Positions 1-64,000 of a stretch of DNA of 64,000 nucleotides are shown one piece after another. A program made the translations under genes and the position numbers. The stretch comes from Heptranchias perlo (lineage: Eukaryota): positions 10,292,001 to 10,356,000 of the forward strand of contig NC_090366.1 in the NCBI RefSeq assembly GCF_035084215.1, written 5' to 3'. How positions within the stretch are numbered: the stretch's first letter is position 1; each line of letters opens with the position of its first letter. Under the pieces are notes generated by a model. It was not told where the DNA came from and did no database searches. It was given only the letters and a program-made list of their open reading frames with translations.

Positions 1-30
1 TTACAAGCTGTTATCGGTAATATTGCCCAG

Positions 31-155
31 TTCTGACGAAGGGTTACAGACCTGAAACGTTAACGTGTTTTCCTTTCTCCGCAGAGGCAGTCTGATCTAA
101 TTCTACATTTTCGTTTTTGTCTCAGAATTCCAGCAACTGCGGTATTTTGTTTATT
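31..155 (+). mobile_element. Penelope-like element terminal-repeat fragment with minimal hammerhead-like motif
   Basis: CTGACGA (33-39), short stem AGGGT..ACCT, GAAA, then CGTTA with palindromic AACGTT. This layout is typical of Penelope-associated type I hammerheads. Confidence 0.55.
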
Positions 156-204
156 GCCCCTGTTGTCTGCAGTGCGTCACACACTGCACTGATTGCTGAT
201 CCAC

Positions 205-3200
205 ACGCTAGGACCAATGTCCTGGCGAATTGAATAACTAGGGCGATATATAGGGCTTCAAACTAATAGGAGGAAGGGAGGGTTCAGGGAATGGTAATTT
301 TAATTTTACCAGTCTAAAAAGAAATGTCAAGGCTTTAGAGCAGAGTAGCGATTTGGATAAAACAAGCAGAGTGTGTCAGGAAGGAACTGAGAGTTTAACA
401 AAAGGTAATTGAGCATTAGTGACTCAGGTCACATCAGGGAAAAAAAGCAAAATGTTAAAATTAAAGATGCTGTATCTGAATGCACGAAGCTTTCATAACA
501 AGAATGGCGAATTAAAGGCACAACTAGAGATAAATGGGTTTTATCTAGTAGCTATTAGTGAGATGTGGTTGCAGGGTGACCAAGTTTGGGAACTAAATAT
601 TCCAGAAAAGATAGACAAAATGGAAAATGAGGAGGACGGGTTGCCCTGATAATAAAGGATGAGATAAAGACAGTAGTGAGAAAGGATCTTAGCTCGGAAA
701 ATCAGGATGCAGATTCAGAATGGATGGAGCTAAGAAATAACAAGGGGCAGAAAACAGTGGCAGGAGTAGTTTCCAGGCCCCCTGACACATAGTTACAGTG
801 TTGAACAGAGTATAAATCAGGAAATTAGAGAAGCATGTAACAAGAGTAATGAATAATCATGGGGGGGACTTTAATCTTCATATTGACTGGGCAAACCAAA
901 TTGGCAAAAGTAGTTTGGAGGACGAATTCATGGAATGCATTCGAGACAGTTTTCTAGAACAATATGTCGAGGAACCAACTAGGGAACAGGCTATATCAGA
1001 TCTAGCATTGGGTAATGAAACATGATTAATTAGTAATCATATAATGAAGGATCCTCTAGGGAAGAGTGATCATGATGCGATAGAATTTCATATTGAGTTT
1101 GAGAGTGATGTAGTCAAGTCCGAATCTATGGTCTTACCTTTAAACAAGGCCAATTACGTAGGTAGGAGGGGTGAGTAGGCTAAGGTAGATTGGAAAACTA
1201 GATTAAAAGATATGAAGGTAGATTAGCAATAGCAAACATTTAAAGAAATAATTCATTATTCCCAACGAATATACATACCTTTGAAGAATAAAAACTCCAC
1301 AGGAAAAGTGATCCAACCATATCTAAATAGAAAACCTAATGATAGCATTAGAGCCTTACAATGCTGTCGAAAAGAATAGTAAGCCTGAGGTTTGGGAGGG
1401 TTTTAGAAATCAGCAAATGATAACCAAGAAATTGATAAAGAGAGGAAATTGAATATGAGAGCAAACTACCAAGAAATATAAAAACAGATTGCAAGAGCTT
1501 CAACAAGTATATAAAACGGAAGAGATTAGCGAAAGTAAACGTGGGTCCCTTAGAGGCAGAGACAGGAGAAATTATAATGGGAAATAAGGAAATGACAGAG
1601 ACGTGAAACAAATATCCTATATCTGCCTTCGCAGTAGAAGATTAAAAAATATAATGGAAATAATTGGAGAACCAAGGGTCTAATAAGAGTGAGGAACTTA
1701 AAGTAATTCAGATTATTAAAGGAAAAGTTTTAGAAAAGTGAATGGGTCTAAAAGCCGACAGATCCCCTGGACCTGATAGCCTACACCCTAAGGTTTTAAA
1801 AGAGGTCACGGAAGAGATAGAGGATGCATCGGTTTTGATCTTCCAGGATTCCCTAAATTCTTGAACCGTCCCCGTGGATTGGAAGAGAGCAAGTGTAACA
1901 CCGCTATTCAGGAAAGGAGGTACAGAGAAAACAGGGAACTATAGACCAGTTAGCCTCACATCAGTAGCAAGGGACATGCTAGAATCTATTATTAAGGACG
2001 CAGTAACAGGGCACTTAGAAAATCATAATATGATTACGCAGAGTTAACATGGTTTTATGAAAGGAAAATCGTGCTTAACAAATCTGTTAGTGTTTTTGAG
2101 GATGTAACGAGCAGGGCAGATAAGAGGGAATTAGTGGATGTAGTATATTTTAGTTTTCAAAAGGGATTCGATAAGGTGCCATATAAGAAGTTGTTATACA
2201 ATATTAGGGCACATGGGATTGGGCGTTATATATTAGCTTGGATTAAGGATTGGTTAACGGACAGAAATCAGAGGGTAGAATTAACAGGTCATTTGGCAGG
2301 TTGTTTCTAGTTGGTTGCCGTAGGGATTGGTGCTTGGGGCTCACTATTTACAATCTATTTTAATGACTTAGATGAAGAAACCGAGTGTATTGTATCCAAG
2401 TTTGCAGACGATGCAAAGCTAGGTGGGAAAATAAGCTGTGAGGAGGAGACAAAGAGTCTGCAAAGGGATATAGACAGGTTAACTGAGTGGGCAAGAAGGT
2501 GGCAGATGGAGTATAATGTGGGGAAATGTGAGGTTATTCACTTTGGTAGGAAAAATAGAAAAACGGATTTTTAAAAAATGGTGAGAAACTATTAAATGTT
2601 CGTGTTCAGAGGGATTTTGGTTTCCTTGTACATGAAGCACAGAAAGTTAACATGCAGGTAAAGCGAGCAATTAGGAAGGCAAATGGTATGTTAGCCTTTA
2701 TTGCAAGGGGGTTGGTGTTTAAGAGTAAGGAATTCTTGCTGAAATTGTATAGGGCTTTGGTGAGACCATACCGAGAGTGTGAGCATTATTGGTCTCCATA
2801 CCTAAGGAAGGATACACTTGCTTTTGAGGCGGTGCAATGAAGGTTCACTAGATTGATTCCTGGGATGAGAGAGTTTTCTTATTGAAACATACAAGATTCT
2901 GAGGGGACTCCATAGGGTAGATGCTGAGAGCATGTTACCCCTGATGGGGGAATCAGAAACTAGGGGGCATAGTCTCAGAATAAGGGGTCGCCCATTTAAG
3001 ACGGAGATGAGGAGACATTTCTTCTCTCAGAGGATTGTGAACCTTTGGAATTCTTTGCCCCAAATAGTGATGGAGGCTGAGTCACTGAATATATTCAAGG
3101 CTGAGTGAGGAAAAATTTTGATCAGCAAGGGAGTCAAAGGATATGGGGAACAGGCGAGAAAGTGGAGTTGGGGTAAAAATCAGATCAGCCATGATCTCAC

Positions 3201-3262
3201 TGAATGGCGGAGCAGGCTCGAAGGGCCAAATGGCCTACTCCTGCTCCTATCTCCTATGTTAT
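205..3262 (+). mobile_element. CR1-clade LINE, degenerate: end of ORF1 plus near-complete ORF2 (APE endonuclease and RT)
   Basis: ORF1-like tail TNVLAN*ITRAIYRASN* at ~213-266; YLNARS/ISEMW endonuclease motifs; RT motifs YFSFQKGFDKVP and SKFADDAKL; CR1 3' tail ggccaaatggcctactcctgctcc. Many stops and frameshifts. Confidence 0.9.
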
Positions 3263-3750
3263 TTTACTACCCAGGCCATCTTAACCACCCTTACGTGCAA
3301 CATTTTGCCAATTTCAGAAAGACGCCTCATTAGTGGTTTAAATATAATTCGAGTCCACTGTGTGCTGGACTGTGTGACCTAATGGCCCAGTCGGTTGTAA
3401 CTGAATGTTAAAGGTGGGTGGGGGAATATATTGTGTGTGAGGGTTGGTTTGTTTTCACTGCTTACAATGATAAAAGAACCAAATATGCCTTTGATCTCTG
3501 TTTGCTAAAATATCACTAATCCCAGCACAGACAATCCATTCACAAAATAAGGCATAACATGCTAAAATGCACCGCCGGTCGGTCAGCATGTGAAAGTGAA
3601 CACAGACCTTTTGATTCGTTTACTCTCAATAGGTTTGTACAGTTTTAAAAAAAATACTGGAGAGGAGAAATTTGGGATAAAGGCTTTGAATGTTTGGTAA
3701 TTAAAATACCAACAGCAACATTTACCCTCGTGTCAGAGAGAATGTGGAGA

Positions 3751-4186
3751 AAAGAAAGATTTTGCATTTATATAGCGCCGTTCACGATCTCAGGACGTCC
3801 CAAAGCGCTTTACAGCCAGCGGAGTACTTTTGAAGTGTTGTCACGTTTTGTAACGTATCAAAGGCTGCAGCCAATTTGTGCACAGCAAATTCCCCGAAGA
3901 ATCAATGAGATAACAAGCAGATAATCTATTTTGGTGAAGTTGGTTGAGGTATAAACAAAGATTAGGAAACCAGGGAGAACTCAATTGCTTTTCTTGGAAA
4001 CAATGGCACGGGATCTCTTACGTCCAATTGTTCGGGCAGATGGGGCCTGGGTTCAACGTATCATCTGAAAGACGGCCCCTTCGACAGTGCAGCGTCAGCC
4101 TAGATTTTGTGTCAAGTCTCTGGAATGAGACTTAAACTACATGACTCAAAGGTGGTAGTGCTACCCACTGAGCCACAGCTGACACC
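3751..4186 (-). mobile_element. tRNA-derived SINE with L2-type tail (SacSINE1/Deu-SINE-like)
   Basis: Minus-strand head with A-box TGGCTCAGTGG; 3' tail GGCGCTATATAAATGCAA matches the L2 end at 17899-17916; a second copy lies at 27906-28337. Confidence 0.75.
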
Positions 4187-4664
4187 TTAATATTGCGTTT
4201 GTTAATAACAGGACTTATTAATTACGTAGATACATTATTAACATGGACGTTCTGACATCTCACTTTGCCTTAACAGTTTAAACATACAGCTGCAAACACA
4301 ACAGGACCTTTCACGATACAGCCTGGATCAAAATACACATCCCTAAACTGGTCAGAATGATTCACACCCAAGAACGTCATAGATAGCAGGGGGCTGTGGG
4401 CTGTAGAAACCACAACTACTTGGGTTCTGAATAAAACTGAGCTCTTCACACCTCTGCTCTGGAGCTGTACTGGTACACGGTGCAAATAAAGCCATCTCGG
4501 TGTAGCCACACTGAATTGAGAACAGTGGGTGAGACATTGACTCAGTCCCAATGTGAGCAGTGGCGCGACATTGAGTCTGCAACATATGAAAAGTCAGTGT
4601 TAAACCAAACTGAGCACAGGGCTGACGACATATCACGTAACCTGCCCGATTGGATTGAACTGGA

Positions 4665-7600
4665 ACTTCGCCAAATTAGTCAGTAAAACAAAACTGGGCT
4701 GTCGATCTGAACACATTTCCCTAAATTATTCAGTCGAACCAAACTGGGTCCTGGATCTGAAAACATTGCCCTAAATTATTCAGTAGAACCAAACTGGGCT
4801 CAGAATTTGAACACACATCCCTAAACTGGTCAGTAAAACCAAACTGTGGCCTGGATCTGAACAAACATCCCTAAACTAGTCAGTAAAATCAAACTGGGCC
4901 CTCGTTCGGAAAACACGTTAGGAAATTCGTCAGTAACAATGACGTGGGCCCTGGATTTGAACAAACATCCCTGAACTAGTCAGCAATACAGAACTGCACC
5001 GTGGATTTGAATACATCCGTAACCTAGTCAGTAACACCAAACTGGGCCCTGGATCTGAACACACATCCTTAAACTAGTCAGTAAAACCAAACTGGGCCCT
5101 GGATCAGAGCACACATCCCTAAACCAATTAGTAAAATCAATCTGGGCCTGGATCTGGACACACATCTCAAGACTTGTCATTAATACCAACCCAGACCCTG
5201 GACATGAACAAACATCTCTAATCTAGTCAGGAAAAGCAAAAGGGCCCTTGATCCAAACACACATCCTTAAACTAGTCAATAAAACAAAACTGTGGACTCA
5301 TTTTGAACACACATTCCCATACTAGTCAGTAAAACCAAACTGGGCCATGGACCTGAACACACATCCCTAAACTAGTCAGTAAAATCAAACAGAAACATGG
5401 GTCAGAGCATGCATCCCTAAACCAATTATTAAAAGCAAACTGGGGACTGCATATGAACACACATCTCAAAACTACTCAGTGAAACCAAAATGGGCACTGG
5501 ATCAGAAAAAACATCCCAAACCAGTTAGTAAAACTTAACTGCACCCTGGATCGCAACACAAAACCCGAAACTAGACAGTAAAACCAAACTGTTTGCTGGT
5601 TCTGAACACACATCCCTAACCTAGTTAGGAAAACCAAACAGGGCCCTCTAACTGAAAACATATTACTAAATTAGTCAGTAACATGGAAAAGGGCCCAGGA
5701 TCTGAACACACATCCCGATAATAGTCAGTTATACCAAACTGGGCCCTGGATCCAAGTGCATATCCCTAAATCAATTAGTAATATCAATCTGTGCCTGGAT
5801 CTGGGCACACACCTCAAGATTAGTCATTAAAACCAAACTGGCCCCTGGACCTGAATACACATCCCTACTCCAGTCAGAAAAAGCAAACTAGGCCCTGAAT
5901 CCGAACATACATCCCTAAACTAGGCAATAAAACCAAACTGTAGACTCATTTTGAACACACATCCCCATACTAGGCCGTAAAGCCAAACTGGGCCATAGAT
6001 CTGAACAAACATCCCTAAACTAGTCAATAAAACCAAACTTGGGCCTGGATCTGTGCACACTTCCCGAAACTAGTCAGTTAGAGCAACCAGGGCCCTAAGT
6101 CTTACCACACATCCATAAACCAATCAGTAAAATAAAGCAGTGCCCTGGATCTGTACACACATGCCTAAATCTGTCATTAAAACCAAAATGATGCCTGGAT
6201 CTGAAAAGATATCCCGAAACTAGTCAATAAAACCCAACTGGGCTCTGGATCTGATCACACATTCCTAAATAGTCAGTGAAACCAAACTGGGCCCGGGATC
6301 TGAGAACACATCCCTCAACCAGTTAGTAAAACCTAACTTGAGCCGGAATCTGAACACATGTCCCTAAACTAGTCAATAAAACCTAACTAGGCCCACGATC
6401 TGATCAGACATCACTAAACTAGTCAGTAACTGGGAACTGGATCTGAAAACACATCCCCAAACTAATCAGTTAAACCAAACTGAGTCATGCATCTGGAAGC
6501 ACATCCCTACACTAGTCAGGAAAGCAAAGCTGTGCTGTCGATTTGAACACACCTCCCTTAACTACTCAGTAAAACCAAGCTGGGCCCTGGATCTCAACAG
6601 ACATCCCATAAACTAGTCAGTAAAATCAAACTGGGCCTTCGTTCTGAAAACACATCAGTAAATTAGTCAGTAATGACGATCTGGGCCCCGGATCTGAACA
6701 AACATACCTAAACTAGTCAGTAAAACCAAACTGGTGGCCTCGATCTGAAAACACATCATTAAATTAGCCAGTGACACCAATCTGGGGGTCGGGATATGTA
6801 CACACATCCCAAAACTAGTCAGTAAATCCAAACATGGCCCTGGTTCCGAACACACATCCATAAACTAGTCACCAAAACCAAACATGGTTCTGGATCTGAA
6901 CACACATCCCTAAACTAGTCAGTAACACCACACTGGGCCCAGGAACTGAACAACATTCGCTGAAGTAGTCAGTAATACCAAACTGAGCCCTCGATCTGAA
7001 CACATATCACTAAATGATTCAGTAGAACGAAACTGGGCCCTGGTTCTAAGCATACATCACTAAACTAGTCAGTAAAACCACACTGCACCTTGGATCTGAG
7101 CACACATTCCCAACTTAGTCAGTAATACCAAACTGGGCACTCGATCTGCAAACACAGCTCTCATCTAGCCACTAAGACTATATTGGGCCCTGGAGCAGAA
7201 CAGCATTCCCTCAACTAGTTAATAAAACCAAACTGGGCCGTGGACCAAAACACACATCACCAAATTAGTTAGTAAAACCAAACTGGGTCCTTGATCTGAA
7301 CACATACCCCTAATCTAGTCAGTACATCAAAACAGTGGCCTGGATCTAAACATGCAACCCTAAACTAGTCAACAAAACAAAACTGTGCAGTGGATTTTAA
7401 CACACATACTCAACTAGTCAGTAACACCAAACTGGGCCCTGGATCTTAACATACAGTTCTAAACTAGACAGTCAAACCAAACGAGGCCCTGGATCCGAGC
7501 AGACATCCCTAAACTAGTCAGTGAAACCTAAACCGGCACTAGATCAGAAAGCTCATCTCTAATCTAGTCAATAAAACCAAACTGGACTCTGGATCTGAAC

Positions 7601-10600
7601 ACATATATCTAAACTAGTCAGTTAAACCAAACTAGGCCCTGGTTCTGAGCACACATCCCTAAAGTAGTCAGTAAAAACAAACTGGGCCATGGATCTGAAC
7701 AAACATCCCTAAGATAGTCAGTAAAACAAAACTCGACATTTTATCTGAACAGACATCACTAAACTAGTCAGTAACACCGAACTGGTCCCTCGATCTGAAC
7801 ACACTTGTCAGTAAAACCAAACTGGGGGCCTGGGCATAAACACACCTCCCAAACTAGTAAGGAAAACCAAACATGGGGCCCTGGATCTGAACACACATCC
7901 CTAAACTAGTCAGTAAAACCAATGGGGTGGCCTCGATCTGAAAACACATCATTAAATTAGCCAGTGAGACACCAATCTGGGGGCCGGGATATGTACACAC
8001 ATCCTTAAACTAGTCAGTAAATCCAAACATGGCCCTGGTTCCGAACACACATCCCTAAACTAGTCACCAAAACCAAAAAATGCAGCCTGGATCAGAACAC
8101 ACATCCCTAAACTAGTCAATAACACCACACTGGGCCCTGGAAATGAACAACATTCGCTGAAGTAGTCAGTGAAACCAAACTGAGCCCTCGATCTGAACAC
8201 ATATCACTAAATTGTTCAGTAGAATGAAACTGGGCCCTGGTTCTAAGCATACATCTCTAAACTAGTCAGTAAAACCACACTGGACCTTGGATCTGAACAC
8301 ACATCCCCAAACAGGTCAGTAAAACCAAACTGGGCACTCGATCTGCGAACACAGCTCTCATCTAGCGACGGAAACTATATTGAGCCCTGGAGCAGAACAG
8401 CATTCCCTCAACTAGTTAATAAAACCAAACTGGGGCGTGGACCAAAACACATATCACCAAATTAGTTAGTAAAACCAAACTGGGCCCTCGATCTGAATCG
8501 GAACATATAGGAACATAGGAACAGGAGTAGGCCGTTCAGCCCCTCGTGCCTGCTCCGCCATTTGATAAGATCATGGCTGATCTGTGATCTAACTCCATAT
8601 ACCCGCCTTTGGCCCATATCCCTTAATACATTTGGTTGCCAAAAAGCTATCCATCTCAGACATACATACATAACCCTAATATAGTCAGTTGAACGAAACT
8701 GTGGCCTGGATCTAAACATACAACCCTAAACTAGTCAACAACACAAAGCTGTGTAGTGGATTTGAACACACATCACTTAACTCGTCAGTAAAACCAAACG
8801 GAGTCCTGAATCTGAACACGCATACTCAACTAGTCAGTAAAACCCAAATGGGCCCTGGATATGAACACACAACCCCAAACTAGTCAGTGACACCAAACTA
8901 GGCCTTGGATCCGAGCAGACATCCCTAAACGATTCAGTGAAACCTAAACCGGCACTGGATCAGAAAGCTCATCTCTAATCTAGTCAGTAAAAGCAAACTG
9001 AACCCTAGATCTGAACACACATTCCTAAACTAGACAGGAAAATCAAACATGGCCATCGAATTGAATTTATGTCACTAAACTAGTCAGTGACACTGAACTG
9101 GGCCCTCGATCTGAACACACTCCACTAAACTAATCAGTAAATCCAGAATGGGACATCAAACTGAACACAAATAATTAAATTAGTCAGCGAAACCAAACTG
9201 TGCCATGAGTCTGAACAAACATTCCCAGACCAATAAGCAAGACCAACCTGGGACCTGGATCTAAGAGCACATTTCCAAATTAATCAGCAAAACAAAATTG
9301 TGCTCTGGATCTGAACAGATCTCCCTTTACTTGTCAATGAAACGAAACTGGACTCTGGATTTGAACACATATATCTAAACTAGTCAGTAAAACCAAACTA
9401 GGCCCTGAATTTGAACACACATCCATAAACCAGTAACTAAAACCAAACTGGGGCATGGATCTAGACACACATCCCTAAACTAGTCAGTAAAACCAAACTA
9501 GGCCCTGGTTCTGAGAACACATCCCTAAACTAGTCAGTAAAAATGGATTGGTCCCTGGATATGAAAAAACATCCCTAAGCTAGTCAGTAAAACCAAACTC
9601 GACATTTTATCTGAAGAGACATCACTAAACCAGTCAGTAACGCTGAACTGGTCTCCCGATCTGAACACGTTTGTCAGTAAAACTAAACTGGGGGCCTGGG
9701 CCTGAACACACCTCCCTAAACTAGTAAGTAAAACCAAACATGGGGGCCTGGGTCTGAACACACATCCCTAAACTAGTAAGCAAAACCAAACTGTAACATG
9801 GGTCAGAGCATACATCCCTAAACCAATTACTAAAAGCAAACTGGGGCCTGCATATGAACACACATCTCAAAACTACTCAGTGAAACCAAAATGGGCACTG
9901 GATCAGAACAAACATCCCAAACCAGTCAGTAAAACTCAATTGTGCCCTGGATCAGAACACAAACCCCTAAACTAGACAGTAAAACCAAACTGTTTCCTGG
10001 ATCTGAACACACATCCCTAATCTAGTTAGGAAAACCAAACAGGGCCGTCCAGCTGAAAACATATTACTAAATTAGAGAGTAACATGGAACTGGGCCTAGG
10101 ATCTGAACACACATCCCGAAAATAGTCAGTAAGACCAAGCTGGGCCTTGGATCAGAGCACATATCCCTAAATCAATTAGTAATATTAATCTGGGCCTGGA
10201 TCTGGGCACACATCTCAAGACTAGTCATTAAAACCAAACTGGACCAGTACACACATTCCTAATCTAGTCAGAAAAAGCAAACCTGGGCCTGGATATGAGC
10301 ACAGTTACCTAAACTAGTCAGTTAGAGCATCCACGGCCCTAAGTCTTACCACACACCCACAAACCAATCAGTAAAATAAAACAGTGCCCTGGATCTGTAC
10401 ACACATGCCTAAATCTGTCATTAAAACCAAAATAGTGCCTGGATCTGAAAAGATATCCCTAAACTAGTCAATGAAACCCAACTGGGCTCTGGATCTGATC
10501 ACACATTCCTAAACTAGTCAGTGAAACCAAACTGGGCCCTGGATCTGAGAACACATTCATAAACCAATTAGTAAAACCTAACTTAGGTGGAATCTGAACA

Positions 10601-13527
10601 CATGTCCCTAAACTAGTCAATAAAACCTAACTAGGCCCACAATCCGATCATATGTCACTAAACTAGTCAGTAACTGGGAACTGGATCTGAAAACACATCC
10701 TCAAACTAGTCAGTTAAATCAAACTGAATCATGCATCTGGAAGCACATCCCTACACTAGTCAGGAAAGCAAAACTGTGCTGTCGATTTGAACACACCTCC
10801 CTTAACTACTCAGTAAAATCAAACTGGGCCCCGGACCTCAACAGACATCCATAAACTAATCAGTAAAAAAAAACTGAGCCCTAGATCTGAGAGCACATCG
10901 AAACCAATTGGTAATATCTAACTTGGGCCTGAATCTGAGCACATGTCCCGAAACTAGTCAATAAACCAAACTGGGCCCTTGATCTGAACAGACATCACTA
11001 AACTAGTCAGTAACACTGAACTCGGCCCTGGATTTGAACACACATCCCCTAACTAGTCAGCAAAAACAAACTGGCCACGTATCTGAAAGCACCTCCATAA
11101 ATTAGTCAGCAAAGCAAAACTTTAATAAGTCAATAAAATCAAACTGGGGACCTGGATATGAACACACATCCCTAAACTAGTCTATAAAAGCAAACCGAGG
11201 CCTCACACTGAACACACGTCCCTATAATAGTCAGTAAAGCCAAACTGGGGCCTGGAACTGAAAACACGTCCCTATACTAGTCAATAAAACGAAATTAAAG
11301 CCTCAATCAGAACTTACAGCTGTATACTACTTATTAAAAGAAACTGCATCCTTGATTGGAACACACATACCTAAATTGTCAGATAAACCAAACTGCGGCC
11401 TCACTCTGAATTATATCCCTAAACTAGTCAAGAAAACCAAACTCGGCCCCAATTTGACCACACATCCCTAAACTAGTCAGTAAAACAAAACTGGTGCTTG
11501 GATCTGAAAACAGATCCCATAACTATTCAGTAAAAGCAAACTCTGGCCTGGATCTGAACACACATCCCCAAACTAGACAATATAAATAAACTGGGCCCTG
11601 GATCTGAACACACATCTCTAAACTAGACAGTAAAACCAAACTGTTTCCTGAATCTGAACACACATCCCTAATCTAGTTAGGAAAACCAAACAGGGCCATC
11701 TAACTGAAAACATATTACTAAATTAGAGAGTAACACGGAACTGGGCCTAGGATCTGAACACACATCCCGAAAATAGTCAGTAAGACCAAACTGGGCCTTG
11801 GATCAGAGCACATATCCCTAAATCAATTAGTAATATCAATCAGGGCCTGGATCTGGGCACACATCTCAAGACTAGTCATTAAAACCAACCTGGCCCCTGG
11901 ACCTGAACACACATCCCTAATCTAGTCAGAAAAAGCAAACTAGGCCCTTAATCCGAACATACATCCCTAAACTAGGCAATAAAACCAAACTGTAGAATCA
12001 TTTTGAACACACATCCCCATACTAGTCAGTAAAACTAAACTGGGTGATGGATCTGAAAAAACATCCCTAAACTAGTCAATAAAACCAAACTTGGGCCTGG
12101 ATCTGAACACAGTTCCCTAAACTAGTCAGTTAGAGCAACCAGGGCCCTAAGTCTTACCACACATCCATAAACCAATCAGTAAAATGAAACAGTGTCCTGG
12201 ATCTGTACACACATGCCTAAATCTGTCATTAAAACCAAAATGGTGCTGGATCTGAAAAGATATCCCTAAACTAGTCAATAAAACCCAACTGGGCTCTGGA
12301 TCTGATCACACATTCCTAAAATAGTCAGTGAAACCAAACTGGGCCCTGGATCTGAGAACACATCCCTAAACCAGTTAGTAAAACCTAACTTGGGCAGGAA
12401 TCTGAACACATGTCCCTAAACTAGTCAATAAAACCTAACTAGGCCCACAATCCGATCATTTGTCACGAAACTAGTCAGTAACTGGGAACTGGATCTGAAA
12501 GCACATCCCCAAACTAGTCAGTTAAACCAAACTGAGTCATGCATCTGGAAGCACATCCCTACACTATTCAGGAAAGCAAAACTGTGCTGTCGATTTGAAC
12601 ACACCTCCCTTAACTACTCAGTAAAACCAAGCTGGGCCTCGGATCTGAACACACATCCCTAAACTTCTGAGTAAAACCAAACTGAGCCCTGGATCTGAGA
12701 ACACATCGAAACCAATTGGTGATATCTAACTTGGGCCTGAATCTGAGCACATGTCCCGAAACTAGTCAATAGACCAAATTGGGCCCTTGATCGGAACAGA
12801 CATCACTAAACTAGTCAGTAACACCGAACTCGGCCCTGGATCTGAACACACATCCCCTAACTAGTCAGCAAAAACAAACTGGCCACGTTTCTGAAAGCAC
12901 CTCCCTAATATAGTCGGCAAAGCAAAACTTTAATAAGTCAATAAAACCAAACTGGGGACCTGGATATGAACACACATCCCTAAACTAGTCTATAAAAGCA
13001 AACCGAGGCCTCACACTGAACACACGTCCCTATACTAGTCAGTAAAGCCAAACTGGGGCCTGGATCTGAAAACACGTCCCGATACTAGTCAATAAACCAA
13101 AATTAAAGCCTCATTCAGAAATTACAGCTGTACACTACTTATTAAAACAAACTGCATCCTTGATTGGAACACACATACCTAAATTGTCAGATAAACCAAA
13201 CTGCGGTCTCACTCTGAAATACATCCCTAAACTAGTCAAGAAAACCAAACTCGGCCACAATTTGACCGCACATCCCTAAACTAGTCAGTAAAACAAAACT
13301 GGTGCCTGGATCTGAAAACAGATCCCATAACTATTCAGTAAAAGCAAACCCTCGGCCTGGATCTGAACACACATCCCTAAACTGTTCAGTAAAACCAAAT
13401 GCTGGCCTGGATCTGAACTCATATCCCGAAACTAGACAACATAAACAAACTGGGCCCTGGACCTGAACACACATCCCTAAACTAGTCAGTAAATCCATAG
13501 TGGGCCCTTGATGTGAACACACGTCCC
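4665..13527. repeat. 50-bp tandem satellite, ~175 diverged monomers, with higher-order block duplications
   Basis: Consensus CCCTAAACTAGTCAGTAAAACCAAACTGGGCCCTGGATCTGAACACACAT; 50-bp period seen directly (actgggccct at 5041 and 5091). Confidence 0.97.
8499..8660 (-). mobile_element. 5'-truncated CR1 3' end inserted in the satellite
   Basis: ggaacataggaacaggagtaggccgttcagcccctcg is the reverse complement of the CR1 tail; satellite sequence resumes on both sides. Confidence 0.85.
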
Positions 13528-13529
13528 TG

Positions 13530-13612
13530 TTGCCGCTCCCTCTCTCTCTCTGTCGCACTCTCTTCCTCACTCTTTCTCACACTCACTCACTCTAGCACAC
13601 TCTCTCTCTCTT
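13530..13612. repeat. (TC)n-rich microsatellite
   Basis: Direct reading. Confidence 0.8.
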
Positions 13613-13882
13613 CCATAGAAAAACGAAATCTGAGAGGTGACCTAATATATGCCTCTAAAATTATGGATGTGTTTGATAGTGTAGTTGTATAGAAGATATT
13701 TTCGCTGGTGAGTTTGTCCAAAACTAGGAACACAAATATAAGAGAGTCACTAATAAATCCAATAGTGAATTCAGGAGAAACTTATTTACCCAGAGAGTGG
13801 TTTGAGTGTGGAACTCACTCCCACAGAAATGGTTGAGGAGAATAGCATGGATGCATTTAAGAGGAAGCTAGATAAGTACACG
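13613..13882 (+). mobile_element. CR1 LINE 3' fragment
   Basis: ctgagaggtgacctaat...aggagaaacttatttacccagagagtgg matches the other CR1 3' ends in this window. Confidence 0.75.
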
Positions 13883-14479
13883 GTTATCCCGAGAAGGTAG
13901 CATTACCTTTCCTGAATTCCTGAACCCATAGATATTTCTTGGAAACTGGCATTGCATCTTCATCTAGTGGGTGTACGCTCTAGAAGGCACATTCAGAGCT
14001 CCACATCAAGTGTTGCGAGTGGACAATTTTCACCCGCTGAAACACTTACACATTCCTCAGTTTTGTATTGTATTTCCACTCACTCCCCGATGAAATGTTA
14101 TTATTCCTAATAGATTTATAGTGAGAGATTAGTCCCCATTCCGTAATGTGAGACTCCGTTGTCTCAAGACCTTTTTCTCACTTTACTAAAATGCTTGCTT
14201 TCAATTCTGATGATCGAATTACCCAAAATGTTTACTAATATCTTGTCCGCTAAAGATAGCGACTGACCTGTAATTTCTCTGTCTCTTTTTTTCTACAAGG
14301 CTTTGGGTGCCGGGAATTTCCAAGCGCCCTGATTTGTCTCGCCTGACTGCCGCGCGTCTGGACAACAGAGAGGCGAGCCAGAAAATAAGGGATTTTCTCA
14401 TGAAAGTAGAACGGATTTCAGGCTTAGAATTGTGAAACAGAAAACGGAGAATTGGGTTGTGCAATCTGCACATGGCTTA

Positions 14480-15486
14480 TCTGATGTGCTTTACTGTGGT
14501 CGATAATGTAAGGCATCGACTGATCACTAACCTTAAGTCTATGGCAGCAGTGATACGGACCTCTTATCTTCCAACTCGCCTGACCTGATTCTGCTTCTTA
14601 ATCTAATCCTAAATGCGCCCAGTTGAAGTTGGGCAGTATTTGATTGCGATTCAAGATTGGATCCAGGATTTGTTCACAGTATTCAATTTGAAAGGATTTG
14701 TCCCTGTAGATAAAATCACCCTTACTCTTTCTTGTAGCATCTCGAATCTAAAAGCTCCAGACACATGTGCCAGATCTAGCACTGACATCAGAAAAATCAT
14801 AAATGAATTATTGAAGCAGCTGGGATATAAATGAGTTAATTTCAGCAGATTTCATATCTCTGGAGTGTGAAAAAAACAACAGTTGAGGTCACATCGAAAA
14901 ATGACCGTGTACCCGTGTGGAACGGTTTACTGATAAACCCTTTTGTGCCTTTGACATTTCAAATCGTGATATGCCCCGAAGGTGATAAACCCACATGTCT
15001 GGAGGAAGCGGCTACAGAACTAACCACAGCTGCTCATTTGAAATATTCAGAGCTCAAGTGCTGCCAAGCAGTTTAATATGTGGGAGTTGTGAGTCAGGGC
15101 GTCTAAAGTTAACGTAGAAGATTATTTTAGAGATTGCAATCTAAAATGCAACCTCGTCCGTCACTGTGCAGATAATGAGGGGGGCTGGCCAGTGGTCTTT
15201 CGCTGTAGTTTGGCGTTATCACATCCTGTAACTGCGGGCCAAACACTGATGTAACATTTCCATAGTCGAACAGTCCCAGGGTGGTAGCAGTTATGCTCAC
15301 TAACAGTGGAGGAGTGTCTCAAGCTGTACGAGCTATCACGGTTGCTCGATTGGTGGGTGCCGAACAGCTAACCCCCGGATACTCTGATTCGATTCCCGAT
15401 AAATCCGGTATATTACTGGCGAGCGGAATCCAGCAATGGGACTAATCTTAGATCTGAGATTATGGCATCGTGAAGCGCCTCCAGTC
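14480..15486 (+). promoter_or_regulatory. Putative promoter / 5' region of Siglec-like gene A
   Basis: Non-repetitive sequence collinear with 28510-29520. Shared with that copy: TGAGGTCA (14884), RUNX-type AACCACA (15022), reverse CCAAT (15349). ETS-like GAGGAAG at 15002. Confidence 0.5.
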
Positions 15487-15529
15487 ATGAAGAGTATTAA
15501 GTTTATTCTCATTCTTATAATTAGCAAAG
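15487..15529 (+). CDS. Siglec-like gene A exon 1: signal peptide MKSIKFILILIISK
   Basis: ATG, hydrophobic stretch and AAG|GTAAC donor; phase 1 joins the V exon in frame. Confidence 0.8.
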
Positions 15530-15887
15530 GTAACATTCATTTTAATAATTTCAAGATATCTCATCTTGTGGCAAAATAACAAGGTAATTAGTGATAGGCA
15601 TGGTACATGGTTAGTTAGGGATTTGTAAATTCACGAAGTGGGTGTTTAATGTACATTGTATTAGGACTTTTATTCTATATTTTATTAGTATTGATTCAAT
15701 AGTTATGTTTCGTTAGACTTAAATGGATTTTTTTATGGAAGATAAAGAGGTTTAGTGAAAATTTTCCGAGTTTTGATATAATATGTTAGCGGATGTTAAA
15801 GGTTAACGTAATCGTATTTAACAGGACTTTAAGGGGATATTTGAATTGGTGTGTTATTGGGGTGTTTAATTTCTATTTTTTCATCAG

Positions 15888-16268
15888 TTGTCCATAGTTC
15901 ACGATGGTCTGTGGCGATGCCGTGGTTTGTGTCGGCGGAGAGCGGTTCCTGTGCAGAGATCCCGTGTACATTTGATTACCCCGTCTATGGCCGCAATCCA
16001 CGGGGTATGTGGTTGAAAGGCGGTTCTGATCTTCGTACCCGAGGGGTCTCTATTGTCTATGATCCCAGAGGCCCAGGCAATATACACTTTAACTATAGAG
16101 AGCGAGCTGAGTTCTGCGGCGACTTTGCAAAGAAACGCTGTTCCTTACGGATAAAAGATATCAGGAAGAGCGATGAAGGTGAATATTACTTCAGACTGAA
16201 CATCACCAACGTCCAGAATACAACTGAAGGGTACTCTTCCGGAACTTATGCTTCTCTTTCTATTTTAG
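15888..16268 (+). CDS. Gene A exon 2: Siglec-type V-set Ig domain
   Basis: tcatcag| acceptor, ag|gtacgt donor; GSCAEIPCTFDYP, W, CSLRI and DEGEYYFR give the Siglec cysteine pattern and the F-strand Arg. Confidence 0.92.
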
Positions 16269-17394
16269 GTACGTTTTTCCCCATTTTTTTCCTATTGAAG
16301 TTTATATTCCATCTCCTCAGTGGCATTTAACTTAAGTCTAGAATGGAAAGATTTCATGTTAATTCTTGGTTTACATCACAGTCTACAGCGGCAGTGCTGG
16401 TATATTGAAAAATATCCAGATTTGTGTTTTATTTTGGCTTGAACAGAAATTTAGAATTGGCATTCTTAGTAACTTATATAAGCTCCCTCCATTGTTCAGT
16501 TAATAAGTGCAATCCTGGGCGTTGTATAGACCGGCTGGTCAAAATTTGGCCCTTCATGGAAGCAGAAAAATCAGTCAAGGTGTGTCTCTCTGAAAGGAGG
16601 GTAAGTGGACATGTTCAATGTATAGGAAGGGTTTCTTGTATCGAATCACCTGCAGGCCCCCATATCATAGGGGGGGCTCATGTTTTAAAGATTGGCCACT
16701 TGGGAGATCCCAACTGGCTGCCCGTGCCAGCCGAATCAGACCCAGGAAGAGTTATCATCTTAAGGAGAGTAATGGGGCGTTTGAAGTGTCTACACTGTTG
16801 CTACATTCCCTTGGAAGAAATAAATTAATATCAATATGGTGTTCACAAGGTAAGAAGGCTTCATAAGGCGAAAAAATACATTCCAGATGGAAGACACCGA
16901 GAGGTAGATGTGAAGTTCGCTTCCAAGGAGACAGATTGTCCGAAGGTTTTGTACATTCTCCCTTATATTTTCACAGCGCATTGGTCCTAAAAAGTGCATG
17001 AAAACCAACGGCTGGTCATTTAACCAAGTAACCCTATCCAAACAAATTCGTCAAATAGCACATTCGTCACGAAATTACACTATGCCGTTCTGACCTTTGA
17101 ATGCTTAAGTTTAACTGAAATGTTAACCCATTAATAGTAGATGGGGTTAAAGCTCACTAAAAGCTCCTCTATCATGCCACACAGTAATTTTAAGGCCACC
17201 ATCATTACAAAAGGTGGAGTCACAGAAAGCAATTTCCAATCGCCCAAGTATAATTTGCAACCAGTAACTCTGACAAAATATCCGATGACCTGTGAGAGGT
17301 GACAACCCGCTGGGAAACTATTGGAAAGGTAAAACAGCGAAATTTATCCCTTTCTCCCATAAGTAAACAATGCAAGTTCACAATTTGGTTTACT

Positions 17395-17929
17395 CAATTC
17401 CCATCTTCCATCCTCCATAAACTTGAGCTCGTCCAAACCTCTGCTGCCCCCCCGTATCCTAACTCACACTAATTCCCATTCGCCCATCACCCCCTGTGCT
17501 CGCTGACCTACATCGGCTCCCAGTCCAGTATCGCTTTGATTTGAAAATCCTCATCCTTGTTTTCAAATCCCTCCATGGCCCTCGCCCCCTCCCTATCTCT
17601 GTAACCTCCTCCAGCCCTACAACCCTCCGAGATCTCTGCCCTCCTCCAATTCTGATCTCTTGCTCATCCCCGATTTTAATCGCTCCACTTTTGGCGGCCG
17701 TGCCTTCAGCTGCCTGGGCCCTAAGCTCTGGAATTCCCTCCCTAAACCTCTCCGCCTCTCTCTCCTCCTTTAAGACACCCCTTAAAACCTACCTATTTGA
17801 CCAAGCTTTTAGTCACCTGACTTAATATCACCTTATGCGTCAAATGTTGTTTGATAATCGCTCCTGTGAAGCGCCTTGGGAAGTTTTACTACTTTAAAGG
17901 CGCTATATAAATGCAAGTTGTTGTTGTTG
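17395..17929 (+). mobile_element. L2-clade LINE 3' fragment
   Basis: LADLHRLPV..FKSLHG and FKTPLKTYLF motifs; tail GGCGCTATATAAATGCAAGTTGTTGTTG. Confidence 0.85.
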
Positions 17930-18692
17930 GTATATTTCATTTCACAGAGACATTCCCTTGTGCCCACGGGACTGGTACTCAAATAAGTTGTTGAGTTTTT
18001 AATAACCTATGTCTATGCGACCATTAAGGGGATTCACAATTCTGATTTATTTATTGGTTCCAAGCCCATAGCACCAACATTACATTTCTGCTGAAGACTA
18101 TACCTACACACAGGAGTTTTTCAGGACTGGCGCCTGCTTTTTGTTTCCTCCTAAAGTCTTACCTTCAGCATCCGTTTCTTTTCTCCCAGAAGTTTTGCTG
18201 CTGAGTTCTACTGAAGAAGGAAGGGATTTACTGGTCCACAATCAACCCATCTACATTGAATGCTTTACGCCTTTTTAAAAAGATTTTCTCTCTTGCTCTC
18301 CGAAAGGCTCTGACTCGTGCTAGGGATACTTTTCGTGGCTTCTGCATGTGTGAGTTTGGGCAGTCAATGTTGTCAGTCGTTTGAAGTGTGAGATGAGTCA
18401 CTTGTTTTCATCTGACGCACAAGCAGATTCCAGTTGATGCCACTGGAAAGGGAAGAGACTGGAATTTTTGATCTTTCCCCTCTCTGAAGGTCATATTACA
18501 ACAATCCTACCGCGGCATTAAACGAGATCAGCGGACGCTTACACAACAATTAAATCCGCCCCTGACCCATTGGGTAAATTGATCTGATACCGAGCCATTC
18601 GACTAACATGGTGGCCTGAATCGCCTTGCAAACCACTCACCATTTTTCAAATTGAAATCCTCTGTAACGCGAATTTCCTTCTATCCTTATAT

Positions 18693-18997
18693 GTAAACCA
18701 CGGCTCTGGGGAATCCGTAGCTGGAAAACCAGCGCATCTGATCTGCTCAGTTACCTACAGTTGCCCGTCCGCCAAACTTGAATTGATGTATATTCATGAT
18801 TAAGGTTTTTCTTCCTTTTCTGGCAGAGGTTAAAACTCCCGGAAAAAATGGCAACCGTTTCGAGCGATCCCGGAAGGTTTCATCCACTTGCTCCTTCACC
18901 CCATCACCCGGCCATCATGGGATCAGACTGGGATGTAAATTTATGATCGACGGTGTCGCAGCTACTGTTCAAGAAACTCTAACACTGGACGTTCTAT
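18693..18997 (+). pseudogene. Gene A exon 3: damaged C2-set domain 2; 3' half (18827-18997) potentially still spliceable in frame
   Basis: Ancestral acceptor reads ttatAT instead of AG; GKPAHLICSVTYSCP and SSTCSFTP..LGCKF..LTLDVL lie in different frames; donor t|gtaagt is intact; internal cttttctggcag| acceptor is in phase 1. Confidence 0.75.
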
Positions 18998-19633
18998 GTA
19001 AGTACCTGCTTTAAGCTTCATTCGACCAACTTGTTGGTAAACAGGTTTAATAGTTGTCTTTATGCTCAATATAGTGAAAACTCGATTGGATAAGCAAAGA
19101 CTCCAACTGATTATCAGCTATTTCTTGGCAGTCTCATTATTTAACATTGAGCCATATCCATGGAGTAATATTGCTCACTCCACGGGTGTGGTTATGTCAA
19201 ATATTATTTCAAAGCCTCCCAATGCTTGATGCCGTTTTAGCCACAGAGTAACTGAGTTACATTGCTCCATTCATGGTCTGTGTTGAATTAGCTGGGGGTG
19301 GGTGGGCGGTGGGGTCGAGATGCTACAATTGGCCTCAACACCCCTGTGTGAGGGAAGGGAAAATCGACCAAGTTCTTGTTCTGGGAGGAATGGTCACTTG
19401 GTTGACGTAACGGTGGATTAGAACCTTACCCGGGCAAACAAACAAATCTTTGAAGAGAAGAGGCAACACGATGCTTATGTTTGAAACGAGCTTAAGGTCC
19501 AGGAGACAAACAAAAACAGGAGTTGGTTTTTGAATTTAGAGTTGACAAGATAGTCAACATATCTTACTTAATATTTTTCTTTGATTGTAATTACATTGTT
19601 TTCCTTCCCTTCTGCATTGACATTCACATTTAG

Positions 19634-19915
19634 CGCCAATGACCTCATCTGCTCCACATACATTGCTGAAACCAATCGTCAATTCCTCTATAGTAGCAGT
19701 GGAAGGAAGTTCAGTATTACTGTACTGCACGGCCCAGGGTAAACTACCGGTCAGTTTAAGATGGGTGAGAGATGGTTCGGAGATCAAAATGTCTTCCACC
19801 GGTGAACTGAGGCAGATATTTCACAACATTAGTTCCAAAGATGACGGACAATATTGGTGCGTGGCTGAAAATATCGTGGGCAAAGCAAACAGCTCCACAC
19901 AGATTTCTGTACAAT
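19634..19915 (+). CDS. Gene A exon 4: C2-set Ig domain
   Basis: KPIVNSSIVAVEGSSVLLYC..W..DDGQYWCVAEN; donor t|gtaagt; the AG acceptor at 19632-33 is in phase (start position less certain). Confidence 0.85.
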
Positions 19916-20114
19916 GTAAGTGCGGTGTGAAACTACCTTCATTCTCTATATTATGTTCATTTACTGAAGTTAAGCGCGCTGTTGTACAAAATCATTATCA
20001 AAACTCGTAGACTGGGAGTGGAGTTAATCATTTCCTATTATTCCCACTGATATTTGGAAAGCTAATCTCCCTCACACCCGATTCTGTTGAGGGTCAAACG
20101 TAACATAAAAGTAA

Positions 20115-20185
20115 CATTGGCGCATGGCTGGAGATAACATGGGGACCGCAAACAGCTCCACGCAGATTTTTGTACAACGTTAAGT
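20115..20185 (+). pseudogene. Relic 3' end of an extra C2 exon
   Basis: HWRMAGDNMGTANSSTQIFVQ followed by a decayed donor; compare YWCVAENIVGKANSSTQISVQ in exon 4. Confidence 0.65.
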
Positions 20186-20859
20186 ACAGTATGAACCTAT
20201 TAAATGTATGAAGGGACATCAATGATCCGTTCCACAGTGACTACGCATGGGTCTCATTTCCCCCGTGTTCACACAACTCTCTCAATAGCCGATGTCAGTA
20301 ATATTCTCAGAAAGGCCAGTAAAAGGAAAACAATTTGACCACATTCAGCGCGTAAAAAAACACCGTTAAATACCAACCAGAGACCCCAATGCACAAATCC
20401 AGCTAAAATGTATCTCAGATAGGTTAAAACCAATTGAATTAATATGCGAGATGTGGAACGCTAGAATTTATGGGCGGAGGCACTGACCCCAGCGGCCCTG
20501 AAGTGGAAGAACACGTTAGTCCGTCACAAAGGTAGAAATTTGGAACATTGAATACAAACTGATTAAAATGTATTGAGGTTTTAACTCGGGCATCCCTCAC
20601 AACATGGACCAGGCGATGTATGGATGAACTGACTGCTCAGTGGCTCGATAGGAATTTATAGTTGAGTTATTGACTTGCTAGAAATTAGGAAAAAAGAACG
20701 TTTGATGAGCCATTAAACAAGTGTAACAACGAATGGTTCCTGTTAAACACAGGTGTGCAGTAACCTTTCTGGTTAGTCTAAAGGCCAAATTGGTTTCACT
20801 TAGACACTGCAAACTGCTTGATGAAAACTTTGTGAAGTTGAACTCTTCTCTTTGTTTAG

Positions 20860-21147
20860 ATAAACCTACAATAGTTTCAGGCCCGACCTGCATCAGTTCA
20901 GAGAGTGGGATTCATTGTACCTGCAGTGTCAGAGCCAAACCCCCAACAAATATCACATGGGGCCTCAATGGAAGAAACATCACTAGGTACAGTTCAGATG
21001 GTGAAGTTGTCTCCTGGGCAGTGACTGGTCACCTGGTGCAGAGCTCCCTGATATTGATTCACCCAACTAGAACCAGAAACCAGATCTCATGCGTTGCAGC
21101 AAATGTACACGGCGTTAGTGTCGGTAAATATCAGCACCATTTAGCAG
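20860..21147 (+). CDS. Gene A exon 5: membrane-proximal Ig domain
   Basis: tttgtttag| acceptor, cag|gtaagt donor; KPTIVSGPTC..CTCSVRAKPPTNITW..ISCVAANVHG. Confidence 0.9.
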
Positions 21148-22413
21148 GTAAGTACAGACATTTCCTTCAATTTAATTACTGTAAATGGATTGGTCCATCA
21201 CTGGCCCGTCACTAAGTGTTGGTGTCAGCAAATACCAGCTCCATTCGGCAGTTAAATACCAAATCCATCTGCAATTTAGGACAGACCCATTGGATAATTT
21301 AAGTAGTGTATAGGTATGGTCCGCCATTGAGCACTAACTCATTCAAAGTTTGGATTGGAATAATACATTTTATATTTGCCTGTGATTTGCCGGGTTTGTT
21401 TATTATCGCCTTGTTTTCACCAAGATCGGAAGGGATTCGTATGAAACAGTATAAGTAGCGTGCGATCGTTAATAAAACAGAAGCTTCTGAATTAATTACA
21501 CTCTTTATGAATTCAGGTTTCCTCTCATTATAAAGGCAGCGAGCTCCAGCCTATCATTCAATTAATACATTCTATATTGTTCATATAGTTCAACAAAACA
21601 ACTCTTAGAGCTATTTCAGACTGGCCCTGGGATTGTTGCCCTGGAGATATTCTGAGAAGGCTAATGATTTGGATAATCATGGAATAACTGGGATAATTGA
21701 ATAACCAGATTAGAGACTGAAATGAAATACCGGATAGCAAGCCAATAGACGCTTACGGGCAATGTGAATATTTGAACCCCCTCGGGATTGGAGAATTAAT
21801 TGTTTAATGGGCTTTTTTTCAGTCCTCAATAACATCCATTCAATGTGGATGTCATCCTAGTAATATAAATAACACACCATGTGAGAGGGGTTGTTTGTTG
21901 CTTCGTGACGCGTTGCATTTTACCAAGTGTCCCAGTTGCATTAAAAAGATTCCGAATGTTTTACCGAGGCAGAGGTGTATTCCGTGAATTGTCCGTGTAC
22001 ATTTCTCTTTCCGTGATTTGATATGAACGGAACAGATAGGAATTTCATCTATAAATATTTACTTTAAATTTACACAGGGCACACAGGAGTAAAACGATGG
22101 GGGAAATCCAGTGTCAGTTCATGGAGAGAGTAATCAGTTCAAATGCTGCCCTGTCCATTTTCTGTGAAATCCCAATAAATTAATTAAGCACATTGAGGAT
22201 TTTTAGGGGGATTAGATTTGGGATCATTTTCAAATCCTCTGATCGCTGGGTCAGAGCCCTCAGTTTTAAGAAATGGATAGGAAACCTTAGACTCTTACTT
22301 TTAAGATGTGAATATATAGGAAACTTGCCTATACAGGCGGATTAAAGTTATCCTAATACCATGTTGTAATCTTATAGCAATAACGAACAGTAAAGTCTTT
22401 TTGAATATTTTAG

Positions 22414-22501
22414 GAACATTTCCCTGTAGGAACATTGTCATCTCAGTAGTAGCAGCCGCCACCTTTATCATTCTGATTCTGATCGCGGTGATGGTACGGA
22501 G
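22414..22501 (+). CDS. Gene A exon 6: transmembrane segment
   Basis: ttttag| acceptor, GTFPCRNIVISVVAAATFIILILIAVMVR, ag|gtatgt donor; phase 1 to 2. Confidence 0.85.
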
Positions 22502-22609
22502 GTATGTGTGGCTCATCATTATTTGAACTCTTGTGATAATCACAGATTTGAAAGGGGTCCATGACATCAGGATTCCTGCCTATGAGAAACTATTGTAGTA
22601 AACAATGTC

Positions 22610-23470
22610 GAGAATAGCAACAGACTTCAGGAGGACATGGACAGACTGGTGAAATGGGCAGACACATGACAGATGAAATTCAACGCAGAGAATTGTGAAG
22701 TGATTCCATTTTGGCAGGAAGGATGAGGGGAGGCAAAATAAATTAAATGGTGCAATTTTAAAGGGAATTCAGGGACAGAGAGACCTGGGGATATATATAC
22801 AGAAACATTTGAAGTTGGTCAGGCAAGTTGAGAAGGCAGTTAAAAAAGCATATTGGATCTTAGGCTTTATAAATAGAGGCATAGAGTACAAAAGCAAGGA
22901 AGTTATGCTAATCCTTTATAAAACACTGGTCAGGCTTCATCTGGAGTATTGTGTTCAAATCTGGGCACCGCACTTTAGGAAGGATGTCAAGGCCTTGGAG
23001 AGGGTGCAGAGGAGATTTACCAGAACGGTCCCAGGGATGAGGGACTTCAGTTATGTGGAGAGACTGGAGAATCTGGGATTGTTCTCCTTAGAGCAGAGAA
23101 GGTTAAGGGGAGATTTGATAGAGTTCAAAATCATGAAGGCTTTGGACAGAGTAAATAAGGAGAAGCTGTTTCCAGCAGCAGAAGAGTCGGTAATCAGAGG
23201 GCCCACATTTAAGATGAATGAGGCGACGAGAGGAAACATTTTTTTAACGCAGCGAGTTGTTATGATCTGGAATGCGCTGCCTAAATGGGTGGTGGAAGCA
23301 GATTCAATAGTAATTTCCAAAAAGGAATTGGATGAATACTTGATGGAAAAAAAATTCAGGATTATGGAGAAAGAGCAGGTGAATGGGACTAATTGGATAG
23401 CTTTTTCAAATAGCCGGCACAGGCACGATGGGCCGAATTACCTTCTACTGTGCTGTACCTACTACGATTT
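22610..23470 (+). mobile_element. CR1 LINE 3' fragment
   Basis: ORF with LYKTLVRLHLEYCVQIW..RRLRGDLIE; CR1 tail. Confidence 0.9.
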
Positions 23471-24380
23471 TATTGCTTCAAATAATTAATCCTTGAGAGC
23501 ATTGAACCTGAAACTCAGTTAAGAGTTGTGAAGGGAACAGTTATTGGAGGTCAATTGCTTCCGTAGGTTAAGTGGTAGATTGTCAGAGGGTTATCGTCCC
23601 CTGGCCGGTCAATCGCTTTTCCCCACACCAATAACAGATCAGTAGCTTTCGCTTCCAAGTCAAAAGTTTGTGGGGGGGTTCCAGCCTCAAAACAAAACGT
23701 GAGCACCCACTGTAGCCTGACACTATAATGGAGCGGGGCATTGTGGGCGGTGCCGTTTTTCTGAAAAGGTAGTTGGCCAGTTAACACACTACATAACAGT
23801 CCCGGTTGCAATTTAAAAAACGTTAGGATATTGCAGGAAACTCTTCCGACTGCTCTTTAGGCAACATGTTAAGCCAATATCTGCAAATCTTGTCTATTTA
23901 ACAACGTGTGAACGCACCGCGTGAACTACTTTTCTGCTACTTAATAAGGTGTTAATTTGTCTGCAGTTCAAAGACAGTGTTAATAAACAATAAGACTACC
24001 CCGATATTTAATAGTGTGCACACACTGGATAAATCTCATCTATTTGCTATTCAAACAAATTGTTATCTTAGTGTGCAGAACTCCTGTGATGGTTATTTGA
24101 ACAATTGTTAGCAATCTATCTACAAGTGTGATAAAATACTGATCTTTTCTCCAAGTGCAGACTGCACTAATTCATTAACCAGCTGCATGGGATAGAGAGA
24201 AATCGTTATTCGGAAATATGGAAACGTAAGGATAGAAAGAAACTGGAATGAAATCTCATCTATACTAATCCGGAAATGTTATACACACAAGTCCCTGATG
24301 ACGCAGGGCAACGTAAGATTTATTAGCCTTAATGATAAGCACTTATGTAATTTGCATTACTTGATTTTTTTTTGAATCAG

Positions 24381-24468
24381 GAAGAAGACAAGTGACACCG
24401 TTAATGTCCCCCCAACAAACAGCAATTCAGTGCCTTATGCTGTGGTGCAGCACCCGTTTAACACTGAG
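24381..24468 (+). CDS. Gene A exon 7: cytoplasmic, ITIM-like VPYAVV
   Basis: tttgaatcag| acceptor, RKKTSDTVNVPPTNSNSVPYAVVQHPFNTE, |gtaact donor; phase 2 to 0. Confidence 0.82.
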
Positions 24469-25491
24469 GTAACTGAGGGGGTGGATATTGTTAAGCGTCC
24501 GCTGGAGTTATCTGCCTGATATTTGCTCTGTTTGTAACCAGTGGGTATCACATTCAACGCCTAATCCAATGGTTGAACGGGTGCTATAGAAACTTGTTTG
24601 GTGGATTTTTTTAAGGGTGCAATGGACATCCCATCCTAATAACAGGAAGTGATGCGTTGATCACGTCCTGGTAAATCGGCCATTGACATTTTCCCTGTAG
24701 GGGAAATCAACGTCGGCCGAAGAGAATCGTTTTCCCGTGTCAGTGCACAGTATCGGGAACAATTCTTACGCTCACCTCCCCGTGACATTAGGACCGGTGG
24801 TTTAAAGTCTCAGCATGCTCACACAGTGTGAATGGTCTGAGAAGGGCCAAACCGCATCTGGGATTATCTGCATTTTCCTGCCTGGATTTTATGCCCCCAA
24901 TTTATTGACGACGCCTTGCCATATCCACCCCCCGACTCCCTCCCAAACCCGAATTAAATCATTGTCTGGCCCGCGGGCTGAACCGAATTTTCGTACAGCA
25001 GAAGGCCACTGCTGGTGCTCCGCAGGAATGATCCCCAGCCGTCAGGTAAGGTTTGGCAGGTTGGATGGGGGGCGGTTGCAGGGGGTTAGGGGGAGCCCAC
25101 GGCAAGGGAGCCCCAAGTTTTCCTTATGGAGCCAGAAAGAGCAGTCCTGCCCCGCCTGGCCCACAAGGGAACCTAAATAAAAATTAAAAGCTCTCTGAGC
25201 TTTTCTGGTCACAATTCAGCTCCCGACAGGTTTGGCCTGGTGGCGAAGCCGCCACGTTTCCCCCGCTCAGGCCTTAGGTTAAAATGACGACCGGGCTCCA
25301 ATGACGTCCTTGGAGACCAGTCTGCATATTTAACAAAGATCCCACTTGCCTTGTGATGGGGAAACTTGCCACCTGCAATTTTAAATTACAGGCGGTCAGA
25401 TCCGGGCAGCAAAGTTGAAGGTAAGTCCCTAACTGTATATTACTGCCCTGCCTAGTTTCCGCCAGGAGGGTCAGTTAGAATCGGAGCCTAA

Positions 25492-25670
25492 GGGGTAATT
25501 TTAACCTAACTCGCCAGTAGGAAGCCCACGGGATCGGGTGGAACGCCCGTTTTCAGCCCACCCGATCTTCGTCTCCGTTGACCTAAATAGAGAGTAAATT
25601 CTGGCGGGATGTAAAACTTGCCTCCGATCCCGCCAGTACCCCGATGGTTGGGTTAGGTTCAAATAACCCC
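25492..25670. mobile_element. MITE-like inverted-repeat element
   Basis: Termini GGGGTAATTTTAACCTAAC and GGTTAGGTTCAAATAACCCC; flanks TAA and TTA; internally palindromic. Confidence 0.6.
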
Positions 25671-25904
25671 TTAAATTAGTGTTAGCCTGGCTGAGTTGGC
25701 AGCGCCCACGCTCTGATTCAGAAGATTGTGAGTTGAAACCCCAATCACATTTATGGACCTTCATCGAGAGTGTGATTGGGGAGTAGCACAGAGGAAGTGC
25801 TGCATTCCTGGAGGTGCCGTTTTCCAGATGAGAGCTTAATCCAAGACCCTGGCTGCCTGAACTAGTCATTCAGATGAAGGTTAGAAATCTCATGCACTGT
25901 TACA

Positions 25905-26515
25905 GAGAATTACATAGAATTTACATCACAGAAAAACGCCAATTAACCCCAACCGGACGTTTATGCTCCACATGAGCCTCCTCCCACCCTACTTCATCTC
26001 ACCCTATCACCACATCCTTCTATTCCTTTCTCCCTCATGTGTTTATCCAGCTTCTCCTTAAATGCATCTATGCTATTCGCCTCAACTACTCCTTGTGGTA
26101 ACGAGTTCCACATTCTCACCACTCAAGTCTCTCCTGAATTCCAGATTGAATTTATTAGTTACTATCTTATATTTTTGGCCTCTAGGTTTGGTCTCCCCAC
26201 CAGTGGAAACACCTTCTCTACGTCTACCTTAGCAAACCCCTTCATAATTTTAAAGGCCTCTACTAGGTCACCTCTCAACCTTCTCTTGTCCAGAGAACAG
26301 AGGCCCAGCCTGTTCAGTCTTTGCTGGTAAATATATCCACTCTGTTCTGGTACCATCCTTGTGAATCTTTTTTGCACCTTCTCCAGTGCCTCTATAACCT
26401 TTTTTAAAATATGGAGACCAGAACTGTGCACAGTACTCTGATTGTGGTCTACCCATGGTTCGGTACAAATTTAACATAACTTCTCTGCTTTTCAATTCTA
26501 TTCCCCTCGATAGAA
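25905..26515 (-). mobile_element. CR1 LINE 3' fragment
   Basis: Minus-strand ORFs LEKVQKRFTRMVP and RRLRGDLVEAFK. Confidence 0.88.
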
Positions 26516-26920
26516 TAGGGATTTCTCCACATGTGGTGGTTAAAATTACTCCAATCACCACCAAAATTGGGACTAGTTTAGTGGTATAAACTGGGCGACA
26601 TGGACATGTTGGGCCGAAGGGCCTGTTTCCATGTTGTAAGCTTCTATGAGTCCATGAAAATGGATCGCCAGGTCATTTTACTCATTTGCTTTCACTGTGG
26701 GCAAATTAGCTGATGCCCTTTAAATATAATCCGTTGGTTACAAGGCGCTGTAATGTGGTGCTATGTAAACACCAGATATTTATTGTATTATAACTTAAAA
26801 TACTTTACTCAGTGAATAGGGTTAGGGCAAGAATGATGGAATGAAGCGGGTTGTTATGCTACAGAAAGCGCTCTCTCAGCCGGCAGCAGCTCCATATCTA
26901 ATTCCTACTTTCTGTTACAG

Positions 26921-27088
26921 CGCCAGGGCCACTATGCAACCATGGGTGTTAGAGGGGCTACACCAAAGCAATCAGCTCAAGGAGAAGATGTTCTGTACGC
27001 AGCTGTCAACGTTTCAAACGTTCGCAAACATGAAGGCTATCTCCAGAATGAGGAGTTCAGTGAATACGCCGCAATTAAATTTAAATAA
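26921..27088 (+). CDS. Gene A exon 8 (last): ITIM VLYAAV and distal SEYAAI motif
   Basis: ctttctgttacag| acceptor, RQGHYATM...EDVLYAAVNV...EFSEYAAIKFK*; phase 0; AATAAA at the stop and at ~27358. Confidence 0.85.
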   Translation, partial: RQGHYATMGVRGATPKQSAQGEDVLYAAVNVSNVRKHEGYLQNEEFSEYAAIKFK

Positions 27089-27685
27089 AAATCCTGTATA
27101 ATTTATTCCATTGGGACAGATGGAACTTATTAATATCTTAACACAATTGGTTTTATGAGCTAGAACAGAAACTTCACATTACAGGAGCTGCTGTGATAAT
27201 GGACATCGTTCAGAGATTAATTGCGAACATTTTATAGTTTCTTTGCGAGAAAATTTGATTTCCAATCCCAAACGTGTTTCCTTTCCAACTACTCTTCCGA
27301 AGTGGAGCAAGAAAGGGGCTTTAACGATCAATGTAAATGTAACATTTTATCTGCTCTAATAAAATAACTGTTTTCATAATTCAAACGTTGTTTTCATTTA
27401 GGACCACTCTCTGCTGCCTTATTAAATTTCCCCGTCGGACAACGTCCACTGTCTCTCTCCGCGGCTGGGTTACTTTGCACCGTCTCCCAGCCCAGTGTAA
27501 CAAAGTTCACCTTAGTGCCAATTTCCATCAGTTCCCTTCAGGACAACAGGCAGGCTCTCATGAATATTTACGGTCATTTGAGCCACATCATGCAGAAGGG
27601 AAGGCATTATAAAGGGTGGGTCAGGGTGTTTGGCGAATCCCTAAAGTAAGCCTTTCAGCTCTCGACTCATGCTTAGAAGTTTTAA

Positions 27686-28455
27686 AAATTCAATGTTGAG
27701 ATGGTCGCTGGCAACGGCCGCATTTATTTCTCATCCCGAGCTGTCCTGATTTTGATCCAATTGAAGGACTTGCCAGGCCACTTCAGAGGGCAGTGAAGTG
27801 TCAACAACGTTGGTGTGCGACAGAAGACATGTATAGGCCCAGACTGGGTAAGGACAGAATGGTTCCTTGCCTGAAGGGCATTAGTGAACTAGTAGGGTTT
27901 TAAATGAAAGAAAGACTTGCATTTATATAGCGCCTTTTACGACATAGGAAGTCCCAATGCGCTTTACTGCTAATGAAGCACTTTTTTTTTATGTGTAGTC
28001 ACTGTGGTAATGTAGGAGACGAAGTAGCCAGTTTGCATACATCAAAGTCCCACAAACAGCAAGATGGTATTGACCACATAATCTGTTTTTTAGTGATTTT
28101 GGTTGAGGGATGAGTAATGAACCCAGGACACCAGGGAGAACTCCCCTGCTCTTCTTCGAAATTGTGGTCGTGAGATCGTTTACGTCCACCAAGAGGGCTT
28201 TGGTTTAACGTCTCATCTGAAAGACCGCACCGCTGACAATACAGCACTCCCCCAGTACTGCACTGGAGTGTCGGCCTAGATTTTGTGCTCAAGTCACTGG
28301 AGTCGGGCTTGAACCGACAAACTTCTGACTCAGAGGCAGCTTTTTATTTCCAGATTTAAAAAAAAACTGAACGCACATTCTCACACTTCCATGGTGGGAT
28401 TTAAGCTCGCTTTTTTTCTGGATTGCTAGCCCAGTGACAAAACCATTATATTACC
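27686..28455 (-). mobile_element. SINE family B copy interrupted by a nested SacSINE-like SINE (27906-28337)
   Basis: Outer halves are the reverse complement of the SINE at 49418-50205; the inner element matches 3751-4186. Confidence 0.7.
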
Positions 28456-28499
28456 TAGCGGTTTGGGAAATGAGAAAATGAGAAGAGGGTTGAGCAAAC

Positions 28500-31400
28500 T
28501 GTATGAGGCTCATCCGATCACTTCACTGTGATCTGTAAAGTAAGATATCAGTTGAGTCTTGACCCCAGCTCCATGGTAGCAGTAATACGGGCCTCTTAGC
28601 TCCTACCGGCAGAATTAGTTTGAACTGATTCTGTTTCTCAATCAAATAGCAAAGGCGACTAATGCTTAATGTGGACAGGTTTCGATTGATTTTCCCGACT
28701 GGATCCAGAATTTTGTTTCAATTGATCAATTTAAATTCACGCAGCTAAAAATATCCATTTTATTTCGAGTATTGACACTCGAATCTAAAAGCTCAAGTCA
28801 CACGCCCCAGATCTAACACTGAATCATAAACGGGGCGTTGTAGCCACTGGGATATTAATGAGTTAATTTTAAACAAATCTCATGTCCCTGAAGTGTGAAA
28901 ATAACCAGTTGAGGTCACTTCTAAAAATGTCAGTTTACCCGTGTGAAACTGTTTTTTGTCAAACACTTATGGACCTTTGACATTTCAGATACGTGTTAAG
29001 CCTCGAACCACTGAACGTGATGAACCTACATGTCTGTGCACAGCGGCTACATAACTAACCACACCATGGCATTCAAAGGGCATTGGCAGCTAAGCAGCTA
29101 AACATGTGGGAGATAAGAGGCTAAAGATTGTGCATAAGCTATTTTAGATATTCAAATCTGAAATGTTAGTTTCTATCCTGTAACTATTTGACTGATGTGC
29201 GGGGCGAGTAACTCTCTGATCGAGAGCCTTTGGCGCTAGGTTGATCTTATCATATCCAGTAACTGTGAGCCACATATAGATGTCCTTCTTATTTGAACGG
29301 GCCGAGAGTGCGAGCAGTTATGGTCACTGGCAGTGAATGAATTTCACAGCTTTGTGAGGCAACACAGTTCACAGTGATTGGTAGGTGCCCACCAGCTGAT
29401 CTCCCGCTACTCGGATTCGATTATAATTGATTTCCAAAATAATCCAGAAACTTGATTAGTCTTAAATCCGACTGAGATAATTGTTTTTAAAAATGTTTAC
29501 ACCGTTAACCGTCCATAGTGATACAGAGTGAAGTTTGTTTCTCTCATCCTGATATTTAACGAAGGTAATGTGTCCTTTTTAATCGTTTCTGCTGGAGGCG
29601 ATTTCCAACTTGTGGAAAACTAAGAAAAAAGAGTTATAGAAATAGTTCATGGTTAGTTAGTGATTCGTAAATTAACGAAGAGGACATTTAATGAATATAA
29701 TATTCGGAACTTAATTCTGATTTAATAGGATTTATTGAATACTTAATGGATGCTTTATTGGGTTCCAATGGAAATTTTAATGGAATTTAAAGAGCTTCAG
29801 TGAGGATGTCGTGAATTTTAGTAGTTGATTAAAGAGTAATTTAATAGTATTTAGCCGGAATTGTAGGGAATGTTTTAATTGGTATATTATTGGCGATCTC
29901 AATGGGTGGTTAATTTCTATTTCTTTATCAGTTGTCCATAGTTCAGGGTGGTCTGTGGCGATGCCGTGGTTGTGCAGGCAGTGAACGGTTCATGTGCAGA
30001 GATCCCGTGTACATTTGATTGTCGCGTCTACGGCTGCATTGAACGGGGTATTTGGTTAAAGAGAGATTCTCAACCTCGTACCCGAGAGGTCTGGATTATC
30101 TATCATTCCAGCATTCCATACAATTGGCAATTTAACTATAGAGGGCGAGCTGACTTTGCAAAGAAACAATGCTCCTTGCGAATAAAGTTCACCAGGCAAA
30201 TATTACTTCAGAGTGAAGGTCAAAAACGCCCAGAATACAACAGAATAATACTCTTTCAGATCGCATGTCACTCTTTGCATTTGAGGTCAGTTTTGTTTAT
30301 TCCTTTTGTACTTGCTGTTCCATCTCCTTAGTGTCATTTAACCTAAGCGTAGACTGGAAAGATGTAAACTTCTGTCATACATCACTGGCTACAGCGGCAC
30401 GGCGGGTGCATTGAATATACCCAGCTGTGTTGTTATGTTTTGACTTCAACAGTAGTATGATCACCTCTAACCACCTGGTCTCGCCACCTCCCCTAGCATT
30501 CAACGGCATTACCATCGCCGAATCCCCCACCATCAACATCCTGGGGGTCACCATTGACCAGAAACTTAATTGGACCAGCCATATAAATACTGTGACTGCA
30601 AGAGCAGGTCAGAGACTCGGTATTCTGTGGAGAGAGACTCACCTCCTGACTCCCCAAAGCCTTTCCACCATCTACAAGGCACAAGTCAAGAGTGTGATGG
30701 AATACTCTCCACTTGCCTGGATGAGTGCAGCTCCAACAACACTCAAGAAGCTCGACACCATCCAGGACAAAGCAGCCCGCTTGATTGGCACCCCATCCAC
30801 CACCCTAAACATTCACTCCCTTCACCACCGGCGCACTGTGGCTGCAGTGTGTACCATCCACAGGATGCACTGCAGCAACTCGCCAAGGCTTCTTCAACAG
30901 CACCTCCCAAACCCGCGACCTCTACCACCTGGAAGGACAAGGGCAGCAGGTACATGGGAACAACACCACCTGCACGTTCCCCTCCAAGTCACACACCATC
31001 CCGACTTGGAAATATATCGCCGTTCCTTCATCGTCGCTGGGTCAAAATCCTGGAACTCCCTTCCTAACAGCACTGTGGGAGAACCGTCACCACACGGACT
31101 GCAGGCGTTCAAGAAGGCGGCTCACCACCACCTTCTCAAGGGCAATTAGGGATGGGCAATAAATACTGGCCTCGCCAGCGACGCCCATTCGCCCCATGAA
31201 CGAATAAAATATATATATATCATAGGCTCGTAAAGATTGGCTAATTGGGAGTACCCATTGGCTGCCCGTACACGCGGAATCAGACCACCGTCATCATCTA
31301 AAGAAAGTTATTGATGTGGAACTCGCTAGGCAAGAAGAAGACTTTATAGCGCTTACAAAATACAACCCAGGTAGAGGACACATACAGATAGATATGAACT

Positions 31401-31650
31401 TCTTTTCTAAAGAGGCAGATGGACACGACATTTTGCACATTTCCCCCTAAACTTTCACACTGCACATACGCACACACGCGCATGCACACACAAACACACA
31501 CGCACGCCAGCTAGGAGCTGTTCTCATAGGGAATAGTCCGGAATTCTTGGATTTTTCCCCTCCCTGTAGGCCAATTATAAGAATGGTACCACGGCTTTAA
31601 ATGTGTACAGCTGGCTTAAAATCAACAATTAATCCACCCCATGCCTCATT
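28500..31650 (+). pseudogene. Pseudogene B: truncated duplicate of gene A (promoter, signal exon 29521-29564, V exon 29932-30285, part of intron)
   Basis: Collinear with 14480-18580 at an offset of ~14.0 kb; ATG changed to ATA; 1-nt deletion after AMPW; deletions and a TAA in the V exon; no downstream exons found. Confidence 0.88.
30455..31210 (+). mobile_element. LINE family B (CR1-like) 3' fragment
   Basis: ILGVTIDQKLNW..YKAQVKSVMEYSPLAW; tail GGGCAATTAGGGATGGGCAATAAA; near-identical to 52280-53002. Confidence 0.9.
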
Positions 31651-31659
31651 GTTTTTTCA

Positions 31660-31855
31660 CTCCCTGAAAGGGTGATAGAAGCAAATGCAGTAATATCTTT
31701 CAAAAGGGAAGTGGGTATATACTTGAAAAAGAAACAAAAATGCAGGGCTATGTGGAAAGAGCAGGGGAGTGGGACTAATTGGATAGCTCATTCACAAAGC
31801 TGGCACAGGCATGATGGCCGAATGTTCTCCTTCTGTGCTGTATGATTCCATGGAT
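31660..31855 (+). mobile_element. CR1 3' fragment at the pseudogene B breakpoint
   Basis: Matches the CR1 tail at 23280-23460. Confidence 0.7.
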
Positions 31856-32454
31856 ACACATACGAACAGGAATGTCGGAGAGGGAATTAATGACAGTATC
31901 CTGAATTTCGGCACGAAAATCAGCACTAATTTATTTGCCACCATAGTCTAACAGATTGCAATGTCCCAATTAAATTTTAAAAACACATTAATTTCCATAA
32001 AATAATTATGTTTCAAACATCAAACACAATATTTTGCATGAAAAGTAGCAAAGATTAATATTGGTAAAACTGCACCCTTTACTATAATTCAATCTAATAC
32101 ATCTTAGGCTTTGTTGCTAATAAGAGCAGACATTGTACGAGGAACTTTACATGCTTTATTCTGGTTAAAGTTTGCTTTGTATAACTGAAAATTCCTGTTC
32201 TTGGTGTCTAAAATGGTCCAGATACCAGTTGGAGCTGTTCCATCGACAGGATATAAGGAAAGCGACCAGATCACAGTACACGCCATCTAATGGACAAAGG
32301 TAGCAAGTGCATTGCATCCCGTTGGACACATTCTCCCGCCACATCAGCTTCGTTCAGCACACTCAGTAAACGTTTCGACAGTCTACGTTCGGGAAGGTGG
32401 GGTAAATCAAGAGTTTATCTTGGCATGATGCGGTCGGTCTGCATCTGTTGGACT

Positions 32455-33570
32455 CAGATGTGCCTGATGATACAGTGACAAATAGACAGGTTAAGTGAGA
32501 GACGAGAAGGTGGTCGATGGAATATAATGTGGGGAAATGTGAAATTATTCACCTTAGTTGGAAGAATAGAAAAGTAGAATATTTTTAAAAGGTGCGAGAC
32601 TAAGAAATGTTGGTAGTCAGAGGGATTTGGTTGTCTTGCATATGAATCACAGAAAGTTAACATGCAGGGACAATAGGCAATTAGGAAGGCAAATAGTATG
32701 TTAGCCTTTATTACAGGAGGGTTGGAGTATAAGAGTAAGGAGGTCTTGCTGCAATTATATATGATGTGGAGATGCCGGTGATGGACTGGGGTTGACAATT
32801 GTAAACAATTTTACAACACCAAGTTATAGTCCAGCAATTTTATTTTAAATTCACAAGCTTTCGGAGATTTTCTCCTTCCTCAGGCAAATGTTTGCCTGAG
32901 GAAGGAGAAAATCTCCGAAAGCTTGTGAATTTAAAATAAAATTGCTGGACTATAACTTGGTGTTGTAAAATTGTTTACAATTTGCAATTATATAGGGCTC
33001 TGGTGAGACCTCACCTTGAGGACTGTGTACAGTTTTGGTCACTTTACCTAAGGAAGGATACAGTTGCTTTGGAGGGGGTTCAACGAAAGTTAACTAGATT
33101 GATTCCTGGGATGAGAGGGTTGTCCTATGAGGAGAGATTGAGTAGAATGGGCCTATATTCTCTGAAATTTAGAAGAACGAGAGCTGTTCGCTTTGAAACG
33201 TATAAAGTTCTTCGAGGCCTGGATAGGGTAGATGTGGAGAGGCTTACTCCACCGGCAGCAGAGTCTAGAACTGGGGGTCATAGACTTAAGATAAGGGATC
33301 GGCGATTTAGGGCGGAGATGAAAAGAAAATCTTATCTCAGAGTGTTGTGAACCTTTGGAATTCTCTACCTCAGCGGGCTGTGGATGCTCAGTCGTTGAGT
33401 ATATTCAAAACTGAGATTGATAGATTTTTGGACTCTCTGGGAATCAAGGGATATGGGGATTGGGCGGGAAAGTGGAGTTGAGGTAGAAGATCAGTCATGA
33501 TCTTATTGAATGGCGGAGCAGGCTCGAGGGGCCACATGGCCTACTCCTGCTTCTACTTCTTATGTTCTCA
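32455..33570 (+). mobile_element. CR1 LINE 3' fragment (interrupted at 32762-32982)
   Basis: QLYRALVRPHLEDCVQFW ORF; CR1 tail. Confidence 0.9.
32762..32982. mobile_element. Young palindromic Penelope-like insertion with 12-bp TSD
   Basis: TGCAATTATATA at 32750-32761 and 32983-32994; perfect 92-bp inverted arms at 32797-32888 and 32891-32982; CTGAGGA..GAAA motif. Confidence 0.8.
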
Positions 33571-34450
33571 TCCGATAATGGGAGGTCGGCTCCATTCATT
33601 ATTTTTGCGGTGCTCCCAACGCTTACTGCACAACATAGTGTGGGGTCGCTTAGGAAGGTATTGACCAGAATGTGCCGCACCAGCAGCTAATAAAGGGCTG
33701 CTGTCTATTTGTGAAGCTCTACTTTAGTTTCAGTCGCCTCAGGCACAAAGACCCGCATTGGTCTTTGGAGGCCTAAGTGTCTCAGATACATCGGTGTAGG
33801 AATGGGGGGTGGGGTGGGTGGGGGGAGCTATCAGGTCACTTCAGGAAAAATTGCAGCCTTAATGCACACATAGTGCGCAGGCTCCATGTGCACGAGGTTC
33901 TCTCTGGCGGCAATGGCCTTCATTGCTTGAATCAGGCGCAGAGAAGCCCGATTGCACGAGGTGGTAATGGTATTCAATCCACTACGGCGCTCAGCGGCTT
34001 TAACTAATGAAATTTAGAAATGCAGTCTAAGAAAGTAATATCTTCCCTCATTCATGGGTGAGGGAATTCAACGCGCCTCGCAATATCCGGATAACGAAGG
34101 AGATAAGTCATCGATTGTTTTTTATGGCCCCAGCTGCAATTGCCCGTATTGACATCCAGAGGCGGCAAGATCAGACTCGCGGGTGATGGACCTCGCAGCA
34201 AAGGTATAAGAGGCCCGTCTGCAAAATAGCATCTTGAGGCAGGAACTGGAGCTCAGCAAGGAGTGTCAATCCGTTCAAGGTGGAAGAGGAGAATATTGGG
34301 GCAAATACCACAAACAACATCAGCGAGCGCTTCCAATGTCTTGATTGTAAAAAGGCGTTGTATCTGCTGGTGTTTATACTTAGTTCGTTTAGAGAAATAA
34401 ACTGAAAAGCGGGATTCAGACAATCTGGCCTCTCCAAGTTTTGCTCCTTT

Positions 34451-34624
34451 TCAACTATGTTTAATATCTTCATAGAGACTCGTCTCTTTGTCATGTACAT
34501 ATCCATGCCCTTGAGGATTGGTTGAAAAGTGCACAGTGTGGTAATTAATTTCTTCGATCTGCTGAGTCGAATTGGATATCAGTTCCCCGACGTCACTGTC
34601 TGGATCATTCTCACAACCTTCTCT
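34451..34624 (-). CDS. Siglec-like gene C last exon: ITIM INYHTV and distal SLYEDI
   Basis: gtgttgcag| acceptor, REGCENDPDSDV...EEINYHTVHF...ETSLYEDIKHS*; phase 0. Confidence 0.82.
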   Translation of the reverse strand, partial: REGCENDPDSDVGELISNSTQQIEEINYHTVHFSTNPQGHGYVHDKETSLYEDIKHS

Positions 34625-34626
34625 CT

Positions 34627-35790
34627 GCAACACAAAGAACACGTGGTATAGATACACAAAGAACACGTGGTGCAGATACACAAAGAACACGTGGTGCAGA
34701 TACACAAAGAACACGTGGTGCAGATACACAAAGGACACGTGGTATAGATACACAAAGGACACGTGGTACAGATACACAAAGAACACGTGGTACAGATACA
34801 CAAAGAACACGTGGTATAGATACACAAAGAACACGTGGTATAGATACACAAAGAACACGTGGTACAGATACACAAAGAACACGTGGTGCAGATACACAAA
34901 GAACACGTGGTATAGATACACAAAGGACACGTGGTGCAGATACACAAAGAACACGTGGTACAGATACACAAAGAACACGTGGTGCAGATACACAAAGAAC
35001 ACGTGGTGCAGATACACAAAGAACACGTGGTGCAGATACACAAAGAACACGTGGTACAGATACACAAAGAACACGTGGTGCAGATACACAAAGAACACGT
35101 GGTGCAGATACACAAAGAACACGTGGTACAGATGCACAAAGAACACGTGGTGCAGATGCACAAAGAACACGTGGTGCAGATACACAAAGAACACGTGGTA
35201 CAGATACACAAAGAACACGTGGTGCAGATACACAAAGAACATGTGGTATAGATACACAAAAACACGTGGTGCAGATACACAAAGAACACGTGGTACAGAT
35301 ACACAAAGAACACGTGGTACAGATGCACAAAGAACACGTGGTGCAGATGCACAAAGAACACGTGGTACAGATACACAAAGAACACGTGGTGCAGATACAC
35401 AAAGAACATGTGGTATAGATACACAAAGAACACGTGGTGCAGATACAGAAAGAACACGTGGTACAGATGCAAAAAGAACACGTGGTACAGATACACAAAG
35501 AACACGTGGTGCAGATGCACAAAGAACACGTGGTGAAGATGCACAAAGAACACGTGGTATAGATATAAAAGGACACGTGGTATAGATATAAAAGGACACG
35601 TGGTGCAGATGCACAAAGAACACGTGGCACAAATACAAAAAGAACACATGTTACAGATACAAAAAGGTACGCAATACAGACACAAGTAGTACAGATATAT
35701 AACGAACACGTGGTACAGATGCAGAAAGTACAAGTGGTGCAGCTACACAAAAAATATCTGGTCCAGATGCACAAAGAATACGAGGTACAG
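34627..35790. repeat. 24-bp minisatellite, ~48 copies (GATACACAAAGAACACGTGGTRYA)
   Basis: Direct reading; homogeneous near 34627 and decaying toward 35790. Confidence 0.97.
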
Positions 35791-36470
35791 ATATTCCAAG
35801 AAGCTGCTTTAACTTAAATACAATTAGTATTTGGAAACAAAAACTGAGGGGGGTGGGGGTAAGACTTACTCTGATCTCTCTTCCCTCTGCACTCTGTATG
35901 TTAGCGACGTGTAAATATAGTTATTGCAGCGAGTTCGAATGCAAGTGTAGTTTCTGGTTGCGACCACTAGGTGTCGCGGTCCTCTGTATTTTATCCCGTG
36001 ACACACTGTCCGCATTCAGGTCGAATTTCTAATCTGGCTTGGGCACGGTTCTCGGGTTTTCAATTGTTCGCTGGGATCCAGTGGACATTGTTCCCCCGTG
36101 CGCAGTGGATGTCAGTGTGCTGAGTGCTCACAGTTGTGCTCGGTCCTGTGCTGAGCCTGCGATGACATGGACACGCTGCTCAACCGGGAAGGGCTCACTC
36201 CGCAGTGATCATAAATGGTCTCTGCCGTTTAGCACAGGAGCATCGTGGCCATTCACAGCGCGGCCACTGTCAGCCTGGCACAGACCTGAGATTGAAGATT
36301 GGACCATCTTACAATTGCCCTCAGACCCAATCTGATCTAAACCAGCCAGGTAATTAAAATATTCCAATTAATCCATTGGGAACGTGAAAGGCACTATATA
36401 AATGCATTTCGTTGCATTCGTCTTTCACGTGGCGACAAGGGTATCGTATGAAGCTTAACTCAGCAATTAC

Positions 36471-36558
36471 CTTCTCGGGCCGCGAAAACCGTGCAATAAC
36501 GTCCGTTGTATCATCATCGTCCAATATCGTGCGTCGAGAGACTTTCTTTCGTTTGTTC
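36471..36558 (-). CDS. Gene C cytoplasmic exon 1
   Basis: ttttagcag| acceptor (NAGNAG), KNKRKKVSRRTILDDDDTTDVIARFSRPEK, |gtaatt donor; 88 nt, the same size as gene A exon 7. Confidence 0.78.
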
Positions 36559-38064
36559 CTGCTAAAAACGGAGTTGAATAAAATCACTAATTTTGACTTA
36601 AGAATAACACGCCTCTAAATTCAATGTTTACAAACTGTTCTAAAAACACCAGGGTGGGGGTGATTCCTGTGGTTACTATTTGTAGTGAAATCGAAATCTG
36701 CTCTTTGGACCGTTTATAAATTCGATGGAAAAGAGAACCATTTTACCCCTATAGTTACACTGAGGCAAAACGGGCCATAGCAAATGATCAGCCTATTTCC
36801 ACTCCTGCCTAATTTTATTTTACATTTAAGTCTATCGACTCGCAATCGCCCAATTTGACCTATTGCCCAAGACGGATTTTTACCTCCCAGCCTGCTATTG
36901 TAATGAGCAGGTAACTTATTTGAAATTAACACGACAGCCCGCAAAGGAATTTCACGCCAACATGTTAAGCGTTCCCGGGCTAACATTCACACAACGCCCT
37001 TTTCGGGCCATCTGTGGCTGTGGCTTAGTTATCATCTATAAGGCTGAGCAAGCAATCAACCAAAAGCACGGATAGCAGATGGCTCAAGGGGTTTATATCC
37101 GCGGTATGTTTCATTCTGTCATAAAGGTAGGTCTTTCTTTGTTTAATTATTCACTACAGTAGAGTTAAGTTTTAAGGGGCTACACTGCCAACGCCAAGTA
37201 AGTCAATGTAATGGAAATAAAACAGGTGAAGATTGATGGTACGTTTTTGTATTCCACGTCAACTGCCACTGCGCTCCTCCTCCGAGGATATCAACCCTAC
37301 AGTTTCTCACTGGAGTTGTAATCTCAACTTGAAGAATCAGATGGAGCCTTGTTTTCACTTCTCAAGTGAAAGATGGCACCTCTGCCAATCCAGCATTCCC
37401 TCAGTAGGGCACTGAACTGTCAGCCTAAATTATATGCTTAAATCCTGAATTGGGCTTGAATGCACAAACTGAAGAAAGAACTCAGAGGAATTGGACATGA
37501 CCGGTTTTCAATAGTTCCTTAGCATCACTGGATCTGATGTAGGATGAGTGATAGCTCGTGAGAATCAAGCAATCATGGCATTTAGCAACACAGAAGGAGC
37601 AATCGTCCCATCTTGCCTATACTGGCCCTCTGAAATAACTATTTATTTATATCCAATCCCTTGATTTTTATCCCTGCCCTTTCATATTATTCTGTTAAAT
37701 ATATATCTACTTTCTTTTTAAAGGTTATTAAAGACTCTGCTTCTACTTCCGTTTGTGGTCTGTCAGAAATTTCATATCCCAACATCACTAAGCTTTAAAA
37801 ATGTTCTACTAATCGTTCTTTAGGTGACAACCTTAATTTCATGGCTTGGAGTAAGGATTATCAAGAAAACTACTTTCGTTCAATAAATAGGTAACACATG
37901 AAGTGACAGCTGTTGAAGCTATTCGTAACTTGAGAAATTCAATCACAGATTGATTATTGTCCATTCAACCCAGAGTTTCTCCAATTGAACCTCACTAACA
38001 GGCATCGAGTCGGATAATTACGGATTAGTTAGAACAGCAACTAGAATCTTGAAATATCACTTAC

Positions 38065-38158
38065 TTCCTGAACATCCTGGTCACAAATATGGCTACAAGG
38101 ATAATGATAATCACGGCTGCTGCTCCGATTCCTAGGTTCAATTTCCAAAATGATCTTC
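38065..38158 (-). CDS. Gene C transmembrane exon
   Basis: ctttag| acceptor, GRSFWKLNLGIGAAAVIIIILVAIFVTRMFR, aa|gtaagt donor. Confidence 0.87.
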
Positions 38159-38199
38159 CTAAAGATCAGAAAACGATGTTAGTACATTTATAGATGCAA

Positions 38200-38650
38200 G
38201 ATGGAAGACTTCAGTTAAGTGGAGAGACCAGAGAAACTGGAGTTGTTCTCCTTAGAGCAGAGAAGGTTGTGGGGAGATTTGATAGAGGTGTTAAAAATCA
38301 TGAAAGGTTTTGATACAGTAAATGAGGAGAAACTGTTGCCAGTGGCAGAAGGATTGGTAACCAGAGGATACAGATTTAAGGCAATTGGCAAAAGAACCAG
38401 CGGTGAGAGGAGCGTAAAAACTTTAAGCAGCGAGTTGTTATGATCTGGAATGCACTGCCTTAAAAGATAGTGGAAGCAGATTCAATAATAACTTTCAAAA
38501 ATAAAATGGATAAAAGCTTGACATGGAAAACGTTGCAGTGCTATGGGGAAAGAGTAGGGGAGTTGGATGGTTCTTTCAAAGAGCAGGCACACGTGCGATG
38601 GGCCGAATGGCCTCATACTGTGCTGCATCAGTCTCTCATTCTATGATTCG
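38200..38650 (+). mobile_element. CR1 3' fragment
   Basis: LFSLEQRRLWGDLIEV ORF. Confidence 0.85.
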
Positions 38651-38842
38651 ATGTTACAAGAATCATCAAACCAGATCTAGCATAACATATGTAGGCGTTT
38701 CTATTGTGGGTGCAGCTTTATGTATATTTAAGAATAACCCAAAATATCACAATATATTAGTTAGTAAGTTGTACACAATCCTGTAATTTTAGATATACAA
38801 TTCCCTCGTTTTAATATTATATTCTATAGTATTCTTACATTA

Positions 38843-39145
38843 AGACAGCACCTCCCAAACCCGCGACCCCCACCACCTAGAAGGACAAGGGCAACAGGTG
38901 CATGGGACCAACACCATCTCCAAATTCCCCTCCAAGTCACACTCCATAGCGACGTGGAAATATATCGGCCATTCGTTCATCGTCACTGGGTAAAATCCTG
39001 GAACTCCCGACCTAACAGCACTGTGGGAGAACCTTCACCACATAGACTGCAATGCTTCAAAAGGAAGGCCCAACATCACCTTCTCAAAGGCAACTAGAGA
39101 TGGACAATAACTGCTGGTCTTGCCAGCGATGCCTGTATCCTGTGA
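38843..39145 (+). mobile_element. LINE family B 3' fragment (older copy)
   Basis: cagcacctcccaaacccgcgacc...ggcaactagagatggacaataa. Confidence 0.8.
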
Positions 39146-39523
39146 ATTATTTTTTTTTAAATGACAATCCTTTTTGTACTACTCATGTCATCTCAGAGCG
39201 GATTTTCTGAACGCAGGTTACAGTGGCGGAACCTCGCCTGCCGGCTGCACAGATTGGGAAATTCCGGGCGCACCTGGGAAATTCGGGGCACATGACTTTC
39301 TGCCGATTCAAGTTAGATTTCCATTCAAGTCAATGGAAACGAAAATCGGGAAAGGTCTTTAACGGCTGGCCAAGACGAGGTCGCGAGTATTACATTATCA
39401 CCCAAAGTTAAAATCACTCTCTAGGTGTGTAATCCATAATGCAAGAAGTTGGCGATTAGAAAGACGGTTCTGAAAACCTGAAAACTTTCCAGTTTTACTC
39501 ATTCAAATTCAAACAGTAATTAC

Positions 39524-39814
39524 CCGTTAAATAGAGCTGATACTTGGAGAAAGTGACACCGTGCTTGTTTGTTCCAATACAGGAGACATTATGGTCAAGT
39601 TCCAGTTCCTTGCTCAGTGTCAATGTGCTTAGCATTAGGTTGCTGTCCAATGCTGAAGAAATGACCCCAACACCTGTGCTGTTCCCCGTGACGTTGCTGC
39701 CATCCAGCCTCCATGTAACGTGCTGCATTGGTGGGTTGGCCTTCACTGTACACACACAGTTCATTCCATTTTGAGTTCTGGCGCAGTTAGGTGGTTCTAC
39801 TATCCTCGGGGGAT
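39524..39814 (-). CDS. Gene C Ig domain 6 (membrane-proximal)
   Basis: PPRIVEPPNC..CVCTVKANP..W..VSCIGTNKHG; AG/GT borders, phase 1-1. Confidence 0.9.
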
Positions 39815-40354
39815 CTATAATAAATTTCAATATAAAAATCTTACTAAAATTGAACTTACAACAGGTTGGTGGAATGCCAAAACGACAGCACGCACAAAAT
39901 GGGGCTGAGAGCAATGTGTGTGGCAAATATATCAGGAAACATATTTTATTAACTTATGAGAAGGTGACAAGCAACGTTGGGAAGGCGTTGCCTGGCCACG
40001 TGCTAGTGACAGTAAAAATAAACGAGCAGAATTTCCTCTCATCGCTGCATATTAATAGCGGGAAGTATGCATCTGGTCTCCGTGTGTTAGCAACACTGTC
40101 CAACCCCGTCGGTTTTCAGTTTGCTTTCAATAAAATAATCCATGACAGCATTCTGGGGAGTGCTTCACCTTTCATGTTGGCTACCATTGTCAATATGAAC
40201 CATAGGTCGGTAGGACACTGCCCTGGGAAGACCAGCTAGCTACACCGAGCGCCAGTAATGTATTGAACTCCATTGGAGGGAAGGTAATACAGCAGTATTA
40301 CCATTAAGTAATGTCACCCTAACCCAGCTTTCCTAACGTCTTTGATGTACTTAC

Positions 40355-40612
40355 ATTCTACAGAAATCTGTGTGTAACTGTTTGCTGTGCCCAGGTTATT
40401 TTCAGCCACGCACCAATATTGTCCATCATCTTTCAAACTAATATTATGAAATATCTCTTTCAGTTCACTGGTGGAAGGCGTGCTGATCACTTCGCCATTT
40501 CTCATCCACCTTACACTGACCGGTGGGTTTCCCTCTGCCTTGCAATATATATACAATGAGCTTCCTTCCAGCGCTACTATAGAAGAATTGACCACTGGTT
40601 TCCGTGGTGCAT
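40355..40612 (-). CDS. Gene C Ig domain 5 (C2)
   Basis: APRKPVVNSSIVALEGSSLYIYC..DDGQYWCVAENNLG; phase 1-1. Confidence 0.92.
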
Positions 40613-41835
40613 CTGAAACAGACCAAGATTGAAGCAATCATAAGAACATGTTATAACAAAAATAATTCATGAGATTTTTAACCATTGAGTCAGTGACTGT
40701 TAGGACAGCAGAACACACCAAATGTCCGGTTACAATGCAGTGCAACGAGTCAGTACTTTGAATGGAGCAAATGTCAAGTCAATGCCAAGCGTATTCATTA
40801 TTGTTTGATACAGATGGAACTCCTAGAGAAGAGATTTGAAGTATTCCTTGTCGCTGTACTTCTAGAAGGACTCCAAAACGAAATGTTGGGAAAGTTATAT
40901 TCACCAATGGCTTCAAAATTAATTTAGTATAGTATTCATGTCTAGATGAAAATATGTTCTATTTCTAACGAGTTTCTTTGCTAATGCTGAATACTTTGTT
41001 CCATTTCTGCTGCAGTTAAAATTGCTCTTCTGTATCAAACTGATATCATCCAATTTTCTATATCGCCTTAATTGAATGCAATATCAATTGCTTTGATAGT
41101 TCAATGTTCTGCTACATAGTATTGTGTTCCAGATCAAAGAAATGGTTCCGCAGCATTTCATTCAGGTCTGTACCCACTGTAATGCGCCTCAGCAAAAGTT
41201 ACTGTTCTTGTGCAATGGAGCAGAGCGCAACATGGCATTGACATAGGGACCATCGTGGCACGGTTCAGCACCCTTTTCTGTTCTAAACATTAGATGTGGC
41301 ATATAGTTCTTAATCATACATTGGCGTTTTTATGAGTATAATTTCCCTCTCTGTTTGGCTCTCGTTTCTAACCATTGTTGAATCATTTGAATCTGTGCCA
41401 AGTCCCCTGTGCTTCTTTGTCGACATTGTTGCCACTCATTGCTCTGATCTTTTCGAAACTACCCGCTTCCTACGAGAGAGTTCTCTCTCTCTCTCTCTCT
41501 CTCACTTTCTTTCTCCCTCTATCACATTTGTTATAGATCCTACTCTCTCTTCAATCGGCTAATCTACATATTCATTTGTACAACTGATGGCTAAAGTGTG
41601 ATAAGTAATTATTGAAATGAAGGAATTTTCCTCTTTTGATCAAATTATGTTTACTCACAACAGATAATATCCAAGAAACTTAATAGTGCACACATGCTTG
41701 AAGTGGTGGTATGATATTTGTTTGTCAGATATTTGAACAGAGGCACGAATACTGAACAATTGATAAATGGATGTCGTGAAGATTTATTGGTCATTGTGTT
41801 AGTTTTCAAAAAGGAACATTAATTCTTAGACTTAC

Positions 41836-42096
41836 ATTCTACAGTGATGTACATCCAGCTCTTTGCGGTGCCATGTTTATTGCTTGCCTCACACTGGTAT
41901 TCTCCATCATCCTCATATTTTATGTCAGGAAAGTTCTTCGTTAGCACATTGTTTGAATAGGAGCTGTTAATCGGTTCACCGTCTTTCATCCATTGTAAAT
42001 GAGACTCTGGTTTACTGCGTGTGATGCAGTATATGAACACGGAACCACCCTCCCTTACTGTCAATGAGCAATTAACCATTGGTTTTGAAGGTGGAT
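41836..42096 (-). CDS. Gene C Ig domain 4 (C2)
   Basis: PPSKPMVN..VFIYC..W..DDGEYQCEASNKHG; phase 1-1. Confidence 0.92.
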
Positions 42097-42439
42097 CTGC
42101 CAAAGAGAAAGAGCACATTTTACAAATAACCATGTAAATTGTAGCACATTCGACCCTTATTGCCTGTGCTAGCGCTTTCATAGAAGCTGTCCACTATAAC
42201 CCTACTTTAATCCCCTTTCCCATATCATTTCATAATCTTCTTTTTCAAATATCCACATGATTCTCTTTCTAATGTTGTAATGCTCTGTGTCTGGTTGGGA
42301 AATTATGCTATAACGTTGCAGGTTTCAATTTACGCGTGAATAAAACTTCTGATCATGCTTCCATTGATAATCTAGTCTCTAATCCCCCTCGATAGCCATT
42401 TGTAAACTAATGGGAGATGATATCAATTACATACAGTCT

Positions 42440-42955
42440 ATAGGATAGAAACAAGTCATTCGGCCCAAATGGTCTATGTAGGTGTTTGTAGTCCACACGA
42501 GCCTCTTCCCACTCTGGTTACTTCTTTCCACCTTTTCCTTGTATCCCTCTATTCGCTTCGCCCTGATATTCGCACCAAGCCTCCCTTAAATGCATCGATG
42601 CTATCTGCTTTAACCACTTCATGTGGCAGCGAATTCTAAATACTCACCAGTCTTTGTGTAAAGAACTTCCTGCTAAATTCTTTATTTGATCTGTTGGTGA
42701 CCATCTTATTTTTATGCCCCTTTGTATTCGACTCTCACAAGCAGAAACAGTTTCTCTACGTCCATCCTACCGAAACCCTTCATAATTTTAAAATGTCAGG
42801 TCCGCCTCTTAGTCCACTCTTTTCCAGAGGGAATAGCCTCAGCCAGAACAATCTTTCCCGATAGTTGCTTCATTTCAATTCTGGTAACATCCTTGAAAAT
42901 CTTTACTGCACTATCTTCTGTGCGTCAATAACCCTTTTGTGGTATGGATACCAGT
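42440..42955 (-). mobile_element. Old CR1 fragment
   Basis: Reverse complement of a CR1 3' end, similar to 25905-26515. Confidence 0.7.
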
Positions 42956-43139
42956 GGGGTGAAATTGAATATGGGAGGAGGCGCTAAACAGGCGGTATCC
43001 CATCGCTCGCCAGTTGTACGCCATGCCCGATATTAAGTTCCATTAACTTTACTAGAACTGAATGTCTGGTATGCCAACTAACGGGCAGCAAACGCGATCC
43101 CGCCTGTTTTGCGTCTCTGCTCATGTCCAATTTCATCCC
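42956..43139. mobile_element. MITE-like element
   Basis: Termini GGGGTGAAATTG and CAATTTCATCCC. Confidence 0.55.
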
Positions 43140-43209
43140 AGGGAAGTGCACGGAGCACAGTTCATACTGATTTATGTATCCATATGCCCAGATGTTTCCA
43201 TAGGCGCAA

Positions 43210-43805
43210 GTTATACAGTTATACAGGGCCTTGGTGAGACCACACCTGGAGTATTGTGCGCAGTTTTGGTCCGCTTACCTAAGAAAGGATATACTTGCCA
43301 TAGAGGGAGTGCAGCGAAGGTTCACCAGACTGATTCCTGGGATGGCAGGACTGTCGTATGAGGAGAGATTGGGTCGACTCGGCCTGTATTCACTCGAGTT
43401 TAGAAGAATGAGAGGGGATCTCATTGAAACATATAAAATTCTGATAGGGCTAGACAGACTGGATGCAGGGAAGATGTTTACCCTGACTGGGGGGTCCAGA
43501 ACGAGGGGTCACAGTCTCAGGATACGGGGTAGGACATTAGGACTGAGATGAGGAGAAATTTCTTCACTCAGAGGGTGGTGAACCTGTGGAATTCTCTACC
43601 ACAGAAGGCAGTGGAGGCCAAGTCACTGAATATATTTAAGAAGGAGCTAGATAGATTTCTGGACACAAAAGGCATCAAGGGGTATGGGGAGAGAGCGGGA
43701 ATATGGTATGGAGATAGAGGATCAGCCATGATCATATTGAATGGCGAAGTAGGCTCAAAGGGCGGAATGGCCTATTCCTGCTCCTATTTTCTATGTTTCT
43801 ATGAT
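43210..43805 (+). mobile_element. CR1 3' fragment (younger)
   Basis: VRPHLEYCAQFW..RRMRGDLIETYK ORF and tail. Confidence 0.9.
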
Positions 43806-44930
43806 GTCTTTGCTCCTGGATGTCATTTAGTTTCTTACTTTGCAAATGACCTCCTTATTCCTCCTACCAAAATGAATCATCTCACACTTCACTACATTGA
43901 ATTGCACTGATTATTGATCCACCGACTCTGAAAGCCTGTTTATGTCTACGTGTATTTTGGTGCAGTCCTCCACACTATTATCTCTATGCCACAATGGTAT
44001 CATTTGCAAACGTCCACACCATGGGGGTAAAATTGGTCTGTGGCAATAGTGCAAAATGAGTGATAGTGAATTGGCATCTCATTTTACACCTATTTATTTT
44101 CCAATGAAAGCTCTAAAACGGAATACCCATTCCTTGTTGCTTGTTTTGCGCCACCGATGCACGGCAAATTTACTCTCTATGCCTCCAATTCCTGATTTAT
44201 ATATGTAGGAAGCAACAGCTTCCCTAGCACGGATCTCTGAGGGTCATCACGTCCCACTTTCTGTTAATCTGAGAAACTTCCCTTAGCTCTCACCCTCTGT
44301 TTTGTAAACATTTTTCACCCATTCCGCTGATGAGCCCCCGATTCCACCCACCCTGACTGTTGTCGTCAGTCTGTTACATGGCACCCGATTAACAATCTGA
44401 CAGGCCCACAGCGTGAAGGTTGGTAATTAGCTTTCTGTGTACCAGCCGATTGAATGGTTATTCCTACAGGACTGAAGAGTTTTACGGTCTCGTATAACCA
44501 ATGATACAAGGGTGGCATGCACTCCCATCGGACCTGAGTATCCTTCTGGGTTGAACCCTGAACCCTGCACTGAATGACTCAGAGGTGGGCCTGCGACTGC
44601 CAAGCCAACTGCTCCACTCGTTTATTTAGACAAGCTGCTGCTTGCATAAATTTTTAACTGTTCTCTCAGTGGAAAAGGAGGACTAATCAAAATTTATAGG
44701 GGTGAAATTGGTCGTGTGGGTGGTGCCAAACGGGCGAAAGCAAATAGAAAGTCCGTTTCACACCCTGTCCAATTTTCTCCACAGCCCGTTTTTCCCCATG
44801 TGTTTTACAATTAAACTGCTTTAAAATACGATATTGTAATTCGGTAATTTCTACTTATCATTCACTTCTGTAAAAAATAAGAAAATCAATGCCATCATTT
44901 TTCAAAGGATTGAACGTATTTTGTACTCAC

Positions 44931-45191
44931 ATTCAACAGTAATGTTTATGGAGCTGACAGCAAACCCGTGTTTATTTGTAGCATTGCAGAAATACTGCCC
45001 TTCGTTCTCAAATGTAATGTTGGAAAATTCTGTCTTCAAAATATTGTTTGAAGACGTGTCGCTGACAATTGCACCGTCCTTTATCCATCCTAAGCTGGAC
45101 TCTGGGTTACTTTGTGTTGAACAGAGAATGAATGCAGGTCTGCCCAACAGTATCACCGATGTGGAATTGGCCACAGGCTCGGTTGGTGGGT
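44931..45191 (-). CDS. Gene C Ig domain 3 (C2)
   Basis: ttgcag| acceptor, YPPTEPVANS..FILC..W..NEGQYFCNATNKHG, t|gtgagt donor. Confidence 0.92.
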
Positions 45192-45594
45192 CTGCAATAG
45201 AGAGTGTAACAGAGCACTGTTAACATATGAAGACTGTTCTGGGCAAGTTTGTCTCCTCTGTTTTGACATACCACCTTTCGGCTTCATCATTAGCTCCTGA
45301 TGAGACTTTCAACAATACACATATTTGAACACAAAGCCCAGAGAAGCGAGCTTCCAATATCTGCTCAGCAAAATACTCGAGCATATTTAGCCTGAAATTG
45401 GAAGAACTCCAATAACTCAGGGAACTTGAATTGAGGTTTAATTTGCAAAGGACGGAAAACAAATATTCCATTGTATATTATGTAGGGTTCACCAACATAA
45501 CAAATAGTCATTCCACTCTAATTAATTAAGAGGCACTTTGGGTTGATTCTGAAAGACTTCAAATGATGGGATATAAATACAAGCTCTTTCTTAC

Positions 45595-46660
45595 TATAAG
45601 AACATAAGAAATAGGAGCAGGAGTAGGCCATCCGGCCCCTCAAGCCTACTCCACCAATCAACAAGATCATGGCTGATCGTCTACCTCAACGCCATTTTCC
45701 TGCACCATCCCCATATCACTTGATGTCTTTAATATCTAGAAATCTATCGATCTCTTTGAATATATTCAATGACTGAACCTCCACAGCGCCCTGGGGTAAA
45801 ATTTCCAAAGTTTCACCACCCTTTGAGTGAAGAAATTTCTCCTCATCTCAGTCCTAAATGGTCTAACCCTTATTCTGAGGCTGTGATCCCTGGCTCTGGA
45901 CTCCCCAGCCAGGGGAAACATCCTCCCTGCATCTACCTGTCAATCCCTGTAAGAATTTTGTATGTTTCAATGAGATCATCTCTCATTCTTCTAAACTCTA
46001 GAGAATACAGGCCTAGTGTGCTCCATCTCTCCTCATACGACAATCCCACCATCCCAGGAATCAGTCTGGTGAATCTTCGTTGCACTCCCTCTATATCTGT
46101 CTATATCCCCTTGAAGCCTCTTTGCATTCTCCTTACAATTCACATTCCCACCTAGTTTTGTGTCATCAGCAAACTTGGTAATATTACATTTTGTCCCCTC
46201 GTCCAAATCATTGTGAATAGTGACTAGCTGGGGCCCAAGCACCGATCCCTGTAGTACCCCACTAGTCACAGTCTGCCAACCTGAGAAAGACCCGTTTATT
46301 CCTACTCTCTGATTTCTGTCTGTTAACCAATTCCCAATCCATGCCAGTATATTACTCCCAATTCCATGTGCTCTAACTTTGTTCACCAACCTCCTGTGCG
46401 GGACCTTATCGAAAGTCTTCTGAAAATCCAAATACACCACATCCACTGGTTCCCCCCTATCTATTCTACCAGTTACATCCTGAAAGAAGTCCAATAGGTT
46501 TGTCAAACATCATTTCGCTTTGATAAATCGATGTTGACTCTGCCAAATCCTATTATTATTTTCTAAGAGCTCTGTTATCACATCCTTAATAATAGATTCT
46601 AGCATTTTCCCTACTACTGACGTCAGGCGAACAATTCTGTACTTCCCTGTTTTCTCTCTC
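45595..46660 (-). mobile_element. CR1 RT fragment with internal deletion
   Basis: YLDFQKTFDKVPH, GVLQGSVLGP and KFADDTKL motifs, fused directly to the 3' end at ~46090. Confidence 0.9.
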
Positions 46661-46689
46661 CCTCCTTCTTCATTTTACGAGTTCTCTCA

Positions 46690-46790
46690 CTCGTTCTTCT
46701 TCTTTCTTTCTTCCTTTCTGTCTTTCTTTCATTCGTTCTTTCTTTCTTTCTCTCTTTCCTTCTTTCTTCCTTCTTGTCTTTTTTTTCCTC
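46690..46790. repeat. CTTT-rich microsatellite
   Basis: Direct reading. Confidence 0.8.
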
Positions 46791-47613
46791 CCCCATGCTC
46801 TACTTCACCCTAAGACCGTACTTACCTCGGCAGACCGTATATTATATAACCATAGAATGTTAGTTCTCATCCCTTGCAAATAAAATTTCAGTGTAAGGGC
46901 CCTGAAAGACCTGGGAGTAGACCTGTTCTCTAATAGCGCTAGTGACTATTTAAACCTGCTCCTCTGATTGTAATAACATGGCAGCATGTGGCGCTATTGG
47001 AAATGACAGATTGATACCATCAACTCCCGAGTTAAAGCAACAGAGCCAGCTATGTTTGCCGTTATCAACTTTCATGATTGGTTACCGACTGTGATCTGTT
47101 ATCTTTGTCAGTTTCTATTAAAATCTTTAATAAACTATTTTCTGTAAAACTTCTAGCTGTGAAGTTAGATTTTACTCTGTTATTTATTTAAATCCATTAT
47201 ACTTGTAGTCTGCCACCAATATTGGAGAGGCCCTTTTTCGGGTTCCCCCTATGATCCTGAATTTAATCCAAAAAACAGAGGCCCATAGAACTCCTTCGCC
47301 ATTGCCCTAAGTGAGATGGGCAGAAATCATCGGCCAGCAGTACAATTGCCATCTGCTGACTGCAATCGGCATTCCACAGATACTGATTTCAGATCGGGAT
47401 GATGCAGCATAATTGTAGCCTTAACTGACACGAGGCACAGGGGACGAAAGTGAATCCAGCAAATTTTCATATAATTACATCACATTGTTCCTATTTCATT
47501 CTTCCTGTCTACGGAGGCGGTGGATTAATTATACATTCCTACTGTTGAGGCACTTTCAGTCGTAAAGAGAAGTGGTTTGCACTTTCCTATGCAGACAAGC
47601 GAACAACACTTAC

Positions 47614-47937
47614 ACTGGACGTCCAATGTAATCATTTCTTGAACCCCGTGTGGGTGTCCTCCAAGCTGAATCTCACAGCCAATCATTTTACGGTCATGCT
47701 GACGCAAGGCTGTAAATATTAGCACAGAGGAAACTTTCTGTGATCCTTTCCAAACCGGATTGTCGAAACCCCTGTCGATGTCTTTACGTTCAGTGGTCAA
47801 ATTCGCAGCAGTCAATTCGCTGACCATAATCCATTTTAGATCAATTCTGGCATCAGGGCAACTGTGAACCAGCGAACACGTTACGCTCGCTGCTTGTCCA
47901 GCAGTGATTTCTTCGGACACTGATATACTGGGCTTCT
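47614..47937 (-). CDS. Gene C Ig domain 2 (Siglec-type C2 with CxxxHSCP)
   Basis: cttatag| acceptor, EKPSISVSEEITAGQAASVTCSLVHSCP..W..IGCEI..ITLDVQ, t|gtaagt donor. Confidence 0.92.
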
Positions 47938-49417
47938 CTATAAGATGAGAAGCAAAAGGGATGTTAATGTTGCGTTAAACGGAATGATATTCATTTTTAA
48001 TAGGAAGCACAGGATCGAATGTATTGAGATAACGCCGAGATCCCTTTTACCAGACAACCCATGGGGAAGCTGAACTGCTGATTTCTATTCCCACCAAAAA
48101 TCACTAACGGATACTTTTGCCAATCTTAGGATGCAATCAGTTACTACACGAAACCATTCAGCAATCTCACGGACACATAGTGACAATGGGGAAAGTCCGC
48201 GCTGTGTCTGAAATTTCACCGACACTCAGTTGCCACTGGAAACTTCCCCACTCTGTCTGCGGTCTCAGTGTCACATAGCTACGGTGCCAACTCTTCCTGT
48301 TCTGTCCCTGATCTCACTCGAACACAACCAACATTAGACCGACAACTGGAAGTTAGCTTTTAGCCTTCATACTTGGCGACAGGTTGCTGCAGAGGGTTCA
48401 GTGTATTAAAGCTCACGTATGATGCGGTCCAGGCTTAACATTGGAAGATAAGAACAACAGAAGCCCATCGAGACCCTCGAGCCTGGTCGAGACCCCCGGC
48501 CCAACCATCCAGCCTGAAGGGTTGAAAGGCATCTTGCTTTCCCAGCAATAATTGATATGAGGACAGGCAGTTTGAATCCAGCTTACAGTAGAATATCACC
48601 TCACAAATCTGTCCCAATTTGATGGCAAATTGAAGGGTCAGTAGGATGGTAGGATAAAGATGGAATATCTCGTAGAATGCCGTGCAGACAAATCTATTTT
48701 CAGGTTAGACTTCACACATTGCTGGGACAGAGTAGAGGGGCATCTATTCTATCTCTCATACCTGCTTCTACTGACCTTTGGACTCTAGTGGAATCAAGGG
48801 ATATGGGGATCGAGTGGGAAAATGGCGTTAAGGTCGAAGATCAGCCATGATCTAATTGAATGACGGAGCAGGCTCGAAGGGCCCTATGGCCTGGTCCTGC
48901 TCCTATTTCTTATATTCTTATGACCTGCAATATTTCTTGTTGACGCTTGGTGCCTGAAATTGAATGTCTCCGATCGTCCAACACTGACATCCCTCATCTG
49001 ATGGAACGCCAATCCTCCTAATTGACTAGTCTCACACGTCCAATTCATATGTTAGAACAAAATGCAAATATTGTGAACTTGCTTTCCTTGTCGAATGGAA
49101 TGCATAAAATGGAACGTGGACACAAACCAATCATGATTTCGTGTCCATTATACATTAATGGACCGAAATTCGAGAGAGGGCGTCCGTTTGATTTTCCCAT
49201 ACACTCCCGCATCGGGCAAGGCTCTGATTTGGGAATGACCATTTGTACAAATTATCCTTATATCTATATAAAATAGATGAATCATTTTACCTAAGGTCCC
49301 TATACTGCTATTTTTTTTTCTTTGGTCTCTTTTTAAAATTTATATTCACATTTTCCTTATATAACTGACATTTGCATTTGGGAATAGAAGCCATTTCAAT
49401 TCTAGTAGGCTAAAAAC

Positions 49418-50205
49418 GGGTAGTGGTTATGTTGCTGGACTACTAATCCAGAGGCCTGGAGCAATAATTCAGATGAAAGTGAGTACAAACCCCATTATGG
49501 CAGTTTTAGAATTTTTAAATACAATTTCACAAAGCAAAGTTTGGAAATAAAAAAGCTGCTCTCAGTAAAAGTGACCATAAACTCCCAATCGGTTCACTAA
49601 TGTCTATAAGACCATAAGAGATAGGAGCAGGAGTAGGCCATTCGGCCCCTCGAGCCTGCTCCGCCATTTAATGAGATCATGGCTGATTTGATTTTTACCT
49701 CAACTCCACTTTCCCGCCCTTTCCCCATATCCTTTGACTCCCTTGCTGATCAAACATTTGTCTAACTCAGCCTTGAATGTATTCAATGACTCAGCCTCCA
49801 CAGCTTTTTGGGGTAAGGAATTCCAAAGATTCACCACCCTCTCGGAGACGTAATTCCTCTTCATTTCCGTCTTAAGCGGGCGACCCCTTATTCTGAGACT
49901 ATTCCCCCTAGTTTTAGATTTCCCCATTGAAGACGGAAACCTATCGCCTGGCCAATATGTGACTCCTGACCCACATCAACGTGGTTGACTCTTAACTGCC
50001 TTGTGAAATGGCCTGGCAAACCACTCGTCTCTCTCAAACTGCTGCAAAGCCTATTGAGCTAACAACATTGTGGGAGCACCTTCACCACACGGGGTTGCAG
50101 TGGTCCAGGAAGAAGTCCCGCAAAAACCTTCTCAAGGGGCAACTACGAATGGACAATAAATGCCGGCCTTACCAGTGAAGCCCACGTCCTAAGAATTATT
50201 TGGTT
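49418..50205 (+). mobile_element. SINE family B sharing its 3' tail with LINE family B; interrupted by a CR1 3' end (49606-49928, minus)
   Basis: tRNA-like head; 50065-50200 aligns with the LINE end at 52860-53000. Confidence 0.72.
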
Positions 50206-50253
50206 TTTAAATTGAAAACAGCACTGAGTGAAAAGTAAGAAATGAAAACTCAC

Positions 50254-50607
50254 CAAAAACGGAAAGAAAGACGGGATCAGAGCGATGCCTTTTGCCGTCG
50301 AATGTTGCTGTGACGTAATATTCACCCCGATCTTCATTGCTGACGGGATGTATCCAAAAGGAGCATCCCATTGAATTTTGGATCATCAACCCACTGCGAT
50401 GTCGATATGCAGGGTCAACTGACTCTCGTCGTCTCGAATTGAAGAGGGTGGTGACTCCTGGTTCATTGGGGTTAAACCCTCCCTTTAACCACATCCAATT
50501 CATTCCAACCAATGAATGACCAGTGGTACAAGGAATCACCACACAGGAACCAACCAACACTGAGAGTTGTTTTGGCACCTGCACTGACCATTGTCCAATA
50601 AGAGCGG
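50254..50607 (-). CDS. Gene C V-set Ig domain (Siglec cysteine pattern, no F-strand Arg)
   Basis: ttctacag| acceptor, AALIGQWSVQVP..GSCVVIPC..W..GCSF..EDRGEYYVT..LSVF, g|gtgagt donor. Confidence 0.9.
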
Positions 50608-51596
50608 CTGTAGAAACAAATGAGAGTCGTTAAAAGATTTAAAGGATAGATGTCAAACTCACCACTCAGGGCGGAAAACTGGCGCCGTGTGTCGTCCACC
50701 CCTTGTAGAAACCGGCCGATTTTAATTTCCATTAGAAATGAAAATCAGGTGCTTTCTCTCACAGGCAGCAAATCCGCAACGCTATTTTCATGCCCCGGCA
50801 CAAGATGAAATTCGACCCCCCTGTTCTTTATGTTAAATGTAATTATATTTTAAAAAATCCTGGGCATGAATGGCATTAAATGAAAGAGAGTGAATCACCC
50901 TCTAGGAGGCTTCCGATTTGTTTTTAAAATGGCGGTTTGAACAAATACTTGCAAGACCTTTAAGGTAGAAAAACATCACAGACGTGGGGGTCAATTTTCA
51001 ACTGGCTCTTTCTTCGCCTTGTGCATTCACCCCTCTCTCTCGCTCTCCCTCAGAGGCGATCATTTTAATTTTGAGCCATGGTGTAAATCTGTTGATATCG
51101 GAAGGACCGATTTCCATTGATCTCAATGTGATGGTGAGTTGGATCGAATCAAAGGTCACATAAAGGTCTCGGAGGACCAGGGGGAACAATGCATCATGAC
51201 ATGTCAATTGCGAGTGTTTAGGGCCATTTTTATGTTGTGGGGGGTGAGGGGAGGGGAATTGAAACAGGAACATACTGTAGAACAATTACAACTTGGTAAA
51301 GCAGCAATTGGGAATGAATTATCGTTGTGTGATCTCTCAGGTCCTGTAAAGTGTTAATTAACTTTGCTGAACATATTCTATCTTGAACTTAATAATAGCT
51401 AACTTATCAAAGAACTCTTTCAGAGAATTTGGCTTGTGTTAGTTCCAACATTAGAAATCTCCACTCTTTTTTGAGGATGTTGTTGTAACACAATGAAAGC
51501 AGGATACCTCCTCTCCCTCAAGACAAGGTAAGCCTTGGCGTTTGGCCAACCCGATTAATGTAGATTGCACATTCGTTTTAAAAGGAATAGGAGAAG

Positions 51597-53002
51597 ACCT
51601 GTCCTCAAAAAGCAGAACAAATCCAATCCGGCCAATTACCGCCCCATCAGTCTACTCTCAATCATCAGCAAAGTGATGGAAGGTGTCATCGACAGTGCTA
51701 TCAAGCGGCACTTACTCACCAATAACCTGCTCACCGATGCTCAGTTTGGGTTCTGCCAGGACCACTCGGCTCCAGACCTCATTACAGCCTTGGTCCAAAC
51801 ATGGACAAAAGAGCTGAATTCCAGAGGTGAGGTGAGAGTGACTGCCCATGACATCAAGGCAGCATTTGACCGAGTGTGGCACCAAGAAGCCCGAGTAAAA
51901 TTGAAGTCAATGGGAATTAGGGGGAAAACCCTCCAGTGGCTGAAGTCATACCTCGCTCAAAAGAAGATGGTAGTGGTTGTTGGAGGCCAATCATCTCAGC
52001 CCCAGGACATTGCTGCAGGAGTTCCTCAGGGCAGTGTCCTAGGCCGAACTATCGTCAGCTGCTTCATCAATGACCTTCCCTCCATCATAAGGTCAGAAAT
52101 GGGGATGTTCACTGATGATTGCACAATGTTCAGTTCCATTCGAAACCTCTCAAATAATGAAGCAGTCCGAGCCTGCATGCAGCAAGACCTGGACAACATC
52201 CAGGCTTGGGTTCATAAGTGGCAAGTAACATTCGCGCCAGATAAGTGCCAGGCAATGACCATCTCCAGCAAGAGAGAGTCCAACCACCTCCCCTTGACAT
52301 TCAACGGCAATACCATTGCCGAATTCCCCACCATCAACATCCTGGTTGTCACCATTGACCGGAATCTTAACTGGACCAGCCATACTGTGGCTGCAAGAGC
52401 AGGTCAGAGGCTGGGTATTCTGCGGCGAGTGACTCACCTCCTGACTCCACAAAGCCTTTCCACCATCTACAAGGCACAAGTCAGGAGTGTGATGGAATAC
52501 TCTCCACTTGTCTGGATGAGTGCAGCTCCAACAACACTCAAGAAGCTCGACACCATCCAGGACAAAGCAGCCCGCTTGATTGGCACCCCATCCACCAACC
52601 TAAACATTCACTCCCTTCACCACCGGCGCACTGTGGCTGCAGTGTGTACCATCCACAGGATGCACTGCAGCAACTCGCCAAGGCTTCTTCAACAGCACCT
52701 CCCAAACCCACGACCTCTACCACCTAGGACAAGGACAGCAGGCACATGGGAACAACACCACCTGCACGTTCCCCCCCAAGTCACATACCATCCCGACTTG
52801 GAAATATATTGCCGTTCCTTCATGGTCGCAAGGTCAAAATCCTGGAACTCCCTTCCCAACAGCACTGTGGGAGAACCTTCACCATACGGATGCAGCGGTT
52901 GAAGAAGGCGGCTCACCACCACCTTCTCAAGGGCAGTTAGGGATGGGCAATAAATGGCGGCCTCGCCAGGGACGCCCACATCTCATGAACGAATAAAAAA
53001 AA
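51597..53002 (+). mobile_element. LINE family B RT fragment (young, 5'-truncated)
   Basis: 445-aa ORF with NYRPISLL, DIKAAFDRVWH, GVPQGSVLG and FTDD; poly-A tail. Confidence 0.93.
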
Positions 53003-53514
53003 CTGACGGCGGGGATTAGCGTGGCAGACCCGAGTAGGATTGTCACCCACATGGTAATGGATGGAGGAGGCATTTACTGACTGTCGTGAAAGAGAGGATA
53101 TTTAAATATGTTAATGCTGTCGATAGAACCTCTACTTAGAGTCTTTCTACAAACTCCGCTCCCTCTGCCAAATATTGAAAACCAGTGGGCGGGGCCTGGC
53201 AAGGAGGCACTCGGCCGGAGATTAGTGCGGAAAGCAACGGGCAGAACGGCCCAGGCGCTAGTTTAATCTAATATCTAAAGGACCAACTGGGAGTGGGTGT
53301 TGGGCGGAGGCCACATGCTGCCCAGCAGCACTGGAGCAAATTCCCACCGACCCCCAATCCCCTGATCTGCCGAAAAATAAGCGGGGCGTGGGTGGACGTG
53401 CGTGTAGAAAGCTCCAGCCCGGCATCTGTAAGCTGACTGGGTTTCCCTCCACTATATCAAGTCGCATTACTTCAACTCTGGTGGATTTAGTGAAGAAAAA
53501 AATACATAACGTAC

Positions 53515-53563
53515 CTTCGATAAACCGCAGGGCAACGAGGAAGAAAAATGCAAAGCACTTCAT
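53515..53563 (-). CDS. Gene C signal-peptide exon MKCFAFFFLVALRFIE
   Basis: ATG, hydrophobic core and GAAG|GTACGT donor; phase 1 fits the V exon. Confidence 0.8.
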
Positions 53564-54159
53564 GGGATGTTGGCATGAACAATCAATTTTCGGTGTAACG
53601 GAGCTAGACTGACAAGGTTCTCAAGGACTTTGGGGAGGCCGGTGTTAAACAGTCCATACAACGTCAGTTTACCCACTCGGAACTGTGCACTGACGGTGCC
53701 TCCTGCAAACGCTGCACAGACTCCCCTTGCACTGCAAAGACGTCAATTGGGAAAATGAATCAGAATGTTTGAAATGCGGAAGTGGGCCTGGATTCCCCTG
53801 CCACGTGTTATACCAGGGGTAAAAAGTGTTGAGACAGAAGGTCCGACTTCCTCTATTCTCTTATTCAGGGTGCACACATGCGGGTTAAATCTCGGGCAAA
53901 AAGTTCTTTCTACGTTAATTTTACAAGGACTTACGATAAATATGTCAGTGCTTCTAAAAATCTATTTTAGAAAATACACAACAAATAACTCCCGCCTCTC
54001 CCTGGAGCTCTCGGCTTCACATGAACCCAGAGTCTTTATTTGTGATTGTGGCATTTGTTGTTAAACTACCAACATTGAAATGACAAAACTCTGCATCTCA
54101 GCGTCTTGTAATCATTCTGGGCGACCAATACACCGGGAATAAAACACATCAACCGCTGT

Positions 54160-54730
54160 ATTAGATTCCAGCCTGTAACTGACTCCCGGGTATCTGTTAT
54201 TCTATATATAAACTCCCCGAACCCCTCGATTAGATCCAGCCTGTAACTGACTCCCGGGTATCTGTTATTCTATATATAACCCCCCCGAACCCCTCGATTA
54301 GATTCCAGCCTGTAACTCACTCCCGGGTATCTGTTATTCTATATATAAACCTGCCCAAACCCCTCGATTAGATTCCAGTCTGTAACTCACTCCCGGGTAT
54401 CTGTTATTCTATATATAAACCTGCCCAAACCCCTCGATTAGATTCCAGTCTGTAACTCACTCCCGGGTATCTGTCATTCTATATATAAACCACCCGAACC
54501 CCTCGATTATATTCCAGCCTGAAACTGACTCCTGGGTCTCTTTTATTCTGTATATAAACCCCCTGAACCCCTCGATTAGATTCCAGGCTGTAACTCACTC
54601 CCGAGTATCTGTTATTCTATATATAAACCCCCCTAACCCCTCGATTAGATTCCAGCCTGTAACTCACTCCCGAGTCTCTGTTATTCTATATATAAACCAC
54701 TCAAACCGCTCGATCAGATTCCAGCCTCTA
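54160..54730. repeat. ~70-bp minisatellite, ~8 copies plus decayed tail
   Basis: ccctcgatta recurs at 54291, 54361 and 54431. Confidence 0.95.
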
Positions 54731-55980
54731 AACCACTGTCAGGTTTTTATTAATTTGCATATAATCCTTTCGAAACTCTTCATTAGGTTTCAGTTTGCGA
54801 CCTACACTTAGTTGTCCGTTTTTCTATATTTAAACAATCCAAACTCCTAGATTGGATCCATTCACTAATACCCGTGGCTGGTATCCAGGCTAAAACTCAA
54901 CTGCTTTGGATTTCACTGGAAATATGAATTGGAGGTAATCTTCAGGAACCTTTAATTGTGTCAGTGTACACAGCACCCAGTGCCTCTATTGTCTGTTACT
55001 CTTAAAACAGTCCCAGTTCAACAGCGCTACTGCAAAAGCTTGAAGTTTGAATTTGTTCGCGCTTTTGTCGCCTCCCTCTGAATTGCTGACAGTTTCATCC
55101 TGAATTAAAGATGACCCATTTTGATCTTTGCACCCAGTCCCTATCCTAACCTGCATGGCACTGCTCAAACTCTTCATATCAAATCCTTACAGCCACCAAC
55201 GAGACTAGATTCAGTCACATATTACACGGTTTGTTTGTAACTGGTCTATGTAGGGGAGGTAAAAATTGTTAATCTCACTTTGCAGTTCCAGTGTCCCTCT
55301 GCCACAATATTAAAATACATGTGTTCCTTTGCTCCATTCAGACTATTAATGAGTTAAAGTAATCTACACACTTCTCCTTGGTATAATGTTGATTCCGCAT
55401 TTCCAACATACAGCGAACCAAGGTTTCCTGTTGAAACGTCAAATCCAAAATTATAATCGATGAGCTCAAAGTTTCGTTCAAGTGACACAGACGGAGTTCT
55501 TCTTTTTGGTTAACCGAGTTTTGTGTGCATGCCACGAAATGGAAATTTGCAAGCCTTGAAATAGTATTGCATGATAACAATGTACAAATAAAGACCTGGT
55601 TTTGAAATGGTACTGTTTGATGGTTGTGCACGAATAATTTGCTAGCATTAGAATAAAACAGTGTGATATTAACTTAGAAATACTAAGCTAGCCTTCAAAT
55701 GATGGTGTGTGACCATAGTACACAAATACACAACTTGAAATGACTCTGTGATAATCGGTAGACACGACAAACTGGTCTTCAAATGTCACTGGGTCGGAAT
55801 AGCATAGGGATACTATTGAAAATACAATGGGGTAGATTTTTAACTGGAGCACGGGATGGATATTGGCGTTGCCGATTGACCGCCGGTTATAAAACCACTG
55901 AATTTTAATTTCCATTAATTATAATGGAATTACAGCACTTTATATAACGGGCGGCTGAACCACAACCTGCAGTGCATTAT

Positions 55981-55994
55981 GCTATCATCTACCA

Positions 55995-56036
<42 letters not shown>

Positions 56037-56103
56037 TTATCTATATATCTAACTATCTATCTATCTATCTACCTATATATCCACCCAGCTATCTATCTAT
56101 TGC

Positions 56104-56168
<65 letters not shown>

Positions 56169-56190
56169 CATTTATGTATTTATCTACCTG
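55981..56190. repeat. (TATC)n microsatellite
   Basis: Direct reading. Confidence 0.95.
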
Positions 56191-56424
56191 TCTGTCATTC
56201 TGTCTATCCATTTTGTCTGACTGCTGGTTTACTTCCATATTGTAAGGTGATTTCCCTTTCCAAAAAAGTTGAATTTTGAAATCAAACAATACATCATTGA
56301 GAGAAGCAAAAAGGAAAGGAGGGAATGCAGACCGGCGAAATAGGCTGTGGGAGAGGGAATTGTGACTTTTCAACATCCTCCATTGCGAGAGAGTATGGGA
56401 GGGGAGGCAGTGGATGTCCGGTTA

Positions 56425-57218
56425 AGAGTGACGTGAATAACACGCATACAACTGCCGAGCAATGACCATCTCCAACAAGACAGAGTCTAACCACCTGAAC
56501 TTGACTTTCAACAGCATTACCATCGCCGAACCCCCACCATCAACATCCTGGGGGTCACCATTGACCAGAAACTTAACTGGACCGGCCACATAAATAATAT
56601 GGCTACAGGAGCAGGTCAGAGGCTGGGTATTCTGCGGCGAGTGACTCACCTCCTGACTCCCCAAAGCCTTTCCACCATCTACAAGGCACAAGTCAGGAGT
56701 GTGATGGAATACTCTCCACTTGCCTGGATGAGTGCAGCTCGAACAACACTCAAGAAGCTTGACACCATCCAGGAAAAAGCAGCCCGCTTGATTGGCACCC
56801 CATCCACCACCCTAAACATTCACTCCCTCCACCACCGGCGCACTGCGGCTGCAGTGTGTACCATCTACAAGATGCACTGCAGCAACTTGCTAAGGCTTCT
56901 TCGACAGCACCTCCCAAACCCGCGACCTCTACCACCTAGAAGGACAAGGGCAGCAGGTGCATGGGAACAACACCACCTGCACGTTCCCCTCCAAGTCACA
57001 CGCCATCCCGACTTGAAATATATCGCCGTTCCTTCATCGTCGCTGGGTCAAAATCCTGGAACTCCCTTCCTAACAGCACTGTGGGAGAACCTTCACCACA
57101 CGGACTGCAGCGGTTCAAGAAGGCGGCTCACCACCCCCTTCTCAAGGGCAATTAGGGATGGGCAATAAATGCCGGCCTCGCCAGCGACGCCCACATCTCA
57201 TGAACGAATAAAAAAAAC
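56425..57218 (+). mobile_element. LINE family B 3' fragment
   Basis: Near-identical to 52240-53002; poly-A tail. Confidence 0.9.
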
Positions 57219-57569
57219 AATGCAGAAAGGAGGAGGTGGGGTGAAGTGTGTTCAGGTGTTAAGCAGATAGTGTAAGGTGGAATAGATAACGGTAGTTATG
57301 GGAGTGTGGCAATGTGAGGAAAGGCACCGAGTAGCGGGAAGGTGAAGGGGTAGGCAATGAGCTTGGCTTGAAGGGCTATGGATGCATAAATGATTCCGGG
57401 ACAGACGGGAAAGGAGCTACTATGGACACATTTTCCCTGAAACACACAAAGATCGGGGGCTTTTTCTCCCCTTCCTTATGATACAGATCTGGCTTGGGAA
57501 GTGGAGTTCAACATAAAGTAAAAATGAATATTGGAATATAATACACTCACTGGAAGTGCCTCTGCCGTA

Positions 57570-58141
57570 GTATCATAGAATGATACAGCAATGCAGGAGG
57601 CCATTCTGCCCATCGTGCCTGTGCCGGCTCTTTATTCAATTAATCCCACCCCGCTGCTCTTTCCCCATAGCCCTGTAATGTTTTTCCCTTCAAATATTTA
57701 TCCGATTCACTTTTGAACGTTATTATTGAAACTGCTTCCACCGCCTTTTCAGGCAGCACATTCCAGATCATAACAACTCGCTGTGTAAAAATGTTTCCAC
57801 TTGTCGCCTCTGGTTCTTTTGCCAATTATCTTAAATCTGTGTCCTCTGGTTACCGACCCTCCTGCCACTGGAAACAGTTTCTCCTTACTTACTCTATCAA
57901 AACCCTTCATGATTTTGAACACCTCTATCAAATCTCCCCTTAACCTTCTCTGCTCTAAGGAGAACAATCCCAGCTTCTCCAGTCTCTCCACATAACTGAA
58001 GTCCCTCATCCCTGGGACCATTCTGGTAAATCTCCTCTGCAGCCTCTCCAAGGCCTTGACATCCTTCCTAAAGTATGGTGCCTAAATTGAACACAATACT
58101 TCAGCTGAGGCCTAACCAGTGTTTTATAAAGTTTTAGCATA
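57570..58141 (-). mobile_element. CR1 3' fragment
   Basis: RFTRMVPGMRDFSYVERLEKLGLFSL ORF; same subfamily as 22610-23470. Confidence 0.9.
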
Positions 58142-58824
58142 ATAGAGTGCAAAATATTAAAGAAAACAGTTTGAAGGACGGGAAAGCGCCCATTTGCTTT
58201 TACAGATGCAGACGGTAAATTTACACGCGTGTATATTGTATGAGGCGGTGCTCTCGACGCGAAGCCTCGCCAGATGGGAGCGGGAGTCATACAACTGGGT
58301 ACATAGACCAGCGCTTATTACAGCACTCCTGATTTTTCAGTCATTAAAATTTTTAGGGTGTAAATTCGACTTGGGCAAAAGAGGCGATGGCGAACAGGCA
58401 GCCCGTTTTCCGCTTTGTTTTCCATTGAATTCAAAATGGTTTGCCACTTTGCAATCACCCATTTAACGCAAGACGATTTGGGCGGAATGTTTGGAGATCC
58501 AGTAGCACCGATGGATACTCCTATGCTCAGTGTGACGTTGAAAATTGCGGGTGCATTGCTGGAAACTTTCCATCCAATAGAATGTCAACTGATGGCAATC
58601 CACAGATCCTGCATCTGCGATTATCTTATACGATGTGTCGAATATCCAGCCCGGTGACAGGAAAATTATCAGCATCCGAAAACGGACAATTGGACGCACA
58701 TGTAGAACTCCATAAATCGTATAAGCAAGAGTAATTATCACTGGTATAATTAACACACCAAAGTTGAAATATAATGTGTGGCGAAGATCACTCTGCTCTC
58801 TGTCTGGCAATATCAGACATTGAA

Positions 58825-60870
58825 ACATAGGAACTTAGGGACATGCCCCTCGATCCTGTTCCGCCATTCAATGAGATCATGGCTGACCTGTATCCTAACT
58901 CCATTTACCCACGTTGGCTCCATATCCTTTAACAGCCTTGGCGAGCAAACATCTATCGATCTCAGATTTGAAATTATTAATTGAGCTTGCACCTACTGCT
59001 TTTTTTGTGGGAGAGAGTTGCACAATTATACCGCCCTTTGTTTGAAGAAATATGCCCTAACTTCTCTCCTGAATGGCCTGGCTCTGATTTTAAGGTTGTG
59101 TCCCCTTGTCTTAAAGTCCCCCACTAGCAAGAAACGTCTCTGTCTATCTACCCTATCAATTTTTAAAATCCTAAAAGCCTCAATCTAATCACTCCATATT
59201 AAGAATCCAAGGAATAGAAGCCGAGTTTATGTAATCCCTCCTCAAAATTTAACCCTTGGTGCCCTGGTAACATTCTAGTGAATATATGCTGCACTACCTG
59301 GAAGGGCAATATACCCTTTCTAAGGTCAGATGCCCAGAGGTTACACAGTACTCCGGATGTGATCTAACCAGGGCTTTGTATAGCTGTAGCAAAACGTCCT
59401 CCCTTGAAATTATAGCCCTGTAGATATAACGGCTAGCATTACATTAATCCTTTTGGGCTTATTTTTGTACCTGATCACTATATTTTCGTGATTTGCGTGC
59501 ATGGAGCCCTGAATCTCTCTCCCCCCTTCCCCCCACCACCCCGTCCTGTTCCTAGCTTTTCACCATTTAAAATATTTCTGACCTATCCTTTTTTGGTCCA
59601 AAATTGATGACCTCACACATACCTGCGTTGAAATCCATCTGTCACTGTTCTGCCCACTCACTTAATCTCTCAATGTCTCTTTGTAATTTTATGCTCCTGT
59701 CTACTCTACTTACTGTGCCACCAATCTTTGTATCATTCGCAAACTTGGATGTATATATCTCTATTGTGCTACCTAAGTCATTAATCAATATAGTGAATGG
59801 TTGAGACCCCAGCACAGATCCTTGTGGGACACCACGTGTCACATCCTTCCAATTCGAGTACATACCCTTTATTCCTATTCCCTATCTTCTACCGCTTAAC
59901 CAATTTCCTAATCAGATCAATAATGTGCCTTCAATTCCATGAGCTTTAATTATAGCTGACAGTCTGTTATGTGTAAACCTTATCAAATGTCTTTTGGAAG
60001 ACCCTATAAACTAATCCATAGACATTCTCCTGTTTACTACTTTAGATACTTCCTCAAAACATTCAATTAGGTTCGTTAGACATGAGCTACCCTTTACAAA
60101 TCCATGTTGGCTCTCTCTAATCAGCTCACATTTCTCCAAGTGCTCAGTCACCCTGTCCTTAATTATAGATTCCAATAACCTCCCCACAACAGATGTTGAA
60201 CTAACAGGTCTGCAATTTCCTGGGTTGTCTCTCTCTTACATTTCTTAAATAATGGAGTTACATTTGCAATTGTCCAATCCAAAGGGACAATTCCTTAATT
60301 GAGGGAGCATTGGAAGATTATGGCTAAAGCATCTGCAATTTCCTCACCTACTTCCTTTAACACCCTGGGTTTGGAAACCATCAGGTCCTGGGGTTTTGTC
60401 AGTCATTATTTTTCTAATAGGTTTCCCTTGCTTACGTTAATTTTAGTGAGTTCCAGTCCTTGATACACTATTAGTTTCCCTCGAATGTCAGGTATATTAT
60501 CTTACTGACACAAGATTGACACAGAGTATTTATTCAACAAGTTTGCATTTCCTTATTTGTATTTGGAATATTACCCGCATCCTTTTTAAAGGGTCCTCAT
60601 TACCCTTAACTATCCCTATTCTTCTAATTTTGTGTTAATCTTGATATCCCTCGCAATTTGTTTCCCCTTTTGCAGCTCTTACTATCTTTTTTGTCTTCCT
60701 TTGCTGTTCTTTATCTCTCTCCCAGTCCCCTGGATCTACACTATTCATTGCACTTTTATGTGCTCTTTCCTTTAGTCTTATGTCATCTATTACCTCCTTT
60801 GTCGACCAGGGCTGCTCTATTTGTTAAGTAGAGCTCTTGCCCCTTAGGGGTATATACTGGTCCTGAAACT
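58825..60870 (-). mobile_element. Old degenerate CR1 ORF2
   Basis: GVPQGSVLG and SKFANDTKIGG motifs; CR1 tail at ~58830. Confidence 0.8.
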
Positions 60871-61483
60871 ATCATGTTACAAGCTAACAAGGTTTTATTT
60901 CTCCAGGGTTCTGTTATCCGGGTAAGTTTAGTGCCCCCATACCCCAGGTGGGTGCGATGCTCAAATGAAGCGGACATCCAGGATAAGGTTACCGCTACTC
61001 AATTCCAGCATGAATTTCTGCTGGGAACACGGGAGAGCCGAATAGTATACTAATGTAATACGTTAACACAATGCCAATTCTATATTAATACTACGTCCAG
61101 AAATTATCATACTTCTGTAAAAATGTAGCAACAGTGGCGCATAATTGACAGAAGTTCCTCTACAGAAAGACCGACTGAAATCCCCGTTCCTTCATAATCA
61201 TGTGGGACGATGTGCTGTTTACCCTCTCCAGAGGCTTAGTAAGTGTTTCGCAGCTGTATGGAATTACCCTGATCCTGACTGTCTTTCAGTATGACGTGAA
61301 GCCCATTCAACATCAGCTATCACAAAAAGGTTCATTTCTGAGTTGTCGATTTTGCTCTCAACCCGCATTATTTTTCAAAATTTAAAAAAGTTAAAAATAT
61401 CATTTTGCGATTGACAAAACATCCAAACGGTACTGAACACGAAAAAAAAAGACGTTATCGTGAATGATTCCTTACTTGCAGCA

Positions 61484-61688
61484 TTTTTAAAATTCGTTCA
61501 TGGGATGTGGGCATCGCTGGCGAGGCCGGCATTTATTGCCCATCCCTAATTGCCCTTGAGAAGGTGGTGGTGAGCCGCCTTCTTGAACCGCTTCATTCCG
61601 TGTGGTGAAGGTTCTCCCACAGTGCTGTTAGGGAGGGAGTTCCAGGATTTTGAGGATGACGATGAAGGAACGGCAAAATATTTCCAAG
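61484..61688 (-). mobile_element. LINE family B 3' tip
   Basis: Reverse complement of GGGCAATTAGGGATGGGCAATAAATGCCGG. Confidence 0.85.
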
Positions 61689-62229
61689 TATATTGCCTGT
61701 TACATTGGTCTCTCCGATGAACGCACAGTGGAATATATTAAACAAAATGGACACACGGCGTTGGTAAAGCGCGTTAATTCTAAGAACTATAACTGGGCAT
61801 TGATTATGGTATTAAACAGTTAATGTACGGCCAATTATTGACTGTAATTCACATCGCTAAAAAGTTTACCTCACTGCCTCACTGAAGATTTATATCAACT
61901 ATATATGAGATCCATTGGCGACATCAGAGAGCACGTGATGAAACAGTTGTTTCACCAGCACCAACAGGCAACGTTCTTTTTCACAGAAAATGCATGCACC
62001 AGCAATTGGTCCGTTTCATGCTGTTCACTATCCTGTTCTTGCTGCAGTCGGTATTCCGAATCAGTCATTGTAACAGCTGTTACAATCTGCTATGCAAACA
62101 CTTCCAGCTGCTCATCTGGAGATTTTTCTGGTCATGATGGGTATTCTTGATTTTACTTCCCTTTCAACTTCAATAGTTAGAGAGCTGAAAAGGAGTTCAG
62201 GATAGCTACCAAACTGAACGTAAAGTAAT

Positions 62230-62432
62230 GTGATAAATCACTGGTTAGGCCCCAGCTGGAGTATTGTGTCCAATTCTGGGCGCCGCACTTTAGGAAGGAT
62301 GTCAAGGCCTTGGAGACGGTGCAGAGGAGATTTACCAGATTGCCATCAGGGATGAGGGACTAAAGTCACGTAGTGAGACTGGAGAAGCTGTGCTTGTTCG
62401 CCTTAGAACAGAGAAGGTTAAGGGGGCATTTA
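62230..62432 (+). mobile_element. CR1 fragment
   Basis: ctggagtattgtgtccaattctgg..gagaaggttaaggggg. Confidence 0.8.
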
Positions 62433-63253
62433 CATAAGAACATAAGAAATAGGAGCCGGAGTAGGCCAATCGGCCCATCGAGCCTGCTCCGCCATTCAAT
62501 AAGATCATGGCGGATCTGATCCTAATCTCAAATCTAAATTCATGTCCAATTTCCTGCCCGCTCCCCGTAACCCCTAATTCCCTTTACTTCTAGGAAACTG
62601 TCTATTTCTGTTTTAAATTTATTTAATGATGTAGCTTCCACAGCTTCCTGGGGCAGCAAATTCCACAGACCAACTACCCTCTGAGTGAAGAAGTTTCTCC
62701 TCATCTCAGTTTTGAAAGAGCAGCCCCTTATTCTAAGATTATGCCCCCTAGTTCTAGTTTCACCCATCCTTGGGAACATCCTTACCGCATCCACCCGATC
62801 AAGCCCCTTCACAATCTTATATGTTTCAATAAGATCGCCTCTCATTCTTCTGAACTCCAATGAGTAGAGTCCCAATCTACTCAACCTCTCCTCATATGTC
62901 CGCCCCCTCATCCCCGGGATTAACCGAGTGAACCTTCTTTGTACTGCCTCGAGAGCAAGTATGTCTTTTCTTACGTATGGACACCAAAACTGTATGCAGT
63001 AGTTCAGGTGCGGTCTCACCAATACCTTATATAACTGCAGCAATACCTCCCTGTTTTTATATTCTATCCCCCTAGCAATAAAAGCCAACATTCCGTTGGC
63101 CTTCTTGATCACCTGCTGCACCTGCATGCTAACTTTTTGATTTTCTTGCACCAGGACCCCCACATCCCTTTGTACTGCAGTACTTTCCAGTTTCTTGCCA
63201 TTAAGATAATAACTTGCTCTCTGATTTTTCCTGCCAAAGTGCATAACCTCACA
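62433..63253 (-). mobile_element. Young CR1 3' fragment with open ORF2 end
   Basis: Uninterrupted 234-aa ORF followed by the tail. Confidence 0.92.
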
Positions 63254-63309
63254 AGAGGGCGATGGGACACGACAAGTTAAAATAAAATTCCAGCAAGTCC
63301 ATTTTTATT

Positions 63310-64000
63310 CTAATTATCTAAAAAATTAACAATTTGTTTAATTGGATATTTCACCATTTTCTTTAACTCCTCTCTGAATTTAGTTTGGGTCACTGCATAA
63401 ATAAACGTGTTTGTGCAGCAGCTCAAAAGCAGGAGCATATATCCGGTTTCTTGAAGGATATAAACCGGGTCATTGTAACCCGTGAACGAATAAGTCTTAG
63501 TAATTCGATAATACAAGTAATGGACTGTGTACGTCAGCCATAACAGCATAAAATTACCGGATATACTGAAGAGCAAAATAATGGATTTTTTCCGGTTCTC
63601 CATTTCAGGATCTGGATTCTCTTCAGTGCTCGTGTTGCCCCGCAATGCCCTGCGGACTCTGCTGGCCACTAATATATATCTTACGGTCAGAGCATTAAGT
63701 AGCAAAATAACAAAAAATGGCAGAAAAGGGGTCGCGATGCAGTCGAAATAAGAAAATGCTAGCCATAGCCGTGAAGTATAAAAGCTTGATCTTATCCGGC
63801 AATACCACGGCAATTTGTTAATTGTATACAGAGGTTCATACACAAAGTACCAGGGGATGTTTTTTAAACAGCTCAGAGCAATCACCGTGCCAACAACCGC
63901 AGCTGCTGTTTCCTTCGTACAATATTTGGTTTTCAGCTTCGGGCAACAAATGGCTGTAAAGCGATCAAAGGTGAAAGCGACTGTTGACCAGACAGAAAAG
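63310..64000 (-). CDS. Class A GPCR, GPR139/GPR142-like (TM3 to C-terminus; 5' part outside window)
   Basis: The frame stays open to the window edge: FSVWSTVAFTFDRFTAICC.., TM5 TPFLPFFVILLLNALT, DPEMENRKKSIILLFSIS, TM7 LSCCTNTFIYAVTQTKFREEL. Confidence 0.88.
   Translation of the reverse strand, partial: FSVWSTVAFTFDRFTAICCPKLKTKYCTKETAAAVVGTVIALSCLKNIPWYFVYEPLYTINKLPWYCRIRSSFYTSRLWLAFSYFDCIATPFLPFFVILLLNALTVRYILVASRVRRALRGNTSTEENPDPEMENRKKSIILLFSISGNFMLLWLTYTVHYLYYRITKTYSFTGYNDPVYILQETGYMLLLLSCCTNTFIYAVTQTKFREELKKMVKYPIKQIVNFLDN

What the first reader, a model, noticed from the sequence alone, without database searches (positions are those of the whole stretch)
15487..53563. Convergent pair of inhibitory Siglec-like receptors plus a pseudogene: a birth-and-death cluster in a probable shark
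Seen: gene A (+, 8 exons, ~502 aa if spliced as modelled) and gene C (-, 10 exons, 717 aa) lie tail to tail with pseudogene B between them. Both have Siglec V-set cysteine patterns, uncharged TMs, an 88-nt first cytoplasmic exon, and a last exon with an ITIM plus a distal motif (VLYAAV/SEYAAI in A; INYHTV/SLYEDI in C). Known: proximal ITIM plus distal ITIM-like motif is the architecture of mammalian CD33-related Siglecs, which also evolve in clusters with inversions and pseudogenes. Inference: this is a lineage-specific chondrichthyan expansion rather than simple CD22/MAG orthologues.
Basis: partly seen in the sequence, partly recalled or inferred. Interest (0 to 1): 0.8.

Follow-up and report, generated by a model that had tools for sequence, protein, structure and literature searches.

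The report
Shark Siglec-like inhibitory receptor gene pair
Two tail-to-tail genes of the sevengill shark encode Siglec-type immune receptors with inhibitory tails, one intact and one transcribed with half a domain missing, and they belong to a shark-and-ray family that gene-prediction pipelines have named but the papers I could search do not describe.

Summary
The exon arithmetic reproduces exactly: gene A has 8 exons and 502 aa, gene C has 10 exons and 717 aa, and every internal splice site is AG/GT.

The window is Heptranchias perlo. Four gene A exon peptides (370 aa) are exact substrings of NCBI's 'sialic acid-binding Ig-like lectin 5 isoform X2'.

Spliced RNA contigs in 4 of 4 runs (one sample, one study) join A's exons 1 to 5 as modelled. 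This includes a half exon of domain 2, reached through a new acceptor. A's old acceptor is lost, and the exon's first half carries a stop and a frameshift.

Gene C is intact and lacks the canonical arginine. It has colinear orthologues in Heterodontus (718 aa) and Carcharodon. I have no RNA evidence for gene C.

B is a decayed 5' copy of an A-like gene.

In a V+d2 tree, A and C's orthologues sit in an elasmobranch-only clade (99/99), apart from bony-vertebrate MAG and shark CD22-like proteins. The deeper branching is unresolved.

The tyrosine-motif tail is shared across Siglec lineages and is not specific to CD33-related Siglecs.

Verdict: a real Siglec-family locus, partly annotated already, and of moderate interest.

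The parts
15487..15529 (+). Gene A exon 1 (signal peptide MKSIKFILILIISK, phase 1 donor). NCBI's model starts at the upstream in-frame ATG at 15436.
   Evidence: donor GTAACA. (P0155 residues 1-31 match 15436-15528 at 100%). (joint 15529|15888 in 4 of 4 runs; contigs extend 117-138 nt upstream of 15436).
15888..16268 (+). Gene A V-set exon. It has the Siglec-type cysteines and the canonical Arg (YYFRL).
   Evidence: Ig_CD22 38.4 bits. (Siglec-7 6.6e-13, Arg aligned). (exact substring of P0155). (spliced at both ends).
18721..18787 (+). Dead first half of gene A's ancestral domain-2 exon. It holds the B-strand Cys and the interdomain Cys, lies in another frame, and is not joined in any listed RNA contig.
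   Evidence: frames. (C's acceptor CTTATAG against A's CTTATATG). (comparison with the intact paralogue P0154). (no listed joint uses it).
18827..18997 (+). Gene A 'half domain 2' exon (57 codons). It is entered through a new acceptor inside the old exon.
   Evidence: (joints 16268|18827 and 18997|19634 in 4 of 4 runs). (exact in P0155). (AlphaFold pLDDT below 50 for residues 161-181 and 197-223).
19634..19915 (+). Gene A domain 3 (I-set). It is 68% identical to gene C's domain 5.
20860..21147 (+). Gene A domain 4 (membrane-proximal C2-like).
   Evidence: (joint 19915|20860).
22414..22501 (+). Gene A transmembrane exon (88 nt, uncharged). It is skipped in NCBI isoform X2.
   Evidence: (P0155 passes from domain 4 straight to the next exon in a shifted frame). 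Not covered by my RNA call.
24381..24468 (+). Gene A first cytoplasmic exon (88 nt; VPYAVV).
   Evidence: (55% identity to the tails of P0011 and P0005). (NCBI's model appears to use the same exon boundaries, judged from tblastn coordinates, though in a shifted frame).
26921..27088 (+). Gene A last exon (VLYAAV, SEYAAI, stop).
28463..30452 (+). Relic B: a decayed copy of an A-like upstream region, exon 1, intron 1 and V exon (V part about 29934-30294). Compared with A it has 1-bp, 12-bp and 14-bp deletions. No further exons were found.
   Evidence: V only. (67% over 2107 nt). (alignment).
53515..53563 (-). Gene C exon 1 (signal peptide MKCFAFFFLVALRFIE).
   Evidence: It resembles the N-terminus of P0159 (sequence shown, compared by eye).
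50254..50607 (-). Gene C V-set exon. It has the Siglec cysteine pattern, with Thr in place of the canonical Arg.
   Evidence: Ig_CD22 22.8 bits, below the cut-off. (62% identity to P0159). (clade with P0159 and P0167, support 100).. (pLDDT 93; best folds are the sialoadhesin V domain).
47614..47937 (-). Gene C domain 2 (C2-set with the extra Cys, ...TCSLVHSCP...).
   Evidence: (62% identity to P0159). (best solved match is MAG domain 2, E 0.026, both Cys aligned).
44931..45191 (-). Gene C domain 3 (I-set).
   Evidence: 71% identity to P0159.
41836..42096 (-). Gene C domain 4 (I-set).
   Evidence: 75% identity to P0159.
40355..40612 (-). Gene C domain 5 (I-set).
   Evidence: 67% identity to P0159.
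39524..39814 (-). Gene C domain 6 (membrane-proximal C2-like).
   Evidence: 70% identity to P0159.
38065..38158 (-). Gene C transmembrane exon (94 nt, uncharged).
36471..36558 (-). Gene C first cytoplasmic exon (88 nt, no tyrosine).
34451..34624 (-). Gene C last exon (INYHTV, SLYEDI, stop).
   Evidence: (48% identity to the tail of P0159).

Best explanation
This stretch of the Heptranchias perlo genome holds three members of an elasmobranch-only branch of the Siglec family.

Gene C (minus strand) is an intact, conserved gene. It encodes a type I membrane receptor with a Siglec-type V domain, a Siglec-type second domain, three I-set domains and a membrane-proximal domain. It has an uncharged membrane span and a tail with an ITIM and a distal ITIM-like tyrosine motif. 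Its V domain has Thr where Siglecs carry the sialic-acid-binding Arg. I therefore infer that it either no longer binds sialic acid in the classical way or binds another ligand.

Gene A (plus strand) keeps the Arg, is transcribed and is spliced. Its second-domain exon has decayed, and the mRNA carries only the exon's second half through a new acceptor. That half is predicted not to fold.

B is the dead 5' end of a further A-like copy.

Inferred mechanism: ligand engagement is followed by phosphorylation of the tail tyrosines by Src-family kinases. SH2-domain phosphatases (SHP-1/2) are then recruited and damp activating signals in the expressing blood cells, as established for ITIM-bearing Siglecs.

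Shown here: gene structures, homology, phylogenetic placement, and transcription and splicing of gene A's exons 1-5. Inferred: ligand, cell type, signalling, and expression of gene C.
For: - Exon models with canonical sites and correct totals.
- A's V domain matches Siglec V domains with the Arg aligned.
- The three Siglec cysteine columns are invariant in all 35 aligned rows, including gene C.
- C's predicted V fold is closest to the sialoadhesin V domain (E 7.9e-10, TM 0.82-0.84). Its domain 2 is closest to MAG and CD22 domain 2, with both Cys aligned.
- A's exons are identical to the NCBI H. perlo protein P0155.
- Spliced contigs in 4 of 4 runs show four GT..AG joints equal to the model.
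- Gene C is colinear with P0159 (Heterodontus, 718 aa) at 62-75% identity per Ig domain, and with P0167 (Carcharodon).
- The elasmobranch clade of 23 rows has 99/99 support.
- The tail motifs sit at about -32 and -9 from the C-terminus, as in other Siglec lineages.
- The half domain has pLDDT below 50 over most of its length, while the flanking domains score about 90.
Against: - I have no RNA evidence for gene C. Reads were laid on gene A.
- One search returned no H. perlo protein matching gene C, so it may be unannotated, modelled differently or silent.
- C's V domain is below Pfam's Ig_CD22 and V-set cut-offs. By sequence it matches antibody light chains about as well as Siglecs. In the fold search MOG, butyrophilin and light-chain V domains score close behind.
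- Gene A's mRNA lacks both domain-2 cysteines, so its protein may misfold.
- NCBI's stored isoform of gene A skips the membrane exon and shifts frame.
- The four runs are one sample and one study, and they are labelled RNA only by a guess.
- No binding or signalling experiment exists.
Confidence: 0.78

Rival explanations
1. Gene A is a transcribed, decaying gene without a working product. The half domain and the unpaired cysteines would prevent folding or export, so the locus holds one working gene (C) and two stages of decay (A and B).
For: - Lost acceptor, stop codon and frameshift in the first half of the domain-2 exon.
- AlphaFold pLDDT 37-58 across the remnant.
- The stored NCBI isoform also skips the membrane exon.
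- B shows that A-like copies do die here.
Against: - The reading frame stays open over all 8 exons.
- The V domain, domains 3 and 4 and the tail are well kept, and the Arg is present.
- Two relatives, P0037 and P0153, lack domain 2 altogether yet keep full tails. A form without domain 2 is therefore tolerated in this family.
- The transcripts are spliced cleanly.
Confidence: 0.35
2. The whole elasmobranch clade is the cartilaginous-fish counterpart (co-orthologues) of MAG/Siglec-4. On this view it is an expansion of an ancestral ITIM-bearing MAG and not a separate Siglec lineage.
For: - NCBI names many members 'myelin-associated glycoprotein-like'.
- The best non-elasmobranch matches of P0159 are teleost MAG (30% identity, about 1e-62).
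- A search with pike MAG listed MAG from ray-finned fishes, lungfish, amphibians, reptiles and marsupials. None of the 120 listed hits (of 144 passing) was a cartilaginous-fish protein.
- The AU test does not reject clade I plus MAG as one clade (p 0.264).
- Published work reports an ITIM in teleost MAG (PMC7226832, passages read).
Against: - In the free tree the clade is not sister to MAG, and the backbone is unresolved.
- Joins with shark CD22-like proteins (p 0.349) or tetrapod Siglec-10/16-like proteins (p 0.132) are equally unrejected. A second elasmobranch clade joins MAG as well or better (p 0.362).
- Gene C's orthologues alone with MAG are weakly rejected (p 0.030).
- The word-based search can miss distant proteins.
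Confidence: 0.3
3. Gene C is not a lectin. It would be an Ig-superfamily inhibitory receptor of Siglec descent that now recognises a protein or other non-sialic ligand.
For: - Thr at the canonical Arg column in gene C and in its Heterodontus orthologue.
- Only 8 of 23 rows of the clade keep Arg, against 11 of 12 rows outside it.
- Published precedent: Siglecs mutated at this Arg cannot recognise sialic acid (PMC6288428, passages read).
Against: - The Carcharodon orthologue has Arg in that column.
- Other basic residues follow closely in gene C (DGKRHR).
- One abstract I saw reports non-canonical binding by some human Siglecs (PMC12953582, search listing only).
- No binding data exist.
Confidence: 0.4

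Closest known systems
Mammalian CD33-related Siglecs
   Same: - Siglec-type V domain followed by a few Ig domains, an uncharged membrane span, and an ITIM plus a distal ITIM-like motif near the C-terminus.
- Clustered genes in mixed orientation with pseudogenes.
- Frequent loss of the essential Arg (8 of 23 rows keep it; primate precedent in PMC6288428).
- Variable domain number.
   Different: - No mammalian CD33-related sequence was available for the tree. The only proxies were lizard Siglec-10/16-like proteins, which form a separate clade. A join with them is neither supported nor rejected (p 0.132).
- The tail pattern is not specific to this subfamily.
- I-set domains of the kind in A's domain 3 and C's domains 3-5 are prominent here.
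MAG (Siglec-4), including the ITIM-bearing MAG of teleosts
   Same: - Best non-elasmobranch sequence match of gene C's orthologue.
- The domain-2 cysteines align.
- Pike MAG carries the same three tail motifs at about -70, -34 and -9.
- ITIMs in fish MAG have been published (PMC7226832).
   Different: - Bony-vertebrate MAG forms its own clade at 100/99 without any elasmobranch row.
- All four MAG rows aligned keep the Arg, whereas gene C does not.
- Gene C has six Ig domains and gene A three and a half. From memory, MAG has five.
- The shark family is multi-copy: 5 H. perlo proteins, plus gene C.
CD22 (Siglec-2) and shark 'CD22-like' proteins
   Same: - Pfam family Ig_CD22 matches A's V domain.
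- The shark CD22-like proteins P0017 and P0018 have the same three-motif tail spacing.
   Different: - The shark CD22-like proteins are about 1270-1280 aa long and form separate clades.
- Human CD22 is a weak match to A's V domain (E 0.016), against 6.6e-13 for Siglec-7.
Automatic gene models of elasmobranch 'Siglec-5/8/13/14', 'MAG-like', 'Schwann cell myelin protein-like' and 'sialoadhesin-like' proteins (NCBI)
   Same: - Gene A is one of them: P0155, 'sialic acid-binding Ig-like lectin 5 isoform X2'.
- Gene C's orthologues are P0159 and P0167.
- 25 of the 27 hits come from 12 shark and ray species.
   Different: - The names come from best matches and do not reflect orthology.
- No H. perlo model of gene C was returned.

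Membership tests
Siglec family (I-type lectins) | N-terminal V-set domain with an intrasheet B-E disulphide instead of the usual B-F pair | tested here: met
   A and C both have Cys in the B strand (..IPC..) and the E strand (..C S L/F..). Both have Phe or Val where V domains usually carry the F-strand Cys. These columns are invariant across the 35 rows and align to Siglec-7 for gene A.
Siglec family (I-type lectins) | Extra Cys in the V domain paired with an extra Cys in domain 2 (interdomain disulphide) | tested here: met
   Met for gene C: GSC in the V domain and SCP in domain 2, aligned to MAG domain 2. For gene A the V-domain Cys is present, but its domain-2 partner lies in the dead half exon that is not spliced in. 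It is therefore not met in gene A's mRNA.
Siglec family (I-type lectins) | Conserved Arg on the F strand that binds the sialic-acid carboxylate | tested here: inconclusive
   Gene A has it (YYFRL, aligned to the Siglec-7 Arg). Gene C has Thr.
Siglec family (I-type lectins) | Binding of sialylated glycans | not testable with these tools
   This needs recombinant V-d2-Fc protein on glycan arrays.
Siglec family (I-type lectins) | Significant match to curated Siglec V-domain models or solved Siglec structures | tested here: met
   Gene A: Pfam Ig_CD22 38.4 bits against a cut-off of 27, and Siglec-7 at 6.6e-13. Gene C by sequence is below the cut-off (22.8 bits; CD22 0.048, Siglec-5 0.054). Gene C does match by family tree, and its best fold match is sialoadhesin.
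Siglec family (I-type lectins) | Type I membrane protein with ITIM/ITIM-like tail, or a charged membrane span | tested here: met
   Both have uncharged spans. A carries VPYAVV, VLYAAV and SEYAAI. C carries INYHTV and SLYEDI. The spacing is shared with other Siglec lineages. The ITIM signature is as given in PMC7226832.
CD33-related Siglec subfamily | Common descent with mammalian CD33-related Siglecs | tested here: inconclusive
   No mammalian CD33-related row was available. The lizard Siglec-10/16-like clade is separate, and a join with it is not rejected (p 0.132).
MAG (Siglec-4) orthologue | Branches inside the MAG clade, one copy per genome | tested here: not met
   The MAG clade (100/99) contains no elasmobranch row. 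A and C lie in a 23-row elasmobranch clade (99/99). Gene C's orthologues alone with MAG give p 0.030. A sister relation of the whole clade to MAG is not excluded (p 0.264).
CD22 (Siglec-2) orthologue | Branches with CD22, with a long ectodomain | tested here: not met
   Shark CD22-like proteins of about 1270 aa form other clades. A has 502 aa and C has 717 aa. Two teleost CD22 rows had no V hit or very long branches, so the CD22 reference set is poor.

The most novel reading that the evidence does not exclude
Sharks and rays evolved their own fast-turnover family of inhibitory Siglecs, a functional parallel to mammalian CD33-related Siglecs. It shows repeated loss of the sialic-acid Arg and repeated loss of the second Ig domain. 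Gene A catches the loss of domain 2 in progress: the mRNA still carries a non-folding half exon between a lectin-competent V domain and the stalk. If so, the published view that fish have only the four conserved Siglecs and lack CD33-type inhibitory ones does not hold for cartilaginous fishes.
Probability: 0.45. Interest if true: 0.55.

Novelty: new member of a known kind. Interest (0 to 1): 0.4.

Why it matters
The only paper on fish Siglecs that I could read in part is PMC7226832 (passages). It states that fish regularly have four Siglecs (Siglec-1, CD22, MAG, Siglec-15) and lack CD33-related inhibitory Siglecs. It never mentions sharks or cartilaginous fishes.

This locus shows that elasmobranchs carry a separate, multi-copy Siglec branch with inhibitory tails. 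The branch shows variable domain number, frequent loss of the lectin arginine, and gene decay. That makes the origin of inhibitory Siglec signalling, and the question of whether rapid Siglec turnover is older than mammals, testable in sharks.

The specific new points are these:
- RNA proof that gene A is spliced with a half domain.
- Gene C is a conserved Arg-less six-domain receptor.
- The three-tyrosine tail is shared across Siglec lineages.

The genes are largely present in automatic annotation already, and the same scan has noted many similar clusters in this genome. This window is therefore one example among many.

Tried and rejected
- **A mini-intron to rescue gene A's full domain 2.** The 39-nt gap 18788-18826 has GT..AG, but the phases do not fit and a stop follows. 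Rejected.
- **My first TM acceptor for gene A (22429).** It gave a stop. The acceptor at 22413 fits the phase and matches gene C.
- **My first guess for A's first cytoplasmic exon (24196-24312).** Dropped in favour of 24381-24468, which is 88 nt, in phase, and homologous to relatives' tails.
- **More family exons in the window.** The exon peptides found none. Of all 362 stored proteins, one (P0141) hit outside the three known intervals, at 57725-57968. That hit is a transposon-derived tail of the gene model and recurs at 38.4 kb and 23.3 kb.
- **AU test under the mixture model on 74 rows.** It did not finish in two runs. I repeated it on 40 rows with LG+G4. Rows dropped for that set: 34 of the 74, chosen to keep each clade represented.
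- **Rows dropped before the trees.** In one search, proteins whose V hit covered fewer than 85 query positions were left out, leaving 171 of 176. In one search, P0180, P0189 and P0185 had no V hit, and two short rows were kept.
- **Literature searches that found nothing on shark Siglecs of this kind.**
  - siglec + shark: 325 papers, top 20 seen as listing.
  - siglecs + cartilaginous fish + CD22 + evolution: 4 papers.
  - siglec + chondrichthyes: 6 papers.
  - siglec + elasmobranch: 6 papers.
  - The whale shark genome paper only lists Siglecs among Ig families gained in jawed vertebrates (one passage).
- **What I could not read.** Supplements are closed, so Supplementary file 9 of PMC8455134 and Figures S1/S2 of PMC7226832 could hold cartilaginous-fish Siglec data I did not see. 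The 2018 review by Bornhofft et al. and Angata et al. 2004 are not held. What I say about mammalian CD33-related clusters beyond PMC6288428 is recalled.

Full report
**What is there**

The window has no N. Its open reading frames showed two sets of Ig-domain exons on opposite strands. Refining each exon to AG/GT boundaries with matching phases gave the following:
- Gene A (+): 8 exons, 1509 nt, 502 aa.
- Gene C (-): 10 exons, 2154 nt, 717 aa.

Both genes have an 88-nt first cytoplasmic exon that is entered in phase 2 and left in phase 0. Gene A has a third motif, VPYAVV, in its 88-nt exon. Neither hydrophobic membrane stretch has a charged residue.

The exon peptides searched against the whole window found no further family exon except one V-like relic at 29934-30281. 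When all 362 stored proteins were searched, the only hit elsewhere (57725-57968) was a transposon-derived tail of a gene model.

Every search, alignment and fold of window sequence was done exon by exon.

**Organism and existing annotation**

A search of 1.84 billion representative proteins with A's V exon gave 729 proteins at E up to 0.001 and 10 at up to 1e-30. A follow-up search with one of them returned 27 proteins. Of these, 25 come from 12 shark and ray species, under names such as Siglec-5/8/13/14, MAG-like, Schwann cell myelin protein-like and sialoadhesin-like.

One of them is P0155, 'sialic acid-binding Ig-like lectin 5 isoform X2 [Heptranchias perlo]'. It contains A's V, half-domain-2, domain-3 and domain-4 peptides (370 aa) as exact substrings. 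The window is therefore from the sharpnose sevengill shark, order Hexanchiformes, and gene A is already modelled by NCBI. That model starts at an upstream ATG at 15436. This isoform skips the membrane exon and so shifts the frame of the tail.

Five H. perlo family proteins were listed, each seen on a contig of the same length, 15.7 Mb.

**Gene A's second domain**

Compared with gene C and with the close paralogue P0154, whose domain 2 is intact, gene A's domain-2 exon is damaged in three ways:
- It has lost its acceptor.
- It carries a stop codon.
- Its first half is frame-shifted.

A strong new acceptor inside the old exon (18826) opens an in-phase 171-nt exon that encodes only the second half of the domain.

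The four runs that hold this stretch are one sample and one study. They are labelled RNA only by a guess. All four contain contigs that join 15529|15888, 16268|18827, 18997|19634 and 19915|20860. Each joint is GT..AG, and the contigs differ from the window at 0-2 letters. No listed joint uses the dead first half, although 19 joints were not shown.

The half-domain mRNA is therefore real. It lacks the domain-2 B-strand Cys and the Cys that pairs with the V domain.

In an AlphaFold model of P0155 built on a 29-sequence alignment, block-mean pLDDT is as follows:
- V domain: mostly 83-95.
- The remnant: 37-58.
- Domains 3 and 4: about 85-94.

Two relatives, P0037 and P0153, lack domain 2 altogether yet keep full tails.

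**Gene C**

All ten exons are intact. P0159 (Heterodontus francisci, 718 aa) matches gene C colinearly:

| Region | Identity to P0159 |
|---|---|
| V | 62% |
| d2 | 62% |
| d3 | 71% |
| d4 | 75% |
| d5 | 67% |
| d6 | 70% |
| tail | 48% |

P0167 (Carcharodon carcharias, 694 aa) is a second orthologue.

The V domain alone is a weak Siglec match by sequence. Pfam Ig_CD22 scores 22.8 bits against a cut-off of 27, and the best PDB hits are antibody light chains, with CD22 at 0.048. Other evidence ties it to the family:
- It shares the three invariant Siglec cysteine columns.
- It groups with P0159 and P0167 at support 100 in a V-only tree.
- It folds with pLDDT 93.
- Its six best structural matches are sialoadhesin V domains, although MOG, butyrophilin and light-chain V domains follow closely.
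- Domain 2 is closest to MAG and CD22 domain 2, with both cysteines aligned, at weak E-values of 0.026 and 0.19.

At the canonical Arg column gene C has Thr, as does P0159, while P0167 has Arg. Within the clade 8 of 23 rows keep Arg, against 11 of 12 rows outside it.

I have no RNA evidence for gene C, and one search returned no H. perlo protein for it.

**Relic B**

A's 14430-16446 aligns to 28463-30452 at 67% over 2107 nt. This covers the upstream region, exon 1, intron 1, the V exon and the start of intron 2, on the same strand as A. The V exon keeps its splice sites. Compared with A it has 1-bp, 12-bp and 14-bp deletions, which break the frame and remove part of the F strand. Nothing downstream of the V exon survives.

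**Family placement**

I named other clades with three cluster look-ups and obtained MAG references with a third homology search.

A careful tree of V plus domain 2 was built on 74 stored proteins and 235 columns. P0155 stood for gene A, and P0159 and P0167 stood for gene C. It gives an elasmobranch-only clade of 23 rows at 99/99. Within that clade:
- The C-type pair branches first (100/100).
- Gene A sits in a 9-row subclade (89/86) holding sequences from seven shark species, in an order that looks like the species tree. I judged that order by eye.

The A and C lineages are thus both old, and the A/C pair is not a recent duplicate.

Bony-vertebrate MAG (100/99), two shark CD22-like clades, a second elasmobranch 'Siglec-8/12' clade, tetrapod Siglec-10/16-like proteins and short fish Siglec-like proteins are all separate. 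The backbone is unresolved.

AU tests on a 40-row set:

| Grouping forced into one clade | p |
|---|---|
| Clade plus MAG | 0.264 |
| Gene C orthologues alone plus MAG | 0.030 |
| Second elasmobranch clade plus MAG | 0.362 |
| Clade plus shark CD22-like | 0.349 |
| Clade plus Siglec-10/16-like | 0.132 |

No mammalian CD33-related, Siglec-15 or chimaera row was in the trees.

**The tail**

The last 95 residues of 24 stored proteins show tyrosine motifs at about -68, -32 and -9 from the C-terminus. The pattern occurs in the A-type and neighbouring shark subclades, in shark CD22-like proteins, in pike MAG and in lizard Siglec-10/16. Wallaby MAG keeps the -32 motif and a degenerate -9 one.

Gene C and its orthologues keep the last two motifs. 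In the orthologues these sit about 14 residues further from the end, because a C-terminal extension follows them.

The 'ITIM plus distal motif' design is thus an old, family-wide tail and not a mark of CD33-related Siglecs.

**How it most likely works**

By analogy with ITIM-bearing Siglecs, both receptors would recruit SH2-domain phosphatases after tyrosine phosphorylation and damp activation. This mechanism is established knowledge that I recall. The ITIM signature and the inhibitory role are as stated in PMC7226832.

Gene A keeps a lectin-competent V domain on a damaged stalk. Gene C keeps a full ectodomain but lacks the Arg. Published precedent says Arg-mutated primate Siglecs cannot recognise sialic acid (PMC6288428, passages).

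**Known or new**

PMC7226832 (passages) says fish regularly have four Siglecs and lack CD33-related ones, and it has no occurrence of 'shark' or 'cartilaginous'. Four searches found no paper on this shark family. The main review could not be read.

The genes are largely present in automatic annotation, and this scan holds 24 Siglec notes on the same genome (leads only).

Verdict: a real, correctly read locus. It is a new member of a known kind and of moderate interest.

Noticed in passing
window 4673-13528: A 50-bp satellite array of about 8.9 kb, with higher-order periods of 150 and 399 bp and copies about 65% alike, lies just upstream of gene A.
   Followed up: no
window 34630-35793: A 24-bp minisatellite (43 copies, 92% matches) ends within a few bases of the acceptor of gene C's last exon at 34624/34625. 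It gives long spurious ORFs on both strands.
   Followed up: partly
window 17366-17944: A repeat inside gene A's intron 2 has summed contig depths of 10^4 to 3x10^5 in all four RNA runs, with many internal joints. It is probably a highly transcribed dispersed element (SINE-like), not part of the gene.
   Followed up: no
window 51565-52902 (+), 30427-31149 (+), 22809-23489 (+): ORFs that look like reverse-transcriptase/LINE fragments (judged by eye, no Pfam run) lie in gene C's intron 1, right after relic B, and in gene A's intron after the TM exon. Antisense pieces of the same element recur and are read into some gene models, for example the tail of P0141.
   Followed up: partly
window 15926, 16021, 20913: RNA contigs differ from the assembly at three exon positions of gene A: T>C (Phe to Leu), C>G (silent) and C>G (His to Asp). 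The differences are seen in some runs only. They are probably alleles.
   Followed up: partly
window 21148-27098 (gene A isoform): NCBI's stored isoform X2 of gene A skips the 88-nt membrane exon. It reads the two tail exons in another frame up to 27098, predicting a secreted form without ITIMs. My RNA call did not cover this part.
   Followed up: partly
window 54160-54731: A 69-bp tandem repeat, 8.3 copies, 91% matches, lies upstream of gene C's first exon.
   Followed up: no
stored proteins P0003, P0007, P0022, P0178 (not in the window): A second elasmobranch-only Siglec-like clade (100/99), named 'Siglec-8/12/14' by NCBI, mostly keeps the Arg. It can join MAG in the AU test at least as well as the clade of this window.
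   Followed up: partly

Follow-up and report, generated by a model that had tools for sequence, protein, structure and literature searches.

Gene C, on the minus strand of the window analysed here (64,000 nucleotides of the Heptranchias perlo genome, contig NC_090366.1), is best explained as an intact, single-copy, six-Ig inhibitory receptor of the Siglec type, which would recognise a non-sialic ligand, probably a protein, and would signal through SHP-1/SHP-2. We put the probability of this reading at about 0.58. Sequence comparison confirms that the canonical sialic-acid-binding arginine of the F strand has been lost in C, where Thr116 occupies its position. Since the build is that of a Siglec and this defining arginine is absent, we file C as Siglec-like: by its sequence it is Siglec-like by descent, and not a Siglec by the binding definition. 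The features of C and of two paralogues in the window are the following.

15888..27090, plus strand: paralogue A; V exon keeps the Arg, second Ig exon broken, later exons in frame
29914..30294, plus strand: paralogue B; V exon remnant, frameshifted, 74% identical to A
34451..34624, minus strand: gene C exon 10; ITIM INYHTV, ITIM-like SLYEDI, stop
36471..36561, minus strand: gene C exon 9, cytoplasmic
38065..38158, minus strand: gene C exon 8, uncharged transmembrane helix
39524..39814, minus strand: gene C exon 7, membrane-proximal Ig domain with an extra Cys pair as in MAG Ig5
40355..40612, minus strand: gene C exon 6, Ig domain 5
41836..42096, minus strand: gene C exon 5, Ig domain 4
44931..45191, minus strand: gene C exon 4, Ig domain 3
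47614..47937, minus strand: gene C exon 3, second Ig domain, which has the additional Cys for the D1-D2 disulfide
50254..50607, minus strand: gene C exon 2, Siglec-type V-set domain; Cys38, Cys43 and Cys98 present, F-strand Cys absent, Trp23 kept
50282..50293, minus strand: Lys122-Arg123-His124-Arg125 of gene C, predicted strand G; hairpin register taken from predicted secondary structure
50309..50311, minus strand: Thr116 codon ACA of gene C at the canonical sialic-acid-binding Arg position, from alignments and reads of one sample
50354..50392, minus strand: Gly89/Met91/Trp101 of gene C, specific to the C orthogroup and kept in 4 of 4 members; outward orientation deduced from strand alternation
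53515..53563, minus strand: gene C exon 1, encoding the signal peptide, with an ATG and a phase 1 GT donor

The ten exons of C, described in the earlier note as open and in phase, indeed have AG/GT ends and consistent phases, and they translate into 718 amino acids with a single terminal stop; an identical 718-residue sequence forms the tail of the database protein P0001. The product begins with a signal peptide, followed by the V domain and five more Ig domains; a membrane helix without charged residues leads to the tail, which contains INYHTV and SLYEDI. An N-terminal V-set domain followed by five Ig exons is the Siglec layout, and the type I build with both tyrosine motifs, which are matched in all three orthologues, is that of an inhibitory-type receptor. 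Cys38, Cys43 and Cys98 align with those of MAG and sialoadhesin, Val stands at the place of the F-strand Cys, and domain 2 contains an extra Cys; as aligned, C has the predicted Siglec cysteine pattern of a B-E intra-sheet pair and an additional Cys for the D1-D2 bond. The V domain was matched in Pfam to Ig_CD22 (E 1.1e-4) and V-set (E 1.6e-3), neither match reaching the curated cut-off, and an Atlas search returned generic V-set clusters (CD200, nectin, CD22-like).

Several peculiarities of the locus were observed in addition. Exon 9 (36471-36561, minus strand) is 15 residues longer than in the orthologues and contains an acidic run. C ends 14 residues earlier than the orthologues (34451-34410, minus strand), with both tyrosine motifs kept; a similar tail can still be read in the DNA behind the stop, which marks the stop as a later change. 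Tandem arrays occupy 4673-13528 (a 50-bp satellite), 34630-35793 (24 bp, ending right before the acceptor of the last exon) and 54160-54731 (69 bp, upstream of C), and a GPCR reading frame of the rhodopsin family lies within the Siglec-like cluster at 63313-63999 on the minus strand (7tm_1, E 2.4e-12).

On the minus-strand exon 50607-50254 the F strand reads DRGEYYVT in C, against DEGEYYFR in A and GKYYFR in B, exactly as first noted. In alignments and in profile searches of shark V domains, Thr116 shares a gap-free column, anchored on the D-x-G-x-Y-Y motif, with R118 of MAG and R97 of sialoadhesin. Structure prediction of the V domain, which the earlier note had proposed as a check along with inspection of the residue in orthologues, gives the same picture: the AlphaFold2 model (pLDDT 91.4, 24 sequences) sets Thr116 on strand F (E94-102), and its closest folds are those of sialoadhesin and MAG. 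The contigs of the four runs examined out of seven listed (two DNA and two probable RNA, single sample) show no alternative letter at the Thr116 codon; the latter two runs, X5 and X6, are guessed to be RNA, no listed run being on record as such. The contig of run X5 aligns to 50254-50609 with an unaligned overhang at both ends, the very span that a spliced mRNA would match, and the DNA contigs extend into both introns. On the evidence of these contig edges, the V exon is very probably spliced.

Orthologues of C were identified in white shark (P0002), basking shark (P0003) and horn shark (P0004), and none came from carpet sharks, ground sharks, rays or chimaeras in searches limited by shared words or by 50% clustering. 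Together with C they form a clade with 100/100 support in a full-length tree of 18 rows. Gene order around C agrees in horn shark, and synteny is also supported by two database models, P0001 and P0010, which fuse C and its horn shark orthologue, respectively, to an upstream Arg-less paralogue in the same order; P0001 includes part of a GPCR as well. The critical residue is Thr in the horn shark orthologue too, in a near-identical hairpin context, and Arg in the white and basking sharks, where the hairpin is rewritten. Among 11 hairpin positions, seven are unique to basking shark, one to horn shark and none to C, three differ in all, and the lamniform stem is long (0.41 in the full-length tree). 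Because the changes are thus concentrated in basking shark and on a long lamniform stem, we favour the scenario in which the common ancestor of the sevengill and horn sharks already had Thr and Arg came back in lamniforms along with the rewriting of the hairpin. The sevengill sharks lie in one and the horn sharks in the other of the two main shark divisions, whose split dates back more than 200 million years. The scenario draws on three sampled lineages, for which parsimony scores a loss plus regain and two parallel losses alike (two steps each) and ties the state at the base of the cluster as well. The branching order of the three lineages has support of 66/49 in the full-length tree, the V-only tree (38 of 63 rows used; the long unrelated row P0040 and three duplicate rows were dropped) joins C with lamniforms, and the alternatives are not rejected.

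Two other placements of C were tried. A tree joining C with the neighbouring Arg-less clade was rejected (p-AU 0.009), and so was one joining the C group with the MAG-like rows P0006 and P0072, unnamed database proteins labelled by their likeness to MAG (p-AU 0.0005); in both cases the group was named after the tree had been seen. The loss of Arg in C appears, in these sequences, to be separate from that of the neighbouring clade.

The remainder of the sugar-binding site was analysed in the same group. The A-strand aromatic (Trp2 of sialoadhesin) corresponds to Trp23 in C and is also Trp in horn shark, and it is Arg in basking shark. For the G-strand aromatic (W106 of sialoadhesin, Y127 of MAG), no Trp, Tyr or Phe was found at +4 to +13 after the Thr116 position in C and all three orthologues, and His124 of C stands at its inferred place. 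The lamniform Arg is accompanied by no G-strand aromatic and, in basking shark, by no A-strand Trp either; as the G-strand aromatic is missing in all four members of the group, even the Arg-bearing lamniform orthologues have a degenerate site. In MAG, each of the mutations R118A and Y127A is described as abolishing binding of the ganglioside GT1b (PMC5150538). The general statement made earlier, that loss of this Arg abolishes binding, holds for most Siglecs and has to be narrowed, since binding without it is possible for Siglec-6 and, reportedly, for MAG and Siglec-11 (PMC12953582).

The absence of two features of the site, the Arg and the G-strand aromatic, is among the grounds for favouring a non-sialic ligand for C. 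Sialic-acid-independent ligands are known for Siglec-5/14, namely streptococcal beta protein and Hsp70, as described in PMC6288428 and PMC13358205. In the proposed mechanism, the canonical site of C would no longer bind sialic acid, ligand binding would cluster the receptor, and the tail tyrosines would be phosphorylated and recruit SHP-1/SHP-2 as in other Siglecs. Against it stand the lamniform orthologues, which keep or regained Arg, and the case of Siglec-6, which binds glycolipids with the Arg mutated. The earlier note had likewise proposed an inhibitory receptor with a non-sialic ligand or a relocated binding site; the inhibitory architecture and the lost Arg agree with this, but two of the three basic patches named as candidates for the relocated site fail. 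NSRRRE is kept in none of the three orthologues. In YRHRS only Arg87 is kept, and it is a family-wide residue (155 of 193 other V domains). Residues of the Arg87 type form a salt bridge to the Asp of D-x-G-x-Y. The third patch, GKRHRS, survives in part: Lys122-Arg123 is common to C and horn shark alone, but Arg125 is Pro in horn shark.

This last patch is the core of the strongest alternative, which we consider possible and still unlikely: C would bind sialylated or sulfated glycans at a shifted anion site, with strand-G Arg123 (together with Lys122 and Arg125) replacing the F-strand Arg. Arg123 is predicted on strand G (E105-108), and judging from the predicted strands it would lie on the same face as Thr116, at the place of R127 in Siglec-10 and K129 in Siglec-6. 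The former contacts the sialic acid carboxylate (bioRxiv 10.1101/2025.06.10.658867); the latter, which has the same +7 spacing as Arg123, is reported to add to binding in Siglec-6, a protein that binds glycolipids even with the Arg mutated (PMC12953582). These two Siglecs resemble C in having a basic strand-G residue near the canonical site, but both keep the canonical Arg, and in the same bioRxiv account R119A abolishes binding by Siglec-10 though R127 remains, so that the second Arg fails to rescue the mutant. Both Thr-bearing lineages of the C group have Arg at position 123 and keep the A-strand Trp, and the Arg-bearing lamniforms have Met there. This looks like a swap, but it amounts to one contrast among three lineages, and a basic residue before the G-strand aromatic is also found in Arg-bearing relatives, namely sialoadhesin (R105) and the loci L041, L043 and L045. 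Since Arg-bearing relatives often have such a residue, that of C may be inherited rather than compensatory. The loss of the G-strand aromatic, the Pro at position 125 in horn shark and the net charge of the V domain (+3 in C, -1 in horn shark) also speak against a shifted site.

A different surface is suggested by residues invariant in the C group and rare elsewhere: Trp54 occurs in 0 of 190 other V domains, and Ser88, Gly89, Met91 and Trp101 in 2, 3, 2 and 0 of 193, respectively. The alternation of side chains along the strands would leave Gly89, Met91 and Trp101 pointing outward on the opposite sheet from the sugar site, as a candidate patch for contact with a protein or with domain 2. The new contact surface of C is weakly predicted to include this patch, but the patch around Trp101 could instead pack on domain 2. 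The full chain of events, in which C gave up sialic acid before the split of the sevengill and horn sharks, moved its contact to the Gly-Met-Trp patch, and Arg was regained in white and basking sharks, is offered as a speculative sequence with the odds well against it.

The genome of H. perlo contains many relatives of C. Among 31 genome matches, only C itself exceeds 36% identity, and the gene is single-copy. We examined 37 Siglec-like V exons, 27 open and 10 broken, these counts being lower bounds with weak matches on other contigs left out. Eight of the open ones are without the Arg: C (Thr), L032 (Phe), L033 (Ile), L034-L036 (Ser), and L047 and L048 (Tyr). Hence C, singled out earlier as an intact gene lacking the Arg, does lack it but is not the odd one out. 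The neighbouring Arg-less shark clade (L032-L036; P0008 and P0071 in horn shark) shares with C the gene cluster, the MAG-like build, the tyrosine motifs and the missing Arg, but it is an orthogroup of its own, has several copies and shows Ser, Ile or Phe at the site. Across the shark cluster as a whole, R, T, S, I, F, A and K are found at the Arg site. Other changes at this site in cartilaginous fishes are Ala in P0033 (horn shark), Thr in P0100 (catshark) and Lys in P0045 (zebra shark), and a stingray multi-V protein, P0017, has both Lys and Ser. Similar sets of Siglec-like V exons, many of them broken, are located at 3.44-3.65 Mb and 10.24-10.47 Mb of G000:C45, a pattern resembling birth and death. 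A genome search with a MAG-like V domain yielded no close MAG V exon; its best matches, L047/L052 and L048/L051 (G000:C45, about 13.64 and 13.70 Mb), reach only 40% identity and have Tyr at the Arg site.

Both paralogues in the window are damaged. The second Ig exon of A (about 18688-18999, plus strand) has a frame break and lacks AG at the expected acceptor; the exons flanking it are phase 1, and skipping it would preserve the frame. In B, GKYYFR is in a different frame from the upstream V sequence, which identifies B as frameshifted, and no A exon after the V exon was matched behind it.

Constraint on C was assessed by comparison with horn shark. The V domain is 63% identical between the two species, and the five other Ig domains are 65-75% identical. 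In a neutral simulation to 60-69% protein identity (substitutions only, a rough control), none of 1000 frames stayed open. Neutral evolution of C, which the earlier note had named as an outcome that would count against its proposal, is contradicted by this result together with the V-domain identity and the shared Thr, and from the sequences gene C is judged to be under constraint. Within the window, where paralogues alone can be compared, omega is 0.45 for C domain 5 against A domain 3 (82 codons) and 0.2 for C domain 3 against domain 4, the latter with saturated dS; both estimates are weak.

The conservation of the V domain bears on another reading, to which we give a somewhat smaller chance than to the shifted site: C would have no dedicated outside ligand and would give a tonic brake, or act through cis partners or its own dimer, with the V domain kept for folding and spacing, as proposed for human Siglec-XII. 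This protein cannot bind sialic acid and yet recruits SHP1/2 (PMC11343606), the residue at the Arg site is free to vary within the shark cluster, and C has a membrane-proximal domain like Ig5 of MAG, which is described as dimerising through Ig4-Ig5 (PMC5150538). However, the V domain has group-specific invariants and a level of conservation close to that of the other Ig domains, more than a spacer should need. The last alternative, in which the Thr codon would stem from an assembly error or a private allele, or C would be in early decay, is highly improbable and largely refuted, because DNA and probable-RNA contigs agree on the codon, Thr is also present in horn shark, and the frame and motifs of C are intact, even though ACA is one base away from an Arg codon, many copies in the cluster are broken (10 of the 37 V exons examined) and the tail is 14 residues shorter than in the orthologues.

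The reading of C as a Siglec-type inhibitory receptor with a non-sialic ligand was further compared with known systems. The V domain of sialoadhesin (Siglec-1; 1qfo and 1oda) is the top match of the C V-domain model (Foldseek E 4.7e-10, TM 0.82); in a second fold comparison it has Z 16.9 and rmsd 1.9 over 107 aligned residues, with MAG tied within 1 Z unit. The Trp2 equivalent is kept in C, but R97 is replaced by Thr, W106 is without an aromatic counterpart, and C has ITIM-type motifs. Sialoadhesin has far more Ig domains than C and lacks an ITIM. MAG is the best solved match both of the orthogroup ectodomain by profile (E 5.5e-67) and of the horn shark orthologue model by fold (E 5.7e-37). 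The likeness extends to the V plus C2 layout, the Cys residues of the D1-D2 disulfide and the extra membrane-proximal Cys pair, reported in MAG as C421-C430 (PMC5150538). C differs in having six Ig domains rather than five, Thr at R118, no aromatic at Y127 and a single Trp in the A strand in place of WxxW, a C-mannosylation motif that the same source describes as conserved in MAG from fish to human. We rejected C as the MAG (Siglec-4) orthologue on the absence of WxxW, the six Ig exons and the tree, in which C does not group with the MAG-like rows.

Siglecs lacking the Arg are known from primates: human Siglec-XII (R122C) and great-ape Siglec-5/14, in which Arg is changed to His or Tyr (PMC11343606, PMC6288428 and PMC7379906). 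As in C, the canonical Arg is replaced and the ITIM signalling motifs stay. The primate changes are recent and partly polymorphic, and null alleles of SIGLEC12 are common, whereas the change in C is common to two shark orders and affects a conserved single-copy gene. The analogy with Siglec-XII drawn in the earlier note therefore fits the residue but not the history, C having the look of a long-conserved gene. In the literature searched (main texts only, with most subscription journals outside the coverage) we found no paper on Arg-less shark Siglecs, and sharks are absent from the main text of a fish-Siglec paper (PMC7226832).

Arg-less Siglecs in print are mainly recent primate accidents; here the change is found in a conserved single-copy shark gene, and it recurs across the cluster. 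What is particular to C is that its orthogroup is distinct and single-copy, two shark orders having Thr and a third having Arg, and the set of Thr, Thr and Arg orthologues offers a ready comparison for establishing what an Arg-less Siglec binds. If the favoured history is true, loss and regain of Arg would make a natural loss-and-reversal series at the residue that defines Siglecs. The loss in a conserved shark gene, together with its recurrence in the cluster, suggests that Siglec-type inhibitory receptors left sialic acid more than once, early in jawed vertebrates.
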